Under the pieces are notes generated by a model. It had not been told where the DNA came from. It saw only the letters and a list, made by a program, of their open reading frames with translations, and did not search any database. From an uncultured Nitrososphaeraceae archaeon (lineage in GTDB: Archaea; Thermoproteota; Nitrososphaeria; Nitrososphaerales; Nitrososphaeraceae), in the NCBI GenBank assembly GCA_963729045.1, contig CAVSMN010000018.1, positions 1 to 64,000 of the forward strand: a stretch of 64,000 bases of DNA, given 5' to 3'. Both the position numbers and the translations under genes were made by a program. Of the stretch, positions 1 through 64,000 are shown piece after piece. The stretch's first letter is position 1. Each line of letters opens with the position of its first letter.

Positions 1-13
1 TATAAGTCCATTC

Positions 14-433
14 ATGGAATTTATTTCAGATTATATTCAAATTATTGTCGCCGCGATATATGCAATAGCATTATTTTTTACTATTGTCACATTCCAGCGC
101 TCGAAGAGAATTGATCAAGTCACATCATTAGGTGATGTCATGAAAGAGCTACGAGATGTGGACCGGGAACTGGCAAAAATACCTCAGGACCTCAATATGA
201 TGAAGTCAGAAGTCCATGGTTTTCTCGCATGTTCAATAGCCTAGAATGGCTTTCGTTTATGATCAATGAAAAAATCATGAGTGACAAAAAATTGGTTGAA
301 TACATTAAACCTATGATAATCAGCTATTATGATGACACATTTCTGAAATCCGCTTCAGCTAGTTGAAAGAGATTCAGACAATTATCCACAATTTAAAAAA
401 CTCTATCAAGCCGTGAAGAGCAAGACAAAGTGA
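14..433 (+). pseudogene. Membrane-anchored hypothetical protein, frameshifted (DUF4760-like)
   Basis: N-terminal TM helix in ORF 14-244. A plausible continuation runs in other frames (WFSRMFNSLEWLSFMINEK...YPQFKKLY) to TGA at 431-433. Confidence 0.5.
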
Positions 434-758
434 ACAAATTAGGTTTATGAGTATGGAATAATTTTTATATAATAATAATTTAATCATCTCACAACAATAA
501 TCAAGTTATTAATACCTTTGAATTGAAATTGGTCATTAAGATATTAGTTACAGTTTACTTGTTTTGTCATTTCTTATAATGATCCACTCTAAGGTAGACA
601 GATTTTGAAAGAATAGCAATGACAAGATTATTTTACTTCAACATCTCTTTCTTGGATTTTATCGTGGATGTTTATGATGCATGTTTGCTCACAGTTCTTG
701 TGTCTAATAGATTCAGTGCCCATCAACTTATACCAATTATTGATAGAGTCCGTATTTG

Positions 759-798
759 TATTAGAACCATACTACTCCAGGGAACTTAATCCCCACGC
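759..798 (+). repeat. Array site 1 (left arm A, right arm R3)
   Basis: TATTAGAACCATACTACTCCAGGGAACTTAATCCCCACGC-GTCCAAACT. Confidence 0.9.
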
Positions 799-978
799 GT
801 CCAAACTCAATGATCTTTTATTTGGTAATATAGTAGTGCAAATAAGAAGTGAATATCTCTTAAAGATCTCTTCTAAAATAATAGATTTGATTTGAGAAAT
901 ATAGGTATTGGTTACATTATCATGTTTATTGCTACCCTTGCTGAAATAATTGAATCTACCTACAGCAAGACTAGCTAT

Positions 979-3618
979 CTAACTTCCACCTACAGATACA
1001 GGTGATTGTGACGCTAGTGTCGGTTGTGTTGCTGTTGCTGTTATAGCACCCTGTCTGAGAGCAGCGTCCATATTTACTTTGTTGTCTGCACTAAGTTGAA
1101 CATTCTCTCCGCCTAGATTCATTAGAAGTAATGCATTGACATTGCACCACCGAGATTCACAGGATTTCCACTCACAAGATCTAAACCTGTAGATTGTTCG
1201 GTCAGGTCTATAAAATATTGTGCTTGACCTGGAGCAGTAGAAGCTATTCTCTGTATTGGGACTATTGCGGATTGTGTTGTTTGTCCATCTTGTATTTTAG
1301 CTCCTACAAGTTGAATTCCTTTTTCGTCTGGTAAATTGAGTAAGACTTTCCCACTAGTAAGAATACATGGATCAAATGCTGCAAGTATTCGTGCTTTCCC
1401 ATTTTCCATTGGGGAGGGACCCAAGACAGTAGTTGCGGACTGTGGGGCACAATCTGCAGTGGGTGTTACTGCTCCGTCAAGTGTTCGTACTGTCAATCCT
1501 CCATCATTTCTCACAGTGACTTGATCATTGTTAATATTTGTTTTAGTAACTAGAACCGTCTTTGTAGTTGTAGCTGGTGTTGTAGTTGTAGCTGGTGTTG
1601 TAGTTGTAGCTGGTGTTGTAGTTGTAGCTGGTGCTGTAGATGTAGCTGGTGTTGTAGTTGGTGTTGTTGTAGCTGTACGCTGTGTGTTATCTGTAGTTGT
1701 CATCTGTTATCAGAAATACACTTGGAACCGCTAGGAGCATTCGACCCTGTCTTTCCACCAAACCCTACGATATGAGATCCTGCTGGACATGTTCCATCTG
1801 TATTTTTAGATACTTCTACTTCGGTACGGTGTAGTTGGTGTTTAGTTACATTCGGGACTGTGAGTAATTGTACGTTAAACAATCAGACTGGAATCAGTGG
1901 GCGTTGTAGTTGTAGCTGGTGTTGTAGTTTTGGCCGGCGTAGTTGTTTTCGCTGATGAGTTATCAGAAATGCACTTTAGAACCACTAGGAGTATCTTTCT
2001 GCAAAATCTTTACCATATGAAATCTTTTTGAACATTTTCTATCAGATCTTAGTAGGTAATTCTACTTGTAATGTGGTGTTATAGTGTTTCGGCTATTTGA
2101 AATGCTGTACAGATCTAGTACCTGGATTGACCTGTCCTTTCCACCAAACCCTACGATATGAGATCCTGCTGGACATGTTCCATCTGTATTTTTAGATACT
2201 TCTACTTCGGTCGGTTAGTTGAAGTTTTATTACAATCGGAACAGGTGTATGAAATAATTGTCGACAGAGGCGTTGTAGTTGTAGCTGGTGTTGTAGTTTG
2301 CGCTAGTGTCGCTGATGGTTATCAGAAATGCACTTAGAACCGCTAGGAGTAGCGGTATTAGAACAAACACTACGATATGAGATCCTGCTGAACATGTTTC
2401 ATCTGAATTTTTAGTTACTTCATCGTTTTGGCTTGTGTTTGGCTAGATGGGTTATCAGTTACACATTTAGAACCGCTAGGAGCACGACCTGTCTTTCCAC
2501 CAAACCCTACGATATGAGATCCTGCTGGACATGATCCATCTGTATTTTTAGGTACTTCTACTATCTTTTGGTGTTGTTGACGTTGTTGGTCCCCCTGGTA
2601 ATGTAGTTGTAGATTGGGTAGTACCTGGACCGACACATACACCTACGCTTGTTTCAGCAGTTCCAGTTGGACATTTTCCGTCAAGTCCTTTAGGAAAAGT
2701 TTGTGGTTCTCCTGTAGATATGTGCCACCTGTTTGCCCTGTGGTGTATAGGTCTGTTTTACTGGTGTTGCAGTTGTATCTGTAGTTGTTGATGATTTACA
2801 AGCGGGATCGGTGGGATTAGATTGGCAAATAGGATTATATAACAGGGAAAAGTGATTTGTTTCCTTTTGAGTTCGTATAATGGCAGTGGGGCTCAGTTAT
2901 TGTACGTAGTTGATGATTTACAAACATGGAGCTCGGGAGATCAGTCGTCTGATAACTGTGAGTGTCATGTTTACCTGGATCTGATTAGTTGTACCTGGAG
3001 CCGTCATGTTGTACCTGGGGTTGTTGTTGTACCACTAGTTGTCGATGATTTACAAAATGGAGCATCAGGAGAAGTCGTACAAATATTATTCTTACGGATC
3101 CGGAATCTCCAGGGATGGAACCAGATGGTGCTCCTGTTGTTGTACCTGGCGTTGTTGATGATTTACAAGCGGGATCGGTGGGATTAGATTGGCAAGGATC
3201 GGTATAGAAATAATCTCCCCACAGAACATTTGGTAATTTCTGATGGTGATGGTGATGGTGTTGTAGTCTGTACCTGTCCCTGTACCACATTCTTCCGTTG
3301 TAGCTGCCTGACTACCATTGGGACAATTTACAAGTTCGGGTTCAGTTTCTGGCTCAGTTTCTTCTTCTGGTACTCCAGGCTCTGACTCTACTTCTGGCTG
3401 TTCATTTTCTGATGAGCCATCATCTCCATCTGAACTACTCTCCATCTGAACTACTCTCCATCTGAACTACTACCTCCATCTGAACTACTACCTCCATCTG
3501 AACTACCTCCATCTGAACTAGCAAAGATATTAGATGACATTATCATGGCTGGGTTAGCAGATAGCATCATGGCTAATGTCAAAACTATAGTGAAACTAAC
3601 CGCAACATTTGGATTCAT
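979..3618 (-). pseudogene. Large secreted Thr/Pro/Ser-rich, Cys-repeat surface protein with many frameshifts
   Basis: ATG at 3618 with a signal peptide (MNPNVAVSFTIVLTLAMML), then SSDGG repeats, an EPE tract, DPCQSNPTDPACKS repeats, KNTDGTCPAGSHIVGFGG repeats, TTTPA repeats and a C-terminal domain ending at TAG 979. Joins several ORF-track fragments. Confidence 0.7.
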
Positions 3619-4112
3619 CTCTATTACTCCTCACTGTTGCAGTCATATTTTAAAATCGACTTAAAGTCACATACTAATTTCAAATAATCAGATGAGATGA
3701 GTGCATTGTTACTCATATCTCTATTATCTGTTGTTTTTCTAACGCCCATACTTCTATCCATAATTGGGTACGACTTGTACGCATTTTTGCTGTCAAGACA
3801 CATTATCATGATTGTATACTGGAATCAATATGGTGACTACTATATAACCATTTTATCCCTGTATTATCGATGTTCTCAAAAAATGCAAAACCTGTACTTC
3901 TGTAATACATTTAACAAATCGTTGATTATTTTATTGTTTTACATATGACATCTTAATTTAATAGAATAGGAAAGGTTTGGTATATAATAAAATAATCTGA
4001 TTCTTGTACTCTTTCATTAGTCTAATTATATTCACGTTTGATGTGTGTTCTAACATACTTTTGGGAATGATTCGCAATTCTTAAATATTAATGATGGTAT
4101 TATAATGTCAAC

Positions 4113-4502
4113 ATGATAAAGAAGGAGATTATATTGGCAATATCGATTTCTCTGGTTCTTACATTAGTTCCAACTGCTTACGCTCAAAAGGGCAGCTTTA
4201 TAGTAGAAGTAACATTTATTGACAGTTCAAGAAATGGACCCAATGATGTAAGCTTCTATATAGAAGAATATCCGGAATACTCGCGAGACAATATCGATTT
4301 AATTGATGCAATGTATGATGATGATCCTGATAGTCCGGATGGACAGTATACAACTAGAATAGTTATGCCGTCTGGTTTAATCAATACAAATGAGGATTTT
4401 CATGTTTGTGTGGTTGACGAAGATGATGGAAGTATATATGATTGTTATGAAATGACAAACAGTCCTAAGAAAGGTCCAGAATATCTCACAGTCAGAGTAT
4501 GA
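4113..4502 (+). CDS. Secreted acidic hypothetical protein
   Basis: Signal peptide ending AYA; a Cys pair in the mature part. Confidence 0.75.
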   Translation: MIKKEIILAISISLVLTLVPTAYAQKGSFIVEVTFIDSSRNGPNDVSFYIEEYPEYSRDNIDLIDAMYDDDPDSPDGQYTTRIVMPSGLINTNEDFHVCVVDEDDGSIYDCYEMTNSPKKGPEYLTVRV

Positions 4503-4638
4503 CAAACCATCCATTAATATAATTTTTGACTGTGATTGCAGACCTTGTATATTGGGACTTTCACAACCAAGATCCATTATTTTGCAATATGGTTCCTCTT
4601 TATACATAAAAGTTTGTGTCTCATTCTATTATTGATAC

Positions 4639-4682
4639 TAGAATCCTATTTAAAATACCGATATCTACACGAATCCCCACGG
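4639..4682 (+). repeat. Array site 2 (B, R1)
   Basis: TAGAATCCTATTTAAAATACCGATATCTACACGAATCCCCACGG-ATGAGAATTGTT. Confidence 0.9.
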
Positions 4683-4812
4683 ATGAGAATTGTTTCCAAT
4701 AATATGCCTTGCATGTCCGATTTAGAAGATTATATATAGGTAGTAGGACAAAGTAAGAAATTACTTCTCATTCAATCTTGCAATCTCCTATTGTTCCTGA
4801 ACTACAATTTCT

Positions 4813-4891
4813 TAATTCTAAAACTGCTAGAATATTAGAGTATTGCACCTAGTTAGCAATCCCAATATATTTTTTCCATAGTATTAAAGAT
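4813..4891 (+). promoter_or_regulatory. Conserved 79-bp upstream element of the N/Q-rich protein genes, copy 1
   Basis: Near-identical to 23902-23980, 41738-41816 and 53883-53961. Confidence 0.8.
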
Positions 4892-5340
4892 ATGAATAAA
4901 ACAAAAAATATTCACAACAAAAACAAACTCATTGTCGCATCAATCGCAATAGTAGTAGCATTAGCTCTTTTCGCAAGTCCCATTGTGACCATGGATGATG
5001 CTTTTGCAACTAAAAAGAAAAAGGTAACCAGGCTCACCAATCAATAAATCAATCACAAGCCTCAGTTCAAAATGCCTTGTGTGCTTCTGGTGGAACAACT
5101 TTTCTGTCATGCAATAACGTAAACTCCCAAAACCAAAAGAACAGTGGAAACAATGCATTAGCACAAGACGATGACGATGACGATAACGGTGGAAACTTTG
5201 CAGAACAAAGCATCAGCCAATCACAATCCTCTGAACAAAATAGCCAGGTAGTATCTGGTGGAGACACAATAGGCTCTGGTAACAACATTAACGTTCAAAA
5301 CCAAGAAAACTCTGGCAGCAACGCAGCAGCACAGAGCTAA
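4892..5340 (+). pseudogene. Secreted N/Q/S-rich repeat protein, copy 1 (1-bp deletion in an A-rich run)
   Basis: Collinear with 23981-24433; frame is lost at about 5012-5022 (AAAAAGAAAAAGG). Confidence 0.85.
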
Positions 5341-5545
5341 ACGTAATTTTTTATATTTTTATTCCTTCTTCCAGTTTATTTAATGATTAAACAATTTATC
5401 AGTAATTGCATTTTAGAGCCCTACTTCCATTAGGAACTTTTTACAAAGTTGTGATCTTTTGGTTTGTCATTTTACACATAATTAAAAATAGGATAACGTG
5501 GCCTTATTTGATGCTTTTATATTTATGATTGATATTTAGAGGAGC

Positions 5546-6094
5546 ATGAATAAGACTCTGTTAACATACACAATAATGCTCTTTGGACTTGGTCTTTCCA
5601 TAATATACTATGATCAAGTTGCAGTTGGCCAAAATCTTGATATTAATGATAATGCTGGACCATTTAGCTTTTTAAAAACAGGAACAAACTCTCTTAATAT
5701 TTCAGAACCAATATATCAAACCATCATTGGAAATTTCATAGATACAAAAGAGCTTTCCAATACACCTACACTTGTAACAGAAGAATCATTCCTCGAAGAG
5801 GCAATTATGAAAGACATAGGTAACGTAACAAACAGGATGACCTTTATCAATACATATGATGCTCAATCGGCTGTAATACAGGGAAGAGGCAACGGAACGA
5901 TTGAAACCCAGGATGGTCAAAGCATAGGATGGATATCTTCGGACGTTGGAGTCCTCAGCGAAAAAGGTCCTGTCTTTCATGGAATAATTCTATTTAATGA
6001 CACCAATAGTGAAAAACTATCATTTCTAAATGGTAAATTAGGAATATATAAAGATGCTCCGGAAATCCATAGAACTATTTGGTTGTTGGACTAG
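5546..6094 (+). CDS. Secreted hypothetical protein (GNGTIETxDGQ family)
   Basis: Signal peptide; homologous to 24564-25088 and more distantly to 33096-33677. Confidence 0.8.
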   Translation: MNKTLLTYTIMLFGLGLSIIYYDQVAVGQNLDINDNAGPFSFLKTGTNSLNISEPIYQTIIGNFIDTKELSNTPTLVTEESFLEEAIMKDIGNVTNRMTFINTYDAQSAVIQGRGNGTIETQDGQSIGWISSDVGVLSEKGPVFHGIILFNDTNSEKLSFLNGKLGIYKDAPEIHRTIWLLD

Positions 6095-6144
6095 CTATCA
6101 CCTAATAATTTTTACTACTCTATCATGATATCGAGTCCTCTTGA

Positions 6145-6183
6145 TATGGAACCCTACTACCACTAGGAACTCAATCCCCACGG
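6145..6183 (+). repeat. Array site 3 (A, R1)
   Basis: TATGGAACCCTACTACCACTAGGAACTCAATCCCCACGG-ATGAGAACTGTT. Confidence 0.9.
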
Positions 6184-6258
6184 ATGAGAACTGTTCCTAA
6201 AAACGTTATACAACTTCTTGAATCAAAAGAGAAAGTTTGTTTGTTTCTATTTGTAGAG

Positions 6259-6414
6259 TTATTCTTTTTTATCCTCTTCCTTTTCTAAGATTTCCTTTTT
6301 GATTGATTTGAATATTTTTTTATCCTTTTCTTCTGGGGTATTTTCAGATATTCCTACTAAATTTGATTCCTCAAACGCAAATTCATTTTCTCCGCTGTCA
6401 TTAACCGATGACAT
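6259..6414 (-). CDS. 51-aa charged small protein
   Basis: Hand-translated MSSVNDSGENEFAF...EEDKKE*; the main content between sites 3 and 4. Confidence 0.45.
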   Translation of the reverse strand: MSSVNDSGENEFAFEESNLVGISENTPEEKDKKIFKSIKKEILEKEEDKKE

Positions 6415-6492
6415 ATCAGGAACTTTTATACAAAAAGGATATAACTATCTATGTCTGAGTTTTCTTGAACTTCAGAAGTCATCACTTTATTG

Positions 6493-6524
6493 AGATTCTA
6501 TTCAACCTTGAATCGTATCTCCAC
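6493..6524 (+). repeat. Array site 4 (C)
   Basis: AGATTCTATTCAACCTTGAATCGTATCTCCAC. Confidence 0.85.
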
Positions 6525-6873
6525 ATGTCCGACAAGTAATTGAGTTTAGCAGACGGAATGGAATGAGTAAATTATAAACGTATACGAAAACATGCAAACC
6601 CGTTGTGAGTAAATCAAGGTTATCCATTTCACAGTGGTGCATAAAGCCTTGCATCTTTGTTCTTATAATTATATAAGCGATGTTTTCTAACTCATTGTAT
6701 GTGCTGTGATTACGAAATACCACTAGAAGAAGAAGAACAGGAAAAAACGATAGAAAAAGAAAAGAAAATAATCCAACCACACTTAGAAATCAGAAAGACA
6801 GAAGAAGAACCCATAGCAGCCTAAATTTTTTCTGTTTTTATGTATATGATGCGATAATACATTAGCATTATGC

Positions 6874-6912
6874 TATAGAACCTAACTACCACTGGGAACT
6901 TAATCCCAACCA
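6874..6912 (+). repeat. Array site 5 (A, R1-like; degenerate)
   Basis: TATAGAACCTAACTACCACTGGGAACTTAATCCCAACCA-ATGAGGACTG. Confidence 0.8.
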
Positions 6913-7525
6913 ATGAGGACTGATATTAATATAGCATATAGTCCATCATATGATGATATTTATTATGTAAAATATAAAAATCTGTATCCTCATATGTCGT
7001 TAATATTTAATCGTCTTTGAACATTTCAATTTCCATAGCCTGTAGCGTTTTCCCCATTATTACTACATCAATAACCTGCAAACTCTTCCACCTAGATTAT
7101 TTCTTTTGTAATTTTTAATATTTTCAGCAATAATGATTGCTTAGCTTTCATCGTGCTAGGAGGACTGAAATTGTAGATTATTGAATTGTTAAATAAAACA
7201 GAGTCTGGAGATTCAAAGATCATTGCTTTATATACCTTCCATACTCTCCTATCCAACCATTTCTATTATCTGATGAGTTCTCTTCATATTTGTCTTCACT
7301 AACGGTATGAACTCTTGGTTTTTGTTTAAGGTTGTCCCATCCTCAAACTCTTTTTGAAAAGGATACTATATGGTTACTACCTCATTACCAATAATAAATT
7401 AAATGTTTTATTCATGCTAATTAGACACAAACTAGTATTTACTTTAAGAAAAATTAGTCATATCAAATTTAAGCTTTGTCGTCACATTAAAAGAGTCAAC
7501 TTGGGTGTAGGGAGGTATTAGTGTT

Positions 7526-8017
7526 TTGTCGGATCGATTTAATACTGATAGTAATCTAGATGTTCATACTAACGATAGAGCGAAGACTAAATCCTTAAAA
7601 GCATTTGATTGGATAAAAGCAGCAAAAATAATAAAAGAAAACAGCATTCAAAATGCAAGCATGGGATTAGGTGTTACTTTAGATGATACTATCTCCATAT
7701 TACAAAATGGAAAACCAATAAAAATTACTGACAATATGTTTTTGTCCAGTGACTCTAATCCTGTCCTGATAAACAATGATACTGGAGAAATAGTGAATTG
7801 TTTCTTTAACATCAATGAGCAAGATATGGAATACAACAATCTCTATATTCCAAGTTCAACGGAAGTAACAAAGTTATCAGGATGGTCGAAATCAGCACTC
7901 GCTATTATTAAAGAGGCGTTTTATTATAAAAATATCCAGGAAAACAAATTTTCACAGGTTTATTTGCTATGCTCACTTTTCTACTTCTGGAGGATATTAG
8001 AGTGTGGGTGTCTTTAA
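7526..8017 (+). CDS. Hypothetical protein
   Basis: 163-aa ORF; GGAGG lies upstream of the TTG start. Confidence 0.6.
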   Translation: MSDRFNTDSNLDVHTNDRAKTKSLKAFDWIKAAKIIKENSIQNASMGLGVTLDDTISILQNGKPIKITDNMFLSSDSNPVLINNDTGEIVNCFFNINEQDMEYNNLYIPSSTEVTKLSGWSKSALAIIKEAFYYKNIQENKFSQVYLLCSLFYFWRILECGCL

Positions 8018-8140
8018 CAATTTTCAATGCTCATGGATAAATCAATAAATATCTCGACCGTTATCATTTACCTATTTGATTAGGACTGACCAGTTGTTTG
8101 ATTATGTTTATTTTTTATGTATAGAAGTTATGGATCAGTG

Positions 8141-8180
8141 TATTAGAACCCCACTACCACAAGGAACTTAATCCCCACGG
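8141..8180 (+). repeat. Array site 6 (A, R2)
   Basis: TATTAGAACCCCACTACCACAAGGAACTTAATCCCCACGG-GCACGCGATAAATTTGAC. Confidence 0.9.
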
Positions 8181-8271
8181 GCACGCGATAAATTTGACTA
8201 TAAATTCTCTAACTCGATATCCGTACCTACATAACATGATTATAACATATCATAAATAATAGAAATCTGAA

Positions 8272-9645
8272 ATGGTTAACCCAGATTCATATTCGTCGCA
8301 CTCAAATTTAGGATCTAGTATGGAGCAATACCCAGTGGAGAATTCCGGATGGTCCGAAATAGACGAATGGGGGCCCGAAAAAGTATTGCAGGTATATGAT
8401 CCTGACACTGGTATGAAAGGTGTTTTGGTTATCGACAATACCTCTACTGGTCCTGGCAAAGGAGGAATAAGGTTTGCGGAAAGTGTTACCCCTATGGAGG
8501 TATTTAAGCTTGCAAGAACAATGACCTGGAAATGCGCATCGGCGGGACTACCATTTGGTGGTGCTAAAGGAGGAATTATAGCAAACCCAGGTAAAGTAAA
8601 CCAAGTAGAATGGATTAAATCCTTTGCCAAAATGATAAAACCTTATTGCCCCTCCCAATATATTGCAGCTACTGACGTTGGTACAACCGAATTGGATATG
8701 GCAGTATTTGCACATGAGATCGGAGATATGCGAGCATGTACTGGTAAGCCGCAAGAACTTGGAGGAATTCCTCACGAACTGGGAACAACTGGATACGGTG
8801 TGAGTGTTGCACTAAGAACCACAATTGATTTTTTAAAAGAATCCAAACGTAAAGGATTAAAACCTTCCAGGCCCTTTATTGATCTCACAAACAGTTTAGA
8901 TACAAAAAACAATGATATCAAAGTAGTTATTCAGGGATTTGGTAATGTGGGTTCATTTACTGCAAAATTTCTAAATGATTTAAATATAAAAGTTATAGGC
9001 GTTAGCGATGTCTCGGGGTTTGTATTTGATGATAATGGTTTGGATATTCCGCAATTAATGAGAGATATGAAAGACAAGTCCAAGTTAAGTGATCTGTTAG
9101 ATAATCAACAACAGCAGCAGCAACATCTTTATAATATTTTGGATAAAGATGAAATTTTTAACGTAGATTCAGATGTTTTTATTCCTGCAGCACTGACCGG
9201 TGTTATCAACGATAAGACTGCATCCAAGTTATTAGAACATAATGTGAAGATCATTGTAGAGGGGGCAAATATTCCTACTACACCATCAGCTGATCAATAT
9301 TTAGTGAATAATAATATTTTAATCATTCCGGATTTTCTTGCAAATTCTGGCGGTGTAATCGGATCATTTGTTGAGTATCAAGGTCGAACAGAAAAAGAAG
9401 CCTTTGATCTAATTGAATATAAAATTGCAAATAATGTTAAAAGGGCACTTTACAACTCAGTACAATTAACAGACCAGGAAGGTGATAATTCACAACTTAA
9501 TGTTAGAAAGGTTGCGATGGAAACAGCAAAACAAATAGTATATAGAGCAATGTTATTAAGAAAGGGTGCAATTAGTGTCGCAAGAGAAGCCTATGCAAGA
9601 AAAGAGCGAGTTAATTTATTAGGTAAATTAAATTGTTGTTACTGA
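8272..9645 (+). CDS. gdhA: Glu/Leu/Phe/Val dehydrogenase family, glutamate dehydrogenase-like
   Basis: GPGKGGIRF, MTWK, GGAKGG, IQGFGNVG, EGAN and PDFLANSGGV motifs. Confidence 0.85.
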   Translation: MVNPDSYSSHSNLGSSMEQYPVENSGWSEIDEWGPEKVLQVYDPDTGMKGVLVIDNTSTGPGKGGIRFAESVTPMEVFKLARTMTWKCASAGLPFGGAKGGIIANPGKVNQVEWIKSFAKMIKPYCPSQYIAATDVGTTELDMAVFAHEIGDMRACTGKPQELGGIPHELGTTGYGVSVALRTTIDFLKESKRKGLKPSRPFIDLTNSLDTKNNDIKVVIQGFGNVGSFTAKFLNDLNIKVIGVSDVSGFVFDDNGLDIPQLMRDMKDKSKLSDLLDNQQQQQQHLYNILDKDEIFNVDSDVFIPAALTGVINDKTASKLLEHNVKIIVEGANIPTTPSADQYLVNNNILIIPDFLANSGGVIGSFVEYQGRTEKEAFDLIEYKIANNVKRALYNSVQLTDQEGDNSQLNVRKVAMETAKQIVYRAMLLRKGAISVAREAYARKERVNLLGKLNCCY

Positions 9646-9828
9646 TACAAGTAGATGAGAAAAATTATGATTCAAATCAATTCGATATATTCAATAAAAT
9701 TTATCAAAAAATTTAGTTGGTGTTTTATTGCAATCGGGATCGTTGGAGATTCGATTGACAGAAAGCATCGGCTAGAAGAAATAAAAATACTCAAGTGAAA
9801 AAATTATGATTTCTCTATCTGATTTACT

Positions 9829-10215
9829 TTACAATTGTCTGTCAAATTCTCCGGTTATTACTTTTGAATCAGGGGAAAGAAGCCTTGTCCATTCTTCATA
9901 ACCTTGTTGACATTCCTTATCGTTCGACATTTTTGCACAAAGTTCATCTCTATGTTTCTTATCTTTATACGACATAATGGTTATCCATACATCTTCATCT
10001 GTACTAGCTGAAACTGATTTAGAAATGTTTTCGAATCCTTCCCAACTAGTATTTACTGCAAGTCGAAATAACTCATAATGTATTTCCTCTTTATCAAACA
10101 TTTCAGATGACTTTTTTTCAAGTGCTGTTAATGCTTCGTAATTCCTTTTTGGTGATCGTGCGATCATGAATTCTGAATAACTATAGTTCTTGTTATTACC
10201 TTGTTGATTATTCAT
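9829..10215 (-). CDS. DUF1428-like dimeric alpha/beta barrel protein
   Basis: Paralog of 26478-26879; YKDKKHRD...ITGEF pattern. Confidence 0.65.
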   Translation of the reverse strand: MNNQQGNNKNYSYSEFMIARSPKRNYEALTALEKKSSEMFDKEEIHYELFRLAVNTSWEGFENISKSVSASTDEDVWITIMSYKDKKHRDELCAKMSNDKECQQGYEEWTRLLSPDSKVITGEFDRQL

Positions 10216-10294
10216 ATATGCTTCAAAATTACTCTAGATTGAATAAATAAAAAGGATAACTCCCCAAGGGGAGGTTTATTAATAAGGAAAAAAG

Positions 10295-10630
10295 TTGTTA
10301 ATTAATCTGCCAAAACCAAAGCGAAATAAAATGGAATTATATTATGATATACTCAAAGGTATTTTAGATGAGCTAGTTGACAATGAGAGTGGTTATGGTA
10401 ATAGTAAAGTAAAACCTACACGAGTACAACTTAGGAGCAATCTTGCATACGATAAACTTGCCAAGTATCTTAATGAATTAGAGAGCAATAAGATGATAAT
10501 AAAGGATCCACTTCAAATAACTCCAAAAGGAAGAGATTTTTTAAAGGATTTTGACCGAATTGCTTCCTTTTTGATAGAAATGGGTATAAGATACTTTGAT
10601 TCATCGAAAGTAGTGGGGTTGAGAAATTAA
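10295..10630 (+). CDS. Winged-helix transcriptional regulator (archaeal type)
   Basis: KRNKMELYYDIL...PTRVQLRSNLAY...ITPKG. Confidence 0.8.
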   Translation: MLINLPKPKRNKMELYYDILKGILDELVDNESGYGNSKVKPTRVQLRSNLAYDKLAKYLNELESNKMIIKDPLQITPKGRDFLKDFDRIASFLIEMGIRYFDSSKVVGLRN

Positions 10631-10632
10631 CA

Positions 10633-11253
10633 ATGGATATGCATGATGATAACGATGGTGAAATTTATCACCCACTGACATTTGTTGACCAATTAGAAAA
10701 AAACAAACATATAGTGTTATTATATGATGACCAAAAATATGCCTTTTGGATAATAGCTAGGTATTTTTTAAATGGTCTTAATAAGGGTGAATCATGTATT
10801 TTCTTTACTTCAGATAATCCAGATGAAATTGAAAATAGATTAAACAAGGAAGGTATTGATGTAAGATATTATAAAAATAATAACTTGTTACGTATCTATA
10901 CCATTGAAAGATCGGATGATAATAAACGGGATACTTTAAGCGTGCTTAAGCATATAAGAAAAGATGCCACCATAGGAATGAAGCCCCCATTTAGATTTGC
11001 AGGAAGAACAATAACAGATACAGAAACAAAGGAAGGAATGAAACTTGGCATTGTTTTGGAAGAAGTTGGGCATGAAAATTTTGACAGTTTTAATAATTCA
11101 CAAATGTGTTTTTATGATATCTCTAAAATAGAAAAATCGATGAGACCAAGATGGATCCACGATCTTTTGAAAGCTCATCACTGTGTTATCTACGCATCAG
11201 AACCTAATAAAGCAGTAGCATTTGATACTAATCTACTTGAGGATGAAGATTAA
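10633..11253 (+). CDS. MEDS-domain sensory protein
   Basis: HIVLLY...YFLNGLNKGESCIF...CFYD...HHCVI. Confidence 0.75.
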   Translation: MDMHDDNDGEIYHPLTFVDQLEKNKHIVLLYDDQKYAFWIIARYFLNGLNKGESCIFFTSDNPDEIENRLNKEGIDVRYYKNNNLLRIYTIERSDDNKRDTLSVLKHIRKDATIGMKPPFRFAGRTITDTETKEGMKLGIVLEEVGHENFDSFNNSQMCFYDISKIEKSMRPRWIHDLLKAHHCVIYASEPNKAVAFDTNLLEDED

Positions 11254-11495
11254 TGAGAAAATATAGGACTGAAGTACCACAGTCAAAACCTTTTTTGAAT
11301 TCTTTATTGGATAAAATTGAATAAGTTTTCTATAAAATATTATTTTTGTATTTGTCCCGTCGAGTATTGCCAGAGTTCAAATCCCTATGCCGTTGATGTG
11401 AGAAAAAGACAATACAAAAACTAAAAGACATAGACCTTAAATAATCTAACCAGTAGTTTTCAAAAAGCTTAAATCATTTATCCTCATACTGGCGC

Positions 11496-11546
11496 TTAGA
11501 ATCCCATTTAAAATAAAAATACCGATATCGGCACTAATCCATACGG
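11496..11546 (+). repeat. Array site 7 (B with a 6-bp duplication, R2)
   Basis: TTAGAATCCCATTTAAAATAAAAATACCGATATCGGCACTAATCCATACGG-CCCCGCAATAAATTTGA. Confidence 0.85.
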
Positions 11547-11935
11547 CCCCGCAATAAATTTGAAAATTTTTGGATTCAATCTAAAAAATTTGATGAGATC
11601 TATAAGCAAAATATAAGCAAAATATAAAAAACCTTGTTTATCTGATCCCATTCACCCGATAAGAAGAAAGAAATAAGAATCATCCTCTATATTATCGCTC
11701 AAAACATATATACTCAGAATATTAAGTAGACCAGATTATTTGTATGAATCATCACCTTGATTTAGAATTTTTTAATCGGTCACCATAACAATACAAATTC
11801 AACATATGTAACAGATAAAATATGAAATAACATCTGAGTCATAATAAGTAGCAGTAAGAAACATTTCAATACAGGAAAAAACAAGGACAGAATTAATATC
11901 TTTATTAGGCATCTGCAAAAACATATGATTATGAT

Positions 11936-12508
11936 TTGTTCTTAGAAAATAGAAAACAAAAAAAAGAAAAGGTCATAGAACTCTACCTAGAGGGTAAAAC
12001 AGTAAGGGAGATTGCAAAAATCGTCCACATGTCGTTTAGTGATATTGGCGAAATCGTAAAAGAATATAACGAGCTAAAAACAAGGGAGAGCCTCAAGGGG
12101 GATACAATCATATCTGATGAAACCAAAGCGATTGAGCTTTTTTCTAAAGGGAAAAGACCAATTGAAGTAAAGATAGCCTTGAACATTAGTACTGAAGAAG
12201 TAGAGATATACTACAAGGCTTATTGGAAATTAGTAGGACTACATCAACTATATAAATACTATGAAACTGGGATAAAAAATGATCTACCTTCTTTTCTAAA
12301 GTTATATAGTAAAGCAAAAGAACTAGGAATATCAAATGACGATGTTATTAGAGCGTTAAAATATTTAAATGACATTCCATTTTTGGGAATAAGGTTTAAA
12401 CAACTAGAAAATAAAATCAAGAATTTGACCATTAGAAAAGAACATCTTATTTCCGAATTAGATGAACTGGAATTTAGCATAAATAAATTTAAAAATTCAT
12501 TTGAATAA
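11936..12508 (+). CDS. Double-HTH / coiled-coil protein, probably element-associated
   Basis: KVIELYLEGKTVREIAKIVHMSFSDI HTH, second HTH-like segment, C-terminal coiled coil. Confidence 0.7.
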   Translation: MFLENRKQKKEKVIELYLEGKTVREIAKIVHMSFSDIGEIVKEYNELKTRESLKGDTIISDETKAIELFSKGKRPIEVKIALNISTEEVEIYYKAYWKLVGLHQLYKYYETGIKNDLPSFLKLYSKAKELGISNDDVIRALKYLNDIPFLGIRFKQLENKIKNLTIRKEHLISELDELEFSINKFKNSFE

Positions 12509-12544
12509 ATCTAAAAAGAAGCAATACAAGTTATCCATTAAATC

Positions 12545-12835
12545 AAAATAAAAGGAAAAATTAAGAAAAGACACCAATTTCAGGCTGTTCATTCATTGCG
12601 TAAATGGTTCAAAACTCGAGCTGAAAACGGTGGAATGAAACCAATTAATGTGGAGATTTTGCTTTGTCTCAGCCTGGGAATAAGTTCGTCCTATTACCGC
12701 CTTACAGAAACAGATTTACTTGAAGACTATTGGAAAGTTTTAGATCAGTTGACATTTGATAAACAAGAAAAAATGGAAAGGGAATTGCAGAGAAATCATG
12801 AAGAAATTCAAGAAGAAGAACCCATAGCAGCCTAA
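12545..12835 (+). pseudogene. Tyrosine recombinase/integrase C-terminal fragment
   Basis: KRHQFQAVHSLRKWFKTRAE...INVEILLCLSLGISSSYYR contains the HxxR box and the catalytic-Tyr region. The GH motif is decayed and the N-terminus is absent. Confidence 0.8.
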
Positions 12836-12891
12836 TTTTTGAATTTTTTTTTATTTTGATGTGTAGATTGGCTAATACAAAGTAAAATTAC

Positions 12892-12929
12892 ATAGAACCC
12901 TACTATCACAAGGAACTTAATTCCCACGC
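12892..12929 (+). repeat. Array site 8 (A, R3)
   Basis: ATAGAACCCTACTATCACAAGGAACTTAATTCCCACGC-GCCCAAACT. Confidence 0.9.
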
Positions 12930-13172
12930 GCCCAAACTAGTCGTTCTGTATCGACATATTGAATTGCGTTATCTGTAAAAACATTGCAAATTGAATCACA
13001 TCTGACTCACCTGATACCAACCATTTTTGAATTGGTGATGTTTTCAAGAGTTCAATCAGGATTATACACTTTCATAACTCCATCCATATGGGTGTTTACT
13101 AACTTAGGGTCATTTGTTTGATAATCTGCAAGAACTTGTTTTTATATATTAGAAAAGATAAATGTATTGTTT

Positions 13173-14108
13173 TTAAATTAAATCCAATAACCTTACCACA
13201 ATAAAGTCGTTATCATGGAGATACTTCATTTCTGCCTTGAATAGTTCAAGGCTTGTAGTGTAAAATCCACTCTTCTTATCAATATCATGATATATTAGCA
13301 CAGGTATAGCTTTTATTTCATTATCTTTATTGTATTTATTCTGGCTTTCAACAACCTGGATAAACTTTTGTAGCATCTGGTTATCGTCATATCCTTTTGC
13401 TTCTCTATCCGCATCATGACTCCACCCAACAATTGAATATTTACCACTCTTATTGACGTCGTTACCCAAAGAAGAACAATCTATCTTATTCATCATAGTG
13501 TCTGAACCACCTAATTGACATTGAAGGAATTCTAATGGATCATTACCCGTTCTTGCCAAATCATAGTGTTTGGAAACCTCCTTCAGTATAAAAGGATCAT
13601 CAGATCCTCCGTTTTTTGGATATGTGAATACTCTGACCTCCTTGACGCCATTATCCAAAAGACATTTTTTTGACTCGCTTATTTCGTATTCTGATACGTT
13701 ATTGGGTACATCCTCAAGTTTAATATGATTCATAGAATGAGAGCCTACATCATATCCTTCTTTTTCTAGCTGCACTATATCATTCCAGTTTAAATGGCCA
13801 CTCTTTGATACATTGTTACATATAATAGAGAAAGTTGCAGTATAGTTGTATCCGTCAAGTATTGGTTTTGCATTAGTTATTTGTCCCTTTTTTCCATCAT
13901 CAAATGTAATAATAGCTAGTTTTTTTCCATTGTTGTGAGGCAAGATCTCGGATATATTGTTCGCTGCTTGACTGCTTTTATTGTCAAGAGTGCCATTTGC
14001 TTCTAGAATAATACTCTTATCGGGCGTATTATCGAGTAAGGTATTAATGCCAATCTGAACTAAAAACAGAACTACTACCGTTATCAATACATTTCTAAAA
14101 ACTATCAA
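13173..14108 (-). CDS. Polysaccharide deacetylase (NodB/CE4), exported
   Basis: ITFDDG, GSHSMNH, FTYP and LIYH motifs; N-terminal TM helix. Confidence 0.85.
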   Translation of the reverse strand: MIVFRNVLITVVVLFLVQIGINTLLDNTPDKSIILEANGTLDNKSSQAANNISEILPHNNGKKLAIITFDDGKKGQITNAKPILDGYNYTATFSIICNNVSKSGHLNWNDIVQLEKEGYDVGSHSMNHIKLEDVPNNVSEYEISESKKCLLDNGVKEVRVFTYPKNGGSDDPFILKEVSKHYDLARTGNDPLEFLQCQLGGSDTMMNKIDCSSLGNDVNKSGKYSIVGWSHDADREAKGYDDNQMLQKFIQVVESQNKYNKDNEIKAIPVLIYHDIDKKSGFYTTSLELFKAEMKYLHDNDFIVVRLLDLI

Positions 14109-14419
14109 TCTACTTTAGAATTATTAATTTACCTTATAAGTTCATCTTCTACCAATTCAACTAATGATATAGATAGTTTTCATGCTCAAGGTCAAATATC
14201 TAATCAGACGAATTAAAATCAAATTTAATATCGCATCACTATTCTTAAAAAAGATATATGTATCTGAACCTATAGGAATTGAGCCCTTTTTTATCTGTGA
14301 AAATGCAGCAGAAACCACCGGACCCAATCCATTGGTACGCTTCCGATAAGGAGTGATGTAAATTTTGATAAATGGCAATTTCACATAAAGTTTTTAAGAA
14401 ATACTATTCTCTTATTTAG

Positions 14420-14463
14420 TAGAATCCCATATAAAATACCGATATCAGCACTAATCCCCACGA
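14420..14463 (+). repeat. Array site 9 (B, R1-like)
   Basis: TAGAATCCCATATAAAATACCGATATCAGCACTAATCCCCACGA-ATGAATACT. Confidence 0.9.
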
Positions 14464-14571
14464 ATGAATACTACAACTACTTATCCGAGTATTGACATGA
14501 TTAAGTTCAAAAATAAGAATTACGCTTGTATTTAAGATATTCTTAAATATTTAATTATTTCATACAGTCCG

Positions 14572-15441
14572 ATGTTAAAAGATATCCTTGTTTCACGGAA
14601 GATTTCTTTCATGTCTTATTATGTTATATTTATTTTCTTTGGAGTTTTTGTGACAGGCATCACAGTATTCAATGCTGATAATACACTCTCCTTTGCAAGG
14701 CATTATACAATGGATTCTACTTATCAGGTAAAACTAGGAGAATCTTATGAACCAAAAATTTTGTCTATTAATTATCAAGTTGAACCAGCATTTTCTAAAA
14801 TTTCAAGTGTCAATCCTACTACTAATAGCGGCAGTAACAGCAGTATTAATACATTTAGAGACAACTCAGAATTTAGACAAGACATTAGTGGAAAATATAC
14901 AAATCCTAATTATGGTATAACAGAATTTGAAATTCCCACCGGCTGGTTTGCAACAGAAAGTATGAATGGCGATAATGGTATTATCCTTACTATGCTTCCC
15001 GGAACAACTGAAGAATTTTTCACAAAGTTAAATTCTCTGTCTAACAATGAGACACTGCCTGTAATGAATCTTGTTGTACAAGATAAGGAAGATCTGAGAG
15101 AACGACAAATGTCATCTTCTTTGTCTGCTGCTGGGCCATCAAATCTTTCCACGGAGTGTACAGAATTGACCTCCAATTCGACCACTATGATAAACGATAA
15201 ACAGTTTCAAATTTCAACAATGAAATGCTCAACAGCGGATAAAACATCTATAGCAGATGGTATTGACTTTGGTCATGAAGAAATAACAAAGGCTTACAGA
15301 TATGATGCACCTACTACAATGTATGTCCTACAATTGGTATTATCTAGTGACTATTCATCAAATCAAATAGTAAATGATGCATACTTATCTAAATTCCAAC
15401 CAGTCATAGATGATGCAATTCAAACATTAAAAATAGGATGA
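14572..15441 (+). CDS. Exported hypothetical protein
   Basis: N-terminal TM helix; YTNPNYG...IPTGW motif reminiscent of PsbP-like folds. Confidence 0.7.
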   Translation: MLKDILVSRKISFMSYYVIFIFFGVFVTGITVFNADNTLSFARHYTMDSTYQVKLGESYEPKILSINYQVEPAFSKISSVNPTTNSGSNSSINTFRDNSEFRQDISGKYTNPNYGITEFEIPTGWFATESMNGDNGIILTMLPGTTEEFFTKLNSLSNNETLPVMNLVVQDKEDLRERQMSSSLSAAGPSNLSTECTELTSNSTTMINDKQFQISTMKCSTADKTSIADGIDFGHEEITKAYRYDAPTTMYVLQLVLSSDYSSNQIVNDAYLSKFQPVIDDAIQTLKIG

Positions 15442-15496
15442 TAGCCAAAGATTCTGATTTGGTTATTTTTCATTAATTTTACAATATTGCTTGTCA

Positions 15497-15530
15497 GGAT
15501 TCTATTCAACCTTGAATCGTATCCCTACGG
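15497..15530 (+). repeat. Array site 10 (C, R1)
   Basis: GGATTCTATTCAACCTTGAATCGTATCCCTACGG-ATGAGAACTGTT. Confidence 0.9.
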
Positions 15531-15702
15531 ATGAGAACTGTTACTGACAATCTTACTAATTATTAAATTACGAAGACTGGATCTGGATGATAGAAGTAAA
15601 ACAAGAAATTAATTCTAGGACCTACCATATAGCAAATCATTATTTAGCTTCTATTAATGAGCAAATAACCGAACCAATTGTTCTAAAAAGTTATAGCTCT
15701 TA

Positions 15703-16080
15703 TTAGTCAGTTCCCCAAGGATTATCTATTACAAACTTCCATGTTCCATCACCTTGTTGACGTAGCACATCTGCAGATTTGGCCACCATATTAACGGGAT
15801 TACCATCAGCTCCAGTTCCGCTAAATGACCATTCCGTAGTTACTAGAGCAAGATCACTTGCTTGAAGTACTCTCTTAACCTTTAGATCCAATTTACCTTT
15901 CAAGTCAATGAAATTACGTAGACATTGGCGTATGGATTCTGGATCCTTTGCAAGCTGTCCTGGCTGGGTTGCAAAACATGCCCCAGCCTCATAGAGTGTC
16001 ATGAGGGAATCCATATTTCCTGTGTTTATACCTTCAACTACTGAACTCAATACTTCTTCAGGTGTCATTCTTTTAGACAT
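15703..16080 (-). CDS. NTF2-like / YybH (DUF4440) protein
   Basis: DVLRQQGDGTWKFVIDNPWG; likely start is MSKRMT at 16080. Confidence 0.8.
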   Translation of the reverse strand: MSKRMTPEEVLSSVVEGINTGNMDSLMTLYEAGACFATQPGQLAKDPESIRQCLRNFIDLKGKLDLKVKRVLQASDLALVTTEWSFSGTGADGNPVNMVAKSADVLRQQGDGTWKFVIDNPWGTD

Positions 16081-16188
16081 AAAGGGATTTTTGTAATATC
16101 TTACTTTAAGTTTATCATAAAAAAGGAGATAGTCAAACAGCCTAAACTTGTTCACCATTTTCAATTCCTGTATAGAATATTGGTGTTA

Positions 16189-16228
16189 TATTAGAACCCT
16201 ATTACCACAAGGAACTTAATCCCACCAG
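16189..16228 (+). repeat. Array site 11 (A, R2)
   Basis: TATTAGAACCCTATTACCACAAGGAACTTAATCCCACCAG-ACCCGCGATAATTTGACC. Confidence 0.9.
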
Positions 16229-16519
16229 ACCCGCGATAATTTGACCATAATTTGGGATTCAGTTTTGATAAGACTGAAATATTACCGTGTTTATCATCCT
16301 TTAATATAATGTAAAAATGTCTGCGCACATCTTTGACCCATAACGATCAAAAACAATCCAAATTGTGATTTCCTTGCAGTGTTAGCCATGATTTCATCTA
16401 TCACAATTAGAGAGAACATGTGATTAAACTGATGACTTATTTCATAAACAACTCAGATAATGGAACCACTTAATCGATTACCTATTGTATTGTAAAACGT
16501 AAAGATCTCACACAAACTG

Positions 16520-16955
16520 ATTGAGGTTAGGTTAGGTGGTTGTATGGATGCACAACGACAAGCAATAAACAATTCCAACTTTCTGAATGAAAGGGACATA
16601 GGTAAAGCCGTATCTGACTAGACATGTGATTACAACAATAAACACGATGCAAACAAAACAAGATTAATCAGTTTACATGGAGAAATTATCTTTGTGTTTC
16701 CATGACTGTTACCAGGGCAGCTAAAAATGATTAGATATATAACTCTTCATATTTGAAAAGTGAACGTTCTGCTTATGAAGTCTTCTGTAACTCTAAATTC
16801 TTGAAAATAAATTTAGATCCGGTTACCTCGAAATGTTTCTGCCCTAAAAGATCGAAAGTACAGGGATCAAACCTATGAAATTTGAAGAGTTTGCGCTTTT
16901 CGCCTAAGAAAATTATGGGGGTCATGAAACTGCAGGACACAAACCTAACCTCAAT
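16520..16955. mobile_element. Candidate MITE or IS remnant
   Basis: Perfect 14-bp inverted repeat: ATTGAGGTTAGGTT (16520-16533) and AACCTAACCTCAAT (16942-16955); no long ORF inside. Confidence 0.5.
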
Positions 16956-17128
16956 TTTAATAAGCGGTTACCTAACCCACCTATAAGTTAGAAAGCAACT
17001 AGCAAATATCGGTGTCTGAAAAAGTTTATCGCTGTTAATATAACCTTATATGATATAATCCATTTTCACAGTTCAATGAATAAGAATATTTATGACAGAA
17101 AAATGGAGTATATAAAGGAGGTAATATT

Positions 17129-17455
17129 ATGGTGGAAGTAGTAGAGCTTTCCATTACTCCGACTGGAGGGTATCCCGGGGTCTACAAGGTGGACATCAGC
17201 GGTTCCGGCTTCGTGCCAAATCAGACGGTGTATTGGCGATTACGGGGCGAGGACCCGGGGTCTGAAGATTTTATCAGTGCTCCTAGTGGCGGAGGCGTCG
17301 TCGGCCCAGATGGGACGTTCTTCTTCACTGATAGCGCTACCGGCGCGAACTTGAACGAGGACTGGGGGGGCCAAGACGAGGTCTTTGCCGACGTATACTA
17401 TACTTATGTTGGCGGGTCTCACCACAAGTCCAACACGATCAAACGCAACTTCTGA
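17129..17455 (+). CDS. GC-rich hypothetical protein, possibly Ig-like
   Basis: AAGGAGGT RBS; composition far more GC-rich than the flanks. Confidence 0.75.
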   Translation: MVEVVELSITPTGGYPGVYKVDISGSGFVPNQTVYWRLRGEDPGSEDFISAPSGGGVVGPDGTFFFTDSATGANLNEDWGGQDEVFADVYYTYVGGSHHKSNTIKRNF

Positions 17456-17789
17456 ATTCCGATTGCTGCAGCTATGACTGAGTTAAGCATGCTGCAGTGC
17501 CCGAAATCAGCGCGTTTGGGAAGGAGTTAAGCTTAGACAAATAATGAGGAATCCATCTATTAAGATATGTTACAACATTGGAATCTTTCAGAGAACTAAA
17601 TCCGAAATCAGACAAATGAAATACTTCATGCGTAATTGCATATGCAATTTCCCACCCCATACAACCCATGTCTTTGGACATTCGTTAACAGTTGTGTAAA
17701 AAATGGCGTATATGTTTGTGTAAATTTATAGTGTTTGTTTAGACATCATATCGTAACATCTTTAGCTTTCTATTTTGAATTATCTTTAT

Positions 17790-18640
17790 TATGAGTGATA
17801 TTTTCCTCATGTTGATTTCTGATAATGAAATAAACAAGTTGTATGGTATGATGCAAATTGGGAATGAAGAATCTAGTTATCGTTTCAAGATCATTCTGTT
17901 TAAGAATAAAGAATATACAGTTCCTGAGATAAGGATGGCTATCAATCATCACTATGTCGACATAAGAAAATGGATACATCGATTCAATGAACATGGTGTC
18001 GAGGACTAGTATCAAGAATATACAAGTACAGGTCAATCAAGGTAACGACAGGGATTGAGAAAGGATTGTAGAGATACCACCCAAAATCCAAGAGAAGGTT
18101 ATGGTCTACCTTTCTCAAAGTGGTATTTAAGGGTACTAGCAGGGTACATATCCAAGGAACTTAACCTTGTTAATTCCACAAGTCATACTCAGGTTAGAAA
18201 CATACTTGTTAAATACGGAATAAAATACAGGCGATCTAAGGTCACGCTAGGAAATAACTTGGATCCAGAATACCATTTGAAAAAAAGAGGATTGAAGGAC
18301 TAAGGTAAAATAAGTTACCTGTTGACTAGGTCCTTCTTTACGAAGAGGAGAAGGGTCCTTTAGTAACAAAAACATATGGAGGTATCCCATGGTCTTCCAT
18401 CCAGTCAAAGATATAAAAGGCTCAAAAGATAAAAGGCATTCTAAATGTGTTTGGCGTCTATGACCATACTAACGACCAGATGTGGACACACGGCTACAAA
18501 AAGAAAACCGGATAATAGTTCTTTGATTTTATCAAACGAGTGGATCAAAAATATGACTATAGCATAAAGCAAATTTTTCTAGTTCTGGATAACGTATCAA
18601 TCTATAGATCAAATAAGGTAAAGAAAGTTCTTGCCCGATT
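17790..18640 (+). mobile_element. IS630-like transposase pseudogene
   Basis: HTH segments (IRKWIHRFNEHG; W.LRVLA), AAAAAAAG at the ORF junction, LNVFGVYD and FLVLDNVSIYRS DDE segments; several stop codons. Confidence 0.8.
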
Positions 18641-18884
18641 CATAATCGTTTTTCGATTTCTATATTTAATTTGGCAAGCGTCTAATTCGAAATTAGGATC
18701 ATATTCAAATGGATCGTGTTTATTTCAGATAATCATGGCGTATAGTCAGTTTTTGATCGAGGGCCATCCCTTTACTTCCTTACATGTTGATGAAATAAAT
18801 CACAAGTGAATAACTAAGGAAATGACATATGTCATAAATTAATATGTTTAGTATGCGAATATATAATAAGGAATTTTTAAAAAA

Positions 18885-19160
18885 ATGAATTCTAATCATG
18901 TAAAGCGAATTGATTTCACTAAATCGGTAGAATATGATGATAAGGAGGATGTTTATTATGTGAAATCGGTTACTTCAGGAGAGAGATATAAGGTTAATAA
19001 ATTAAAGGATAATAACCATTGGTTTTGCACATGTAAAGGATATTTGTATTCGGCTGGAAACCCCAAGAAATGCAAACATACTCAAAGAATTAGAGTTATT
19101 GATCAGTTGTATAAAAAATATGCTGATAAGATTACAAACTTCGAATTAAAAGATAGATAG
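18885..19160 (+). CDS. SWIM zinc-finger protein
   Basis: CTC...CKH motif. Confidence 0.75.
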   Translation: MNSNHVKRIDFTKSVEYDDKEDVYYVKSVTSGERYKVNKLKDNNHWFCTCKGYLYSAGNPKKCKHTQRIRVIDQLYKKYADKITNFELKDR

Positions 19161-19294
19161 TTGATCTACAGTAAAGTGAACATTATGGATATCTAACAAT
19201 TTTTTTTGAAGAGAAAATCTGCCTCGGTTACATAACTAAACCTTACAAAAGATCTATAGTTGATTTATGTTTTAGATGGGTATTTTTTTGCACT

Positions 19295-19328
19295 GGATTA
19301 TGTTCAACTCTGAATCATATCTCCACGA
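19295..19328 (+). repeat. Array site 12 (C, R2)
   Basis: GGATTATGTTCAACTCTGAATCATATCTCCACGA-GCCCACGATAATTTGACC. Confidence 0.85.
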
Positions 19329-19604
19329 GCCCACGATAATTTGACCATATTCTTGGGTATATTACATTTTATAATACTGCCCTTGAATATATTATTAACA
19401 ATATTCAATAATGTTTTTGTAAGCAAAAGTTAATTCTATTTGTATGAAAGTTATTCATGGATACTGGATTGACTTCTTACATTAATCTAATTAGTATTAT
19501 TCGTCCTTACTTATCTTTTAATCAGCAGTCTAACTTTGATATATTTCACTCTTTACTTTATGGTCGAGATTCATTTTACGAGAGTTCTTGAGTCTCCAAA
19601 TGTA

Positions 19605-20498
19605 TCACTGAGATTCATACGCCTGTTGCAGATCTAGGATATTGATTTTTTTCATTTCTAGCATTACCCTCATTACCCTCTCTGATTTTTCAGTATTTTC
19701 GTCTCCTAACATCTGACCTAAAATAGGCGGAACAATCTGCCATGAAACTCCATATTTGTCCTTAATCCATCCGCACTGTTCAGGTATTCCTTCTTTGGAG
19801 AATTTTTCCCAAAGATCATTTATCTCTTCTTGTGTTTCACAATTGACAACAAACGATATCGCTGGAGTGAATGTAAAATGATGATCCATATTGCTATCAA
19901 GTGCCATGAATTCCTGTCCACCTAGTGAGAATATGGTACGTTTTATTGTTCCTTCAGGTTCATTTTCTTCTACACCATAATGTTCTATATTGATAACACT
20001 TGATTGCTTAAATAATGAAATGTAAAAATTCATTGCTTCCTCTGCTTTTCCAAATTGGTTTCCAAAATACATTAAAAATGGAGCGATTTTTTGAGGACGT
20101 GTTTTCAGATTCAGTTGCCATGAAATGCCATATTTATCTTCAAGCCATCCGAATTTTTCACTAAATGGATATTTGTCAAGTTCCATGAGAACGGTTGATC
20201 CATCAGAAAGATTCTTCCATAACTCATTTAATTCTTGGCTGGTTTCGCAGCTCACAAAAAAGGATATCGCAGGAGTAAATGTGAAATTTGGTCCACCATT
20301 TATAGCAATGAAATTTTGTCCAGCAAGCTGAAATGAAACCGTCATAATGGATCCTTTAGGTTTTCCAGATACTTTTCCACCAGTCTCACCATAATAATTA
20401 ATGTTTTCAATTTTTGAATTTTTGAAGATAGATATATAAAAATTTGCGGCTCCTTCGGCATTGTCGTTGAACCACAAAAATGGAGTAATCTTCTGCAT
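19605..20498 (-). CDS. VOC family protein (PhnB / 3-demethylubiquinone-9 3-methyltransferase-like), two domains
   Basis: QKITPFLWF; GWLEDKYGISWQ and GWIKDKYGVSWQ. Confidence 0.9.
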   Translation of the reverse strand: MQKITPFLWFNDNAEGAANFYISIFKNSKIENINYYGETGGKVSGKPKGSIMTVSFQLAGQNFIAINGGPNFTFTPAISFFVSCETSQELNELWKNLSDGSTVLMELDKYPFSEKFGWLEDKYGISWQLNLKTRPQKIAPFLMYFGNQFGKAEEAMNFYISLFKQSSVINIEHYGVEENEPEGTIKRTIFSLGGQEFMALDSNMDHHFTFTPAISFVVNCETQEEINDLWEKFSKEGIPEQCGWIKDKYGVSWQIVPPILGQMLGDENTEKSERVMRVMLEMKKINILDLQQAYESQ

Positions 20499-20855
20499 TA
20501 GGGTAATCTGTTTAACAAACTATATTATAAGATTTTACTATGGGTTAGAAGATCTCTATGTAGGTTGCCTACATCAAAATTTATCACAGAATCGATTATC
20601 AAATAAACATATCTCATGCGAACTAATATTTCCTCTAAATATCAAGAGAAGATAGTGCGTGCATGAACCCTTGACTATCTAACATGTAAACAAATCCCAT
20701 TTATCCCTAAGAATTTCATATTCATGCATATGTACTCTCTAATATTACAGAAGTAGAAATAGTTATTCATGGTATCTGTGGACATCTTTACTATTAGCAA
20801 ATGGCATTTTCACTTTACTTATTTGGGCCACACTGAGCTATAGTCACCTTGGATC

Positions 20856-21323
20856 TTATTTATATCGTATCCGTAATTTCAGTAATTCATCATGTGATTC
20901 TTCTAAACATTTGGTCAATATGTCAAATAGAAATATCAATTCGTCATCAGAATATCCTGATAAGAGTTTATGCATTCTGGCAGCAAGAGGAGTAAAGATG
21001 GCCTGTAATTTTTTTTCAAGGTCTTTATCTCTAGTCGGCTCTACAATAGTTTTGCGCCTATCTTTAGGATCGCTAACTCTTTTTACGTATCCGGCTTTTT
21101 CTAATCTATCAATTATTCCCGTGACAGCTCCAGTAGTAAAGCCTGTGAGGTCTGCAAGTTTTCCTGCCGGCATAGCACCATAACGGTGGATTAGTTCCAA
21201 TGATTTGTGGTCTGTTATGTGTAAACCAATGATGTCAGCTACAGTTTGATGTAACATTATGGTTTCGGTGGATATCTCTTTAAACCTATTATTAATAGAT
21301 TGGATAATCTGTTCTCGGTCCAT
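20856..21323 (-). CDS. MarR family regulator
   Basis: TTGAVTGIIDRLEKAGYVKR..DPKDRR. Confidence 0.9.
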   Translation of the reverse strand: MDREQIIQSINNRFKEISTETIMLHQTVADIIGLHITDHKSLELIHRYGAMPAGKLADLTGFTTGAVTGIIDRLEKAGYVKRVSDPKDRRKTIVEPTRDKDLEKKLQAIFTPLAARMHKLLSGYSDDELIFLFDILTKCLEESHDELLKLRIRYK

Positions 21324-21361
21324 CGTCTTAACTAAGTAATAATGACAATATTTATAAATAT

Positions 21362-21390
21362 CTTACTCACTAAATATCTTAGTGAATAAG
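21362..21390. promoter_or_regulatory. Palindromic operator, probable MarR site
   Basis: CTTACTCACTAA-ATATC-TTAGTGAATAAG between the divergent marR and methyltransferase genes. Confidence 0.65.
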
Positions 21391-21393
21391 TGA

Positions 21394-22095
21394 ATGTCTC
21401 TGTTAAAACATCAAAGACGTTTTAAAGATGTAGGTATTGGTGGATTAGCCGCACGATGGTATGATAGCAATACAAGAAAAAATCGTCTTGGGGAAATGAG
21501 GATGTACGCAGATATAGTTTCTGAATATGTTAACGACGGAAGTCATATTCTAGAAGTAGCGCCCGGTCCTGGATATCTTGCCATGGAGCTTGCAAAACTG
21601 GGAAAATGTAACGAGATTACCGGTCTAGATATCAGTGAGGACTTTGTCCAAATAGCAAAAGAAAACGCACAGAAAGCAGGCGTCTTTGAGAAAATAAAAT
21701 TTCTCCAAGGAAATGTTGCAAATATTCCAATAAACAATAATGAATTTGATTTCATAATCTGTGTGGCCGCTTTTAAGAATTTTAAGAAACCACTCGCAGC
21801 ATTAGAAGAGATGTTTCGCGTATTGAAACCTGAGGGTACTGCTCTTATTGTGGATATGAATAGAGATGTATCAGATAGACAGATAGAAGAGTATCTTAAT
21901 TCCTTTAATACTAAAGGAATTGGAAAAGCTTTTATGAAACTGATTTTTAAGAATTTCCTTAAAAGCGGATCTTATACCAAAGATGAATTTGTTGATCTGA
22001 TTTCCAATACTGAATTTAAACACTATAGAATCGAAGAGAAAGATATAGGTTTTTACATTTATCTAACAAAGTGTACTGAGCATTTCTCTCCATAG
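21394..22095 (+). CDS. Class I SAM-dependent methyltransferase
   Basis: ILEVAPGPG, GLDIS and RVLKPEG motifs. Confidence 0.9.
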   Translation: MSLLKHQRRFKDVGIGGLAARWYDSNTRKNRLGEMRMYADIVSEYVNDGSHILEVAPGPGYLAMELAKLGKCNEITGLDISEDFVQIAKENAQKAGVFEKIKFLQGNVANIPINNNEFDFIICVAAFKNFKKPLAALEEMFRVLKPEGTALIVDMNRDVSDRQIEEYLNSFNTKGIGKAFMKLIFKNFLKSGSYTKDEFVDLISNTEFKHYRIEEKDIGFYIYLTKCTEHFSP

Positions 22096-22371
22096 TTGTT
22101 TTAAATACGTAAATAAAAATGATATCAATCTATTGAAGCAGTGTAAAATATCATCTTATATACGCCCATTTAATTACATACTAATATTTATCACTGCAAG
22201 TACCCCCATCCTTTTACGATATAGCAATATATCTTTGGTTTCTATTCCCGTTATTACTAAATCAAAAAATTCCATGATTGTGATTGAATTAAGTGGGTAT
22301 GAACTAAGACATGTATTTGCAAAGCATTTAGCTTGAGGTAAAATATTTATGAAGTATTTTTGTTAGATAAA

Positions 22372-22415
22372 TAGAATCCTATTTAAAATACTGATATCAG
22401 CACTAATCCCCACGG
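22372..22415 (+). repeat. Array site 13 (B, R3)
   Basis: TAGAATCCTATTTAAAATACTGATATCAGCACTAATCCCCACGG-GCCCAAACT. Confidence 0.9.
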
Positions 22416-22565
22416 GCCCAAACTGCTTAATTTTACCAGTCTAATGGTTCAAACCAAACCCAATTCTAAAAGTGGAAAGATTGAATGACGAGGAAACCTA
22501 CATCTATACAGTGTTGATATCTGTTAATAGTTAATTAATTTGATAACTAGAAAATTAACGTGTGG

Positions 22566-23516
22566 TCATATTGTCAGCTTGGAATGAACCCACAAGTTTT
22601 CAAATATCGTTGTATGTGTCCATACACTGGATGCACTATTTGAATAAATACCTAGGCCATTTGCTTCTCTAAAGATATATTTACTATCATCTTTAAGTTC
22701 AATAATAAGCGATGACTTGTTATCCGATACTATGATAGTGGAATTAATTCCTTGTTGAGATACAACCGGATTCATTTCAATTCGATTTAATGTATTATTG
22801 GCTAGTTCTTTTATTTGTTTATCCATTGGAGTGAGAATCCTGATTTGAACTCCTTTTTCTGTAATCTTTCTTAATAACGACATCAGTTCATTTCTTTCCA
22901 GACGATGAAAAGCATTTAGGGTTGGAAATAGTAAGAGTAATTCCTTAGTCGTAGTCAATACCATTTCTAGATATATTCTTTGAATTTCCTCTGGATCTCT
23001 TATAGTGTCAAGAAATTCATGATTGGTGCCTTGTTCTATTTCTCGTATTCTCTCTTCAATTGGTATTGCATTTTTCCATAGGGTATTAAATAAGAATTGT
23101 TGTGATTCTGCGGATCGACTATCGTTGCTATAAATAATTTGACTTGGGGCTTCTGATTCTTTGCTTATAAGATGAATGACATATTCTGTTTCATCTATAA
23201 TGCCAAAATTTCCTTTGATTCCTTCTATATGACGAACCTCGGAGACCTTTAAGAGCTCTTTGCAATACTCTATGTTTTCTTTTGTAACATCAGTAATTAG
23301 TCTTATTTTAATACCTCTATTTATCAATTCCAATACTGCTTGCATTATTCGCTTATCTGTTGATATTATACTTGGTCCCATCAAATCATAACAAGTATCC
23401 ATTTTTGCTTTTGCTCTAGGATAGCTTTGTAGCATAAAATTCGTAATGTTTTCAGAACCCGTTATTACTTTTATTAAATCAGAATCCTTGTTTGTATTTA
23501 CCATATCTTTGGACAA
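22566..23516 (-). CDS. Tandem TrmB/PLD-like sensor-domain protein without a kinase domain
   Basis: RLITDVTKENIEYCKEL..EVRH.EGIKGNF; FNTLW and FENLW repeat. Confidence 0.7.
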   Translation of the reverse strand: MSKDMVNTNKDSDLIKVITGSENITNFMLQSYPRAKAKMDTCYDLMGPSIISTDKRIMQAVLELINRGIKIRLITDVTKENIEYCKELLKVSEVRHIEGIKGNFGIIDETEYVIHLISKESEAPSQIIYSNDSRSAESQQFLFNTLWKNAIPIEERIREIEQGTNHEFLDTIRDPEEIQRIYLEMVLTTTKELLLLFPTLNAFHRLERNELMSLLRKITEKGVQIRILTPMDKQIKELANNTLNRIEMNPVVSQQGINSTIIVSDNKSSLIIELKDDSKYIFREANGLGIYSNSASSVWTHTTIFENLWVHSKLTI

Positions 23517-23729
23517 TAATGCAATACATCTCTATACAGTATTTATCGGATATTGTAATATAAAAACAAATATTGATATTAAATTTAAGTCGTCGTTCAA
23601 ATCATCTCATATCTTGCTGTTTGTCACATGAACATAATTGATCCTTATTTTGATCCAGGTTTTGAAATCAAGCATATACTAGAGCAGATATTGTCCTAAT
23701 GTTAACCTATGTTGTCTTAACTTAAACTG

Positions 23730-23769
23730 TATTAGAACCCCATTACCACATGGAACTTAATCCCCATGG
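23730..23769 (+). repeat. Array site 14 (A, R1)
   Basis: TATTAGAACCCCATTACCACATGGAACTTAATCCCCATGG-CTGAGAATTGTT. Confidence 0.9.
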
Positions 23770-23901
23770 CTGAGAATTGTTACTAAATATCGTATCTGAC
23801 TATCAGATTAAAAGGCCGTGTAAAGACAATGGGACTAAGTGAGTAAATAATTCTACTATCCTAATCCCACATTACCTCATAAGCTTTCAGTTCTTACAAA
23901 C

Positions 23902-23980
23902 TAATTCTAAAACTGCTAGAATATTAGAGTATTGCACCTAGTTAGCAATCTCAATATATTTTTTCTATAGTATCAAAGGT
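23902..23980 (+). promoter_or_regulatory. Conserved upstream element, copy 2
   Basis: Near-identical to the other three copies. Confidence 0.8.
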
Positions 23981-24433
23981 ATGAATAAAACAAATATTCA
24001 CAACCAAAACAAAAACAGCAAACTCTTTGTTGCATCAATTGCAATAGTAGTAGCATTAGCTCTTTTCGCAAGTCCCATAGTGGCTATGGATGACGCCTTT
24101 GCAACTAAGAAGAAAAAAGGTAACCAGGCTCAACAATCAATAGATCAATCACAATCCTCAGTGCAAAACGCCTTATGTGCTTCTGGTGGAACTACATTTC
24201 TATCATGTAACAATGTTAGCTTCCAAAATCAAAAGAACAGTGGAAACAACGCATTAGCACAAGATGATGATGATGGAAACGGTGGAAACTCTGCAGACCA
24301 AAGCATCAGCCAATCTCAATCCTCCAGCCAAAACAGCCAAGTAGTATCAGGTGCAGATACAATAGGTTCTGGTAACAACATCAACGTTCAAAACCAAGAA
24401 AACTCTGGTAGCAACGCATTAGCACAGAGTTAA
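23981..24433 (+). CDS. Secreted N/Q/S-rich repeat protein, copy 2
   Basis: Signal peptide plus two imperfect repeats A.QSI.QSQSS.QN...SG..T..S.NN...QNQ.NSG.NALAQ. Confidence 0.9.
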   Translation: MNKTNIHNQNKNSKLFVASIAIVVALALFASPIVAMDDAFATKKKKGNQAQQSIDQSQSSVQNALCASGGTTFLSCNNVSFQNQKNSGNNALAQDDDDGNGGNSADQSISQSQSSSQNSQVVSGADTIGSGNNINVQNQENSGSNALAQS

Positions 24434-24563
24434 ACTCAACTCTTTTTCTTTTTTTATTCTACAATCTTGCAAATATAATCAACATTATGATCAAAATATA
24501 TAGTAACCCATCATATTAGTCAAATCAACAAGTATTTATACACACAAAATAAGATAAATCTGT

Positions 24564-25088
24564 TTGTCAAAATATTTATCATTCGTAGTAGGTACATCTA
24601 TTCTACTCGCAAGTTTACTTCTCATTCCATATATCAGTAATATTCAGGCACTGCCTGTTCGGGATAGTAAGGAAATGAATTTTTTTAATGCATCGAAAGC
24701 GATATATGAAGGGAATGGTGAAAAATTATTGAACAATAAAAATATATCATTGATACCCTATTTTGTTACAGAACAAAAGTACATCGAGAATGGATTATTA
24801 AATGGTGTAGAAAATGTAACCAACACTCAAACATATTTAAACACGCATATATCAGATGATTTACTCCTAGGAAAAGGAAATGGAACTATTGAAACTATGG
24901 ATGGACAAAATATCACATGGATTTCTTCAGACATTGGAAGACAGATTGATAATAAATGGATATTTAACGGCATAACCCTGTTCAATAATACTGAAAGTAG
25001 TTCTTTGTCGATTTTAAACAATAGTATCGCTTTAACAAAAAGTGAATCAGGTCCCATTCTTGCAGACTACATGTGGCTCTTGGAATAA
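24564..25088 (+). CDS. Secreted hypothetical protein (GNGTIETxDGQ family)
   Basis: Homolog of 5546-6094 (GNGTIET.DGQ.I.WISSD.G). Confidence 0.8.
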   Translation: MSKYLSFVVGTSILLASLLLIPYISNIQALPVRDSKEMNFFNASKAIYEGNGEKLLNNKNISLIPYFVTEQKYIENGLLNGVENVTNTQTYLNTHISDDLLLGKGNGTIETMDGQNITWISSDIGRQIDNKWIFNGITLFNNTESSSLSILNNSIALTKSESGPILADYMWLLE

Positions 25089-25266
25089 TTTGACGTAAAA
25101 ACGATATCACGGTACTAAAATTATTTTTTTCATTATTTTTTATTACAATCTCTAGACCTAGGATTAATGTTGGATCTAGGATGTTTTGGATATATTGACA
25201 ATTTTTAATTGGTGAGATGGAGCAATTAACTCTATTACTTTTATCGGATCTGATTTTGTATTGGTG

Positions 25267-25304
25267 TAATAGAATCCCATTGCCACAAGGGACAATCCCC
25301 ACGG
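25267..25304 (+). repeat. Array site 15 (A, R4-like)
   Basis: TAATAGAATCCCATTGCCACAAGGGACAATCCCCACGG-ATATAT. Confidence 0.85.
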
Positions 25305-25642
25305 ATATATTCAATCCGAGACAAAATATTCAGAAATTAACTAAAATTATACTGCTTTCTTTTTAACTACCTAGAGACTACAAATCTAATGCATTTCGTA
25401 GTTTCAAAGTATTGACATTGAACATAAGAAATCAGAAACCAAAATGCAACATTATGCAATGAAAATTAAGGAACAGTATACATTTCTAATATACTTTTGA
25501 TCCCTTGTATACTTATTAGGTATTGGTATGTTCTATTCCTCATGGCTAATCCTAATTTTCAAGAATATCTTTTTGAGTCAATGAAATTAATCAGAAGGAA
25601 GAAGCAGGATCTTTTAGATCCGAATTGCAGGGGAGAGAATAG

Positions 25643-26239
25643 ATGAGTGATAACAAAAAGGCAATGAGAAAATTAAAACTACATGTAGGAATGTCCATTG
25701 ATGGTTGTATCGCAGGACCCAACAATGAAATGGACTGGATAGACTTTACTTGGAATGAAAAACTGAGAGAATATGAAGACAGGTTACACGAGCCAGTTGA
25801 TACCATTCTTCTGGGAAGGAAAATGACTAATGAATTTATTTCCTATTGGTCTAATGTGATGAACAAACCTGAAGACCCCGAATATACATTTGCTAAAAAA
25901 ATGATGGAAACACCAAAAATTGTTTTTACTAAGACACTTAATAAATCAGAGTGGCCAAATACTGAAATTGCAACAGGTGATCTCAAAGATGAAATTACAA
26001 AGTTAAAGAGTCAAGAAGGTGGTGGTGATATCATAGTCTATGGTGGTGCTTCATTTGATTCTTCCTTGATTAAAGAAAACTTGATTGATGAATATTATTT
26101 GTTTGTCAATCCTGTTGCAATTGGGAATGGAAAGACCATTTTTAAGGACCTAAAAGAGATTCGTAAACTATCCCTTATTGAATCAATAACGTTTGACTCT
26201 GGAACAGTTTTGCTCCACTATGAGGTAAAGAAAAACTAA
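25643..26239 (+). CDS. Dihydrofolate reductase / RibD C-terminal family protein
   Basis: MSIDGCIAGP, LLGRK, GGA and LIDEY..V.PV.IG.G motifs. Confidence 0.9.
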   Translation: MSDNKKAMRKLKLHVGMSIDGCIAGPNNEMDWIDFTWNEKLREYEDRLHEPVDTILLGRKMTNEFISYWSNVMNKPEDPEYTFAKKMMETPKIVFTKTLNKSEWPNTEIATGDLKDEITKLKSQEGGGDIIVYGGASFDSSLIKENLIDEYYLFVNPVAIGNGKTIFKDLKEIRKLSLIESITFDSGTVLLHYEVKKN

Positions 26240-26477
26240 AAGTAAGGTGTATCAATAAATGAATGGAAAAGTCAGTTGGTTATTTTTTTTATATTATTCC
26301 ATTTATCCCACTGTCACATAAAGATATCCAGATGGGCTATCTTCTAATGTATTCATTCTTCAAAACTTGATCCACTTTCTATCTTGTTTTATACCATTAT
26401 CTTTGTAGTAACTGGTTTGGATTATTTATTTGCAAAAAAATATGATTATTAATTAGATAAAATCATTATTAGACTAT

Positions 26478-26879
26478 TCAAGATATTTCTTCCGATTTAC
26501 TAAAATCTCCAAACACTATTGGTCCAGGCGTAATGAGTTTCATAGATTCATCATACAATTCGGCCGCCCTTTTATCGTCTTCCAAAGCCTTCATAACCTC
26601 CTGAACATGATTGGTATCTCTGTAGAATTGTATTTCTAACCATACATCCTCGTCATCATTGGCAGAAATGGTTTTTGACAAATTTACAAAGTCCATCATA
26701 TCCTCTCTTGCATTCAACCTATACCCATATTTTGACACGCCGTGTTTCTTGAAAAAAATATCAGTTTGTTTGCCAATCTTTATTAATGCATCATGATTCT
26801 TCTTTGGGGCACGGATGAAAAAAATTTTGAGAACACCACCGGAATCTTTTTGGTTTGCAAAGTTGTCCGAACTACTCAT
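26478..26879 (-). CDS. DUF1428-like protein
   Basis: Paralog of 9829-10215. Confidence 0.65.
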   Translation of the reverse strand: MSSSDNFANQKDSGGVLKIFFIRAPKKNHDALIKIGKQTDIFFKKHGVSKYGYRLNAREDMMDFVNLSKTISANDDEDVWLEIQFYRDTNHVQEVMKALEDDKRAAELYDESMKLITPGPIVFGDFSKSEEIS

Positions 26880-27290
26880 ATGAATTGATAGAATATGGTA
26901 TTATAAAAATAACAAAGGGATCAATAGTATACCAGCGTTAGATGATTATTCGGATAAGTCAGTTTAAAAATAGTTTTTGATTTAATTTGGTATAATATTT
27001 TATAATGAGTCTAGATGAAGGAGAACCAAAGTCCAATCAAAATAATGCCATTATACCTTTTGGAAAGTTTTTGGAGCCTTCGATATCATTCCAAGATATT
27101 ACTAAGAGATCAAATAATAGCTTTTCTTGATACGAAAATTAAGAATTCTCAAATAGATCCAGACCTTTGATGCCTACATATAATAGAGAAATCTAGTTGT
27201 CCTAACTTGGTAGTAAACAAGTAAACCGACTCGAACTGAAACCAGACCATTCGATTTTGTATTTCAACCGGCTACCACTAATGACTTATT

Positions 27291-28049
27291 CTAAAGGTTA
27301 ACTTGTTCAGCAGGAAATTTCCTAGGGTCTAGTAAATTAAATTCCTCTAAAAAGGCTTCGGCTTGTTCTTCTGACTCAATAAAGGCTTTAGCTTCACCTT
27401 TTCGCATCCGATCTAGTTTCCCGATCATTTCTTTAAATTTCTCAGTATTCATTACTAATCCATAGTAATCTCTTACTCTTTCCAGAGTTGTTTCATAATG
27501 TCTCTTGTCTCCGGACGCAGTAGCATCAGATATTATTGACACATCGTAACCTAGGTTAAATCCTTCCCTTAGTGAAGTCTCTACACAAATAGAAGTATCA
27601 ATTCCAGTAAATACCAACAAATTAATGCCCTGACTCTGAAGCATAATTCGGAATACTGTATCTAGGAAAGCAGAATCCCTTCGTTTTAGAATTACAGGAT
27701 CTTTCTCTTTAGGTTTTAGTTCATCGATTGTTAATCCATCCCAAGTACCTCTAATACATATGGGTACTTTCAATCTCTCCTGTCTTGATTTGGGTAAGAT
27801 GTTATGGACGTTTGTAAGAATATCAATGCCACTAGCTTCCTTTACTGCTTCGGTGTAAAAAACAGGAATACCCATACTCCTGCAGAATTCAATTAAATCC
27901 TTAAGCTTTGGAATAATCTCTCTATATAGAGAGGTATTCATACCAATTTTATCATACGATCCTCCCTTTGACACGAAACCATTCTGCATATCTACAACTA
28001 TCAATGCAGGTGCCACGGTACGGCCTGAAGGCAAATTGACTTTAAACAA
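27291..28049 (-). CDS. Isochorismatase-family cysteine hydrolase (RutB-like)
   Basis: ALIVVDMQNGF, K..DSAF and GIDTSICVETS (D-K-C triad). Confidence 0.85.
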   Translation of the reverse strand: MFKVNLPSGRTVAPALIVVDMQNGFVSKGGSYDKIGMNTSLYREIIPKLKDLIEFCRSMGIPVFYTEAVKEASGIDILTNVHNILPKSRQERLKVPICIRGTWDGLTIDELKPKEKDPVILKRRDSAFLDTVFRIMLQSQGINLLVFTGIDTSICVETSLREGFNLGYDVSIISDATASGDKRHYETTLERVRDYYGLVMNTEKFKEMIGKLDRMRKGEAKAFIESEEQAEAFLEEFNLLDPRKFPAEQVNL

Positions 28050-28390
28050 TTTTTCATTCTCATTACTAATCCGCTAAAGATAAACATTTAATTACAGACA
28101 TGCTGGGGTATGGTTGATTCTTGTTCTTGTTCTTGTTGGGCATATGCCTAGTATACATTGAATATTCATATATTGTCAGCACCTTCTGTCTAGATTATAA
28201 CCAATGAGACCGGATTATGTTTTGTGATAGCAAAACATTAGCGAATACCAGTGCTCCGCAGGTATCACATATCACATCTTAACATTATTCGTCGCGTCTA
28301 TGTGGATGGATTTTGATATTTAACTCAGACTATTAAGGACTCATCCACACATTTTATCTAGAATAAGACAAATAATTTTCTAGAGGGTGT

Positions 28391-29845
28391 TTACTTTGAT
28401 AATAAACTGCTTCTATTAACAATTTTACCGTTGTTGATTACCATTTCAATATTTTTTGTGTTACTAATATTCTCAACTGGATTTGATAAAAGCACTATTA
28501 GATCGGCCTCTTTTCCCTTCTCAATCGTTCCTGTATAATTTGATATTCCCAAGGCTTCTGCACCATTTTTGGTTGCTATCTGAAGAATATTTGACGTAGG
28601 GATTCCTGCATTTGCAAGCAATTCCAGTTCATGATGAAGGCTTTTTCCTGGAACAAGGTCAAAGTTTGGAATATCAGTGCCGCTCAAAAGCTTTACTCCA
28701 TTATCGTGCATTTTTTTTGTTAGCTGCAAGACTTTGGGCCATATTTGTTGACCATTAGCTGGATCATCCTTTACCATTGATTCATAAACACTCAATGTAG
28801 GATCGACATATACATTATTCTTTACTAGGGACTCTATCATTTCATTTATTTCTTTACTGTTGACCTCTACTAGTTCTAGCCAAAGGAAATGATCAAAAGG
28901 ACCCTCACCATATTTCATAAAAGTTTCCCTATTCTGAGATGATAATAAGTACGGGCTTACGGGTACACCATGAGTTAAGAAATCAATTTTGTCATTAGCT
29001 GCCTCTGTCCAACTGGTTAGAAATAGATGGCCAATTACTTTGAGCCCTAGAGAGTGAGCTTTATCTATTGCCTCCTTCACTAAATCAGGTGTCAGACCAA
29101 CATACAATTTGATAAAATCAACTCCTGCTTTTGCCTGATTGTTAATCTCTTCATCAACTTCTGATACTGAATTAACTTTCTTTTCTACAAAAGGTATTGA
29201 AATATTAGGTGTATTTAATAATCTTCCAGCCGTAAATATTTGAGGTCCTAACGCGCTTTCAGAGGACACATTATTTTTCAAACCCGCAGATAGCTCAGTC
29301 GGACCACCAGGATTCCTGATGGTTGTAATTCCAAAAGCCAAAAGCTTCTGCAGAGCCTCATCCGAGTATGTTTGATTGAAAGAGTTTTTCATAACCCCAG
29401 CTACATGTGCATGCATATCAAATAAACCTGGGATAACGTATTTACCGGAAAGGTCGATTAGAACAGAATTGGGATAATTTTTATAAAAATAATATTTGTC
29501 AGGACTATCTTTATCGATTACTTCTAAAATCCTATTTCCACTTGTGATTATTGTGGAGTTTGATCTTAATTTAGAGTTACCATCTACAATATTAGTATTG
29601 TATAAAATCACTAGGTCATGTGAGTAGTTTGTATCATTTTGCGTGAATTTTGCTTTATTTGACTGTAGAGGTGGCAGTTCTAGTGAGGATGCTTTTAGTA
29701 AATTATCTGCATTGGAGGAACTGATTGTTTCTGCTTTCACAAAATTAAAAACATTAAAAATGCTATAGCCAAGGGAAAAAATTAATATGATGGTTATTGA
29801 GTTTGTTAATTTCATTTTATCGAGATTTTTCACAAATTTTAACAA
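28391..29845 (-). CDS. Exported amidohydrolase family protein
   Basis: PGLFDMHAH, GTD and GTIEKGKEADL motifs; signal peptide. Confidence 0.85.
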   Translation of the reverse strand: MLKFVKNLDKMKLTNSITIILIFSLGYSIFNVFNFVKAETISSSNADNLLKASSLELPPLQSNKAKFTQNDTNYSHDLVILYNTNIVDGNSKLRSNSTIITSGNRILEVIDKDSPDKYYFYKNYPNSVLIDLSGKYVIPGLFDMHAHVAGVMKNSFNQTYSDEALQKLLAFGITTIRNPGGPTELSAGLKNNVSSESALGPQIFTAGRLLNTPNISIPFVEKKVNSVSEVDEEINNQAKAGVDFIKLYVGLTPDLVKEAIDKAHSLGLKVIGHLFLTSWTEAANDKIDFLTHGVPVSPYLLSSQNRETFMKYGEGPFDHFLWLELVEVNSKEINEMIESLVKNNVYVDPTLSVYESMVKDDPANGQQIWPKVLQLTKKMHDNGVKLLSGTDIPNFDLVPGKSLHHELELLANAGIPTSNILQIATKNGAEALGISNYTGTIEKGKEADLIVLLSNPVENISNTKNIEMVINNGKIVNRSSLLSK

Positions 29846-29899
29846 TAATAATAAATCAACACTCCGATTATAATGATTGATTTCTAGTTATTATAGATG

Positions 29900-30400
29900 T
29901 CTTATTTTATAATTGGTGTTGATTGTTTTTTATCTTTTTTATATTAGTTGCTTAAATAAATGGTTACATGCAAATGATGAATTTTTAGGGACTCTGAATT
30001 CATGTATTGGGGTTTACAACCTGTTCATAGTATTCTATCTAATAAAGTAGGAAGAAAAATTCTCATATTTCCTGGAATGTTCGTTCAAAATATAGGAATT
30101 TAGATAATATACTATATTAAAAGAATTCAATGATTGGATATTAGTAATGTCCTACTAGGGATAGGAACAGCTTTAGTTTACTCGACCTAGCTTGTTGCAA
30201 TTAACGATATCACCAATCCAAGCTGGTGAGCAATATCATTAGATGTTTGAAGGTTTTAGAGAGATATGTGATTCGTTATTGGGTAATTGGAATAAGACAA
30301 ATCTCTGATTTATTTAATATGTTTGTTGCAATTCAGGCAGCTGCACAGATAGATAGATTTGACTTCTGGTATCGTTGATATACTTTTAATGAAAGAAAAC
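29900..30400 (+). pseudogene. MFS transporter remnant
   Basis: Hand translation LLGIGTALVYST*LVAINDITNPSW*AISLDV*RF*RD matches an MFS C-terminal helix pattern; boundaries are approximate. Confidence 0.6.
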
Positions 30401-30450
30401 CAAAACACGATGCTTTTGCCAATTTTCGCTATCTACAAGGTCAACATTTG

Positions 30451-30490
30451 TATTAGAATCCTACTATCACAAGGAACTTAATTCCCACGG
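30451..30490 (+). repeat. Array site 16 (A)
   Basis: TATTAGAATCCTACTATCACAAGGAACTTAATTCCCACGG-GCCATCT. Confidence 0.9.
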
Positions 30491-30917
30491 GCCATCTGCT
30501 ACGATGACCATTTCTAAATAATCTAATTAATGTTGATTAGACATATATCCACGAATAAATTGATTTAGCCGTTTAGTCTACTATACTCAAACCTCTTTTG
30601 CACAAACTGAATTGTCGAATCCATTCAGCAATAGTGCCTTGATTAAATTAGATTTAACTAATGAAAGGCTTAACAGGGCCATTTTGATTATAAAATAAGT
30701 ATGGAAACCGATCAAGATTTAGAGGAATTAAAAGAAGAACATGAACAAGAGGAGGAAGAAATAAGAGATAAATTAGAAGAGGAAGAATAGGAACAACGGA
30801 TTAGAGTTCTTACCAAAAAATGAAAAAAACATTCCGTGGAAAACACTGACATCGCAATTATCTCAAGGTACATTATTAGTTAATAATCTTTATATTTTTC
30901 ATTATTCTATATACTCA

Positions 30918-30961
30918 TAGAATCCTATTTAGAATACCGATATTGGCACTAATCATCACGC
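30918..30961 (+). repeat. Array site 17 (B, R3)
   Basis: TAGAATCCTATTTAGAATACCGATATTGGCACTAATCATCACGC-GCCCATACT. Confidence 0.85.
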
Positions 30962-31059
30962 GCCCATACTAATTTTAGATGAATCATCTGGTAAACTTTT
31001 GGATTTGCAGACAATCCATAATGGAATGAAGTTCCAGAAATAATATTAAGTACTTTACA

Positions 31060-31941
31060 ATGTCGTTTATAATGTCTGTACAAATCAGACCAATTGAAGA
31101 AGGCGACGCAGAGACCTGTGGCAAAATTGGATATGAAGCTCACAAGGCAGTCTCTTCCGCTTTTGGATATCCTTCTGAACAGCCCTCTGAGGAATATGCA
31201 ATAGGATTAATCAGGATGCTTTTAAATAATTCCAACTCATGGGGCGTCTTGGCGGAGAAAGACACACAGATTCTTGGTAGCATTTTTCTTCACCTATTTC
31301 CTCCATCACCGATAGCAGTTATTGGGCCACTCACTGTAAATCCTTCTGTAGAGGGCGGTGTAGGGTGCTTATTGATGGATGCTGTGAAGGCTCACGCTTA
31401 CAGCCAAAATTACGACCAAATTAGGTTAGTGCAATCGCCAAGCCATATTCGTTCCTTTGTCCTTTATACAAAATCAGGCTTTACTCTACGCGAGCCACTA
31501 TTTTTAATAACCGGAAATGCGTCAAACGAAAATCCAAACATAAAAGAGTTAGAGTTATGCAAAGTTGAAACCGACGAAGACGTTTTGAAATGTAACGAAC
31601 TTTGTCTGCGGGCTCATGGATTCACTAGGGAAGGAGAGTTACGCCAAGCCATGAGTCAAGGGGTTGCTATAAAAATAGAAAAGAGAGGGAAAATTCGTGG
31701 ATACTCAGCAGGCATTGGACTTTTTGGACATTCCGTCGCTTCTTCAAATGAAGACCTCAGAGCATTAATTGCAGGATCGCCCGTTATTACAGGACCGGGT
31801 TTTTTTGTACCCGCAAGAAACAGAGAAATTATTATGTGGTTACTCGAACAGGGATTTAGAATACTATGGCCGGGTAATCTAATGACATTAGGACCATATG
31901 AAGAACCGACCATGCCTTTTCTTCCATCCTTGGCATACTGA
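31060..31941 (+). CDS. GNAT family N-acetyltransferase
   Basis: IRP...DA, GPLTV.P...GVG..LM and LYTKSGF motifs. Confidence 0.85.
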   Translation: MSFIMSVQIRPIEEGDAETCGKIGYEAHKAVSSAFGYPSEQPSEEYAIGLIRMLLNNSNSWGVLAEKDTQILGSIFLHLFPPSPIAVIGPLTVNPSVEGGVGCLLMDAVKAHAYSQNYDQIRLVQSPSHIRSFVLYTKSGFTLREPLFLITGNASNENPNIKELELCKVETDEDVLKCNELCLRAHGFTREGELRQAMSQGVAIKIEKRGKIRGYSAGIGLFGHSVASSNEDLRALIAGSPVITGPGFFVPARNREIIMWLLEQGFRILWPGNLMTLGPYEEPTMPFLPSLAY

Positions 31942-32033
31942 TTATACTTGAGTTCCAGGCCATTCTACCGCATATCTCTCGGCCCGAATTCTATGGATCA
32001 GATCAATTAAACAAATCCTCCGAGGATCTAAAT

Positions 32034-32077
32034 TTGAATCTTCTTTAAAGAACCGATATCGACACTAATCCCCACGG
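32034..32077 (+). repeat. Array site 18 (B, R4)
   Basis: TTGAATCTTCTTTAAAGAACCGATATCGACACTAATCCCCACGG-ATGCATGC. Confidence 0.85.
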
Positions 32078-32408
32078 ATGCATGCAACATGATACAAGGG
32101 ATTAGACTTCCTAAAGAGAAGACAATTTAGATTAATCGTCTGTCGTTATCTTTGATCTTATCCATAGTGTATCAAATATTGTAGCATAGGAAATGAACTC
32201 CAGTGTCCATTTGATGTTAAAAATTTAGCAGAGTAATTACAAATCTTTGCCATCAGTAAAAATCTCGAAAAATTAAATATACCATAATAACAGCATAATT
32301 TAATATATATCAACATGATGGGACACATTTGTTCTAAGCATAAAGAAGAATTAGAGCGACACGGATTGATTTGTCCCAGAAATACAAATTTTACAGAGGT
32401 GGATTCTA

Positions 32409-32753
32409 TTGACGTCATATCGCGAGAATAAGAAGATGGGGGATAATATAGCAGAGAATGACTCGATTAGATTTATACCTATACTTCCTGCGTTGACCAA
32501 TATTTTATTAGAAATAGTACAAACTCAAGATATTTTTCATATTAGGTTTCAACCTGAATTCAGTGAATGTGATATTAGTGTATACGAATTCAGAACTTAT
32601 CTTGATATACGAAGGGAAGTTTTGCAAGAGTTGATCGATTACAAATTTCCTCATGGACAGATACACTTTTTCCTTTTGAATATAGACAAACAGTCAGAAG
32701 AGATAGATAATAATATCGAATATTTTGGAGTTGCCCATTGTTGGTCAAACTAA
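32409..32753 (+). CDS. Hypothetical protein
   Basis: Longest ORF between sites 18 and 19. Confidence 0.45.
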   Translation: MTSYRENKKMGDNIAENDSIRFIPILPALTNILLEIVQTQDIFHIRFQPEFSECDISVYEFRTYLDIRREVLQELIDYKFPHGQIHFFLLNIDKQSEEIDNNIEYFGVAHCWSN

Positions 32754-32989
32754 CAATGACTGAGGAACTGATGAAGTATCTTTCTAAATTTGAATTTAAT
32801 AAAGGACAACTTTTGAAATTAGAATTTAATCAGATACAACAATATTACTGTCTATAGCATTTTTACTATCAAAATAGAATTGTCAACTTTTTTATATAAT
32901 TACTTGACCCGGGCATGAATATTCGTATATGATGACCACCTATTAAAATCAATTAATAATTCTCTCCCCATTTCAGATTACTTATGATC

Positions 32990-33023
32990 TGATTGTATCC
33001 AACCTTGAATCATATCTCCACGG
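32990..33023 (+). repeat. Array site 19 (C, R4)
   Basis: TGATTGTATCCAACCTTGAATCATATCTCCACGG-ATGTATCC. Confidence 0.85.
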
Positions 33024-33095
33024 ATGTATCCATGAGGCAGATAACCACATGGATAAATACAAGTCATTTTTATATATCCTTTTTAATACATTTAG

Positions 33096-33677
33096 TTGAT
33101 GAAAAAACAACCAGCAATTTTAGTTTTAATCGTGATGGTGGTAACAACTATCTATGCACTTTCATTAGGAAATACAGGCTATTCACAACAACAAGGTGAA
33201 AACAGTATTTTGGATTCCATAGATGTGAAAAATACTAATCTGACTCTTGGTAAACCTTTCTACACTGAAAAATTTGAATTTCCATCAAGTCAAAATTCCG
33301 GAGACTCTGAAAATAATAGTGCTTCTGCCAATTCTGTGTACTCCTTTGAAGGTAATGGAACATTAGACAATTTGCAAATAACTGCTTCTGGAAGTGGTAA
33401 TGAAGTTTCAAGAGATGATGGAACTAACTTTCTTACTGGTAGAGCGCTTTTTACCTCTTCTCAAAACGGTACTGCAAGTTATTCCTTTGAGGCCATAACA
33501 AATACTACTGAAGAAGGCATTAGAACAAGTCTAGGGGCTGCATTCTTTGATGCTAACGCAACAGGAAATCTAGAATCGCTTAAGAGTATTGTAGGAGTTT
33601 ATGAATCATACATAGACGAAGGTCACGGAAAAGGGATCTTTGCAATGTGGCATATTAAAGACCTATTACCTAAATAG
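33096..33677 (+). CDS. Secreted hypothetical protein, distant GNGT-family member
   Basis: Signal peptide; P.Y, GNGT, G...F.......L..L....G.Y and terminal W pattern shared with 5546-6094. Confidence 0.7.
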   Translation: MMKKQPAILVLIVMVVTTIYALSLGNTGYSQQQGENSILDSIDVKNTNLTLGKPFYTEKFEFPSSQNSGDSENNSASANSVYSFEGNGTLDNLQITASGSGNEVSRDDGTNFLTGRALFTSSQNGTASYSFEAITNTTEEGIRTSLGAAFFDANATGNLESLKSIVGVYESYIDEGHGKGIFAMWHIKDLLPK

Positions 33678-33720
33678 TAGTAGATTATTAATCTATTTTT
33701 TTATCAGTGTTTGATATTTA

Positions 33721-33753
33721 GGATTATCTATAACGTTGAATCATATCCCATGG
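33721..33753 (+). repeat. Array site 20 (C, degenerate; last clear site)
   Basis: GGATTATCTATAACGTTGAATCATATCCCATGG-ATAAGGAATGTT. Confidence 0.7.
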
Positions 33754-33989
33754 ATAAGGAATGTTTAGAAAATTAGGAGGCCCAATAAGAGTTGAAGAAG
33801 AGAATAGATGCCCCTATATTTATCGTCAAATAATTTCAGAATGAGCATTAAACTATTATTGATGTGACGATCGTAATTTAGCAATTCGATACTTTCGGAC
33901 ATAGAGAAAGATTTATTACGATATTATATAATCAATTTAAGTGCTAATAATTTTTAGAAAAAGGACATTAACCTAGTTTTTTATTCTTG

Positions 33990-34427
33990 TCATTCCATTA
34001 TACCAATTTGCTTCATCATTCCCGTCAAATCATAGAACAATTTTTCCTCTACTATTTCTTCATTTTTCCAGTGCGCAACGGTACAAAACTCTATTTGAAA
34101 TTTTTTGTTTGTTGGCTCTATAATTTTTCCGCCAAATCCATTCATTGAACCCTTGAACGTTCCAGTAAAATTTGCTACTGAGCATGTCCAGTCGCCTTGA
34201 CCAAACAGGATTTTGTATGGATCATTTTCAATATGATTGTCAGGAAACGTCTTGAAAAAGTCTACTGCCTCATTTTTATGATTTGGTCGTCCTCTAGTTG
34301 GTTGTGACTGTCCCGGCCAGGTTATTTCTACGGCCTCAGCATGACGTTTGTTGAATGTATCCCAGTCCTGTCTATTCCAGGCATCATCCAATGTTTTCAT
34401 TAGTTTTAGATTCCCTTCTAAACTCAT
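33990..34427 (-). CDS. SnoaL-like ester cyclase
   Basis: FFKTFPD, FTGTFKG, PTNK and EEKLFYD...MKQIG motifs. Confidence 0.85.
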   Translation of the reverse strand: MSLEGNLKLMKTLDDAWNRQDWDTFNKRHAEAVEITWPGQSQPTRGRPNHKNEAVDFFKTFPDNHIENDPYKILFGQGDWTCSVANFTGTFKGSMNGFGGKIIEPTNKKFQIEFCTVAHWKNEEIVEEKLFYDLTGMMKQIGIME

Positions 34428-34991
34428 CCTTTCTAGATGACAAACACCAAATAAAAAGGATTTACTAGGTATATCCTGGTATGTGGTAAGTTTGAACTAA
34501 CTTTTGGTATTAAATATCTCGAATGTGTAATATATCTATAAATATCAATAATAATATCAACATGAATGTTGATGTTACTTTTGTTTCTAATCCTTTTCTA
34601 AAGATCGATTGTGTTCATCTGAAGGTATCAAATTTGAAAATATCTATTCAATTTTATCAATCAATTATTATCTGAAGATAACAATAAATCCTCATCCTCA
34701 ATATTGATTCTAACTCAAACAAATATTGTCAAGGAAAAGACTTATCAACCAAATACCTTAAAAAAATGAGGACGGACTTACCAATACGGTATCATATGGC
34801 TAATGCGAAATAAAGACATATTGGTCCGAGTTTTATTCAAGGTAACCTTTCATTAATATTGAATGTAATCATCTCTTCGTTGTATCTGATCCAAAAAATA
34901 TAAACATCAACAAGGTTAACTGAATTTCAATTTTATCATTCTACCAGATCATAATTTATATAGTCGGATAGTTTATCCAATACTATATAAA

Positions 34992-35231
34992 TTGGTTCAG
35001 CAATGTAAAGACATATGTTCTAATGTTCTAGGAAACATAAGAAGGATCAGGGGCATTAGTCCTTATAAACAAGGATTGAAATGGTGTTCGGTTTGTAGAA
35101 AATTTCTTCAAAATATAGAAACCCCCATTGACTGTCCTTGTTGTGGAACTCAATTACGCAAAAAACCAAGAATAAATAGACACAATAAGGAATTATATAA
35201 TGAGTTTCTAGGAGTTAGACGGATCGAGTAA
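34992..35231 (+). CDS. Small zinc-ribbon protein
   Basis: CSVC...CPCC. Confidence 0.7.
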   Translation: MVQQCKDICSNVLGNIRRIRGISPYKQGLKWCSVCRKFLQNIETPIDCPCCGTQLRKKPRINRHNKELYNEFLGVRRIE

Positions 35232-35447
35232 CTATTGTACCGTGTTCGATTTGATTAAAGAAACTATACCATACTTGTATTCACTGATAAATAATTTTTA
35301 CATAATTAACTAACTAGTTGAAATTCAAGATCAAGTTATACTCAAATACATCCGGATCTTTCATTTCAAGTTGTAATTGATACTGGTATATGATTGAAAA
35401 TACTGTGACCGGTTAATGCTATTGACAGTGAGGAAAAAAGGCTGTTG

Positions 35448-36170
35448 TTAGGCAGTTATTCTGGCTGTTTCATGGGGTTTAAATTTATTCCACATAATTC
35501 CAAATATAGCACCTAGAACTAAATAGAACATAACCATTGTACCAAAAGTAACGGCTCTAAATGCGTTGACTAAATCCATTGGTGCAGTTATTTCATCAGG
35601 ATTTGCTGGAAATACGGCATAAATAAAAGCAACTAGGCCCAAGTAAATTATGGGAATTACATACTTAATGTAACTGATTTTACGTAACTTATACACGAGA
35701 ATACTGACGCCCAAAGCGATTAATCCAGATGCCAGTTGATAGCTAGTATACAAACTATCTCTTAATCCAATAGTCTCTGGATCGCCGACGGCAGGTGGGT
35801 TTGCAGGATATTTGATGAAAGGAACGATATATAATGATAAACACATTATGGCTGCTAAAATGAGTGCTTTTTTCCTATCATCCGAAGAAGGCAAATACTT
35901 TCTCGATATTACATAAACGATTCCTAAAATCGCACCATATGTTAACCCTAAGAATGCTCCTGCAGCAAAAGTTCCTTCCTTTTGCCACACCCTGTAAGTA
36001 CTTAATTCATCAAAATCAACTACTTCACCAGATGCGATGCTGTTATCCACCTCAATTCCTATCGCTTGATCTATGAATGGCTCTGCAACAAAATAATTAA
36101 CGCCTGCTAAAATTACTCCAGCTATAACACCTGACAAAAGAGATACAAAAATAAATGTTAAAGATTTCAT
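35448..36170 (-). CDS. cbtA: Probable cobalt transporter subunit CbtA
   Basis: EPFIDQAI, VPFIKYPANPPAVG and FRA motifs; multi-TM. Confidence 0.85.
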   Translation of the reverse strand: MKSLTFIFVSLLSGVIAGVILAGVNYFVAEPFIDQAIGIEVDNSIASGEVVDFDELSTYRVWQKEGTFAAGAFLGLTYGAILGIVYVISRKYLPSSDDRKKALILAAIMCLSLYIVPFIKYPANPPAVGDPETIGLRDSLYTSYQLASGLIALGVSILVYKLRKISYIKYVIPIIYLGLVAFIYAVFPANPDEITAPMDLVNAFRAVTFGTMVMFYLVLGAIFGIMWNKFKPHETARITA

Positions 36171-36214
36171 GTTCTATAATCTAATTCACATATGAGGATA
36201 TAAAATGACAAATA

Positions 36215-36433
36215 TTAATGGCACGGAAATCCCGCTGCATGTCTTATATCATGAGTAAATTCATGAAGCCACATTGTGTCATATGCTTCATTTCCTTGTA
36301 CCAAACTAAATAATTGGCCTTGATCATATCCGACTATGTAAACACTAAAAATTGCAATAATGGCTAAAACTGCGATTGAAACCTTTGGAATTCCATCTTT
36401 TTCTACAACCCTTTGATCATGATGTAGACTCAC
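36215..36433 (-). CDS. cbtB: Probable cobalt transporter subunit CbtB
   Basis: One TM helix plus HEFTHDIRHAAGFPCH. Confidence 0.9.
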   Translation of the reverse strand: MSLHHDQRVVEKDGIPKVSIAVLAIIAIFSVYIVGYDQGQLFSLVQGNEAYDTMWLHEFTHDIRHAAGFPCH

Positions 36434-36745
36434 ACTGCATTTACCTTTTTCGAGATATATAAAGTATTGTATGGTTTATCCAACATTTTGTGTTTAGGAC
36501 TATATGGGAAGTCGGAGAAAATAAAGTAACAATGGAATCTACAAATCTGAATTTTTTTTAATGGTTCAATACTATGTGTTTTATTAGATAAAATTTTAGA
36601 TCAAGATTATGAAGATTTATTGACACACAGTAATTTGGAGTCTAACTATTCAGAATCTGATTTTGACTTATTAATTACTGCATCAATCATGAGAAACAGA
36701 TAAAAAAAGAGATAAAATTAAATTTGTAAGATACTAACTTATAAT

Positions 36746-37411
36746 GTGCATCTTGTGGTCAATACCCTAAAAGCCATATCTAGCAGATACGCACCTAGTA
36801 GAATTCTTTCTTTCAACTCTGCTCATGTATTCAAGACACTACAATTATTAAAAAGGGACGGGCACGTTAGTAGACTTTTACTGATTAATGAGTTGGGTCT
36901 AGGAGAAGGTTCCATAAAGACTTTGATAAAGCATCTTAAAATGGAAAAATTAATTCTTACAACTCAAAAGGGAACTATGATGACTGAAAGGGGGGAAAAG
37001 ATTTTTGAAGAGATGTCACAATATATTTGCTCTGAAACACAAGTGCCCAAAAGCTCGATATCTATTGCTGAATATAATCATGCCATTCTTTTAAGAAATT
37101 TGAAATTTGCTATTAAGCAAGGCGTTGAGCAAAGGGATGCAGCAATTAAAGTGGGGGCAAAAGGAGCTACAACACTTTTGTATAATAATGGGAAATTTCT
37201 TATCCCGGGTTCTAAATTTAATGCTCTAAAAGAAGAAAAAGCTATAGAAAAGCTGTTAAAAGATAATCTAAAGCCCATAGAAAACGATATCATCGTGATT
37301 GGAAGCGATGACAATAACTACATAACAGCCGAGCTTGCATCAAAATCAGCTGCACTTCAGACGCTCGAAAATCATGAAGATCATAAGGGATTAGAATTTA
37401 TCATTAGATAA
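36746..37411 (+). CDS. HTH regulator (DUF4443-like)
   Basis: SR..L..ELGLGEGSIKTL and G.EQRDAAIKVGAKGATT. Confidence 0.75.
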   Translation: MHLVVNTLKAISSRYAPSRILSFNSAHVFKTLQLLKRDGHVSRLLLINELGLGEGSIKTLIKHLKMEKLILTTQKGTMMTERGEKIFEEMSQYICSETQVPKSSISIAEYNHAILLRNLKFAIKQGVEQRDAAIKVGAKGATTLLYNNGKFLIPGSKFNALKEEKAIEKLLKDNLKPIENDIIVIGSDDNNYITAELASKSAALQTLENHEDHKGLEFIIR

Positions 37412-37599
37412 TTCAAAACATAATAATAAATAATAAAAAAACAGGAATAAGCAAGATATAATATTCACATAAGCAAATTAAATGTCAATTATGATCAATA
37501 AGTAATGAAATAAATTGGAAACATAGTGTCGGGCCTGTTCTTTCTTAGTGTGTATACCCATAGAACATATCCCGATCAATATTACCAATTCTTATTAAT

Positions 37600-38034
37600 G
37601 TGACCTTTTTTAAAACTTATATGAATAATCTAGTGAAAACTACTTTCGAAGAATTAGTAAAAGATGTAATTTTACTTGATGACGTTATGTTATCGATAAG
37701 AAGTGATGGTGCAATAGCAGAGGTCAAACTGGAAAAAAATACACCTTTTCGAATTAAGGAACAATGGGCCACTATAGGAGATGAAAAGGGGGCATGGCAT
37801 ATTCACGTTAATATTCAAGAAACAAAGGAAGCCAAGTTCATCATAGAATCAAGCGAAGATGGTAGAAGAAGGTATAGCATTAGATTCTTTAATTCTGGAA
37901 ATAGATTAATCTTGCGTGTGAATTTCATGAAAATGTATACTGCAGAAAATGAGGTAATTAAGGAAAGTTTAACAAGATATGAAAATTTATTCTCAAAATA
38001 TGGGAAAAAAGAAACAATAGTGTTACAATCCTGA
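37600..38034 (+). CDS. ChuX/HutX-like tetrapyrrole-binding protein (tentative)
   Basis: GAIAEVK, WHIHV and YSIRFFN..G..IL.V pattern. Confidence 0.5.
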   Translation: MTFFKTYMNNLVKTTFEELVKDVILLDDVMLSIRSDGAIAEVKLEKNTPFRIKEQWATIGDEKGAWHIHVNIQETKEAKFIIESSEDGRRRYSIRFFNSGNRLILRVNFMKMYTAENEVIKESLTRYENLFSKYGKKETIVLQS

Positions 38035-38531
38035 TGTTACTAAAGACGATCATTACAAAATGGTCCAAAGAATAAACTATTCCAAACCAAACTATTACTC
38101 ATAGTCGCTACATCTAGCTAGAGATAAGGTCGCTTTTTTTATAATTAGAAATCAAATATTGACAACAGCTTTAATTAGGTGGTAACATATTAATCCTAGA
38201 AAACGAATTTGTCGTTTTATCGATTTCTAAAACGAACTATAAAATCATATGTTATAAATCTATCAAAAATCGCATAGGATGAACTTTTTTGATTCTTTCT
38301 AAGTCAAAGTTTGTGAATATTAAAAAATCCAAAATTAATATGAATAATGGTAGATTACTCCCAGAAATTGATATATAGGAAAAAGAGAAAATTCCAAAAA
38401 GTTATGGTAAAATCAATAAATTCTACAACATAAAACAACAAGGTATATCTTGATCCTTTATTTTTTGATATAGTTGTGAAAAGATTTTTCTATTCCTTTG
38501 ACACCCATTCAATAGAAATGGAGGCAATTAA

Positions 38532-39581
38532 ATGAAGGCAGCAGTTTTTCGCGAGCATGATAAAGACCCCGAGAAGGTTGTAAAAATAGAGGATATTGAA
38601 GTCCCAAAATTAAAACCTGATGAAGTCTTGATAAAAGTTGAAGCAACTTCATACAATTATAATGATTTGTGGGCTATTTGGGGGAGACCAATTAAAGTTC
38701 CAATGCCCCATATTTCGGGGACAGATATTTCGGGTACAGTGGTGGAATTAGGTGAACAAGTCACCTCTCTTGCAAAGGGTGATAGGGTGGTATCTCATGG
38801 CAACCTAAGTTGCAGGATTTGTAGCATGTGTACATCAGGTAGAGAATATGATTGTGAAAAAAGACTAGTTTGGGGTTTTCAAACTGGTCCACTATGGGGA
38901 GGATATTGTCAATATGCTCATCTACCAGAAGTCAATGTAGCAAAAATAAACGACAACATATCATTCGAGGACGCAGCGGCGATCTCGATGGTAGGAATGA
39001 CTTCATGGCACATGCTAGTTGATAGAGCCAGAATTAAACCGGGGCAGACAGTTTTGATAATGGGTGGAACAAGTGGCGTAGGAATGGTAGGTATTCAAAT
39101 TGCAAAATTATACGATTGCACTGTCATTGCAAGTGCAGGCAACCAACAGAAAATGGACAAATGCTTAGAACTTGGCGCTGATTTTGTTGTGAACCACAGA
39201 CAAGAAGACTGGTATAAGAGAGTAAGAGACGTCACTCAAAAAAAGGGAGTCGATATTGTGTTTGAACACATAGGTAAAACCGTGTTTCCACAAGAGGTAT
39301 CTCTTTTAAAAATGGGAGGGACATTAGTATCTACAGGGGCTACCACAGGATACGATTCTACAATAGATCTGAGGTATCTTTTCTTTAGAGGAATAAACAT
39401 AGTGGGTGCAACACAAGGTACTAAAGCAGAGCTCGAGGAGGTTTTGTTTTGGACTTCAAAGAAAAAAATTAAACCATTGATAAACGCTGTGCTACCCTTT
39501 AATGAAATGGTAAAAGGACACGTGATGATGGCTAAGGGAGATCAAATAGGTAAAACTATCACGACGCCACAAAAACTTTAA
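38532..39581 (+). CDS. Zinc-binding alcohol dehydrogenase / quinone oxidoreductase (MDR)
   Basis: CRICSMC...C structural Zn loop; GGTSGVG. Confidence 0.9.
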   Translation: MKAAVFREHDKDPEKVVKIEDIEVPKLKPDEVLIKVEATSYNYNDLWAIWGRPIKVPMPHISGTDISGTVVELGEQVTSLAKGDRVVSHGNLSCRICSMCTSGREYDCEKRLVWGFQTGPLWGGYCQYAHLPEVNVAKINDNISFEDAAAISMVGMTSWHMLVDRARIKPGQTVLIMGGTSGVGMVGIQIAKLYDCTVIASAGNQQKMDKCLELGADFVVNHRQEDWYKRVRDVTQKKGVDIVFEHIGKTVFPQEVSLLKMGGTLVSTGATTGYDSTIDLRYLFFRGINIVGATQGTKAELEEVLFWTSKKKIKPLINAVLPFNEMVKGHVMMAKGDQIGKTITTPQKL

Positions 39582-39710
39582 ATTCAAATGAAGGTATCAA
39601 TTCATTAGAAAAAATTAAAGAAATCAAAAATATGGTGAGTGAGTGAGTTAGTAACACAAACGTATGACCACTCCACCCCTTGTATTATTTATTATTGATC
39701 CTCTGATTCC

Positions 39711-40290
39711 TCAAGTATGTCCATAATACTGACCGTGAATTCCAAATGGAATATGATGCGGTACTAATGCTCTTGCAATTTCTTTAAATGATTTTGAATC
39801 TAGAATTAGTAAAAAGGATTGACCACTATTCGAATCAAGTACAGACCGACAAAATAACCCCGTCATCTTCCCTTTTGGCACCAAGTCGAGGGACAAAAAC
39901 TGGTTCTCCGGGTTGACAATTCTGTTCACTCCAACTAACAAAGTCTCCAGTTTGAACATTAATCTTGACCAATCGGTTTGTAAAACTGGTAACTGAGGAC
40001 ATCCCTACAGCGTATAAAAAGTCATAATTCTTCATATTAAGATGATTATTTATCCTTGGTAACTCTAATCCCTCATGCATTATCTTGTATCCCACAGAGC
40101 CTATTGTCTAGACTTATCGTAAAACGACGATATTGACTAACAGGAATATCCATAGGCTCGTTTCCTCTTAATATATCAAGATAGAGAGAATTTATGATAC
40201 TATTATCTTCAACGTTATCATATCAATGACTACATTATTATCTACTTCAAATGCGTTTATATGATGAAATGCAAAGAAAGACTCACTTAA
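39711..40290 (-). pseudogene. Carotenoid oxygenase (RPE65-like) C-terminal remnant
   Basis: [35 protein letters not shown] and PFGIHG spread over several frames; N-terminus missing. Confidence 0.8.
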
Positions 40291-40397
40291 GTTAATTCCA
40301 TCCGGTTTGTTAATACTACTCGAATTTGGAATGGATCTTGTTAGGTAGATATATTTTTACTAATAGAACATGAATATAAAAATAAAATAGGGATTTA

Positions 40398-40929
40398 CTA
40401 GTAATCAACTACAGTAGTTTTATTTAACAAATTAGCCATTAATGCAGGAGACCCGATTATGGACCCGTCTATTATATCAGAATTATCATATCCTGCTATT
40501 TTCAAGCATACTTCACAAATCACAACATTTCCTCCATTATCAATAAAATCAGAAACATTTTTTGTCAAAGTGTTCTAATCCCAGATAATGGTGAGGATTC
40601 TTTACACCTATCTGTACACCCTCTATACTAAGCATCAAAGTCACATTATAACCCATTTTTAACATGGTTTGAGAATCCAATATGGCAATAGTAGATCTCC
40701 AAGGTTCATCACTACTTAGATGGTAAACAAGCTTGGTTTTATTAACTTCCTGCGCGAATATAGAAGGTACAGAGAGATTAGAAAAAGAATGTATATCGTT
40801 AAAAAAAATCATACTAGCGGTTGTATAAAAAGAGATTAGCAATCCAAAGATAAGAAGAATGGAAATAGACGGATTAATTTTAAATTTAATTGCACCTAGA
40901 CTAGTCTCAATCATATAACATAATATCAT
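40398..40929 (-). pseudogene. Exported DsrE-family protein, frameshifted near 40560
   Basis: LVYHLSSD, VTLMLSIEGV; a second frame continues FIDNGGNVVICEVCLKIAG...TTVVDY*. Confidence 0.7.
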
Positions 40930-41284
40930 TTCAGGTGACTATTAATCTTTATAGTTTTAGTTTGATAAATGCGGGTCCTAAAATGGACTACTTTTCTTAA
41001 TGATATCATATTTTCTTTATTTTAGTTTTAATACTTTCCACAGTTCATGAAAATAATTCAAATAGTGACTGATTGTGAATTTTGTTTGAATCAGGTCTCT
41101 AGTCCTGTTTTTGTTTCTATTTTTAATGTCGGATCTAAATAATTTACTAAATACAAAATAAATAATAAAGTAAGCAGATAATGATATCAATTACAAGCCA
41201 ATTCATTGCCTGATTACCTCCCTCCCTCCTTTGATACTCGATTTTTATGAAAATCACAAGAAATTAGATGTTTCGTGCATACAT

Positions 41285-41737
41285 CTACTGCTGAGCAGCT
41301 GCGTTGCTTCCTGTATTTTCTTGACTTTGGACGTTGATGTTGTTACCAGAACCTATTGTATCTGCACCTGATACTACTTGGCTGTTTTGGCTGGAGGATT
41401 GAGATTGGCTGATGCTTTGTTCTGCAGAGTTTCCACCCTGTCCACCTTGTGCTAATGCGTTGTTTCCACTGTTCTTTTGGTGTTGGAAACTAAGGTTGTT
41501 GCATGAGAGAAAGGTTGTTCCACCTGATACACATCCAGCATTTTGGTTTGATGATTGTGATTGGTCTATGGACTGTTTTGCTTTATTTTTCTTGTTGTGT
41601 GTGGCTAAAGCATCATCTACATTGAGCATTGGACTGACAAATAGGGTTAATGCTACCACTATTGCAATTGATGCGACAAAGATTTTGCTGTTTTTGTTTT
41701 TGTTTTTGTTTTGGTTGTGAATATTTGTTTTATTCAT
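41285..41737 (-). CDS. Secreted N/Q/S-rich repeat protein, copy 3
   Basis: Paralog of 23981-24433. Confidence 0.9.
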   Translation of the reverse strand: MNKTNIHNQNKNKNKNSKIFVASIAIVVALTLFVSPMLNVDDALATHNKKNKAKQSIDQSQSSNQNAGCVSGGTTFLSCNNLSFQHQKNSGNNALAQGGQGGNSAEQSISQSQSSSQNSQVVSGADTIGSGNNINVQSQENTGSNAAAQQ

Positions 41738-41816
41738 ACCTTTGATACTATGGAAAAAATATATTGGGATTGCTAACTAGGTGCAATACTCTAATATTCT
41801 AGCAGTTTTAGAATTA
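41738..41816 (-). promoter_or_regulatory. Conserved upstream element, copy 3
   Basis: Near-identical to the other copies. Confidence 0.8.
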
Positions 41817-41991
41817 TCAATATTAGTTGTATTTACAAATGATAAGAATTTGTGTTTTCCAACTCATTTGATTTTAATAGCAAAACAGTAACAGATTACC
41901 ACATTACATGCCACAGTTTGTAATAATCAGTAATCCAAAAAAAAATAATAGCAGAATAAAAACTATAATGTAGACATTCTTTTGGTTAAGC

Positions 41992-42904
41992 ATGTCTGAA
42001 GGGCCCGAGGTAAAGATTATTGCAGACAAGATATGGAATGCACTATCGGGTAAAAGAATAATCAATATTTTGCATAACAAAATTGACAGCAGTCTTAAAG
42101 ATAAAATAATCGGATCCTCTATCTGAATATGTGAAGACATTCGGAAAAAATATTATCATTAAATTTTCATCTGGGGTATATCTAAGGAATCACATGATGA
42201 TGTGGGGAAAATGGCGAATTTATGAAAGAACTGAATATGAAAGTGGGATTGCAAAATCACCACCGCGTTCCTCCTATGGAAAAAGAAAGCATAAAAACAC
42301 AGATAAAATTCAAGTTAAAAGAGATGAGGTATCGGATGTGAGGAAAGACTCTAGGACTAGATTAACCATTATTACATTGGATAAGGTTTTGATTCAGTTT
42401 AATGGTCCCATATTGCAATTTTCATTGAATGATCCTGCAACTATGGAACCTATCGTATCGTTGGGCCCTGATGCATTGAGCCCTAATTATGACAAAGATA
42501 TAGTAATGGACATCATAAAATCAAAATCTAAAAATACGGAAATGATAATCTCAAATGCCTTATTAGACCAGAAAATATTGAGTGGAATCGGAAACAAGTA
42601 TAAATCAGAAATTTTATTCTTAAATAATATCTATCCTCTTGAAAAAGTGACGAAAGTCTCTAAGGATGAATTGAATAACCTTGTAATGGATGTACCCAGA
42701 ATATTGAAATATGGTTATGAAAATAACGGTAGAATAAGAAAGCCCAAGGATAAAGAAAAGATCTCATGGGATACAACGCATTGGGTATTTAGAAGATCTG
42801 GAAAACCTTGTTGGATATGTGGTACCAAAATTGTATCAGAAAGAAAATTAACAACAAGGCCTACTTTTTGGTGTCCCAATTGTCAACGAATCAACGTCCA
42901 CTAA
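41992..42904 (+). pseudogene. Fpg/Nei family DNA glycosylase, frameshifted near 42120
   Basis: MSEGPEV start at 41992; GKN, HMMMWG, LGPD, LLDQKILSGIGNKYKSE H2TH and a C-terminal CxxC..CxxC finger. Confidence 0.85.
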
Positions 42905-42948
42905 TATTGGCAGATATATGCCAAGTCTTTTTAATCATGTAAGTTGCA

Positions 42949-44826
42949 TCAGGCAGCTTTAAAACTATTTTTTGATTTACTTTTATTTTTTATATGGAAT
43001 TGATTTTGGTATGTAGCCTCAATTTTTTCTAATCCATCAATGTCTTTTAGTTCTTTGTCATATCTGATATTTTTTATTCTAGGAAAACGTAAAGCATATC
43101 CACTGCTGTGTCGATCGCTTTTTTGAACGGTATCAAAAGAAACCTCTAGAACAATTTCAGGTCTTACAATAATCTGGCTACCTTCATCTCTTATTATAAT
43201 TGACCTCAATTTCTCGGTCATATAATCAATCTCTTTATTGGATAGACCCGAATATGCCTTACCGATTATTTTCAGATCACCAAAAACATTATTCCCATTT
43301 TCCGATGCTAATTTGTTGTCGACAAAATTAGTGGTGTAATCTTTTACTGCCAAAGTATAATCTGAGAGTGTTCCTGCTCGTTTTCCATGACCATATTCAG
43401 CAATTACTACAACCGCATCAATCGTATCTAACTCCTCCTTCAATTTTATCCAATATTTTCCTCTTTTACCAGGATAATACTGCGATAAAGGATCTTTAAA
43501 GACCAAGCCCTCATGCCCTTCATTTCTACTTTTTCGAAATCTATTGGTTATTTCATCTACAGATGAAACTAACTTGCTTTGAGCAATAGAAATAATAGAG
43601 TCTTTAAACTGAAAATTTGCCAATAATCTCTTTCTAGATTCAAGAGTATCTTTGATTACCTGTCTTTGATCATAGAGCATTACATCATATACAATATAAC
43701 AAACTGGTATTTCAGATAAAATGGAGTTTGTCATGCTTTTTCTTCTCAACCGTTTTTGTAGTTCTTGAAATGGTAATGGTCTATCATTTTTGAAAGCTAT
43801 TAGTTCACCATCCAAAATGAAATTTATATCGTCACGATCGATATCACTGACATCACTTTTATCAGAAAGGATATTATGCTTTTTTTGACTTGTTTTTACT
43901 TTTTTTCTTCGTACATCCAACGCAGAATTAGTTAATTCTGGAAATGCATATGAAATATCAGCAAGATTGCGAGAGTAGAGTTTGCAAACCTTCCCGAATT
44001 TGTGCAATTGTACTCTGATACCATCATATTTGTATTCACAAAGAAGGGGCCTATCAAAATATTTGACAATCTCTTCTGCAGTAAACATGACATCAGCCAA
44101 CATGAAACTCATAGGAACAAATGGTTTAATCGTTACTAAGTTCAATTTATCTCTTTTCGACAATAAAGCTACATTTGCAATATCACCGGACATCAGCATT
44201 GCTTCCCGAATACTTTCAATATTTTTTTCAAATGCTTTTGCAATGGCTATTTCTATAAGGCCATCATAGGAACCTATCCGCATTTCATTTGATATTATTT
44301 TTACAAGGTACTTAGCCTCCAAAGGTGAGCATCTCAAAAGTAATCCTTTTAAGATATTTTTTTTGTCGTTGTTAGACCGTGGACCTCTAAGATTTGCTAT
44401 TCTTTTAAACTGATCATATATTTCCTTTAAGGTTGGTTTTTCTTCCAGAGTTTCTACGATATTGAAAAGTGTTACTATCTTTTTTTTAGAAATTGCATAC
44501 TCGGCTATGGTTCCCATATCGCCGTGTTCTAAATGAATTCGCATAACATCTGTCTTATCTAATCTAGAGATTTCTAACAGAGACTGTAGTATTGTTCTAA
44601 ACCCTACATTTAGATTATGAATTGATCCCCTTGGGAAAATCTTTCCAGACAAAAATAGAACTGCAATAGGTAGAGAATCTTCATCCAAGCCTGAAATATA
44701 TTGTACGATTAAATCGACTTTTTTATTCTTGCTTGTCGTAATCCGTATGGATTCACATGTCTCAACCAAGGTAGAAAAATAAGATACCTTGTGGCGAATA
44801 TCATCTGTCAAGTCAATCCCACTCAA
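42949..44826 (-). CDS. lig: ATP-dependent DNA ligase
   Basis: EYKYDG, LDGE, EGLVFK, WIKLK and LRFPRI..IR.DK motifs. Confidence 0.95.
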   Translation of the reverse strand: MSGIDLTDDIRHKVSYFSTLVETCESIRITTSKNKKVDLIVQYISGLDEDSLPIAVLFLSGKIFPRGSIHNLNVGFRTILQSLLEISRLDKTDVMRIHLEHGDMGTIAEYAISKKKIVTLFNIVETLEEKPTLKEIYDQFKRIANLRGPRSNNDKKNILKGLLLRCSPLEAKYLVKIISNEMRIGSYDGLIEIAIAKAFEKNIESIREAMLMSGDIANVALLSKRDKLNLVTIKPFVPMSFMLADVMFTAEEIVKYFDRPLLCEYKYDGIRVQLHKFGKVCKLYSRNLADISYAFPELTNSALDVRRKKVKTSQKKHNILSDKSDVSDIDRDDINFILDGELIAFKNDRPLPFQELQKRLRRKSMTNSILSEIPVCYIVYDVMLYDQRQVIKDTLESRKRLLANFQFKDSIISIAQSKLVSSVDEITNRFRKSRNEGHEGLVFKDPLSQYYPGKRGKYWIKLKEELDTIDAVVVIAEYGHGKRAGTLSDYTLAVKDYTTNFVDNKLASENGNNVFGDLKIIGKAYSGLSNKEIDYMTEKLRSIIIRDEGSQIIVRPEIVLEVSFDTVQKSDRHSSGYALRFPRIKNIRYDKELKDIDGLEKIEATYQNQFHIKNKSKSKNSFKAA

Positions 44827-45368
44827 TCAAATGTATGGTTAGATAATTTTACCCCAATATTAGGTATTGTGAGAACATTTCAAGATAATATTGTTCAAAA
44901 ATATAAAGATATAATTATAAATAAAGAAATTATTTACTTTGGACATTCAATTCATAAGTTTTCATTGTTTCAAGATGCTCAATTCAGCAGGGACCGTTGA
45001 ATTTTAGAATTGGAATATGTCATATGACCAGGTAAATCTTTGGTACAAATATTCCCTTCTTCATGTTGTTTTTTATATTGCGATTATTATTCTTCAGGTT
45101 AAATCTATTCCACCATATTTAGTATGTCTCTAAAACTATTATGCTTCATATTTTTGACATATTCTTATTAAATCCAACTTGCTGTGAATTATTGTATGAT
45201 GACTGACTAAGTTCAGGGACAAGCGATTGACAGTCAACAATACGTCCAAATAATTTATTCTACTTGTATGTATTGATAATTTTTTTCTTATATCGTATTA
45301 TGTTTATTAAATCTAGATTCCATCCTGATCATTTTAAAATACCTTTCATTAATATCACACAGCATAAC

Positions 45369-46229
45369 ATGAATAACAATAATCAAGATAATGAAAGCAT
45401 ATCAAAGTCGGGAGAAAGGGTAGCAGTAATAACAGGTTCGAGTAAGGGAATAGGCAGGGCTATTGCCTTAAATTTTGCAAAATCGAAGGATTATTCATCT
45501 ATAGTAATTAATTCAAGAAGTATAGATGAAGCTGAACTAGTAGTACAAGAAATAAAAAAAACCACTAAATGTGATTCAATTGCTATCCCAGGAGACGTTG
45601 CACAAGAGAAAGACTGTATAAGATTGATTGATGACACAGTAGATAAATTTCAAAGATTGGATGTATTAGTTAATAATGCAGGAATTCAAAAAGAAATTCC
45701 ACTGACTGAAACAACTCTTCAGGATTGGTATAACATTATATCAGTAGATCTTACTGGTCCTTTCATCTGCAGCAGAGAAGCAGTTAAACAAATGAAGGTA
45801 CAAAATAATCCTCGCGGCGGATGTATAATTAACATATCTTCTGTTCACCAGATTATTCCAAGACCCCATTATGTACCATATGCAACCGCAAAAGGTGGAA
45901 TCGATATGATGACAAAAACCATGGCACTAGAGTTGGCTACCGAAAACATACGAGTAAACATTGTCGCACCAGGTGCGATAGACACGGATATGAATATTAA
46001 TTTACGTACTGATGCTCAGGAACGTGAAAACACCTTAAGAAAAATACCCATGGGTAGAATAGGAAAGGACGAAGAAGTAGCAAACGTGGTGGAATTTCTT
46101 GCATCCAATAAGGCTAGCTACATAACTGGAAGCACTGTGATAGTTGATGGAGGAATGACCCTGTACCCCTCGTTTTCTCTTGATTACGATCATAATTCCA
46201 CTCATATTTTTCCAAAAGGTTCAATGTGA
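45369..46229 (+). CDS. SDR oxidoreductase, glucose 1-dehydrogenase-like
   Basis: TGSSKGIG, NNAG, SSVH, YATAK and VDGGMTLYPSF; the start was chosen at MNNNN. Confidence 0.85.
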   Translation: MNNNNQDNESISKSGERVAVITGSSKGIGRAIALNFAKSKDYSSIVINSRSIDEAELVVQEIKKTTKCDSIAIPGDVAQEKDCIRLIDDTVDKFQRLDVLVNNAGIQKEIPLTETTLQDWYNIISVDLTGPFICSREAVKQMKVQNNPRGGCIINISSVHQIIPRPHYVPYATAKGGIDMMTKTMALELATENIRVNIVAPGAIDTDMNINLRTDAQERENTLRKIPMGRIGKDEEVANVVEFLASNKASYITGSTVIVDGGMTLYPSFSLDYDHNSTHIFPKGSM

Positions 46230-46421
46230 CACGATATAAGAAGGTAGATAATATTAGATCCCGTACTACCAAAAAATCAGATTATAAATGTAGATCTAAA
46301 AAAGCTGCTACAAAAATGTGAAGAAATATTAGATGAAATATTACCATTAATGATTATCGGAATAAAAAGTATGGGATAAAAATTATTGAATCATTCAATA
46401 ATTTTGTCTTTTCGGATCCAA

Positions 46422-47309
46422 CTAGCTTTGTAAATACTTACCTAAAAAGTCTAGAGTTTTTTTCCATGCATCTGCTGTCTCTGTTGGGGCGTAATTATCA
46501 TTAGATGGATTTGCAAAGGCATGACCAACATTAGGATAAACATAGATCTCATTTGGCACTCCAGTATCATTTAAAGCCTTTTGGAACTGCTTGACAGAGT
46601 CAACCGAAATTGACTGGTCCTTCCCTCCAAATATTCCTAGAACTGGTGATGTAATATTCGAAATCGCTTGGGAATCATTGGTTAGTCTACCGTAGTAGAT
46701 AATTGTGGCGGCAAGAGGATCATCCTTGCTGTTGAGGGCCAATTGCAATGATTGTTGACCCCCAAAGCACCAACCCAGGGATGCTATCTTTGACGGGTCG
46801 ACATTGTCAAGGGATTTCAAATAATTTACAGCTGCTTTCATGTTTTCTATCGCAATGTCTGGATTTTCCCTAATCGCCCCAGTTAGTTCTCCTGAGCGTT
46901 CCGAATTGTTGGTGACGACTTCGCCATTAAAAAGATCCACAGCTAATACCACATATCCGTTTTTGGCAAGCAGATTGGCGGATTCTTTGATAAAGTCATT
47001 CAATCCCTTGTTTTCATGGATCAGAATGACAGCAGGAAGTACTGCTTTTTCGCCGCTTTGGTTTTGGTTTGGATAAACCAAATAGCCTGTGGTGTTTCCT
47101 CCAAAATACGTTACCGTCTTGTTTTCTATTGATTGAAGATTTGCGCCGGTAGATGAACTATTGTCCCCAAAACTCACCAAAGTCATAGCGGATAAACCGG
47201 TACTTTGTTGAGCATGGATTGTCGGTGTAGACGCTATCAAGAAGGAGGGAAATATAAAAATTGCTAGTAAAGTAATTATGGTAGATTTTTTCATCAAGAA
47301 TAAAAACAT
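46422..47309 (-). CDS. Exported dienelactone hydrolase family protein
   Basis: IHE..GLN, GWCFGG and GHAFAN motifs. Confidence 0.9.
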   Translation of the reverse strand: MFLFLMKKSTIITLLAIFIFPSFLIASTPTIHAQQSTGLSAMTLVSFGDNSSSTGANLQSIENKTVTYFGGNTTGYLVYPNQNQSGEKAVLPAVILIHENKGLNDFIKESANLLAKNGYVVLAVDLFNGEVVTNNSERSGELTGAIRENPDIAIENMKAAVNYLKSLDNVDPSKIASLGWCFGGQQSLQLALNSKDDPLAATIIYYGRLTNDSQAISNITSPVLGIFGGKDQSISVDSVKQFQKALNDTGVPNEIYVYPNVGHAFANPSNDNYAPTETADAWKKTLDFLGKYLQS

Positions 47310-48021
47310 ATTATTGCTTTTAACTATTTTGTAAATCCGATAATGTTTGAATTAGACTGGTAAAACTTAATTTCTATTTATTGTACGGAATGATTCCAAG
47401 TCGTCAAATAATGTGATAAAAAGTGTCAATTGGAGAAAGGGTTTGGATAATATACCAAAGTTAAATAATGGTTTATTCCCAAGATTGCAATGACTGTCTA
47501 ATTTAATATCAAAGTACAAGATGGCTAACAAGTCAACGGTTAATGTGCGCTTACATATAGGTCACAGAATAATTTTAATGATACTGCTATACTCAAAACT
47601 TGAATTGTTAAACAGACATCACAATACCAGTTACAAAGTCTTAGGAAATATTGGCAATTAGCTAGCAAGGGTAAGAACAAAGAATAGTATAGTATGTATA
47701 TAAATATTTTATTTATTTTTTGTTATAACATTATTGAATATCCTATTTATACCAAGTCGGAAAGATTTTATCTATACGGCTAAGGTGTTCACTGCATCCG
47801 TATAGTCCAATAGAAATGAGGATTAAAGGTTTATTGCCATAGACAATAAACTCATTTCTTGGTCTCTAAACAAATTATGATTTAATATTCTAAAATACTA
47901 CTAATGCTTTAAAAAGATGAGTACCTTCATAAACATATTAAAAGTACTGTTGAGATTTATCAGAAATGGTCAGCTAATATCAAGATCTCATAATAAAATT
48001 TATTAAGATTATCAACAAAAA

Positions 48022-49073
48022 TTGCAAATGAACGATCACAAGTCTTCTATCATTTTTGATTTGGATGGAACAAAACCTCAATTCTCTATGCCACATGGTA
48101 ACAGAACGGTAATGAATGCGGATAACTTTCCAGTTTTAAAGGGGATGGGAGCAGTCTTACTTCGCATGGAAAAAGGTGGAGTTCGCGAACCCCACTGGCA
48201 TCCTAATGCGGCTGAGTTGAATTACTGCATTTCAGGAAATGCTAAAATGACAATTTATAGTAATAATGCTCGAAAAGATACAATCATGATAAATCCAGGA
48301 CAATTGACTTTTATACCTACAGGATGCTGGCATGATATTGAAAATATAGGTGAAGAAGAATTGAAAATTGTTATTGTTTATGATAATGAACGCTTTGAAG
48401 ATTTGGGGATATCTGGATCAGTTGGATCTTTACCTGCGCGGATTTTGAATAGTATCTTTGGAATCAACTCCACGGGATTATTTGATGAATTAGGTGACGG
48501 ATCATCTGAGGATGTAATATTTGGTAGGAAAACAATCAATATTTCTAAAATCATAGTGACAACGAGATCGAAACCTCAAATCCACATACCTTGAATCTTA
48601 GTGATACTACTCCCCAGGTCCAAACTCCTGGTGGAACTGCTGTTTTAGGAAGTGTACCCTATTTTCCGATACTCAAAGGCTTATCGGTATTTCTCCTGAA
48701 TCTGAAACCAAAAGGGATAGTAGAACCCCACACCCATCCAAATGCGGGAGAGTTGAACTACGTGATAGAAGGAAAAGTTCGATTTACCGTATATGGTCCT
48801 AATAAGGAGATAGAGACATCCGAAATTGGTAAAGGTCAAGTCTTTTTTGTTCCTGCAGGATATTTCCATTATCTAGAGAATTCAGATGATGTAAATAACG
48901 GTACTGTAGCTTCCTTTTTCGGTAATGAAAATCCAGAGTTTATAGGACTGGTTGGAGGCCTCAGCTCATATTCTGACGAGGTCCTTGAAGCTGTATTTAA
49001 TACAGACCAGAAATTCTTTAGTAATCTTCCACGACTAGTGAAAAATGTGTTAATTGCTCCCGGATTAGATTAA
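48022..49073 (+). pseudogene. Oxalate decarboxylase-like bicupin, split by one frameshift near 48540
   Basis: REPHWHPNAAE and EPHTHPNAGE cupin motifs in two overlapping ORFs. Confidence 0.8.
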
Positions 49074-49537
49074 GACATCCTCGAATAAATCTATGAAATT
49101 AAACTCGGCAGACATTCTATTTTTTATGTCAATATCCTTAAATGAAATCCTATTCCAATTATGATTATAATTGTATCCGAGTAGGCAGCTACAATAATGT
49201 TCTATAAAGGCATTTTAGGGGATTTTAGGAAAGTTCGTGAAATTAGAGACACATCAATTAGTCTATTTGAGCAAAAATGTAGTATGCGGTCATTGCGCTA
49301 CTAAAATATGTTTTGTTTTGATTATTTCTAGTAGATTGAGTTGACAAATCTAATATGGTTGTTAGCAATAATATCTAAAAAATCAATTACAAAATATAAC
49401 TTAAAAAATACCATCGTCAATTCATCCTCCGATCCATAATGGAATGAGCAGACATTTAAGCCGAACAACTAATTTCTACTAGCACAGGTATATCATCAAG
49501 AAAGTATAAACGACTACTTTTATCACTAGAATGTAAG

Positions 49538-49978
49538 TTGAAAGAAATTCTTACAGAGATCGATATTAGCGCATCTGCTAGTAAGACATGGGAAATACTA
49601 ACAGATTTTAAGAACTTTCCACAGTGGAACCCTTTTATTCGTCAAATAGAGGGAACACCGATTGTTGGCGCAAAGCTCAAAATATATCTTCACACATCAG
49701 GTGGAAAGAATAGAACTTATCAACCAACAGTAACTAAGGTAGAACCTGATCATGAGCTTCGTTGGTATGGAAAATCATTCATACCAGGATTTTTCAATGG
49801 AGAACGTATTTTTACAATTGATTCGTTTGAAACAAATCACGTGCACTTTGTACATAAAGAGGTCTTTACGGGGATTCTTGTAGGTATCGTAGGAAATAGT
49901 TTGGATAAAGATATGTATCAAAGTTTTACGAAAATGAATGAGGCCTTAAAACAAAGGGTCGAACAGATGGCCATTTGA
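49538..49978 (+). CDS. SRPBCC family protein
   Basis: WEILTDF..FPQWNPF; MNEALKQRVE. Confidence 0.85.
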   Translation: MKEILTEIDISASASKTWEILTDFKNFPQWNPFIRQIEGTPIVGAKLKIYLHTSGGKNRTYQPTVTKVEPDHELRWYGKSFIPGFFNGERIFTIDSFETNHVHFVHKEVFTGILVGIVGNSLDKDMYQSFTKMNEALKQRVEQMAI

Positions 49979-50450
49979 TCGACGATATGTAATTTTCAAA
50001 CTATATTTCCTAATAATCACGATGTTAATTGATATTTTTGAAAAATAAATATAACAATAAATTCCACCTGACAAGGATCGATTCTGTAACTTTATCGGTA
50101 TCTAGGATCTTTTGATTGATATGAGAAATGATTAAGATTTAGATAGTTATATGTTCAGAACAGGATTATTATAATCGGACGCTTAAAGAACCTTACAGTT
50201 TGCAACGAGTATTTATCTTGATCAACTTTTAATATTTTTACAGACATGTTCATAACAGGAGCTTGACAACCTATCATAAATTAATGTAAGATCAATAGAA
50301 AGGTGTAAAGAAAGATAAAATCCCAAAGGTTATTGATGAGATAAACCTGTCTTGATCGCAAATTCAATAACGGTAACTAGTCTCTAATTATTCTACACGA
50401 GATAAAAAAGGAAACAGAATTTTCAAATTTTTCATAAAACTAAATTGATC

Positions 50451-50990
50451 CTATGTTTTCTCATAAGCTTGAATTAAAGTTTGTATATCGAGCTTTTGCA
50501 TTTGAAGCATTGCTTTCATCACCCTTTGCGATTTTATTTGATCCTTGTCTTGTATCATTTTAGACAGCACCTTAGGTACTATTTGCCAAGAAACCCCATA
50601 TTTGTCCTTGAGCCAACCACATTGCTGTGCGTTTTTGTCTCCGTCTTCTGACAGTTTCTCCCAATAATAGTCCAGTTCTTCTTGAGTGTCACATAACACT
50701 TGAAACGAAATGGCTTCGTTGAATTTGAACACTGGACCACCATTGAGGGCCATAAATTTTTGATTTTCTATATCAAAATCTACTGTCATTACAGTACCTT
50801 CTTCCATGCCGTGAATCTCATATCCTTCTTTTCCATATCGGGTAACTTGACCCATTTTTGAGTTTTTAAAAACTGAGACATAAAAATTTGCTGCTTGTTC
50901 AGCTTGATTATCGAACCAAAGAAACGGAGTAATTTTCTGTATATGGCTTGATTTCTCTTCACCTATTTTTGATACATTTGATTCATTCAT
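50451..50990 (-). CDS. VOC family (PhnB-like) protein
   Basis: QKITPFLWFD and CGWLKDKYGVSWQ; the start is uncertain. Confidence 0.9.
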   Translation of the reverse strand: MNESNVSKIGEEKSSHIQKITPFLWFDNQAEQAANFYVSVFKNSKMGQVTRYGKEGYEIHGMEEGTVMTVDFDIENQKFMALNGGPVFKFNEAISFQVLCDTQEELDYYWEKLSEDGDKNAQQCGWLKDKYGVSWQIVPKVLSKMIQDKDQIKSQRVMKAMLQMQKLDIQTLIQAYEKT

Positions 50991-51358
50991 CAAGAAAGAT
51001 ATAAGTTGAAAATATAAAAGTGTGCAAGGGATCAAAAGTATAGTCACAACAATAGTTCAAAGATTTAAAAGGGCATGTGTTGCGAATGCAATTTAGACTA
51101 TGAATGCAATTTATGTTCCATACTAACGTAAGGCTCATTCTAAAAACATCATTAAAGGAATGGAAATATCCTTTAAAACCCGCAAACTAGCTAATTTTTG
51201 CTCCCTTATCTCTTCACCCATATCTCTACAAAACGGACTTTGTCGTGGATGATAGTTCTTTTTTAGAATTTTAATCTTATCTCCCAATAATACAATATGA
51301 TACTAAATTCATTTTCACTATAGTAAATAATTAATTAGCTTGATTCTAAATACTCTGT

Positions 51359-51661
51359 ATGTCTGATAACCCTATGCGGATGCGGGAATTTCTGGATGCC
51401 AATTCGCCTTTTATTTATTTTTTCTTTGAAGGTTTAACACATGAATTAATAATCGATTTCGACAAGGAGATCTTAGTTCTTCGTCCATCTAATGATGATA
51501 GAAAATCCCATCGTAATGAATATGAAAAATCGGGTGGTAACCTTTTGTATCTTAATTTTTTACATGATGCAAAAGAAAAGTCGATTACGATAACAGATCA
51601 AAATGGTATAGAGATTATTCACTTTAACTACCTTAGCTATTTTAAACATGGAAGGCTCTAA
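51359..51661 (+). CDS. Hypothetical protein
   Basis: 100-aa ATG ORF with protein-like composition. Confidence 0.5.
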   Translation: MSDNPMRMREFLDANSPFIYFFFEGLTHELIIDFDKEILVLRPSNDDRKSHRNEYEKSGGNLLYLNFLHDAKEKSITITDQNGIEIIHFNYLSYFKHGRL

Positions 51662-52287
51662 TCAATATCCTTCTCCGTCTGATTTACATTTGCTGAAAAC
51701 TATAAAAGTAGTCGATGATCACTTGACTAATTAATTCTTAAAATTTTCCTTATTTTATTTATGCGATTCAGCTATAAAATATCTAGTTCCTCCTCATTGA
51801 AATCTAATACCTTACTAAACTCCAACGAATGTAAGAACGACAATATGTTTACCAGAATTCTTATATTGTACTCTGAAATTTCTTGAGTTTTATGCAAATT
51901 CTTTGATATATATTATTTTATTCCTGAAAAGTTTAACTAACAACAATCATACCGACTGGGTTTTATTCTTAAATTCTTGATGAATCTTGTGTTAAACCTA
52001 AAATTAGATTTCAAAAAGTTTTTTAATATGTTCAACGAACACTAAAACTCACGACAATATCCTCCCTATAAGGTCTTGCGTTTTACCTGTAAGACCTTAT
52101 TGAAATTTCATACTTTTCTATCTATTACTTAGGAAAAAAGACGTTGATCAACTTCACGTAGATACTCAAATATGAGTAACATGATTAAGTGTTCCTGCCG
52201 GGCAGTTGATATAATAAATCAAAAAATGGAAACCATCCCAATTAGAAAAAATAAAATATTTGAAAAATTTTGTAAATATGGTTCATC

Positions 52288-53184
52288 TCATAATAACCCC
52301 TTGGCAATACATGATACAAAGTTTTTTGCAATAGAACCGCTAGCATCTAGATTTGGATTATAGATAGTTATGGTCATTCCAATTGCCTTTTGAGACGAAA
52401 TGAGGATTTTTAGAAGGTAGGATAATTCGGAAAATTCTAGCCCCCCATTACCCAACCTATAGTCAACCGCGGGCATTATTCTGTCATCCAATACATCAGC
52501 ATCTAAATGAATCCAAAAACCCGACAAATCCTCACTCGTTAGAAAATTTGAAACCGCCAGAGAGGCGGCCTTTTTTATTCCTAAATTTCGTACATCAGAA
52601 AGATCCAATACCTGCATTCTGGTATTTCTTACATCATTACTTCCGTAACTCATTGATTGTTCAGCATCACGATATCCAAAAACAACGATATCGTCATCCA
52701 GAACAAGTGGTTTCAGGCCGTCAATATTAGAAAGAATATTTGCCCCTCTGCCTGACACAACAGATAATTCCATATCAGCAACTTCCCCAGTTGTTGATGC
52801 CCGAGGTTGATAAAAATCAGAATGTCCGTCAATAAAAAATAATCCATATCTTCCAATTTTTCTCAATCCTAAATGGACGCCAATGAGAATGCTGCAATCA
52901 CCTCCTAAAACGATCGGAAAATTCTTTTTTTCTATTTCAATATTTACTATTTTAGAAAGGTCTTTTGAAAATAACGCAATAGAAGTGCCATTCAACAAAT
53001 GTGTGATAGGGTCTCGTATTGGATCATAATGCATTGATGGTTGAACACGACCAGCAAAAGTAGCATTCAATCTATCCATTAACCCTGCGTTCTTCAATGC
53101 CTTCGGAAGATTTTGTACTCCCGTATTTCGTAATCCAAGTGTTGAAGGGGCATCTATTATTACATATCTTGGTCCTTTTGCCAA
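52288..53184 (-). CDS. Arginase/agmatinase family ureohydrolase
   Basis: GGDCS, DGHSD, HLDADVLD and YNP.LD motifs. Confidence 0.9.
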   Translation of the reverse strand: MAKGPRYVIIDAPSTLGLRNTGVQNLPKALKNAGLMDRLNATFAGRVQPSMHYDPIRDPITHLLNGTSIALFSKDLSKIVNIEIEKKNFPIVLGGDCSILIGVHLGLRKIGRYGLFFIDGHSDFYQPRASTTGEVADMELSVVSGRGANILSNIDGLKPLVLDDDIVVFGYRDAEQSMSYGSNDVRNTRMQVLDLSDVRNLGIKKAASLAVSNFLTSEDLSGFWIHLDADVLDDRIMPAVDYRLGNGGLEFSELSYLLKILISSQKAIGMTITIYNPNLDASGSIAKNFVSCIAKGLL

Positions 53185-53429
53185 CCTAGATCATGAATCA
53201 AAGTTATTTTTTAGGTTATGTATAATATTTTGTTTAGATGGACTCAGACTCAGAGCTTTTATGGTAAATATTTCAGAAAACATATGTCGCTACTTCTAAA
53301 AAAAGGAAAATCGAAAATAATCTTCTATAGTTGAGAGAAAATGTTCACGGGTATTAGATTCATAGGTATACAATATGTTATATTTGAAGTATCAAATGAC
53401 TAAATAGAAAAAAAGGAGGAGAAGGTTAT

Positions 53430-53882
53430 TTATCCTTGTGCTAATGCGTTGCTTCCTGTATTTTCTTGACTTTGGACGTTGATGTTGTTACCAGAACCTA
53501 TTGTATCTGCACCTGATACTACTTGGCTGTTTTGGCTGGAGGATTGAGATTGGCTGATGCTTTGTTCTGCAGAGTTTCCACCCTGTCCACCTTGTGCTAA
53601 TGCGTTGTTTCCACTGTTCTTTTGGTGTTGGAAACTAAGGTTGTTGCATGAGAGAAAGGTTGTTCCACCTGATACACATCCAGCATTTTGGTTTGATGAT
53701 TGTGATTGGTCTATGGACTGTTTTGCTTTATTTTTCTTGTTGTGTGTGGCTAAAGCATCATCTACATTGAGCATTGGACTGACAAATAGGGTTAATGCTA
53801 CCACTATTGCAATTGATGCGACAAAGATTTTGCTGTTTTTGTTTTTGTTTTTGTTTTGGTTGTGAATATTTGTTTTATTCAT
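53430..53882 (-). CDS. Secreted N/Q/S-rich repeat protein, copy 4
   Basis: Same protein as copy 3 except the last residues (ALAQG versus AAAQQ). Confidence 0.9.
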   Translation of the reverse strand: MNKTNIHNQNKNKNKNSKIFVASIAIVVALTLFVSPMLNVDDALATHNKKNKAKQSIDQSQSSNQNAGCVSGGTTFLSCNNLSFQHQKNSGNNALAQGGQGGNSAEQSISQSQSSSQNSQVVSGADTIGSGNNINVQSQENTGSNALAQG

Positions 53883-53961
53883 ACCTTTGATACTATGGAA
53901 AAAATATATTGGGATTGCTAACTAGGTGCAATACTCTAATATTCTAGCAGTTTTAGAATTA
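53883..53961 (-). promoter_or_regulatory. Conserved upstream element, copy 4
   Basis: Identical by eye to 41738-41816. Confidence 0.8.
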
Positions 53962-54223
53962 GACTGAAAAGAACAACTCCTAATAGGCAAATAATGAACA
54001 AAATTTTTTACAATTGCGGACAATTATCTAATCTTAGATTGACAGATTATCGTCAAACAATTTTTATTATGCGTTTTTTCGCCACTCAAATTAATGAATT
54101 ATACCATATTTGGATTGTTCCATTTGATGACATTGATATATTATACAACGCATGGTTTGACTAAATCGCGTAATTCTTAGTTCTACCAAAACTTTTAAGA
54201 AGCATCATATCTCAAAAATAAAC

Positions 54224-54373
54224 ATGGTCAGAAATTTAATACCTACTTGTAGTAAATGTGGTAGCTTCGTCAGTGATCACATAGAACCAGAAGTAGAAAA
54301 AGAAGGCCAAATTAAAGAAGGAAAATATGTTGACAATGTTTGGGTTTGTAACGAATGTCTAAAAAATAAATAA
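54224..54373 (+). CDS. 49-aa zinc-finger microprotein (below the ORF-track cutoff)
   Basis: MVRNLIPTCSKCG...VWVCNECLKNK*, with two CxxC motifs. Confidence 0.7.
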   Translation: MVRNLIPTCSKCGSFVSDHIEPEVEKEGQIKEGKYVDNVWVCNECLKNK

Positions 54374-54594
54374 ATATATTAATATGAATACAAAGTAACC
54401 GACCTATCACTCCGCATGAAAATATGATTGATCGGATCTAAATTATTCAATTAGATACTTTGCATAAAGTTCGATGTCAGTTATTGCCTTGAGTCTATAA
54501 TTGTGGAAGTTCATATCATGACCTATCACCATTGTTAAAACTTCGACTACGAATCTCAGTGCTTTTATTGAATTGATTTCTAGCAGTATGACCT

Positions 54595-55063
54595 TTAGGT
54601 ATCATCTTTGCCCAAATCTTTGTCAATTTTTTTCTGTAATTCTCTATATTTCTTGTATTTCTTGTCCCATTTTGAAAGAACAAACCACTGCCTGATCCCT
54701 ATGCCCATCCACACGATAAAAACAATTACAGGAATTAGTGGCAGGTATCTAAAAGAAGAGTTAAATCCAGAATTAGAAGTAGAACTGGAGTCATCTCCCC
54801 AATGAACCATTTCTTGTCCAATTATTATAGCCATCATCATGAAACGGAAATCCAAATAACATAAATGTTAACATAAACGCTATCGGAGGAATAATCATAA
54901 TAGTTAGTAACATTATAATGAAAAGTTTCTTGGTTTTATTTAGTTGATCAATTATCCCATCCATTATGTAAAAAATACTAGAATCTGATCTTGTATTGTT
55001 GTTATCAGAATTATTTTTGTTGTCATTGTTATCTTCGTTATCATTATTGTTTGATTTTTTCAT
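54595..55063 (-). pseudogene. Two-TM membrane protein, probably one frameshifted gene
   Basis: Overlapping ORFs 54791-55063 and 54595-54855 each carry one TM helix; the start overlaps the upstream wHTH stop. Confidence 0.6.
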
Positions 55064-55365
55064 TAGTCTCGCCTCTCCTTTTCATTATTTCTTGGAAATA
55101 GTTCTTCATAAGGTGCCAGAATTTCATTCAAAATTAATCTTCCTCTTTCTGAGACTTTGTAGTTGATTATAACTTTGCTACCCCAATTTTCTTCCATTCT
55201 ATTGATCAATTCTTTTCTGACCATATCATCCAAGATTTCTTTATGTTTAACATTATTCAAACCACAGTAACTCATAAGCTTACTCTGATTAATTTCACCA
55301 TATTCACAAAGTTTCAAGAGAATATCCTTCCTGATAAATATTCGATCACGGTATTCATGAACCAC
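55063..55365 (-). CDS. Winged-helix regulator
   Basis: YRDRIFIRKDIL...NQSKLMSYCGLN...YKVSERG. Confidence 0.75.
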   Translation of the reverse strand: MVHEYRDRIFIRKDILLKLCEYGEINQSKLMSYCGLNNVKHKEILDDMVRKELINRMEENWGSKVIINYKVSERGRLILNEILAPYEELFPRNNEKERRD

Positions 55366-55570
55366 AATGAATCAATCAGAACAGACAAAATGTTTTCATA
55401 TGTCCAATTAGGGTATCGTTTGACCATTCTGCAAATATATTCATATGTATGTACTTTTTCATCGTATAAACATAGTATAACAAACAGGATTATGTATAAA
55501 ATCATAAGGGAACAAAGTTACGTCTCAAAGGTCCAGCATAGTTAATATAATCAAATATAATATTTTCAGG

Positions 55571-56164
55571 ATGATAAAATCACAAAAATTAAGAATAGAA
55601 AAATCTGTAAAAGCTACTGCCACTAAGGTATCACTAACAACAGTAGCAATTATTGCATTTTCAACACTACTTGTTTTGTTCTCTGGACCTAGCAGTAGCA
55701 CTACTACTACTATGACAGCTTATGCAGAGCAAACAGACACCATCAATGCTACAAAGGTAGTCAATGCTTCAAAGGATAAAGTGTGGAATATCATTTCAAA
55801 TGTGGACAAGAATCCAGATTATTGGCCAATTTCGATTGTAAAAAACATTAGCAAATCAGACAACACTGTAGAAAGAGAAGTTACTGTTCCTGCACCGCCC
55901 TTTATGGATAATAAAGCTCATCAAATAATAACCATTATTCCAGAACAATTTACAATTGTTGAAAATCAAACTCAAGGCGCTGTTACTGGGGTAAAAACCA
56001 TATCTTTACAACAGGCTGGGAGTGACTCCAATAAGACCGAAGTTAGCATAGTATGGAATCTAGACATGTCTAAAATACCTGGCATTGGAAAGGGATTCGC
56101 AAAAGACGGTATAAGTAACTCTGTAGATGAAGCACTAAACAAGATTGCAAATGCTGCTAAATGA
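55571..56164 (+). CDS. Exported SRPBCC family protein
   Basis: Signal peptide; VNASKDKVWNIISNVD..PDYW. Confidence 0.8.
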   Translation: MIKSQKLRIEKSVKATATKVSLTTVAIIAFSTLLVLFSGPSSSTTTTMTAYAEQTDTINATKVVNASKDKVWNIISNVDKNPDYWPISIVKNISKSDNTVEREVTVPAPPFMDNKAHQIITIIPEQFTIVENQTQGAVTGVKTISLQQAGSDSNKTEVSIVWNLDMSKIPGIGKGFAKDGISNSVDEALNKIANAAK

Positions 56165-56605
56165 TTAGATTAATAAAAAAAGGGTATGTCCTGAAAGTAA
56201 TTAGTAGGTATTCGTCTACCTATTGACGTCAGAAAGAGAAATACTTGCTTATCAATAAGTGTTCAGATTTTTTATATTACCACTCAGCAAGGGAGAATTT
56301 CATAACAGTCCTAATTACTATTTTTAATTACTTGTATCATTTGGATTTCGGTTTGGATTTAAAACAAAGCCTCCTATATTATGTTCTTCATGTACCGAAC
56401 AATTTTTGATACACAATAGATTGCAGGTCGATATTTAATTTAATTTAATTTGATTAATTGAATTTGAATATATCATTTGAAACATTTGTGACGGATATAT
56501 CAAGATGGAATTAATTGTAGAATGAAAATAAATAATCACAGTATTGTACAAGTTTGTAAAAGAAATGAAGTTAATGCATTTATACCAACGGATACAGTTT
56601 GATCT

Positions 56606-57151
56606 TTGTATATGCCAATGCCAACCCAAGGGGCAACTAAAATTAGTAAAATAATGACCAAAAAACTCGAAACTGTCGGATCTACCTCCTCTGCACAGGA
56701 GGTCGCCATAAAGATGAGGGATAAACAGGTTAGTTCAATTGTAGTGATGGATGATAGATTCGGCATACCTCTAGGAATTGTCACCGAGAGGGACCTTGCG
56801 AGAAAAGTGTGTGTTACTGACAAGAATAGTACTCAATTATTAGCAAGCCAAGTAATGTCGTTTCCTCTAATTACTGTTAATGCGGATTTATCATCTTCAG
56901 AGGCAGCAGACTTGATGTTAAAGAACAAGGTAAGACATTTACTCGTCATATCTAAAGATTCAAAACAAAACATGGATAATAATGACGCGTTAGAAGATAA
57001 AGATCTCATTAAACCGGTAGGAATAATCACTACAACAGATTTTATAAAATTTAGTCTAATCTCTGATACGGATTCGGATAAAGATGTAAATGAAGACAAG
57101 AAAACCGAGGAAATTTTAAAATACTATAGAAATGATTCGGATCATTCATGA
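56606..57151 (+). CDS. CBS domain-pair protein
   Basis: GIVTERD, VRHLLV and GIITTTD motifs. Confidence 0.9.
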   Translation: MYMPMPTQGATKISKIMTKKLETVGSTSSAQEVAIKMRDKQVSSIVVMDDRFGIPLGIVTERDLARKVCVTDKNSTQLLASQVMSFPLITVNADLSSSEAADLMLKNKVRHLLVISKDSKQNMDNNDALEDKDLIKPVGIITTTDFIKFSLISDTDSDKDVNEDKKTEEILKYYRNDSDHS

Positions 57152-57276
57152 TTATAACTTTTGAGTGGCTTGGTCATTATGAACAAAATAATTTATCAAC
57201 TAAAGTCTGCTTACAATAATCCCATAGATAGACTCACTTAATTTCTTTTATATGTGATAATATAATAAATATATCA

Positions 57277-57510
57277 TTGTCTGGGAATAACAGAGAAACT
57301 ATCAAAATTGGATCAACAGTAAGAGTGATAAAAAAAAGCGACCAAAAGACAGGAAAGGTAAGTGAAGGAAAAGTAAAGGAAATATTGACCAAATCCAAAT
57401 TTCATCCCCACGGAATCAAAGTAATTTTAGAAGATGGAATAATTGGTAGAGTTAAGGAGGTAGTAAACGTATCAGTTAATAAGGACATATCAAAAGAAAA
57501 CCTCCTCTAA
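57277..57510 (+). CDS. YwbE (DUF2196) family protein
   Basis: K.DQ.TGK..EG.V..ILTKS..HPHGIKV.L.DG..GRV. Confidence 0.85.
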   Translation: MSGNNRETIKIGSTVRVIKKSDQKTGKVSEGKVKEILTKSKFHPHGIKVILEDGIIGRVKEVVNVSVNKDISKENLL

Positions 57511-57861
57511 GAAGGGGAAATGCTCATCTACTATTTTGAAAGTGTATATTCCGTATTCATGGTTACTATTCCATAATTCCATTCCTTTATCAAAGTAATT
57601 CATCCTCACATATTATTTTCATATCATAAAATAGATCGATCGATCCTACTATGATAACAAAATGGAAAATCTCAATTTGATTTGTCCTTTATTTTTGACA
57701 TCTATAAATACTGTTATGGCACGGTGGCCCAGTAAAGTGCTATAGGTAAGGCAAATGTGGAAAGAACACCAAATACATAGTGAAGCCTACTACTAGATCG
57801 ATATCCATAATCATTGGAATCAGTTAAATTGATTGATCATGTTCTTTTATTATATATTCAA

Positions 57862-58323
57862 TTATTTTTTCCCTTGTTCAATCTCTCTCAAAAATTTTTC
57901 TAGTCTTTCTTTAATGGCTTCTTTCGAAATAAGGCTAAAAGACGCAAAAGGTTTCTTTAGTCTTGCCTCACGAGCCCACAATTCGTACAATATTTCCTTG
58001 ATTCTATTTACATCACTATTTGTCTTTGATTCTTTTAAGACATTTATAAGAAATGACAAACCTTCAGAGGAAATAGATAGATGTGATTTAGATAGGACGA
58101 CATCCTCATCGATATGAATTAGACCATCACGTTGCAAGTCCTCCAAGAGATTCCACAATTCAAGAATTGTTGGATAGTCATAAACTAAACTTAACTTTAG
58201 CAATCGCCAGACGTCAATCAAAGTGAATGAATGGACCTCATCAGGTTCTGAGGCCTTTTCCGTTGATTTTACATACCCTAAGTGAAATAATATCCACATC
58301 CGGACGAATTCATAATTCTTCAT
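57862..58323 (-). CDS. Hypothetical protein, possibly winged-helix
   Basis: 153-aa ATG ORF. Confidence 0.6.
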   Translation of the reverse strand: MKNYEFVRMWILFHLGYVKSTEKASEPDEVHSFTLIDVWRLLKLSLVYDYPTILELWNLLEDLQRDGLIHIDEDVVLSKSHLSISSEGLSFLINVLKESKTNSDVNRIKEILYELWAREARLKKPFASFSLISKEAIKERLEKFLREIEQGKK

Positions 58324-58754
58324 TTTTATAAACTACACTACATTCTATTCTGCACTTTTTGTTCAAAAACTTTCCAAACTTATGTGGCTACAGTTAAAAA
58401 AATCAAGAATGAGGGGCATTGTTTTACTCAACTTCTTCCTGTAATTAGTTGTAAGTACAGGATAGAATGGATGGTGATATTCTTTTTTGTTATTGTCATC
58501 ATTGTAGTTCTCAATTTCATTATTTTGGTTATTGTTTTGGATGGGAGTCTATTCATATCATGGACATCATAGAAAAATATATTAGAATTGCCAACTGATT
58601 GCACTAATTAGTCTCTAGCCATTTTAGAATTTGAATAGAAAGAGAATATTTGAATAGGAATTTAAGTGGTTTTTTCCAAATATTAGAAACAAGAGCTTCA
58701 ATTTTTTGACATCAAGAAAATAGAATCGATACAAAGCATACAGATCAGATTTTT

Positions 58755-59876
58755 TTGATTCAATTTAATAGAAAACTTTTTTTCATTAGACTCTCATTTG
58801 TGTGTGTGACACTCCCTGAAATTGACAGTTTATCGATCACCTTATTAGTGGATAATTATACTGACAGGTTGTTACCATCATCATTAATTGCAATTCGCCC
58901 ACCAATGATGAAAAATGAACAATTTCTTCCTCCTCCTCCACCCGTGGCGGAGCATGGTTTTTCAGCTTTGATTAGAGCTGTATCTAATGACTATATGACA
59001 TATCAAAACAAAGACCAATCACTCAATGAAAACGTAATTCTATTTGATTGTGGAACCAGTGAAAATGGTGTTTTATCTAACGCTGAAATATTAGGAATAA
59101 ACTTCAATTCCATAAATTCTATCATACTTAGTCATGGACATTTCGATCACTTTACTGGCCTATTAAGTATCCTCAAAAAAATAGACAAGCCTGTTAGATT
59201 AATTTGCCATCCCGATGCCTTTTTGAGAAGATGGATAATATTCCCCAATGGCAAGGATAAGGCAAGATTGCCATTTCTCGATAAAGAGGAATTACGAAGA
59301 CAAGGAGCAGTTATAATGACAAAGAAAGACCCCAGTTTAATTTCTCAAGACAGAATAGAAGAATATCAATACCCCTTGAACGACTACACTGTTGTTGACA
59401 ATTCAATACCTAAATTACTAGTTACTGGTTGGATTCCACGAACGACTACTTACGAAAAGGGATTTCCATTGCAGTACAAAGAAGACCTCAATACAAGTAC
59501 CCTTATTCCCGATCCTTTAGTAAATGATGATCAAGCTATTGTCGCAAATATCAAGAACAAAGGATTGATAATCATTAGTGGATGTGCACATGCGGGTATT
59601 ATTAATACAATTAAATACGCCAAATTGCTTACTGGAATCAACAAGATATATGCAGTGATCGGGGGTTTTCATCTAACTGGTGGAGGAATTTATGAGGATG
59701 CAATCGAACCAACAATAACAGAATTAAAAAAGATAGATCCAAGATATTTGATCCCTTGTCACTGCACGGGATGGAAAGCTACCAACCGAATAATTCAAGA
59801 ACTACCTGAAAAATTTCTACAACCAAGTACCTTGTACTACCTTTACCTTTACATTCGATTCGACCCTTTAATATAA
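58755..59876 (+). CDS. MBL-fold metallo-hydrolase
   Basis: AEHGFS, SHGHFDHFTG, GCAHAG, GGFHL and PCHCTG; true start is probably near 58806 and the C-terminus may be frameshifted. Confidence 0.9.
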   Translation: MIQFNRKLFFIRLSFVCVTLPEIDSLSITLLVDNYTDRLLPSSLIAIRPPMMKNEQFLPPPPPVAEHGFSALIRAVSNDYMTYQNKDQSLNENVILFDCGTSENGVLSNAEILGINFNSINSIILSHGHFDHFTGLLSILKKIDKPVRLICHPDAFLRRWIIFPNGKDKARLPFLDKEELRRQGAVIMTKKDPSLISQDRIEEYQYPLNDYTVVDNSIPKLLVTGWIPRTTTYEKGFPLQYKEDLNTSTLIPDPLVNDDQAIVANIKNKGLIIISGCAHAGIINTIKYAKLLTGINKIYAVIGGFHLTGGGIYEDAIEPTITELKKIDPRYLIPCHCTGWKATNRIIQELPEKFLQPSTLYYLYLYIRFDPLI

Positions 59877-60288
59877 CTACATTTGGTAAAGTATACAAAA
59901 ATTTAGTATTTACTCAAGTGTACTGAGAGATCACCTTTCATTTGAAATGCTTAAGACATGACCATCATAACATACTGCTTTTTATCGAATTCAAACGAAT
60001 TACAGTAACAAAAAATGGTGAATGAATGAATAACAAATATTGACCACTTACCCCAATGTCTCTTGGCCCGAACTAATTCTTGCTACAATCGACTTGCATC
60101 TTCATGCAGACAATATTTGACTTATATACTACAATGCGAATCTTAAATATTTGAATTTGTTAAAATAACACTGCTATTTTTTTCTGCTTTAGTATGATGT
60201 AATATAATTATGAAATTATGAACTGAATATATTAGATGAACTACATCACATAGTCAAATATGGATATAATAAAACGACAAGATCGAGC

Positions 60289-60579
60289 ATGGAACAAATA
60301 AAATATTTTTACATGTGTCGAATGTATAACCATTATATGATCTTTGAATGCCCGGTTGGACACATTTGTTTTAGTAAAGATGAACTAACCATTTGTGGAA
60401 TGCGAGGATGCAATAAACAAATAGACATGCTAAGCCCTGACGATATCGAATGGTTTTACAAAATAGATAAGAATGGACTTTGTATTACTAGGACTGACCT
60501 TCACATGATAATTGAAGATCCTAATATGCCAAAAGACGTAAAGAAGCAAATACAAAAATTATTTACCAATATTTCTTGA
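60289..60579 (+). CDS. Small Cys-rich hypothetical protein
   Basis: CPVGH...CGMRGC. Confidence 0.65.
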   Translation: MEQIKYFYMCRMYNHYMIFECPVGHICFSKDELTICGMRGCNKQIDMLSPDDIEWFYKIDKNGLCITRTDLHMIIEDPNMPKDVKKQIQKLFTNIS

Positions 60580-60870
60580 CAGTTCATAACAAGAAATCAT
60601 AAAAGAATTAAGAATTAAGAAATAAGAATTCATAGTAAAAATTAGAAAAATTTCTCGATACAAATCTAACAATAATGATAGAATTATTTTGAGGTCTCAA
60701 TCTTCATATTTAGTATGAAAATGACTTCACCTTAATATCCTGGTGCTGCGTCTCTAGTAACAGGTTCCGATAAAAAGTAAAAGTAAAAGTAAAAATATGC
60801 CAGTTTTTTAGAGTTAAGGGAATATTTTTGATATATTAGATATTAATAAAGATGAAGTCGATCTTCGATG

Positions 60871-61980
60871 TCAAATATCAAGATCAACCCATAAGGCAGC
60901 ATGATCCGAGGCTGCATCTTTGGCGGTTTTCATCTCAGGAAAATGGGCAAAAAGATCACCGTTTTTACCTCCCCACACACCTCTTCTCTCAATTCCACCA
61001 AGTTTAGCCTTTTTGGCCAATTCTGGAGACATTAATATATAATCTAATTTTCCTGATTTTGTTCCATTACCATGGGTACCTGGTCTATCATCTCCCACAA
61101 ATTTTTCATGTTTCATAATATCTAATAAATTGGAGTTACTACCTAGTAGAGCACGTAAAGGAGCACTATCAGGAGTATCGTTCAAGTCTCCTATAACAGC
61201 AATAAAATCAAATTTTTTATTTAATTCATCATAAATCTTTCGTACTTTCTTTGCTTGACGTGTACGTTTTTTGTCATTGTCTTGTTGAGCACCAAAGCCT
61301 TTACTCTTAAAATGATTTATTAATAAGAACAGATCATTTCCCGAAGGAGTAGTTAAATGATATTCTGCACAATCTCTACTAAATATTAATCCATCTGAAT
61401 CAATATCATCTACATGGCTAGTCATCGATCTTATTTCAAATCCTTTTCTACTGATAATACCAACATCAATACCTCGTTCATCATTGCCGTCTATAAGCAT
61501 AGTGTGATCGTATGACTGCCCATTTACCTTTGGTATCACCATATCATTGAACCGCTTTAGTGCAATCCTATTTTCTGCTTCAACTACACATAAAATATCT
61601 GCTTTTAATTCATTAATAACTCTCGCAGTATTTTCAATGGCTAATTCTTTGATGGTATCTTTTTTGAGTTCAAACCATCCTATCCAATCATCTCGCCCTT
61701 TTGCTAAGACGACATATACACCTTGTTGCTTTTTAACTAGCTTTGCTCGGACTTCTACAAGACGAATGAATTTACTTTCACCTTTTGTTAGTAACCCAGT
61801 ATTTCGTTTCATTATTTGCAGTATTTCCTTTTTGATTTGTTCAGAGTATATCTTGTTTTGGATCAAATTAATTAAATCATCAAAATCCTTTAACACTGTT
61901 TTACCATCTTCCCATGATGGCAAATTCATTACCGAAGGCCTTTCAAACATATTTTCTACATTGAACGAGGCTAATCGCAT
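60871..61980 (-). CDS. Endonuclease/exonuclease/phosphatase family protein
   Basis: ASFNVEN, NHFKS, GDLND, LDYI and SDH motifs; start taken at MRLASF. Confidence 0.9.
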   Translation of the reverse strand: MRLASFNVENMFERPSVMNLPSWEDGKTVLKDFDDLINLIQNKIYSEQIKKEILQIMKRNTGLLTKGESKFIRLVEVRAKLVKKQQGVYVVLAKGRDDWIGWFELKKDTIKELAIENTARVINELKADILCVVEAENRIALKRFNDMVIPKVNGQSYDHTMLIDGNDERGIDVGIISRKGFEIRSMTSHVDDIDSDGLIFSRDCAEYHLTTPSGNDLFLLINHFKSKGFGAQQDNDKKRTRQAKKVRKIYDELNKKFDFIAVIGDLNDTPDSAPLRALLGSNSNLLDIMKHEKFVGDDRPGTHGNGTKSGKLDYILMSPELAKKAKLGGIERRGVWGGKNGDLFAHFPEMKTAKDAASDHAALWVDLDI

Positions 61981-62430
61981 ATACTCATCTGTTATGATTA
62001 AGATAATATAAATATGTTTTATTATATTGCCAATAAGTGACAATTTCAAATTAAATGTATTAATCAAAATAACAAAATTTGAATGTAGAACCACATCAAC
62101 CGTATTGTGATTAACTGTTAGGACATTTTGTATTCTTATACTTCACTTTGATGAGATAAACATAACTAAACCGAGATCTTTATCAAGACAGGATCATACT
62201 AGGTTTATCAAGAACTCATCATATGTATAAAAATAATTAAAGAGACAATTAACTAAAAAAATACCAGGCTGCTACTTTCTAAGAAGGATTTGAATTCTAT
62301 CAATTTTTGATTTTCTTGTGCATCCATATCCTTATACTCTGTGGTTATATGATGCAAGACAAATAATTATTGCACAGATAACTATCGTCGAAATTAAAAA
62401 ATATAAGCCCTAGAATCCAAAATAGCTCTT

Positions 62431-62859
62431 GTGAAGGATAAACCATTCAATTTTCATGGTGCAATATTTACTATAAAGGTTCTCACTTCTGAGACAAATG
62501 GAAAATATACGGTAATGGATGTAATCCACCCACCTTACTTGGGTCCTGCGTTACATATGCATCCAATGGGCCCTGAGACTTTTTACATAATTGAAGGCGA
62601 ATATGAATTTATGTTGGGTGAAAAATCGTTAATGGGTAAATCAGGGGATACAATTTTTGTTCCAAAAGGAACTCCACATAGATTTGAGGTAGGCCGCAAA
62701 GGTGGACACGCTCTTATAATGAGTCCTCCCGAACTAGAGCATTATTTTTTCAAGGTTGGTGAATTATTTGGCAAAGGCAAGGTTTCTTACAAAACAGAAT
62801 CAAACATAGCAGAGCAATATGGTCAAATTTTCCTAGATAACAGAAACCATTGGAAATAA
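62431..62859 (+). CDS. Cupin domain protein
   Basis: GPALHMH...ETFYIIEG...GD..FVP.G.PH. Confidence 0.85.
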   Translation: MKDKPFNFHGAIFTIKVLTSETNGKYTVMDVIHPPYLGPALHMHPMGPETFYIIEGEYEFMLGEKSLMGKSGDTIFVPKGTPHRFEVGRKGGHALIMSPPELEHYFFKVGELFGKGKVSYKTESNIAEQYGQIFLDNRNHWK

Positions 62860-63305
62860 CTAATTCTACTTGACTTTTGGATTTCTCAATATTGTAATTT
62901 GATTAAATTTAGATTTTGTTGGATTAAAGTATTCTAATCAATCGTGGTTTTATGACTCTAATTCAATCAGCCTAGCCACTAGACAATTACATGATCCATC
63001 TAATACTAATTCTCAATCACATCAAAGAAATCAAGTATTCAAAAATGATTAGAATTTAGTTTAGATTTTAATTTGATTCTAATTGTTTTTAAATCCATAT
63101 TTTCTTAACATGGTCTCTATTAAGTGAAAAGACAGACATTGAAATTGGTGTCAACATTGTTAACGCGGTATTCTACTGTCACTATATTCTTTTATGATTT
63201 CTAACATTTCTGAAACCATGACTTAACCTTTTTGTACGATTATTTCACAAGAATTTAACTAGTAAATATTTGACTATGTATTTTAGTCTTTAATGAAATA
63301 TTATA

Positions 63306-63548
63306 TTGATGATACAATATGCAGTCATTTTGATGATATTGCCAATATTGATCTCGATGAATTCCTTCGGTTCCAATGGTCTCGTCCTCCAAAACATGTC
63401 TGAAGACATCAACTATTTGTTTAGTAATTTAACACCAGACAATCTTGGAGTCAAAGAGTATTCTAATCAATCTAATAGTATTTCCAGTGTTCAAAAGGAT
63501 CTCCAAGAGTCCGCAAGTAGCTCAACTGATAATAATATGACTTTATGA
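63306..63548 (+). CDS. Small exported hypothetical protein
   Basis: Hydrophobic N-terminus. Confidence 0.4.
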   Translation: MMIQYAVILMILPILISMNSFGSNGLVLQNMSEDINYLFSNLTPDNLGVKEYSNQSNSISSVQKDLQESASSSTDNNMTL

Positions 63549-64000
63549 CAAGAGGCTTTAACACTAGGATAAAAAACAATAGAAGGTAAAGTTCTTATCA
63601 AATATTACTTTTATTTTAGTTATTTACGGATTACCACAATGTTAGCTGAGCTAGCACATACTTTCAATAATAACATAACGGCAATAAAAAATGAGAAACT
63701 TAGAATTTCTAGACTCTCCTGATATGTTAGAATCTATGATCAAAGTAAATTTAAGACTACTACCGAATGAAGAAGAGATATGATCACACTTTTTTATTTA
63801 ATTAACAATCATATTTGCTCTTATTCTCTACTAATTTAGAGCAAACTTGCTATTTAAAGTAAAAATATAATATATTACTGCTTTCATATATTTTCTAATT
63901 TCTTCATCACTCATCTTGGTTGAGTCTGGTGTTTGGAAATTATCTCAGCCCATTGATGTTAATCTAATGGATTTCCTGTTAAAGACCATCATAGAATATA

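Follow-up and report, generated by a model that had tools for sequence, protein, structure and literature searches.

A tRNA-Lys-derived array of putative recombination sites with an integron-like layout in an ammonia-oxidising archaeon

Sedentary chromosomal integrons and integrase-less attC clusters carry long arrays of short, co-oriented sites that separate small accessory modules. Their primary site, attI, lies beside the gene for a tyrosine recombinase, IntI, the attC sites form hairpins, several site families share a short core, and module order varies between relatives and breaks at the sites. In Streptococcus thermophilus, ICESt1 and CIME illustrate how integrative elements, together with cis-mobilizable ones that lack an integrase, accrete in tandem at a single att site; known cases of such accretion comprise between two and a few units, each of several kb or more. 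On plasmids of Acinetobacter, resistance modules lie between XerC/XerD sites (pdif modules); to our knowledge these sites occur in alternating orientation and are served by the host Xer proteins. Prochlorococcus tycheposon islands, in the part of their description used here, grow from a tRNA seed with tRNA-specific tyrosine recombinases proximal to it, and contain scattered partial tRNA copies, integrase fragments, replication-type head elements and flexible genes; active elements make up only 3.6%, and most of the material is not site-bounded (10.1101/2020.12.28.424599). Thaumarchaeal att sites are short, with a median of 17 bp in the portion of the survey drawn on here (PMC6563490).

We analysed a stretch of 64,000 nucleotides (the window) from an uncultured Nitrososphaeraceae archaeon, in which 20 intergenic sites, all on the + strand, divide the 33 kb between 0.75 and 33.75 kb into 19 modules (Table 1). 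The system to which this array belongs shares with integrons all the features of layout listed above, but its primary site is a tRNA 3' end rather than attI, its sites have two conserved double-strand-type arms instead of an attC hairpin, and by curated models the associated integrase does not resemble IntI; it lies inside the first module. It likewise has every listed ingredient of the tycheposon islands, but here, in an archaeal host, the sites derived from part of a tRNA are closely and regularly spaced, have conserved arms of discrete types and bound nearly every module, a contrast that holds for the described part of those islands. As in ICESt1/CIME accretion and tandem archaeal integrations (PMC8371274, PMC6563490, as far as these sources were available), direct att repeats surround integrase-less units that may be movable in trans, a tRNA 3' end serves as target and the core is short, whereas the units number tens to around 100 and measure 0.3–5 kb. 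The pdif modules are similarly small, lie between short sites for Xer-like tyrosine recombinases and occur in varying contexts; the sites here are instead co-oriented and tRNA-derived, with an element-type integrase. The layout is related to a known kind, the tRNA-seeded islands of integrated elements. We found no published description of such an array, and 'Nitrosocosmicus', our guess at the genus name, has no occurrence in the main text of PMC6563490 in the form available.

The original prediction, made from the sequence of the window, listed 20 intergenic + strand sites with a common core. All of them exist, and profile HMMs of the site types recovered 20/20 (E <= 6.3e-6). Each is a composite of ~45–75 bp, consisting of a left arm of one of three types defined by alignment (A, n = 9; B, n = 6; C, n = 5), a 10–11 bp core, (A)ATCCCCACG, and a right arm, where the left arm (~35 bp) is part of the module to its left and the right arm (~15–30 bp) is part of the module to its right. 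Left and right arm classes combine roughly freely (chi-square p = 0.07), while core position 4 covaries with the left arm and core position 10 with the right arm. With at most one mismatch, the core ATCCCCACGG has 13 matches in the window against 0.86 expected, a number that none of 100 shuffles reached; 12 of these are listed sites, without exception on the + strand, and the other, at 57404, lies within a DUF2196 ORF and has no arms. Six of the 20 listed sites have an exact core, six have one mismatch, three have two and four have three, and the core of the site listed at 33721 fits only if an indel is allowed, so that eight of 20 cores carry at least two mismatches or an indel. Core-to-core spacing ranges from 343 to 5186 bp, in agreement with the 19 modules of ~0.3–5 kb first proposed, with one site per ~1.7 kb in the window. 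The claim that sites never interrupt a plausible gene also stood, as every ORF of >=100 aa in the window is free of sites; three sites (cores 789, 4673 and 6517) overlap four ORFs of 64–92 aa without a Pfam match. Judged from sequence, the 20 sites are best read as putative attachment-type recombination sites.

Table 1. Sites and other features of the array (window coordinates).
Feature	Position	Strand	Description	Evidence
Site 1	753..798	+	type A + core 789-798	HMM E 1.4e-12
Site 2	4637..4682	+	type B + core 4673-4682	HMM; G004:C13 homology stops at 4682
Site 3	6141..6183	+	type A + core 6174-6183	HMM; G004:C13 block begins 6174
Site 4	6484..6526	+	type C + degenerate core 6517-6526	HMM
Site 5	6867..6912	+	type A + degenerate core 6903-6912	HMM; G004:C13 block stops 6910
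Site 6	8137..8180	+	type A + core 8171-8180	HMM; right arm (to ~8207) matches sequence after tRNA-Lys in G015
Site 7	11496..11546	+	type B + core 11537-11546, tRNA-like right arm	HMM; G002:C20 block stops 11540
Site 8	12888..12929	+	type A + core 12920-12929	HMM
Site 9	14418..14463	+	type B + core 14454-14463	HMM
Site 10	15487..15530	+	type C + core 15521-15530	HMM
Site 11	16184..16228	+	type A + degenerate core 16219-16228, tRNA-like right arm	HMM
Site 12	19283..19328	+	type C + core 19319-19328, tRNA-like right arm	HMM; G004:C13 and own C8 blocks stop 19327/19332
Site 13	22370..22415	+	type B + core 22406-22415	HMM; 15 nt identical to tRNA-Lys 3' end
Site 14	23724..23769	+	type A + core 23760-23769	HMM
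Site 15	25262..25304	+	type A variant + core 25295-25304	HMM; G004:C13 block begins 25295
Site 16	30446..30490	+	type A + core 30481-30490	HMM
Site 17	30916..30961	+	type B + degenerate core 30952-30961	HMM
Site 18	32032..32077	+	type B + core 32068-32077	HMM
Site 19	32978..33023	+	type C + core 33014-33023	HMM
Site 20, last of the array	33710..33754	+	type C + core with indel	HMM E 6.3e-6
Integrase C-terminal fragment (family of tRNA-Lys integrases)	12569..12835	+	just before site 8	tblastn, 76% identity to residues 246-328 of G004:C12 integrase
930-bp insertion with HTH ORF (11936-12508)	11578..12507	+	in decayed integrase module	run X8 contig joins 11577 to 12508, 10 shared letters; Pfam HTH_28/HTH_23
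Decayed IS630-like transposase copy	17684..18626	.	module 11	multi-copy homology in congeners; intact copies in L009/L010

By sequence comparison, the core is the T-loop/T-stem/acceptor segment at the 3' end of tRNA-Lys(UUU), a gene that ends in ...GGGGTTCGAATCCCCACGGGCCCGC and has 15 nt in common with some sites. The original prediction had pointed to the sequence left of the window as the place to look for an intact integrase or anchor site, and congeners supplied both. In all three complete congeners, a main array of 90–190 kb begins directly downstream of tRNA-Lys(UUU), in the orientation of the tRNA, with the gene for a ~400-aa tyrosine recombinase, or its remnant, at the array head. The tRNA-Lys gene of G015 lies at 514.2 kb (+), and 53 of the 59 sites found in 505–675 kb are on the + strand, giving 53 co-oriented sites in ~150 kb. 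In G012, the gene lies at 1175.5 kb (−) and 21 of 23 model matches fall within 1087–1175 kb, all (−), while the tRNA-Lys end of G101 is at 339.07 kb (−), with type A sites (−) from 130 to 321 kb. Two further contigs, G007:C24 and G002:C160, show the same layout. Type A sites are present in 7/7 genomes of the genus versus 0/114 other genomes of the order.

The archaeon's own genome has 55 sites at E <= 0.01, 34 of which are on the contig of the window. Full sites do stop after 33.75 kb within the window, as first noted, but the contig continues without sites from 33.8 to 81 kb and then carries 14 (−) sites at 81–140 kb. The window array is a second array, opposite in orientation to the genome's own tRNA-linked array, and its left end and anchor are not assembled. 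No tRNA was found beside it, nor beside small clusters in G015 (196–208 kb) and G101 (652–669 kb).

The integrase is intact and directly behind tRNA-Lys in G015, G007 and G004. In G101 it lies 14 kb downstream of the tRNA, occupies the distal end of the head element and reads towards the tRNA; none was found at the tRNA of G002:C160. An AlphaFold2 model of the integrase (pLDDT 76.5) had 37 PDB matches at E <= 0.001, and all among the matches listed were Xer, IntI, Cre, lambda or Tn1549 recombinases, including XerA, IntI, XerH, Cre and lambda Int. Conserved blocks SSGIRxGA, HGFRK and GHS...SYY provide the catalytic R, HxxR, H and Y, with roles assigned by eye. As modelled, with a two-domain fold and catalytic R, H-x-x-R, H/W and Y, the array-head integrase is a member of the tyrosine recombinase superfamily, although it scores below the cut-off of Pfam PF00589 (23.2 and 17.9 versus 27.1). 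PF00589 had no match at E <= 0.01 in the archaeon's own assembly, which is 87% complete.

Taken together, the window probably contains a cassette array that was seeded by a tRNA gene and is driven by site-specific recombination, an integron analogue built from tRNA-att parts and not an integron; we hold this reading with moderate confidence. The ~400-aa Xer/Cre-like recombinases encoded behind tRNA-Lys(UUU) would target the core segment, and elements carrying an integrase would insert at the tRNA core. A stretch between two co-oriented cores could then be excised as a circle with a single left-arm/core/right-arm site and re-inserted at any core, including that of the tRNA, by strand exchange within ~CCACG and with integrase supplied from elsewhere (in trans). 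Over time, this process would yield 90–190 kb arrays of small, integrase-less modules with accessory genes. The integrase presumably acts on the sites in this way, and single modules may still move today. The gene-capture platform of the original prediction is supported, while capture itself and present-day mobility are what we infer.

The main alternative, which we consider unlikely, is that the sites are passive scars of successive integrase-element insertions at tRNA-Lys, with the integrases and the bulk of the other genes lost by later deletion, and that order arose from deletions, duplications and homologous recombination between 45–75-bp repeats rather than from cassette-wise movement. 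Several observations suit such a history. Elements with integrase and replication-type genes (a PriX-domain protein) exist at the array head of G015, and four right arms in the window repeat the sequence that follows tRNA-Lys there. In module 11537–12920, a tRNA-like right arm is followed by an integrase fragment; the module represents an integrase element in decay, which fits plain decay of tandem insertions. Many cores are degenerate, the archaeon's own tRNA-Lys-type integrases are truncated or frameshifted, and its genome, like G012, retains integrase remnants only. Multi-module blocks are also duplicated within the genome (C18 138.8–139.9 kb, C1 4.7–5.8 kb and C13 8.5–9.6 kb), and the tycheposon model of island growth, as far as its description was available, is of this kind (10.1101/2020.12.28.424599). 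As expected for tRNA-targeting tandem elements, the direct repeats correspond to the tRNA 3' part and are co-oriented in 3/3 complete congeners, and a tyrosine recombinase gene lies beside the target tRNA.

Such elements would, however, each bring their own integrase or replication genes, and tblastn found an integrase remnant in only one of the 19 window modules; no recombinase Pfam family was detected among 79 window ORFs. Modules hold 0–5 genes on either strand and are as small as 0.34 kb. Their contents were largely as first described: Pfam confirmed GDH, polysaccharide deacetylase, GNAT, a divergent MarR/methyltransferase pair and a DHFR-like RibD_C protein, while the 'secreted' proteins were judged by eye only, from a hydrophobic N-terminus. 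PADLOC matched one of 33 ORFs, through a generic methyltransferase domain. The cargo of the window consists of metabolic and regulatory proteins and of small ones that look secreted; defence is not part of it. The transposase in module 11 presumably belongs to the IS630 family, a name taken from our reading of its motifs.

Comparison between genomes also favours site-specific recombination over passive scars. Ends of homology blocks (>=80% identity) fall within 10 bp of a core in 11 of 70 cases (null mean 1.19, maximum 6 in 5000 permutations), and only one of 35 blocks crosses a core. The left-arm type in front of modules 1, 3, 13 and 15 differs between G004 and the archaeon's own genome, which points to exchange within the ~11 bases shared by these sites, too little for homologous recombination. 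Five unique blocks common to the window and G004:C13 are permuted in order, yet all keep their orientation; serial insertion at the tRNA predicts a common distal order, which was not seen. A module located 4 kb from the tRNA in G002 is, in the archaeon's own genome, at least 60 kb from the end of the contig closest to where the tRNA presumably lies. The arms can still be recognised from one unrelated module to another and between species with only 70–85% identity in their shared genes. Other observations weigh against the proposed recombination. A search of contigs for junctions returned one core-to-core joint (4671 to 8170, 11 shared letters) on a single contig whose shorter side is only 31 letters. 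Some breakpoints also lie off the core: the stretch upstream of GDH diverges from G002 starting at the right-arm end, and the GDH and DUF1428 units, apart in G002, are fused in the archaeon's own genome without a site between them.

A role of the repeats as dispersed elements of regulation or structure, for instance as transcription-factor sites, terminators or REP/MITE-like repeats, is very improbable, even though they are intergenic, have A/T-rich right arms and, in type B, contain a 10-bp palindrome, one variant of which is compensatory. Folding the consensus of each of the three site types gave no conserved hairpin (only 3–7 pairs, ~−1 kcal/mol), and the core sequence recurs unchanged at the end of the tRNA gene where arrays start. 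The original prediction had named scattering in both orientations, synteny breakpoints unrelated to the core and a fixed position relative to transcription starts as signs against it. The sites are instead clustered and co-oriented, breakpoints lie on the core, and flanking genes are tandem, convergent or divergent at distances of 20–1071 bp, with the sites on one strand regardless and at no constant position or orientation relative to genes.

A canonical integron or CALIN (an attC cluster without integrase) would explain the co-oriented short-site array between small accessory-gene modules that differ between relatives, but can practically be discounted, with a tRNA gene as anchor, 0–5 genes per module in either direction, no attC-type paired inverted core or long imperfect hairpin, and an integrase whose best NCBIfam match, NF040815 ('tyrosine recombinase/integron integrase'), scores 36.7 bits versus a cut-off of 220, with no other NCBIfam recombinase model at E <= 0.1. 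Integron membership was rejected on three counts, namely attC pairs, an IntI-type integrase by the curated model, and an integrase beside attI outside the cassettes; here the integrase gene follows the tRNA core and forms part of the first unit bounded by sites. The RYYYAAC...GTTRRRY pattern, originally said to be lacking from the sites, has 3 (+) and 4 (−) matches in 1–34.5 kb, and no pair coincides with any site. IntegronFinder-type criteria, as given in the available part of the work on archaeal integrons by Ghaly et al. 2022 (PMC9668308), would miss the present system.

With modules bounded by copies of the tRNA-Lys end that the neighbouring integrase family would target, the arrays resemble a bacterial integron made of different parts. 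Ammonia-oxidising archaea are key nitrifiers in which the gain and shuffling of accessory genes are poorly understood. We tentatively suggest, as a possibility that falls somewhat short of probable, that the integron principle evolved independently across this genus of soil archaea. An Xer/Cre-like recombinase at tRNA-Lys(UUU) would move modules, in trans, between two-armed tRNA-derived sites, the 90–190 kb arrays of some 50–100 cassettes would hold much of the flexible gene pool, with secondary arrays away from the tRNA, and the three left-arm types would represent three recognition modes. The present arrays are invisible to integron-finding software. We know of no genetic tools for ammonia-oxidising archaea, and the compact recombinase/site pair is a candidate for one. 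If the proposed system is real, ordinary tRNA-att integrases can give rise to a stockpiling of genes like that of integrons, and a dense, ~100 kb tRNA-anchored cassette array would be a main engine of genome flexibility in ammonia-oxidising archaea.

Searching the window for the core ATCCCCACGG with at most one mismatch returned 13 matches where 0.86 were expected, a count reached in 0 of 100 shuffles. Twelve of these matches, every one of them on the + strand, coincide with sites of the original prediction, which described 20 sites in an integron-like array; the thirteenth falls within a DUF2196 ORF and lacks arms (Table). All 20 predicted sites were confirmed by inspection of their sequences and were recovered by profile HMMs at E ≤ 6.3e-6, with cores that are exact (six sites) or feature one (six), two (three) or three (four) mismatches, or that fit only with an indel (one). 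The sites extend beyond the predicted core and carry conserved arms on both sides: a left arm of approximately 35 bp upstream of the core, with three types in the window (A, n = 9; B, n = 6; C, n = 5), and a right arm downstream that likewise falls into few classes.

The sites are intergenic and co-oriented as proposed: they lie 20–1071 bp from the flanking genes, whether these form tandem, convergent or divergent pairs, and always on the + strand, and Pfam agrees with the gene content named for the modules between the cores. No site overlaps an ORF of at least 100 aa, and three sites overlap four ORFs of 64–92 aa, none of which gave a Pfam match. A profile HMM scan of the whole assembly (2.85 Mb) at E ≤ 0.01 identified 55 sites, 34 of which are carried by C18, the contig of the window: 20 on the + strand at 0.75–33.75 kb, none from there to 81 kb, in agreement with the predicted end of the array, and 14 on the − strand at 81–140 kb.

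A genome-wide core scan located one core inside a tRNA gene, tRNA-Lys(UUU), which features a 17-nt intron and ends in ...GGGGTTCGAATCCCCACGGGCCCGC. The core therefore corresponds to the stretch that runs from the end of the T-loop through the 3' T-stem into the start of the acceptor strand, and 15 nt are common to this tRNA and several sites. The assembly contains one full copy of the gene, on contig C9 at 3 kb from the contig end, and ARAGORN detected no tRNA in the window. The right arms that follow cores 8171, 11537, 16219 and 19319 repeat the sequence found between tRNA-Lys and the integrase of the congener G015. The right arms contain A/T-rich, TATA-like stretches 15–25 bp past the core (examples in the Table), and at four sites a + strand gene starts 73–109 bp downstream; these arms could be remnants of an integrase promoter or promoters for the next module.

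In congeners, arrays of sites accompany the same tRNA gene. In the complete genome G015, tRNA-Lys(UUU) at 514.2 kb (+) is directly followed by a 407-aa integrase-like ORF, a 734-aa ORF and an ORF with a PriX domain. A type C site comes next, at 524.1 kb, and 59 sites occupy 505–675 kb (53 on the + strand and six on the − strand at 645.7–654 kb). The complete genome G012 features the tRNA at 1175.5 kb (−), with 21 of its 23 model matches within 1087–1175 kb, all on the − strand, and an integrase remnant comprising only a 104-aa N-terminus. In a third complete genome, G101, the tRNA ends at 339.07 kb (−), type A sites (−) extend from 321 to 131 kb and an intact 414-aa integrase is encoded 14 kb from the tRNA. 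The order on G007:C24 is tRNA, intact 419-aa integrase and (−) sites; on G004:C12 the contig end breaks within the tRNA and carries an intact 384-aa integrase, followed by eight co-oriented sites, and G002:C160 lacks an integrase but features the tRNA together with four co-oriented sites. A search of 121 genomes found type A sites in all seven genomes of the genus, which we presume, as a guess, to be Nitrosocosmicus. None turned up elsewhere, neither in the family outside this genus (0 of 7 genomes) nor in the order outside the family (0 of 107). In the head elements behind tRNA-Lys, the integrase is accompanied by large ORFs, among them a protein with a PriX (primase subunit) domain, a gene content that points to a plasmid-like integrative element. 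Far from tRNA-Lys there are also small secondary clusters, again made up of co-oriented sites, and no tRNA was found in the 2.4 kb upstream of the G015 cluster.

The array-head integrases are distant tyrosine recombinases. Their Pfam PF00589 scores (23.2 and 17.9 bits) are below the 27.1 cut-off, an NCBIfam XerA-type model matched at E = 3e-9, yet far under its own cut-off, and phmmer against PDB sequences gave chance matches only. A profile of nine family members retrieved XerA from the PDB at E = 0.002, and an AlphaFold2 model (pLDDT 76.5) matches XerA, VchIntIA, XerH, Cre, Tn1549 Int and lambda Int, with 37 structure matches at E ≤ 0.001. The alignment features the conserved blocks SSGIRxGA, HGFRK and GHS..SYY, and the integrase has an additional long C-terminal helix. 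In the genome of the window, the tRNA-Lys-type copies are all decayed (Table), and one intact paralogue, approximately 40% identical, is associated with tRNA-Arg; a PF00589 search of this genome at E ≤ 0.01 gave no match, and its single serine recombinase (C12:250 kb) is distant from every array. Two multi-copy repeats were rejected as recombinases: one of 0.55 kb is a secreted-looking protein family and one of 0.94 kb is an IS630-like element, of which congeners carry many intact, frameshifted two-ORF copies.

Coordinates of sites, integrase remnants and other features (window positions unless a contig, genome or stretch is named)
Location	Strand	Feature
57404		Core match within DUF2196 ORF
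8181–8207		A/T-rich right arm
22416–22440		A/T-rich right arm
1563–2746		Offset homology blocks in module 1
12569–12835		Integrase remnant, C-terminal fragment
Behind tRNA-Lys(UUU)		Integrase remnant, 71-aa N-terminus
Start of C12		Integrase remnant, frameshifted copy
At tRNA-Lys(CUU)		Integrase remnant, pseudogene
17684–18626		Decayed IS630-like transposase copy
23981–24433	+	Q/S/N-rich protein family
41285–41737	−	Q/S/N-rich protein family
53430–53882	−	Q/S/N-rich protein family
4812–5369		Q/S/N-rich protein family, decayed copy
39835–40095	−	86-aa ORF, RPE65 family match
48022–48594		Cupin_1 ORF
48591–49073		Cupin_1 ORF
C18:81000–140000	−	Second array, outside the window
G015:C1:196409–208371		Secondary site cluster
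G101:C1:652037–669031		Secondary site cluster
L014 (stretch of G015:C1) 9303–14714		Head element
L036 (stretch of G101) 1964–8026		Head element

BLAST of window 1–20000 against 30 relatives gave matches in all 18 same-genus genomes, in blocks that begin or end at cores (for example, 788–1696, 3038–4682, 6174–6910 and 9827–11540). When window 1–34.5 kb was compared locally with the retrieved arrays and with the remainder of the same genome, 35 blocks reached 200 bp and 80% identity or more, and only one of them spans a core. Homology breaks at the core: 11 of the 70 block ends lie within 10 bp of one, against a null mean of 1.19 and a maximum of 6 over 5000 permutations, and the remaining 59 mostly mark the ends of paralogous genes or fall within modules. 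On contig G004:C13 (69 kb), a first HMM scan gave 31 matches and a later profile scan at E ≤ 0.01 gave 29 sites, every one of these on the + strand; the first 5.5 kb of this contig has no tRNA, integrase or recognisable anchor. Five unique blocks common to the window and this contig occur there in the order 1, 15, 13, 3–4, 11, with orientation kept in all five. The left arm goes with the module to its left, as each of modules 1, 4 and 11 is closed by the same arm in the two genomes, and the right arm goes with the module to its right. The left-arm type that precedes modules 1, 3, 13 and 15 differs between the two genomes, which places the exchanges within approximately 11 shared bases. Across 112 aligned sites, core position 4 is T in 8 of 46 type C, 1 of 47 type A and 1 of 19 type B sites, position 10 is C in 38 of 49 sites of the GCCCAAAC right-arm class, and the classes of left and right arms pair more or less freely (p = 0.07). 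This arm-linked variation and free combination of arms point to exchange at around core positions 5–9.

The main alternative, a passive graveyard in which serial insertions are reshaped by deletion and homologous recombination, is a possible but rather unlikely source of these patterns. It accounts for the integrase remnants and degenerate cores. It fits poorly with exchanges confined to 11 bp between sites of unlike arm types, with arms that are conserved across hundreds of small, unrelated modules and with an order that is permuted yet co-oriented.

Evidence from public metagenome runs consisted of assembled contigs: in 13 runs, drawn from several studies, half or more of the words sampled from 4.6–14.5 kb were present, and the contigs of four runs were aligned to window 1–20000. 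One contig of run X1 features a core-to-core joint (4671→8170) with 11 shared letters and a shorter side of only 31 letters, and the main X1 contig keeps the window's order. Window 11578–12507, a 930-bp insertion with an HTH ORF, is missing from one contig of run X8, with 10 letters shared at the joint. As a whole, the contigs lend weak support to module movement. Other joints (14462→8139, 20000→14420 and 19277→15495) and loose contig ends (8139, 8177, 12893 and 12932) were mostly rejected as cross-matches of similar sites or as extending beyond 1–20000, while 829→15507 (side 24) and 15545→4807 (side 36) were too short to count. Within module 1, G004:C13 and G002:C188 match in overlapping blocks that are offset from one another, which points to internal repeats, and metagenome contigs show skips and back-steps in the same stretch.

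The genome encodes archaeal AmoA, and PADLOC found no defence system. Proteins of approximately 150 aa, hydrophobic at the N-terminus and with repeats rich in Q/S/N, form a family that has no Pfam match and occurs in dozens of copies per genome in the genus, within and outside arrays. An ORF whose match to the RPE65 (carotenoid oxygenase) family is limited to positions 346–428 probably represents a gene fragment, and two adjacent Cupin_1 ORFs with a 4 bp overlap may together make up a bicupin, either split or paired.

Window 38–50 kb is collinear with G015 762–777 kb, and C18 81.0–83.3 kb holds a module in common with the tRNA-linked contig of G002. Based on this synteny, the (−) array of C18 is most probably the tRNA-Lys(UUU)-linked one, pointing towards C9. 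The (+) array of the window is a second array that has the opposite orientation, is denser and begins at the first base of the contig; a comparison of contig ends linked the starts of C18 and C9 to no other contig of the assembly. Window module 9827–11540 has a 95% identical counterpart in a G002 array abutting the equivalent of C18 75.9–78.3 kb, so modules are common to both arrays.

A regulatory or REP-like repeat is a disfavoured and very improbable identity for the sites. A true integron is scarcely credible, since a scan for the attC pattern, already reported as lacking in the original prediction, gave no match at any site and consensus folding of site types A, B and C provided no convincing hairpin. 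Chromosomal integrons are nevertheless among the closest concepts to the array, together with tRNA-seeded islands built by tycheposons (available portion of preprint 10.1101/2020.12.28.424599) and tandem archaeal integrations (accessible parts of PMC8371274 and PMC6563490). According to the available sections of the respective papers, archaeal integrons are defined by IntI and attC (PMC9668308), thaumarchaeal att sites are short (PMC6563490, whose main text has 0 occurrences of the word Nitrosocosmicus) and Nitrosocosmicus epidermidis has integrase-flanked islands, with no mention of site arrays there (PMC13245735). The original prediction did not recognise the array as described, and full-text literature searches, supplements aside, turned up no such arrays in ammonia-oxidising archaea.

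The favoured interpretation, which we consider fairly probable, is that the array-head integrase family recombines the tRNA-derived two-armed sites. Site-specific recombination by these enzymes would act at such sites, and modules without an integrase would behave as cassettes.

What the first reader, a model, noticed from the sequence alone, without database searches (positions are those of the whole stretch)
759..33753. Left and right arms are shuffled around the core, which locates the crossover
Seen: three left arms. A is TATTAGAACCCYAYTACCACAAGGAACTT (9 sites), B is TAGAATCCYATTTAAAATACCGATATCRGCACT (6 sites) and C is GGATTCTATTCAACCTTGAATCRT (5 sites). Right arms are R1 GATGAGAAYTGTT, R2 GSCCGCGATAATTTGACC, R3 GCCCAAACT and R4 GATGYAT. 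A, B and C each occur with both R1 and R2 (A-R1 6145, B-R1 4639, C-R1 15497; A-R2 8141, B-R2 11496, C-R2 19295). Inference: free reassortment of flanks around a constant ~10-bp core is what repeated strand exchange within ATCCCCACG would produce (hybrid att sites). Duplication of one repeat or MITE would not give this pattern.
Basis: partly seen in the sequence, partly recalled or inferred. Interest (0 to 1): 0.8.

Follow-up and report, generated by a model that had tools for sequence, protein, structure and literature searches.

The report
tRNA-derived att sites bounding gene cassettes
About twenty short repeats in this soil ammonia-oxidising archaeon are copies of the tail of a tRNA gene that mark where small gene packets have been spliced in and swapped, so the region works like a gene-capture array.

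Summary
Twenty same-strand intergenic repeats (759-33778) share the core ATCCCCACG, have three left-arm types (9 A, 6 B, 5 C) and several right-arm types, and A, B and C each occur with R1 and with R2. In 142 sites from four genomes of the genus (Candidatus Nitrosocosmicus by record titles), left and right arm classes are statistically independent. In 73 of 74 in-register homologous site pairs only one flank is shared. All 24 left-flank homologies end at +6 or later, and 43 of 49 right-flank homologies start at +2 or earlier, so exchange maps to the core. Relatives carry the same cassettes next to different neighbours. The core is the T-arm/acceptor segment of an intron-containing tRNA gene (Lys-UUU by my reading). 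That gene sits at the head of the main array in three complete relatives, followed by a divergent tyrosine integrase or its remnant. An integrase C-terminal scar lies in the window (12569-12763). The sites do not fold like integron attC sites. Best reading: a tRNA-anchored array of integrase-mobilised, integrase-less gene cassettes, up to about 160 kb in a relative. Recombinase activity is inferred, not shown. New variant of a known kind.

The parts
759..808 (+). att-like site, A left arm, core 789-797, R3-type right arm
4639..4692 (+). att-like site, B left arm, core 4673-4681, R1 right arm
   Evidence: homology with G046 and G004 cassettes ends at 4679-4682
5415..5445 (+). degenerate A-type left arm without a core (relic site); a G022 cassette match starts here
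6144..6193 (+). att-like site, A left arm, core 6174-6182, R1 right arm
   Evidence: recombinant junctions in G022 and G004
6493..6536 (+). att-like site, C left arm, core 6517-6525 (ATCTCCACA)
6873..6922 (+). att-like site, A left arm, core 6903-6911 (ATCCCAACC)
8141..8190 (+). att-like site, A left arm, core 8171-8179, R2 right arm (continues the tRNA acceptor strand)
   Evidence: metagenome joint 4671->8170
11496..11556 (+). att-like site, B left arm with a 7-nt insertion, core 11537-11545 (ATCCATACG), R2-like right arm
   Evidence: G002 cassette homology ends at 11540
12569..12763 (+). C-terminal scar (65 aa) of a tyrosine integrase of the family found beside the anchoring tRNA in relatives
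   Evidence: tblastn; BLASTP 48% identity to P0001 residues 282-346, E 5e-21
12890..12939 (+). att-like site, A left arm, core 12920-12928 (ATTCCCACG), R3 right arm
14420..14473 (+). att-like site, B left arm, core 14454-14462
15497..15540 (+). att-like site, C left arm, core 15521-15529 (ATCCCTACG), R1 right arm
16189..16238 (+). att-like site, A left arm, degenerate core 16219-16227 (ATCCCACCA), R2 right arm
19295..19338 (+). att-like site, C left arm, core 19319-19327 (ATCTCCACG), R2 right arm
22372..22425 (+). att-like site, B left arm, core 22406-22414, R3 right arm
23730..23779 (+). att-like site, A left arm, core 23760-23768 (ATCCCCATG), R1 right arm
25266..25314 (+). att-like site, A-like left arm, core 25295-25303, R4-like right arm
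   Evidence: right partner of the G022 recombinant junctions
30451..30500 (+). att-like site, A left arm, core 30481-30489 (ATTCCCACG)
30918..30971 (+). att-like site, B left arm, core 30952-30960 (ATCATCACG), R3-like right arm
32034..32087 (+). att-like site, B-like left arm, core 32068-32076, R4 right arm
32990..33033 (+). att-like site, C left arm, core 33014-33022 (ATCTCCACG), R4 right arm
33721..33778 (+). last, degenerate att-like site, C left arm, core from 33745 (ATCCC-ATGG); distal end of the array in the window

Best explanation
The repeats are attachment (att) sites of a tRNA-targeting tyrosine integrase, and the DNA between them is a row of small gene cassettes that carry no integrase of their own. 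The core ATCCCCACG(G) is identical to the end of the T-loop, the 3' T-stem and the start of the acceptor stem of one tRNA gene (Lys-UUU with an intron, by my reading). Circular cassettes that carry a site of the form 'left arm - core - right arm' would recombine with the tRNA or with any existing site. Strand exchange inside the shared core would leave each junction as a hybrid: the left arm is the 3' end of the upstream cassette, and the right arm is the 5' end of the downstream cassette. Repeated insertion, excision and re-insertion would stack and shuffle cassettes, which gives free reassortment of arm types. Shown here: the sites and their strict co-orientation; independence of the arms; homology breakpoints in the core; the same cassettes with different neighbours in relatives; the tRNA origin of the core; the tRNA and an integrase or its remnant at the head of the main array in relatives. 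Inferred: that an integrase of this family catalyses the exchange, that cassettes move as circles, and that the window's own array (inverted relative to the tRNA-anchored array on the same contig) arose by inversion or has an anchor beyond the contig start.
For: 1. Sites are real and clustered. One search gives 17 core matches against 4.83 expected. An nhmmer search of the arrays of four genomes gives 170 of 170 hits on the array strand. The A-arm-plus-core pattern was found in 22 of 24 other same-genus genomes and in 1 of 16 genomes of other families. By record titles nearly all exact matches lie in Candidatus Nitrosocosmicus or Nitrososphaeraceae records.
2. Arms are independent: p 0.62 for 142 sites.
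3. Breakpoints lie in the core. Among 141 site-centred segments, 24 pairs share at least 100 nt of left flank only, and their homology ends at +6 to +40 (none before +6). Forty-nine pairs share the right flank only; 43 of them start at -57 to +2, and 14 of those start at 0 to +2. Only 1 pair shares both flanks.
4. Recombinant junctions were read base by base. G022:C171 joins the window's left side of 6174 to the right side of 25295 within ATCCCCACGGAT. G022:C235 has the order 18794-19328 | 14477-15536 | 25295-25741. G004:C13 places cassette 6174-6910 (94% identity) after a different cassette.
5. Metagenome contigs from other studies show alternative junctions, for example the joint 4671->8170 with 11 shared letters.
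6. The core derives from a tRNA. A tRNA at G012 (Rfam 57.8 bits; ARAGORN) ends in ...GGGGTTCGAATCCCCACGGGCCCGC. It heads the arrays in G012, G015 and G041. The window genome's copy is at C9:2999-3091.
7. An integrase is present. P0001 (414 aa) matches PHROG integrase phrog_1 at E 1.5e-15. In G015 it lies 69 bp after the tRNA, and in G041 it lies at the array head. N-terminal remnants follow the tRNA in G012 and in the window's genome. A C-terminal scar lies in the window.
8. The site at C18:137126 (-) carries as its right arm the native tRNA-downstream flank seen in G012. Insertions at the tRNA therefore pushed that flank away.
9. Gene orientation inside cassettes is random (57 + and 55 -), while site orientation is invariant. 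This argues against a role tied to gene expression.
Against: 1. No recombination event was observed. All the evidence is comparative, and the metagenome joints come from short contigs (shorter side 30-43 nt), which repeats can mislead.
2. The window genome has no PF00589 match at E <= 0.01 and no intact integrase next to an array. The family is so divergent that Pfam scores P0001 below its cut-off (19.7 against 27.1 bits). Its paralogues lie elsewhere (C12, C14).
3. The window's array is on the opposite strand to the tRNA-anchored array on the same contig and starts at the contig edge, so its own anchor is unknown.
4. In G041 the integrase-bearing element is inverted relative to G015. A simple directional integration model does not predict this.
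5. Because all sites share the core, breakpoints cannot be mapped more finely than about 9-11 bp. Associations of single core positions with arms are weak (p 0.005-0.013 in 18 tests).
6. Some cassette boundaries have no recognisable site, for example after the glutamate dehydrogenase gene at about 9683-9827.
7. The arm-independence tests have limited power within single genomes (18-50 sites).
Confidence: 0.7

Rival explanations
1. The repeats are a dispersed REP- or MITE-like element. Cassette shuffling then results from ordinary homologous recombination or gene conversion between copies, with no dedicated site-specific recombinase.
For: The conserved part is about 47 bp, long enough for occasional homologous exchange. 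No intact integrase lies next to the arrays in the window's genome. Some deletions in metagenome contigs are not at cores, for example 11577->12508 with 10 shared letters.
Against: Arms of different types share only the core of about 9-11 bp, yet they reassort freely. Homologous exchange would favour partners with the same arms and would place breakpoints anywhere in the shared arms. The sites are confined to arrays on one strand (170 of 170) and are not dispersed. No terminal inverted repeats and no hairpin were found. The core equals a tRNA 3' segment, and an integrase sits beside that tRNA.
Confidence: 0.1
2. The site-specific mechanism is the same, but another enzyme catalyses it: the single small serine recombinase of the genome (C12:250206-250649) or an unrecognised protein, rather than the tRNA-adjacent tyrosine integrase family.
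For: One Resolvase-family gene is present. The tRNA-adjacent integrase is only a remnant in the window's genome and in G012, yet both genomes have large arrays.
Against: The serine recombinase is not near any array. Tyrosine integrases of the P0001 family sit next to this tRNA and next to paralogous tRNA genes in all three complete relatives. Integrase scars lie inside arrays (G041:278896).
Confidence: 0.1
3. The repeats are expression signals (terminator, promoter or a small RNA) kept between genes, and their shuffling is incidental.
For: There is a T-rich tract at -62 to -30 upstream of the left arm. Many right arms in relatives extend into a conserved TATA-like stretch (...AAATGATACTTTATATGGTAATGATA).
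Against: Site orientation is invariant while cassette gene orientation is random (57 + and 55 -). No Rfam family matches in the window. There is no conserved fold across the site. Expression signals would not explain why homology breaks in the core, or why the core is identical to a tRNA segment.
Confidence: 0.07
4. A canonical integron: IntI with folded attC sites.
For: There is an array of gene cassettes separated by co-oriented repeats. The cassette gene content is typical of chromosomal integrons (GNAT, DUF1428, SnoaL, isochorismatase).
Against: Left and right flanks are no more complementary than shuffled pairings (p 0.27-0.37). RYYYAAC and GTTRRRY occur together in 2 of 142 sites, and GTTRRRY in 8 of 142 against 4-13 in controls. 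Cassette genes are not co-oriented. The exchange point is in a duplex-type core shared with a tRNA.
Confidence: 0.02

Closest known systems
tRNA-anchored genomic islands built by repeated integration (tycheposons of Prochlorococcus; bioRxiv 10.1101/2020.12.28.424599, passages read)
   Same: Integration occurs at tRNA genes by tyrosine recombinases. Partial-tRNA repeats flank and punctuate the island. New elements push older ones further in. Integrase fragments are scattered through the island. The integrase-bearing element beside the tRNA in G015 and G041 has an integration module plus a primase (PriX) module, like the tycheposon layout.
   Different: This is an archaeon. Sites occur every 1.8 kb or so (median), with dozens per array (59 nhmmer hits in one relative's 160-kb stretch). 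Cassettes are mostly one or two genes and have no integrase. Conserved arms flank the short tRNA-derived core on both sides. Whether the integrase belongs to the tycheposon clade was not tested.
Integrons, especially sedentary chromosomal integrons (archaeal examples: Sci Adv 2022, PMC9668308, passages read)
   Same: These are large arrays of small, interchangeable gene cassettes separated by co-oriented recombination sites, with similar accessory gene content. In two of the relatives examined a tyrosine recombinase sits at or near the head of the array.
   Different: There is no attC-type fold and there are no R boxes. The exchange point is a core shared with a tRNA gene. Cassette genes are not co-oriented. 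The integrase is a divergent phage-type integrase; it was not tested for the IntI-specific insertion.
Tandem accretion of cis-mobilisable elements and SCC / pseudo-SCC composite islands (named from my own knowledge and from earlier scan notes; no paper read here)
   Same: Recombinase-less units bounded by att repeats stack at one chromosomal site and are thought to be moved in trans by a recombinase encoded by a related element.
   Different: Those arrays hold a few units of several kb in bacteria. Here there are tens of units, mostly of one or two genes, in an archaeal genus.
Integrated mobile elements of Thaumarchaeota (Krupovic et al. 2019, PMC6563490, passages read)
   Same: In that survey 57% of integrations were in tRNA genes. 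The att sites are short (median 17 bp). Arrays formed by re-use of an att site are mentioned.
   Different: The main text does not mention Nitrosocosmicus (0 occurrences), and no multi-cassette array of this kind appears in the passages shown.

Membership tests
Integron (IntI / attC) | attC site folds as an imperfect hairpin: left and right halves are complementary | tested here: not met
   DNA duplex energy of the real left and right flanks equals that of shuffled pairings in three window settings (p 0.27, 0.33, 0.37; 142 sites)
Integron (IntI / attC) | R'' RYYYAAC and R' GTTRRRY boxes at the site ends (consensus recalled from my own knowledge) | tested here: not met
   Both boxes occur in 2 of 142 sites. 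GTTRRRY occurs in 8 of 142 against 4-13 in five offset controls. RYYYAAC occurs in 45 of 142; by my reading of the sequences this comes from the C arm's ATTCAAC
Integron (IntI / attC) | Cassette genes mostly co-oriented with the array | tested here: not met
   The longest ORF is on the + strand in 57 and on the - strand in 55 of the 112 modules (of 117) with an ORF of at least 60 aa
Integron (IntI / attC) | IntI-type integrase with its specific extra domain next to attI | not tested
   A tyrosine integrase is at or near the array head in relatives, but no IntI-specific test was run
tRNA-anchored tandem integrative-element island (tycheposon-like / accretion) | Direct repeats identical to the 3' part of a tRNA gene | tested here: met
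   The core AATCCCCACGG, and in R2 arms GGCCCGC, equals the tRNA's T-loop end, 3' T-stem and acceptor strand
tRNA-anchored tandem integrative-element island (tycheposon-like / accretion) | Intact tRNA gene at one end of the array, with repeats in its orientation | tested here: met
   Met in G012, G015 and G041. In the window's genome the tRNA is on contig C9, whose first 2.2 kb match G041's array. The link to the window's own inverted array is not shown
tRNA-anchored tandem integrative-element island (tycheposon-like / accretion) | Site-specific recombinase gene beside the tRNA or att site | tested here: met
   In G015 it lies 69 bp after the tRNA. In G041 it lies at the array head. Remnants follow the tRNA in G012 and in the window's genome. 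Match to phrog_1 integrase at E 1.5e-15
tRNA-anchored tandem integrative-element island (tycheposon-like / accretion) | Units present or absent, or with other neighbours, in relatives, with junctions at the repeats | tested here: met
   metagenome contigs
tRNA-anchored tandem integrative-element island (tycheposon-like / accretion) | Excised circular forms and empty sites within a population | not testable with these tools
   Only assembled contigs of public runs were available; raw reads of a culture are needed
REP / MITE-type dispersed repeat | Genome-wide dispersal on both strands, with a palindromic or terminal-inverted-repeat structure | tested here: not met
   Hits cluster in arrays on one strand, and no cross-site complementarity was found

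The most novel reading that the evidence does not exclude
Candidatus Nitrosocosmicus may have an independently evolved, integron-like gene-capture system. A tyrosine integrase resident beside one tRNA gene would use the tRNA's T-arm/acceptor segment as the primary docking site. It would move a large pool of integrase-less cassettes, mostly of one or two genes, in trans; each cassette carries a conserved duplex att site of about 47 bp. This would build arrays of tens of cassettes (30-160 kb) that account for much of the genus's accessory genome and are exchanged between species.
Probability: 0.4. Interest if true: 0.85.

Novelty: new variant of a known kind. Interest (0 to 1): 0.65.

Why it matters
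Nitrosocosmicus species are widespread soil, sediment and skin ammonia oxidisers with unusually large genomes for their group. If these arrays are active, they are a main route by which the genus gains and reshuffles accessory genes such as acetyltransferases, hydrolases, regulators and secreted proteins. They would also be a natural archaeal counterpart of integrons that uses ordinary double-stranded att sites derived from a tRNA. The sites are short, well defined and numerous. The system is therefore directly testable with an integrase, a tRNA-attB and a cassette site, and could become a tool for site-specific insertion in archaea that are hard to manipulate genetically. For annotation, the repeats give exact cassette boundaries in every genome of the genus.

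Tried and rejected
1. Rfam at gathering thresholds and ARAGORN on the window found nothing, so the sites are not a known RNA family or tRNA genes.
2. I suspected an attC-like hairpin because inverted repeats flank three sites by eye (4673, 6903, 15521). Across 142 sites this is no more than chance, so I rejected it.
3. I considered IS200/IS605-type single-strand transposition, TnpB and serine recombinases. The window's genome has no Y1_Tnp and no TnpB zinc-ribbon match, and one Resolvase gene far from the arrays.
4. I considered a casposon-type origin. The arms are not inverted repeats of each other (read by eye); this was not pursued further.
5. An ungapped flank comparison gave too few pairs (4 and 6). 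I replaced it with gapped BLAST.
6. An 'empty site' test using the window's distal flank (33800-39600) failed. Only G041 is collinear, and there the flank lies about 100 kb from the array end, in the arrangement that mirrors contig C18.
7. IMG/VR viral contigs hold no exact match to two site patterns.
8. Association of single core positions with arms suggested that positions 0, 1 and 7 go with the left arm and position 8 with the right. This is too weak, after 18 tests, to place the cut.
9. Two readings are only hints: weak complementarity 'across the module' (p about 0.025 in 2 of 3 settings), and a promoter reading of the long R3 arm.
10. Metagenome depth and uncovered parts were not used as evidence.
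11. Literature searches for a description of this array in Nitrosocosmicus (passages) found none. Supplementary files were not opened and might list integrases or islands.

Full report
OBSERVATION. The nonamer ATCCCCACG, allowing one mismatch, occurs 17 times in the window against 4.83 expected; none of 100 shuffles reached 17. Fourteen of the hits lie on the + strand between 789 and 33014. Repeat finding, site listings and alignment give 20 sites, all on the + strand and all between ORFs (ORF list). The sites at 5415, 16219 and 33745 are degenerate.

A column-by-column profile over 142 sites from four genomes shows one conserved block from about -27 to +19 relative to the first core base, with its peak in the core. 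A and C arms share the columns -16 T, -14 C, -12 A, -11 C and -7 to -5 GAA. R1, R2 and R3 share +14 A, +16 A, +17 C and +18 T. The 'arm classes' are therefore clusters inside one site of about 47 bp.

WIDER SETTING. The window is the first 64 kb of a 143-kb contig (C18) of a 2.85-Mb, 87%-complete genome. A profile search of the genome finds a second set of sites on the minus strand of the same contig at about 73-140 kb, and small clusters on contigs C1, C8, C13 and C17. The A-arm-plus-core pattern was found in 22 of 24 other same-genus genomes and in 1 of 16 genomes of other families; that one hit has two mismatches. By record titles the genus is Candidatus Nitrosocosmicus. A handful of exact 17-mer hits in unrelated bacteria are in the range that my own rough estimate of chance gives for a collection of that size. 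In three single-contig relatives the sites form long one-strand arrays: G041 about 160-322 kb, G015 about 531-637 kb, G012 about 1087-1175 kb. After orienting these arrays, 170 of 170 nhmmer hits lie on the array strand.

Genes between the sites are accessory genes: glutamate dehydrogenase, two DUF1428 genes, SnoaL, GNAT, isochorismatase, amidohydrolase, RibD_C, MarR, a methyltransferase, a PhnB-like protein, polysaccharide deacetylase and several secreted proteins without a family. Over 117 modules the median length is 1757 bp (interquartile range 1061-3376). The longest ORF is on the array strand in 57 and on the opposite strand in 55 of the 112 modules that have an ORF of at least 60 aa.

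Left and right arm classes are independent across the core. For 142 sites chi2 is 12.8 with permutation p 0.62; per genome, p is 0.07 (G041, 50 sites), 0.34 (G015, 37), 0.81 (G012, 18) and 0.40 (the window's genome, 37). The right arm at the start of a module and the left arm at its end are also not significantly linked (115 modules, p 0.12). These tests have limited power and depend on my classification thresholds.

WHERE HOMOLOGY BREAKS. A BLAST of window 700-17000 against 34 genomes of the genus shows cassette-sized matches whose ends coincide with cores. Examples are window 6174-6910 at 94% in G004, 5414-6186 at 92% in G022 and 9827-11540 at 95% in G002. Junctions read base by base show the following:
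- G022:C171 carries the left side of the window's 6174 site joined to the right side of the 25295 site; the switch lies within ATCCCCACGGAT.
- G022:C235 has the order 18794-19328, 14477-15536, 25295-25741.
- G004:C13 places 6174-6910 after a RibD_C cassette, whose homologue in the window is 19 kb away.

I then compared 141 site-centred 609-nt segments from four genomes and kept in-register hits:
- 24 pairs share at least 100 nt of the left flank only. Their homology ends at +6 to +40, and none ends before +6.
- 49 pairs share the right flank only. Forty-three start at -57 to +2, and 14 of these start at 0 to +2. Six start further right, inside the gene.
- One pair shares both flanks.

The two flanks of a site therefore have separate histories, and the switch lies in the shared core. 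It cannot be placed more finely because the core is common to all sites. Single-position associations are weak.

Contigs of four public metagenome runs from four studies add alternative junctions. One is a joint 4671->8170 with 11 letters common to both sides. Another joins the 15521 site to the cassette that follows the 4673 site in the window. The shorter sides of these joints are only 30-43 nt, so they are supporting evidence only.

STRUCTURE. By eye, three sites are flanked by 7-8-bp inverted repeats. Over 142 sites, however, real left and right flanks pair no better than shuffled pairings (p 0.27-0.37). The integron R boxes are absent (both in 2 of 142 sites). The sites are therefore not attC-like.

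ORIGIN OF THE CORE. At the head of the G012 array lies a tRNA gene (ARAGORN; Rfam tRNA 57.8 bits, E 5.7e-12, full length, with an 18-nt insert in the anticodon loop). ARAGORN calls it Leu(TAA). From the loop CUUUUA plus the insert I read Lys(UUU) with an intron at the canonical position; this is my inference. Its 3' end is ...GGGGTTCGAATCCCCACGGGCCCGC. The core is therefore the last two T-loop bases, the 3' T-stem and the first acceptor bases. R2 arms, and partly R3 arms, continue the acceptor strand.

The same tRNA (95-100% identity) lies at G012:1175527-1175618 (-), G015:514164-514255 (+) and G041:339074-339164 (-). In each case it is upstream of the array and in the array's orientation.

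The window genome's copy is C9:2999-3091 (-). The first 2.2 kb of C9 match G041's array at 94%. The site at C18:137126 (-) has as its right arm the native tRNA-downstream flank of G012. This is what insertion at the tRNA predicts. It also suggests that the end of C18 adjoins the start of C9.

RECOMBINASE. Pfam's integrase model finds nothing in the window's genome at E <= 0.01. A 414-aa protein at the head of G041's array (P0001) matches PF00589 only weakly (19.7 bits) but matches PHROG integrase phrog_1 at E 1.5e-15. No PDB sequence matches it.
- Its closest homologue in G015 (65% identity) starts 69 bp after the tRNA. It is followed by a conserved cluster that includes a PriX-domain protein.
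- In G012 and in the window's genome, an N-terminal remnant follows the tRNA.
- Paralogues at 37-47% identity lie elsewhere, and several are next to paralogous tRNA genes.
- The window itself holds a 65-aa C-terminal scar at 12569-12763 (48% identity to P0001, E 5e-21), with the HxxR box and the tyrosine region recognisable by my reading.

MECHANISM. I conclude that the sites are att sites of a tRNA-targeting tyrosine integrase and that the modules are cassettes moved in trans. Exchange in the shared core makes every junction a hybrid, which explains the reassorted arms. The steps not shown are catalysis by this integrase family, circular intermediates, and the origin of the window's inverted array. 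An inversion between two sites in opposite orientation would give the convergent layout seen on C18 (+ array, about 40 kb of ordinary genes, - array). G041 is collinear with this layout. This remains inference. The inverted position of the integrase element in G041 relative to G015 is unexplained.

COMPARISON AND NOVELTY. The principle is known: repeated integration at a tRNA gene leaves partial-tRNA repeats, integrase fragments and stacked elements (tycheposon preprint, passages; Krupovic et al. 2019, passages). Functionally the array resembles a chromosomal integron, but it fails three of the four integron features tested. The new elements here are the host (an archaeal ammonia oxidiser genus), the density and number of sites, the small integrase-less cassettes, and the conserved arms around a very short tRNA-derived core. 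My searches of the held library found no description of this array in Nitrosocosmicus (passages); supplements were not read. Earlier notes of this scan list comparable tRNA-anchored cassette arrays in other phyla. I did not check those notes and do not count them as support.

Noticed in passing
window 4813-5366, 23902-24460, 41285-41816 (-), 53429-53961 (-): A small gene for a secreted, Q/N/S-rich protein of about 150 aa, together with its upstream region, is present in many copies. Two copies are 100% identical over at least 300 nt (41300-41599 = 53445-53744). Dozens of matches at 75-91% identity occur across the genus, inside and outside arrays. It may be mobile in its own right.
   Followed up: partly
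window 1122-3500 (-): A large repetitive gene region has 18-nt tandem units encoding Thr/Pro/Ala-rich repeats (TTTPATTTTPA...) and 97-nt repeats. It is probably a surface protein. Metagenome contigs show many length variants here.
   Followed up: no
G000 contig C18:73000-140000 (-), beyond the window: A second array of the same sites lies on the opposite strand, converging on the window's array across about 40 kb of ordinary genes. It appears to be the array anchored at the tRNA on contig C9.
   Followed up: partly
relatives' arrays, right arms at +9 to +45: Many right arms in G041, G015 and G012 extend into a conserved stretch, CGCCCAAACTAAATGATACTTTATATGGTAATGATA, with a TATA-like box. It could be a cassette promoter or part of the integrase-binding arm.
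   Followed up: no
window 11577-12508: One metagenome contig (run X8) lacks 930 bp, which removes the helix-turn-helix gene 11936-12508. Ten letters are shared at the joint, and the deletion is not at a core.
   Followed up: no
L022 (G041:321500-337500) and L023 (G015:515500-531500): Between the tRNA and the array lies an element of about 14-17 kb. It holds the integrase, a PriX-domain protein and a conserved protein of about 700 aa without a Pfam or PHROG family. It is inverted in G041 relative to G015.
   Followed up: partly
window 9684-9826 and 26240-26480: These are cassette boundaries inferred from relatives (the end of the glutamate dehydrogenase unit; the end of the RibD_C unit, which is followed by a site in G004). 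No recognisable site remains at either place in the window.
   Followed up: partly
G000 contigs C1:4749-5815, C13:8557-9622, C18:138811-139896 (-): A two-cassette block is present three times at 92-96% identity, twice near contig ends. This may be real duplication or strain heterogeneity in the assembly.
   Followed up: no

Follow-up and report, generated by a model that had tools for sequence, protein, structure and literature searches.

Remnant of a decayed tyrosine integrase within a long row of gene cassettes in the soil archaeon Ca. Nitrosocosmicus

The active site of tyrosine recombinases is made up of Arg, (Lys), His-x-x-Arg, His/Trp, and Tyr. In CIME/ICE accretion, tandem integrative elements and integrase-less cassettes are found at tRNA genes. 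Integrons consist of IntI, attI, and attC cassettes (also summarised in PMC3698932). The part of PMC3698932 that concerns the additive flexible genomic islands of Alteromonas describes serial same-orientation insertions at one tRNA 3′ end, with repeated att scars that frame the cassettes; most cassettes have no integrase, and the integrase is located at the head or is decayed. The arrays considered here share all of these features. They differ from the islands in being archaeal (Ca. Nitrosocosmicus) and in reaching at least 44 sites over more than 150 kb, in sharing a 9-bp block only, with four conserved non-tRNA left arms (A–D), and in that the right arm at nearly all array-internal junctions would leave the tRNA unrestored. 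Additive tRNA islands are known already; the archaeal scale and these internal junctions are new. Like integrons, the arrays are rows of small, mostly single-gene cassettes without an integrase and in one orientation, the order is shuffled between relatives while the orientation is kept, and in some genomes a tyrosine recombinase is located at the head. Unlike integrons, the anchor is a tRNA gene and not attI, the cassette genes point both ways, and the sites are conserved in sequence (arm and 9-bp core) and are probably not folded attC hairpins. The integrase family does not appear to belong to IntI, as the XerA/integron-integrase NCBIfam model gives 37.3 bits (cut-off 220) and the site core is derived from a tRNA.

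Three archaeal systems are close to the family itself. The integrases of thaumarchaeal integrated elements described by Krupovic et al. (2019; PMC6563490) show the same tRNA targeting, short att sites (median 17 bp; 39 integrations in tRNA genes), and a gene that is whole after integration. Where it treats tandem integration, the paper deals with pairs and refers to arrays known elsewhere, not to arrays of tens of sites, and its main text does not contain the name Nitrosocosmicus. The literature searched contained no description of these Nitrosocosmicus arrays. SSV-type integrases, as far as PMC7253208 treats them, are also archaeal tRNA-targeting tyrosine recombinases with fragments at element ends; unlike these, the family has an att core that is not part of the ORF, and its frames stay full-length in integrated copies. 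Archaeal XerA (PDB 5HXY and 4A8E) is the best match in the PDB by sequence profile (E = 5.5e-5) and by fold (E = 3e-8), and both have the two-domain tyrosine recombinase fold. Unlike XerA, to which the identity is 17–19%, the family has a long predicted C-terminal helix (model residues 350–409), and its genes are located beside tRNA genes on mobile elements, with many copies per genome.

The stretch of DNA analysed (the window; 64,000 nucleotides) is from a soil ammonia-oxidising archaeon, and the remnant is located within a long row of cassettes. The features of this region, module 7–8, are given in Table 1.

Table 1. Features around the integrase remnant (positions are those of the window)
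Feature	Position	Strand	Basis
Site 7: type-B left arm and degenerate core	11502..11545	+	Repeat family D6, arm alignment
Right (P′) arm of cassette 7–8, GCCCCGCAATAAATTTGAAAA	11546..11580	+	G046 ortholog comparison
Intact double-HTH ORF, 190 aa, coiled-coil-like C-terminal tail	11936..12508	+	HTH_28 and Cbp1 matches
Stop-to-stop frame around remnant, 97 codons	12542..12835	+	Stops 12539–41 and 12833–35
Tyrosine integrase remnant, internal	12569..12816	+	Translation, tblastn, family profile, alignment, tree
Extended type-A arm unit	12811..12918	+	Recurrent block, junction sequence comparison
Site 8 core AATTCCCACG, one mismatch to AATCCCCACG	12919..12928	+	Core search
Right (P′) arm of next cassette, CGCCCAAACTAGTCG	12929..12950	+	Arm alignment; common, not tRNA-restoring type

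The remnant is about 250 bp long and corresponds approximately to codons 283–370 of a gene of roughly 400 codons, with both gene ends missing. The translation of 12512–12838 reads ...KKRHQFQAVHSLRKWFKTRAENGGMKPINVEILLCLSLGISSSYYRLTETDLLEDY..., and the ORF listed in this frame has 79 aa and starts with TTG at 12596. Tblastn identifies paralogues in the same genome (C12:876–1139, 59% identity, E = 5e-29). The best match in the genus is on contig C12 of G004 (76% identity, E = 1e-40), and the family profile scores the remnant with E = 2e-39 (profile positions 266–365 of 410). Nucleotide homology with the G004 gene is limited to 12602–12816 (nucleotides 793–1007 of 1176 in G004, 85% identity). A FastTree tree of 21 rows, to which the remnant contributes only about 90 columns, pairs it with the G004 gene (support 0.992). 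In the family alignment (A1), H293, R296, and Y327 are invariant, with R169 and H319 conserved in at least 90%. The H and R of the HxxR motif (HSLR) and the tyrosine of SYY are kept in the remnant and align with the invariant columns. The catalytic histidine, the near-invariant H319, is replaced by leucine (LLCLSLG, as compared to LLCHSVG), so that Leu occupies the His/Trp position, and the part with Arg I and Lys is absent. As judged from these comparisons, the remnant is a piece of a tyrosine recombinase and not a chance similarity, and it is a member of the family by descent and not a possible enzyme.

The original prediction named a missing match to Phage_integrase profiles as grounds for refutation, and formally this applies to the remnant alone, which has no match among Pfam and NCBIfam models at E values up to 1. 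The G004 ortholog matches PF00589 with E = 7e-5 and 23.1 bits, below the cut-off of 27.1, over profile positions 4–159 of 172; the family member of G015 matches with E = 0.0037. Precomputed PF00589 matches are available for most proteins closely related to that of G015, and close relatives are annotated as site-specific integrases. An AlphaFold model of the G015 member (pLDDT 82, pTM 0.59) has 60 matches at E ≤ 0.001 in the PDB by Foldseek, and the matches listed are tyrosine recombinases (XerA, Cre, XerH, VchIntIA, lambda Int, and Tn1549 Int). The two-domain fold (core-binding and catalytic) is predicted for this full-length relative; the placement of the remnant in the superfamily rests on its paralogues, this predicted fold, and the PF00589 matches of close relatives.

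Upstream, homology with the relatives' copies of the cassette preceding site 7 ends at 11540, within the core of that site (AATCCATACG, 11536–11545). The B arm of site 7 contains TTTAAAATA and the palindrome CCGATATCGG. The right arm of cassette 7–8 is tRNA-acceptor-like, of the tRNA-restoring type, and the corresponding junction in the G046 ortholog reads ATCCCAACG/GGCCCGCAATAAATTT. The double-HTH ORF that follows shows two similar HTH repeats on inspection of its sequence; it matches HTH_28 (E = 9.8e-6), and residues 8–144 match the three-HTH Cbp1 model weakly. This HTH family is expanded in the genus: of the 33 other genomes, 29 have matches, up to 17 in a single genome. A role of the HTH gene as fixed partner of the integrase is unsupported, as no HTH match occurs between 170 and 345 kb of G041, a span that includes both the head element and the examined array part, or in the analysed part of G020 around the integrase element. 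The gene was also considered as a truncated IS630/IS1 transposase; this was rejected, since longer family members (327–342 aa) extend into coiled-coil-like sequence, with no transposase-like domain by reading.

Downstream, an unrelated gene contributes its 3′ end (..EEEPIAA, followed by the stop) to the A-arm unit; this gene end is the source of the last approximately eight codons and the stop of the remnant frame. The block (q2612–2739) recurs without an integrase in G044, G022, G004:C13, G046, and G041 and at 6800–6910 of the window. A copy of the type-A arm (repeat family D3) is located at 12890–12943, 54 nt after the stop of the remnant ORF, and the homology blocks of the next cassette begin at 12944–12959. 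By sequence comparison, both ends of the remnant are A/G-rich microhomology junctions, and Logan contigs of other metagenome runs span both fusion junctions (X2 record 13, X3 record 22, and X1 record 4). The orthologous cassette of G046 has the same left arm, HTH gene, and A arm, without the integrase piece. Since the piece is absent there and microhomology is present at both ends, module 7–8 is a chimera in which an HTH cassette is joined to what is left of a neighbouring integrase element, and the remnant is a microhomology deletion scar that fuses the HTH cassette to the lost element. The original prediction was correct in placing a decayed tyrosine recombinase here, with a double-HTH gene upstream and a type-A site downstream. 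Its reading of the piece as a C-terminal fragment has to be replaced by an internal one, with homology to G004 ending at 12816, and that of the module as the relic of one self-mobile element gives way to the chimera. The arrangement of an integrase beside attP, which it gave as usual for such genes, is not retained, as the adjacency of remnant and A arm arose by deletion.

The common core of the A, B, and C (and D) sites, ATCCCCACG, is 9 bp long and identical to the 3′ end of tRNA-Lys(UUU), where it matches the T-loop/T-stem/acceptor junction; on this ground, the core beside the remnant is taken as a genuine att core. The tRNA-Lys(UUU) of this genome is located on contig C9 and ends ...GGGGTTCGAATCCCCACGGGCCCGC; ARAGORN finds no tRNA within the window. 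With at most one mismatch, AATCCCCACG occurs 13 times in the window, where 2.0 would be expected, and none of 100 shuffles gives as many, so the core is not a chance repeat. In complete relatives, tRNA-Lys(UUU) heads one-orientation arrays of 13 to at least 44 sites (55 to more than 150 kb); in G012, G015, and G041, the tRNA gene is followed by sites of the same orientation. In total, 145 sites point along the array and 2 are opposite.

In this genome, no intact copy of the family was found; the 16 matches at 8 loci (22 contigs, 87% complete) are all truncated, frameshifted, or stopped, in agreement with the original prediction that an active enzyme would have to come from elsewhere. Beside the tRNA-Lys(UUU) on C9, only the first approximately 50 codons of an integrase gene remain (C9:2759–2908), and an N-terminal stub is likewise located at the tRNA in G012. 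The C9 stub and the window piece, which may or may not derive from one gene split by an insertion, show similar identity to G004 (81% and 85%), with about 230 middle codons missing; the family fragments on C21 and C10 do not belong to this lineage. The G004 gene, the nearest to the remnant, is located at an array head with seven sites downstream. Its start is on the flank GCAACGATATAGGTTCTTTTAAGTGGG, the sequence found after tRNA-Lys(UUU) in the present genome as well (G000:C9), and it carries a frameshift near codon 30. Full-length open frames of the family head arrays or lie within them in G015, G016, G020, and G041. The G015 frame (417 aa) starts 18 nt after tRNA-Lys(UUU), the G016 integrase is downstream of tRNA-Lys(UUU), the order in G020 is A arm, core, GGGCCCGC, and integrase, and the G041 gene occupies the distal end of the first element.

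Overall, 16 of 21 full-length homologues are directly downstream of a tRNA gene or a tRNA 3′ end (10 with an ARAGORN tRNA directly upstream, 5 with an intron-containing tRNA recognised by eye, and 1 with a partial tRNA 3′ end). The remaining homologues are located at a tRNA-Lys flank at a contig end (1), at array sites (3), or at none of these (1). The window remnant has lost such a context. Six of the 21 are tied to the core (G015 and G016 beside tRNA-Lys(UUU), G004 by its flank, G020 by an A arm and core, and G041 and G043 at array sites), and these array-linked integrases split over three separate clades of the family tree. The proposal that the family is the candidate catalyst gains from this association and is weakened by the 14 of 21 homologues at the complete gene of another tRNA. 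Similarly, the expectation that intact homologues would be flanked by arms and core is borne out for G020, with the G041 and G043 genes next to array sites and most of the others at other tRNAs. Our data suggest that the family is the likely enzyme that builds the cassette rows.

We consider it probable that the remnant is the dead scar of an integrase family that uses the tRNA-Lys(UUU) core, with array building by this family followed by loss in this genome. In Ca. Nitrosocosmicus, the family would use tRNA gene 3′ ends as the places where mobile elements are inserted, and the lineage of the remnant would target tRNA-Lys(UUU). We infer that working members cut and rejoin DNA within the ATCCCCACG core. 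Elements with an integrase would have inserted at the tRNA or at array-internal sites, and integrase-less cassettes were probably also moved in trans; repeated insertion would produce rows of cassettes, all in one orientation, behind tRNA-Lys(UUU). The gene for the enzyme has apparently been destroyed in this genome, leaving the N-terminal codons on C9. In the order of deletions that we infer, two microhomology-mediated deletions would have fused the HTH cassette to the neighbouring integrase element and the A-arm unit, and the 250-bp piece would survive because of this fusion.

More tentatively, and with somewhat less than even confidence, the arrays may be an archaeal integron-like gene-capture platform. 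The head integrase would excise small integrase-less cassettes, each with one of the four conserved left arms (A–D) and a right arm of the type not restoring the tRNA, and re-insert them in trans at internal ATCCCCACG cores, shuffling accessory metabolic genes between species, and the remnant would be the fossil enzyme of a frozen array. Serial accretion and decay only, in which all modules are shrunken integrase-bearing elements that entered at the tRNA, with no movement in trans and with the remnant as one of them, seems rather unlikely. Integrase relics do occur within arrays (this window, and 278785–279024 and 211071–211184 in G041), elements with full-length integrase frames are located at heads or inside arrays (G015, G041, and G020), stubs are left at the tRNA, and tyrosine-recombinase elements that form arrays by re-using one site are known from the main text of PMC6563490. 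The right arms argue against it. The tRNA-restoring right arm (GGCCCG...) is present at only 1 of 142 array-internal sites as compared to 3 of 3 tRNA heads, and the tRNA heads in G000:C9 and G016 are likewise tRNA-restoring. The common right arm, CGCCCAAACT..., which different species share in conserved form, would be predicted to put a mismatch into the tRNA acceptor stem, so that cassettes carrying it could not easily have entered at the tRNA. As nearly all internal right arms are not tRNA-restoring, this points to insertion at internal sites and not at the tRNA. Shrunken elements also fit poorly with the median site spacing of 2.0 kb (often one gene), with left arms conserved in 22 of 24 genus genomes, and with a cassette order that is scrambled between relatives while the orientation relative to the array is kept (41 of 46 HSPs of at least 250 bp, window against six relatives' arrays).

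The cassettes carry accessory genes, for example dehydrogenases, hydrolases, methyltransferases, and regulators. Core joints with short sides (about 31 nt) are present in metagenome contigs (e.g., 4671->8170); these could be paralogous sites from other strains and were not counted as excision events.

It is improbable that another recombinase, or none today, acts on the sites and that the remnant came to lie beside the A site by a deletion accident. The deletions that produced this adjacency and the G046 cassette would agree with such an accident, as would two arrays whose head lacks a close, intact member of the family. G012 (99% complete) has an array with only the stub at its head and distant family members elsewhere, and G024 (88% complete) has approximately 27 or more sites and a single truncated family match; both have other PF00589-positive ORFs of about 510 aa, distant from the arrays. 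The identity of the core speaks for the remnant's family instead, as the core is the 3′ end of tRNA-Lys(UUU) and the family is one of tRNA 3′-end integrases. Its genes or stubs are located beside tRNA-Lys(UUU) in G000, G004 (flank only), G012, G015, and G016, and the position of the G041 gene in the first element also favours it.

All sites are intergenic, the B arm has the TATA-like TTTAAAATA approximately 25–30 nt upstream of the core, and the B, C, and D arms contain palindromes, as would be expected if the A, B, and C sites were regulatory or structural repeats (promoter, terminator, or REP-like) and the integrase scar were unrelated. We consider this very improbable. The site orientation is uniform whatever the direction of the flanking genes, while the cassette genes point both ways, and the core has the sequence of a tRNA 3′ end, with three complete genomes in which that tRNA anchors an array. 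Synteny is interrupted at the cores, where homology blocks terminate (44 of the 46 HSPs stay within core boundaries), and over 134 sites the arm types on the left and on the right vary independently of each other (chi-square p = 0.22). An N-terminal stub beside the tRNA together with a C-terminal-side piece at another site of the same genome recalls the splitting of an SSV-type 'suicidal' integrase by its own integration, as described in PMC7253208, yet we give this hardly any credence, given the missing middle codons, the microhomology joins in place of att cores at the window piece, the integrated family genes, which are whole and have the core in the upstream tRNA and not within the ORF, and the reading directions of the two pieces, which would not suit an ORF spanning attP.

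By itself the scar is ordinary, and its value is as a key to the surrounding repeat system. It allows the core to be recognised as the tRNA-Lys(UUU) end and names a testable enzyme family with intact array-head genes in cultivated relatives. In metagenome contigs, the arrays break assemblies at every site, so MAGs of the genus will under-represent them. If the family moves integrase-less cassettes, soil ammonia-oxidising archaea would own a platform of 50–150 kb for trading accessory metabolic genes. This would extend the idea of additive islands and integrons from bacteria to archaea and would help to explain the large, variable genomes of Ca. Nitrosocosmicus.

The frame at 12542–12832 of the window translates as IKIKGKIKKRHQFQAVHSLRKWFKTRAENGGMKPINVEILLCLSLGISSSYYRLTETDLLEDYWKVLDQLTFDKQEKMERELQRNHEEIQEEEPIAA. 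It is located between a 190-aa ORF and a copy of the 54-nt repeat, and the original prediction of a decayed tyrosine integrase beside a type-A site, preceded by a double-HTH gene, is borne out. The ORF matches HTH_28 in a profile search (E 9.8e-6), and the Cbp1 multi-HTH model is a weak match to it. This double-HTH and coiled-coil family shows a genus-wide expansion in Ca. Nitrosocosmicus (up to 17 matches per genome, many of them pseudogenes). Searched alone against Pfam and NCBIfam, the fragment matched no model, an integrase profile included. By tblastn against its own genome (G000; C numbers denote contigs), it matches C12:876–1139 (59% identity), C12:402065–402319, and C14:115741–115932, and SSGIRVGA, HGFRKYYKT, LIGH, and SYYKPTE are all present in the frame C12:401228–402415. 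Judged by these paralogues and motifs, the fragment reads clearly as a recombinase remnant despite the lack of a profile match of its own. The remnant is ordinary in itself.

Three repeat families (A, B, and C) lie on the plus strand of the window between 0.7 and 34 kb, all intergenic, and share the terminus (A)ATCCCCACG. Allowing at most one mismatch, the window has 13 occurrences of this 10-mer where 2.0 are expected, a count attained by 0 of 100 shuffles. In a genome-wide listing, the same 10-mer is found within ...CTGGGGTTCGAATCCCCACGGGCCCGC on C9, a locus that ARAGORN identifies as tRNA-Lys(UUU), c[2999–3091]. The core is thus the T-loop/T-stem/acceptor junction of this tRNA. A site consists of a left arm and this core, and cassettes are named by their bounding sites. 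Three of the four left-arm types carry a palindrome 8–15 nt 5′ of the core: CCGATATCGG in B (e.g., window 11522–11531), ATTCAAccTTGAAT in C (e.g., window 15503–15520), and CAAATTTG in D (D arms occur in the relatives G015, G024, and G041). In B, a TATA-like TTTAAAATA lies in addition about 25–30 nt 5′ of the core. Dimeric accessory proteins could bind these elements, or they could form an outward promoter.

Coordinates of the fragment's neighbours, the repeat sites, the integrase family in G000, and the arrays of relatives
Feature	Position	Strand	Remarks
Upstream ORF	11936–12508		190 aa; stop precedes fragment frame
54-nt repeat copy	12890–12943		3′ of fragment frame
A sites	759, 6144, 6873, 8141, 12890, 16189, 23730, 30451, also 25265	+	repeat families; 25265 from a separate search
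B sites	4638, 11502, 14419, 22371, 30917, 32033	+	
C sites	6494, 15498, 19296, 32991, 33722	+	
Family locus	C12:401297–402439		nearly full-length, stop in tail
Family locus	C12:77–1160		frameshifted
Family locus	C14:114848–116019		in pieces, adjoins tRNA-Lys(CUU)
Family loci	C12:72244–73430, C21 locus, C10 locus		decayed
Family locus	window piece		one of 8 in G000
Family locus (stub)	C9:2759–2908	−	first ~50 codons, WSLYLYAMKSPVTRQKYIGRIDKFFDFLDLEGTTPEEKS, directly 3′ of tRNA-Lys(UUU) and its flank
G012 array	tRNA c[1175527–1175618]		sites down to 1120740
G015 array	tRNA 514164–514255		sites to at least 669232
G041 array	tRNA c[339073–339165]		sites down to 188400
G024:C1	1–97 kb		sites

The A-arm pattern is present in 22 of 24 other genomes of the genus versus 0 of 16 from other families in the order. 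When the genome collection was searched for an exact 17-mer, 93 stretches matched; among the 80 listed, 71 bear a Nitrosocosmicus, Nitrososphaeraceae, or Nitrososphaerales label, 1 is labelled Nitrosopumilus, and 8 are single bacterial matches. In three complete genomes (G012, G015, and G041), one-orientation arrays start at tRNA-Lys(UUU). Over seven stretches, 145 sites follow the array orientation versus 2 opposite, with a median spacing of 2.0 kb. Further along the window contig (C18:78000–139000), more A- and B-type sites have the opposite orientation and may belong to another array or to a segment that was inverted; the right flank of site 137126, GGGCCCACTTCATAACTGAAT, is the same as that 3′ of the tRNA in G012. 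A gene of ~150 aa has four copies in the window (4813–5360, 23902–24453, 41285–41816, and 53430–53969), two of them lying beyond the array in inverted orientation; 41300–41599 and 53445–53744 match at 100% over 300 nt, and the gene is also multi-copy in the arrays of relatives. The G+C-richer first 3.5 kb of the window contains 18-nt-period tandem repeats (GTTGTAGTTGTAGCTGGT) and 97-nt repeats (1526–1957 and 2255–3267), whose probable source is a minus-strand gene for a repetitive protein.

The proposed tblastn search, positive in G000, also finds relatives of the fragment in 26 of 33 other genomes of the genus, many as open frames of 390–460 aa. The best is a 392-aa frame in G004 (contig C12; 76% aa), with LLCHSVGISSAYYRPTE at the position of the window's LLCLSLGISSSYYRLTE; the G004 gene is also the tree sister of the fragment (support 0.992). 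Compared with the C9 stub, this closest ortholog is shifted by one base around codon 30 (~12170–12200), which may mean that it is inactive too or that the assembly is wrong there. Relatives in the databases bear the name site-specific integrase, most with PF00589, and the structure predicted for the G015 member shows a tyrosine-recombinase fold (top matches XerA, Cre, XerH, IntI, and lambda Int).

Flanks were read for 21 full-length homologues. Sixteen are located just 3′ of a tRNA gene or tRNA 3′ end and point away from it; these tRNAs comprise Arg-GCG, Ala-GGC, Lys-UUU, Pro, Val, and intron-containing ones. The G004 homologue starts at a contig end on GCAACGATATAGGTTCTTTTAAGTGGG, the sequence 3′ of tRNA-Lys(UUU) on C9 of G000. 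Array sites adjoin three (G020, G041, and G043): upstream of the G020 integrase the order is A arm, core, GGGCCCGC, and the other two adjoin inverted sites, the G041 gene being located at the distal end of the 15-kb element that comes first after the tRNA. One homologue has none of these alongside. From these contexts (tRNA-Lys(UUU), its flank, or array sites), 6 of the 21 are tied to the core, spread over three clades of the family tree.

A profile search of G000 gave 16 family matches at 8 loci, with no intact copy among them. The C9 stub is 81% identical to G004 in nucleotides, and a comparable stub is found at the tRNA of G012 (G012:C1:1175274–1175438, minus strand). The original proposal of a catalyst family survives in part. 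The repeated association with the core in five relatives, together with the stub in G000, makes this family the best candidate enzyme for the core. Of the 21 homologues, 14 sit at the complete gene of another tRNA. N-terminal stubs are recurrent (~50–60 codons, profile positions 6–61; also G041:C1:1361150–1361305 and G041:C1:2723761–2723904). Two species that differ in flank type have the stub directly 3′ of tRNA-Lys(UUU), broken at a nearly identical codon; a preferred breakpoint and selection keeping this stretch are two possible readings.

The preceding cassette is homologous to G002, G041, G014, G043, G024, and G012 (86–95%) up to 11540, inside the site 7 core. The G046 ortholog of cassette 7–8 runs from the core (11535) through the HTH gene only to 12568, in the order A arm, core, GGCCCGCAATAAATTT, HTH pseudogene, ~150 bp, A arm, core; the integrase piece is absent from it. 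Homology to the G004 integrase extends over window 12602–12816. At 12811 begins a 128-bp A-arm-carrying unit. Copies of it, coding end EEEPIAA-stop included, are found free of integrase sequence in several genomes and also at window 6800–6910. Both fragment junctions show short A/G-rich microhomology and are crossed by contigs of other metagenome runs from two studies. In the simplest history, an integrase-bearing element would once have adjoined the HTH cassette within the array, and two illegitimate deletions would then have left only 250 bp of the integrase gene. Given the G046 cassette and the microhomologies, the fragment is a deletion scar and not an integrase adjoining its own attP.

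Window 1–36 kb was compared with the arrays of six relatives (HSPs ≥250 bp, n = 46). Forty-four HSPs do not span a core, the order of matching cassettes is scrambled, and orientation relative to the array is preserved in 41 of 46 (16/16 for G041, ~90% identical in the ligase region). Left- and right-arm types (the right arm being the sequence 3′ of the core) are not associated (chi-square p = 0.22), as expected if each side belongs to a different cassette, joined at the core. Right arms starting GGCCCG are those completing the tRNA acceptor stem; they occur at 3/3 tRNA heads counted, plus the C9 and G016 heads. Among 142 internal sites, just 1 has such an arm, namely that of the HTH cassette in G046. 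For the common right arm CGCCCAAACT, the tRNA-Lys(UUU) sequence predicts an acceptor-stem mismatch, so cassettes with this arm probably entered at internal sites. Together, the site, arm, and HSP patterns argue that cassettes move by more than simple stacking at the tRNA, although the available runs, all assembled contigs, contained no excision product. Cassette 6–7 (window 10200–11540) is 86–87% identical to G012 and G024, versus 68–77% to these two genomes for the DNA-ligase/SDR region (window 42949–46229); this hints at interspecies cassette exchange, although genes differ in conservation strength. In the same cassette, 11366–11393 (CAGAGTTCAAATCCCTATGCCGTTGA) resembles the tRNA-Arg(GCG) 3′ end (GAGGGTTCAAATCCCTCTGGACCCGA on C12) and may mark where an Arg-targeting element left an att scar.

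Accretion of integrative elements is a known phenomenon. Our literature search found these arrays nowhere described. Two Nitrosocosmicus genome papers mention only integrases and islands. Krupovic et al. 2019 (PMC6563490) describe integrases of thaumarchaea that use short att sites within tRNA genes; Nitrosocosmicus is absent from the main text of that paper. Integrase-less cassette stacks at tRNA genes are known as ‘additive’ flexible islands (PMC3698932). The remnant points to a new archaeal variant of this tRNA-anchored cassette stacking.
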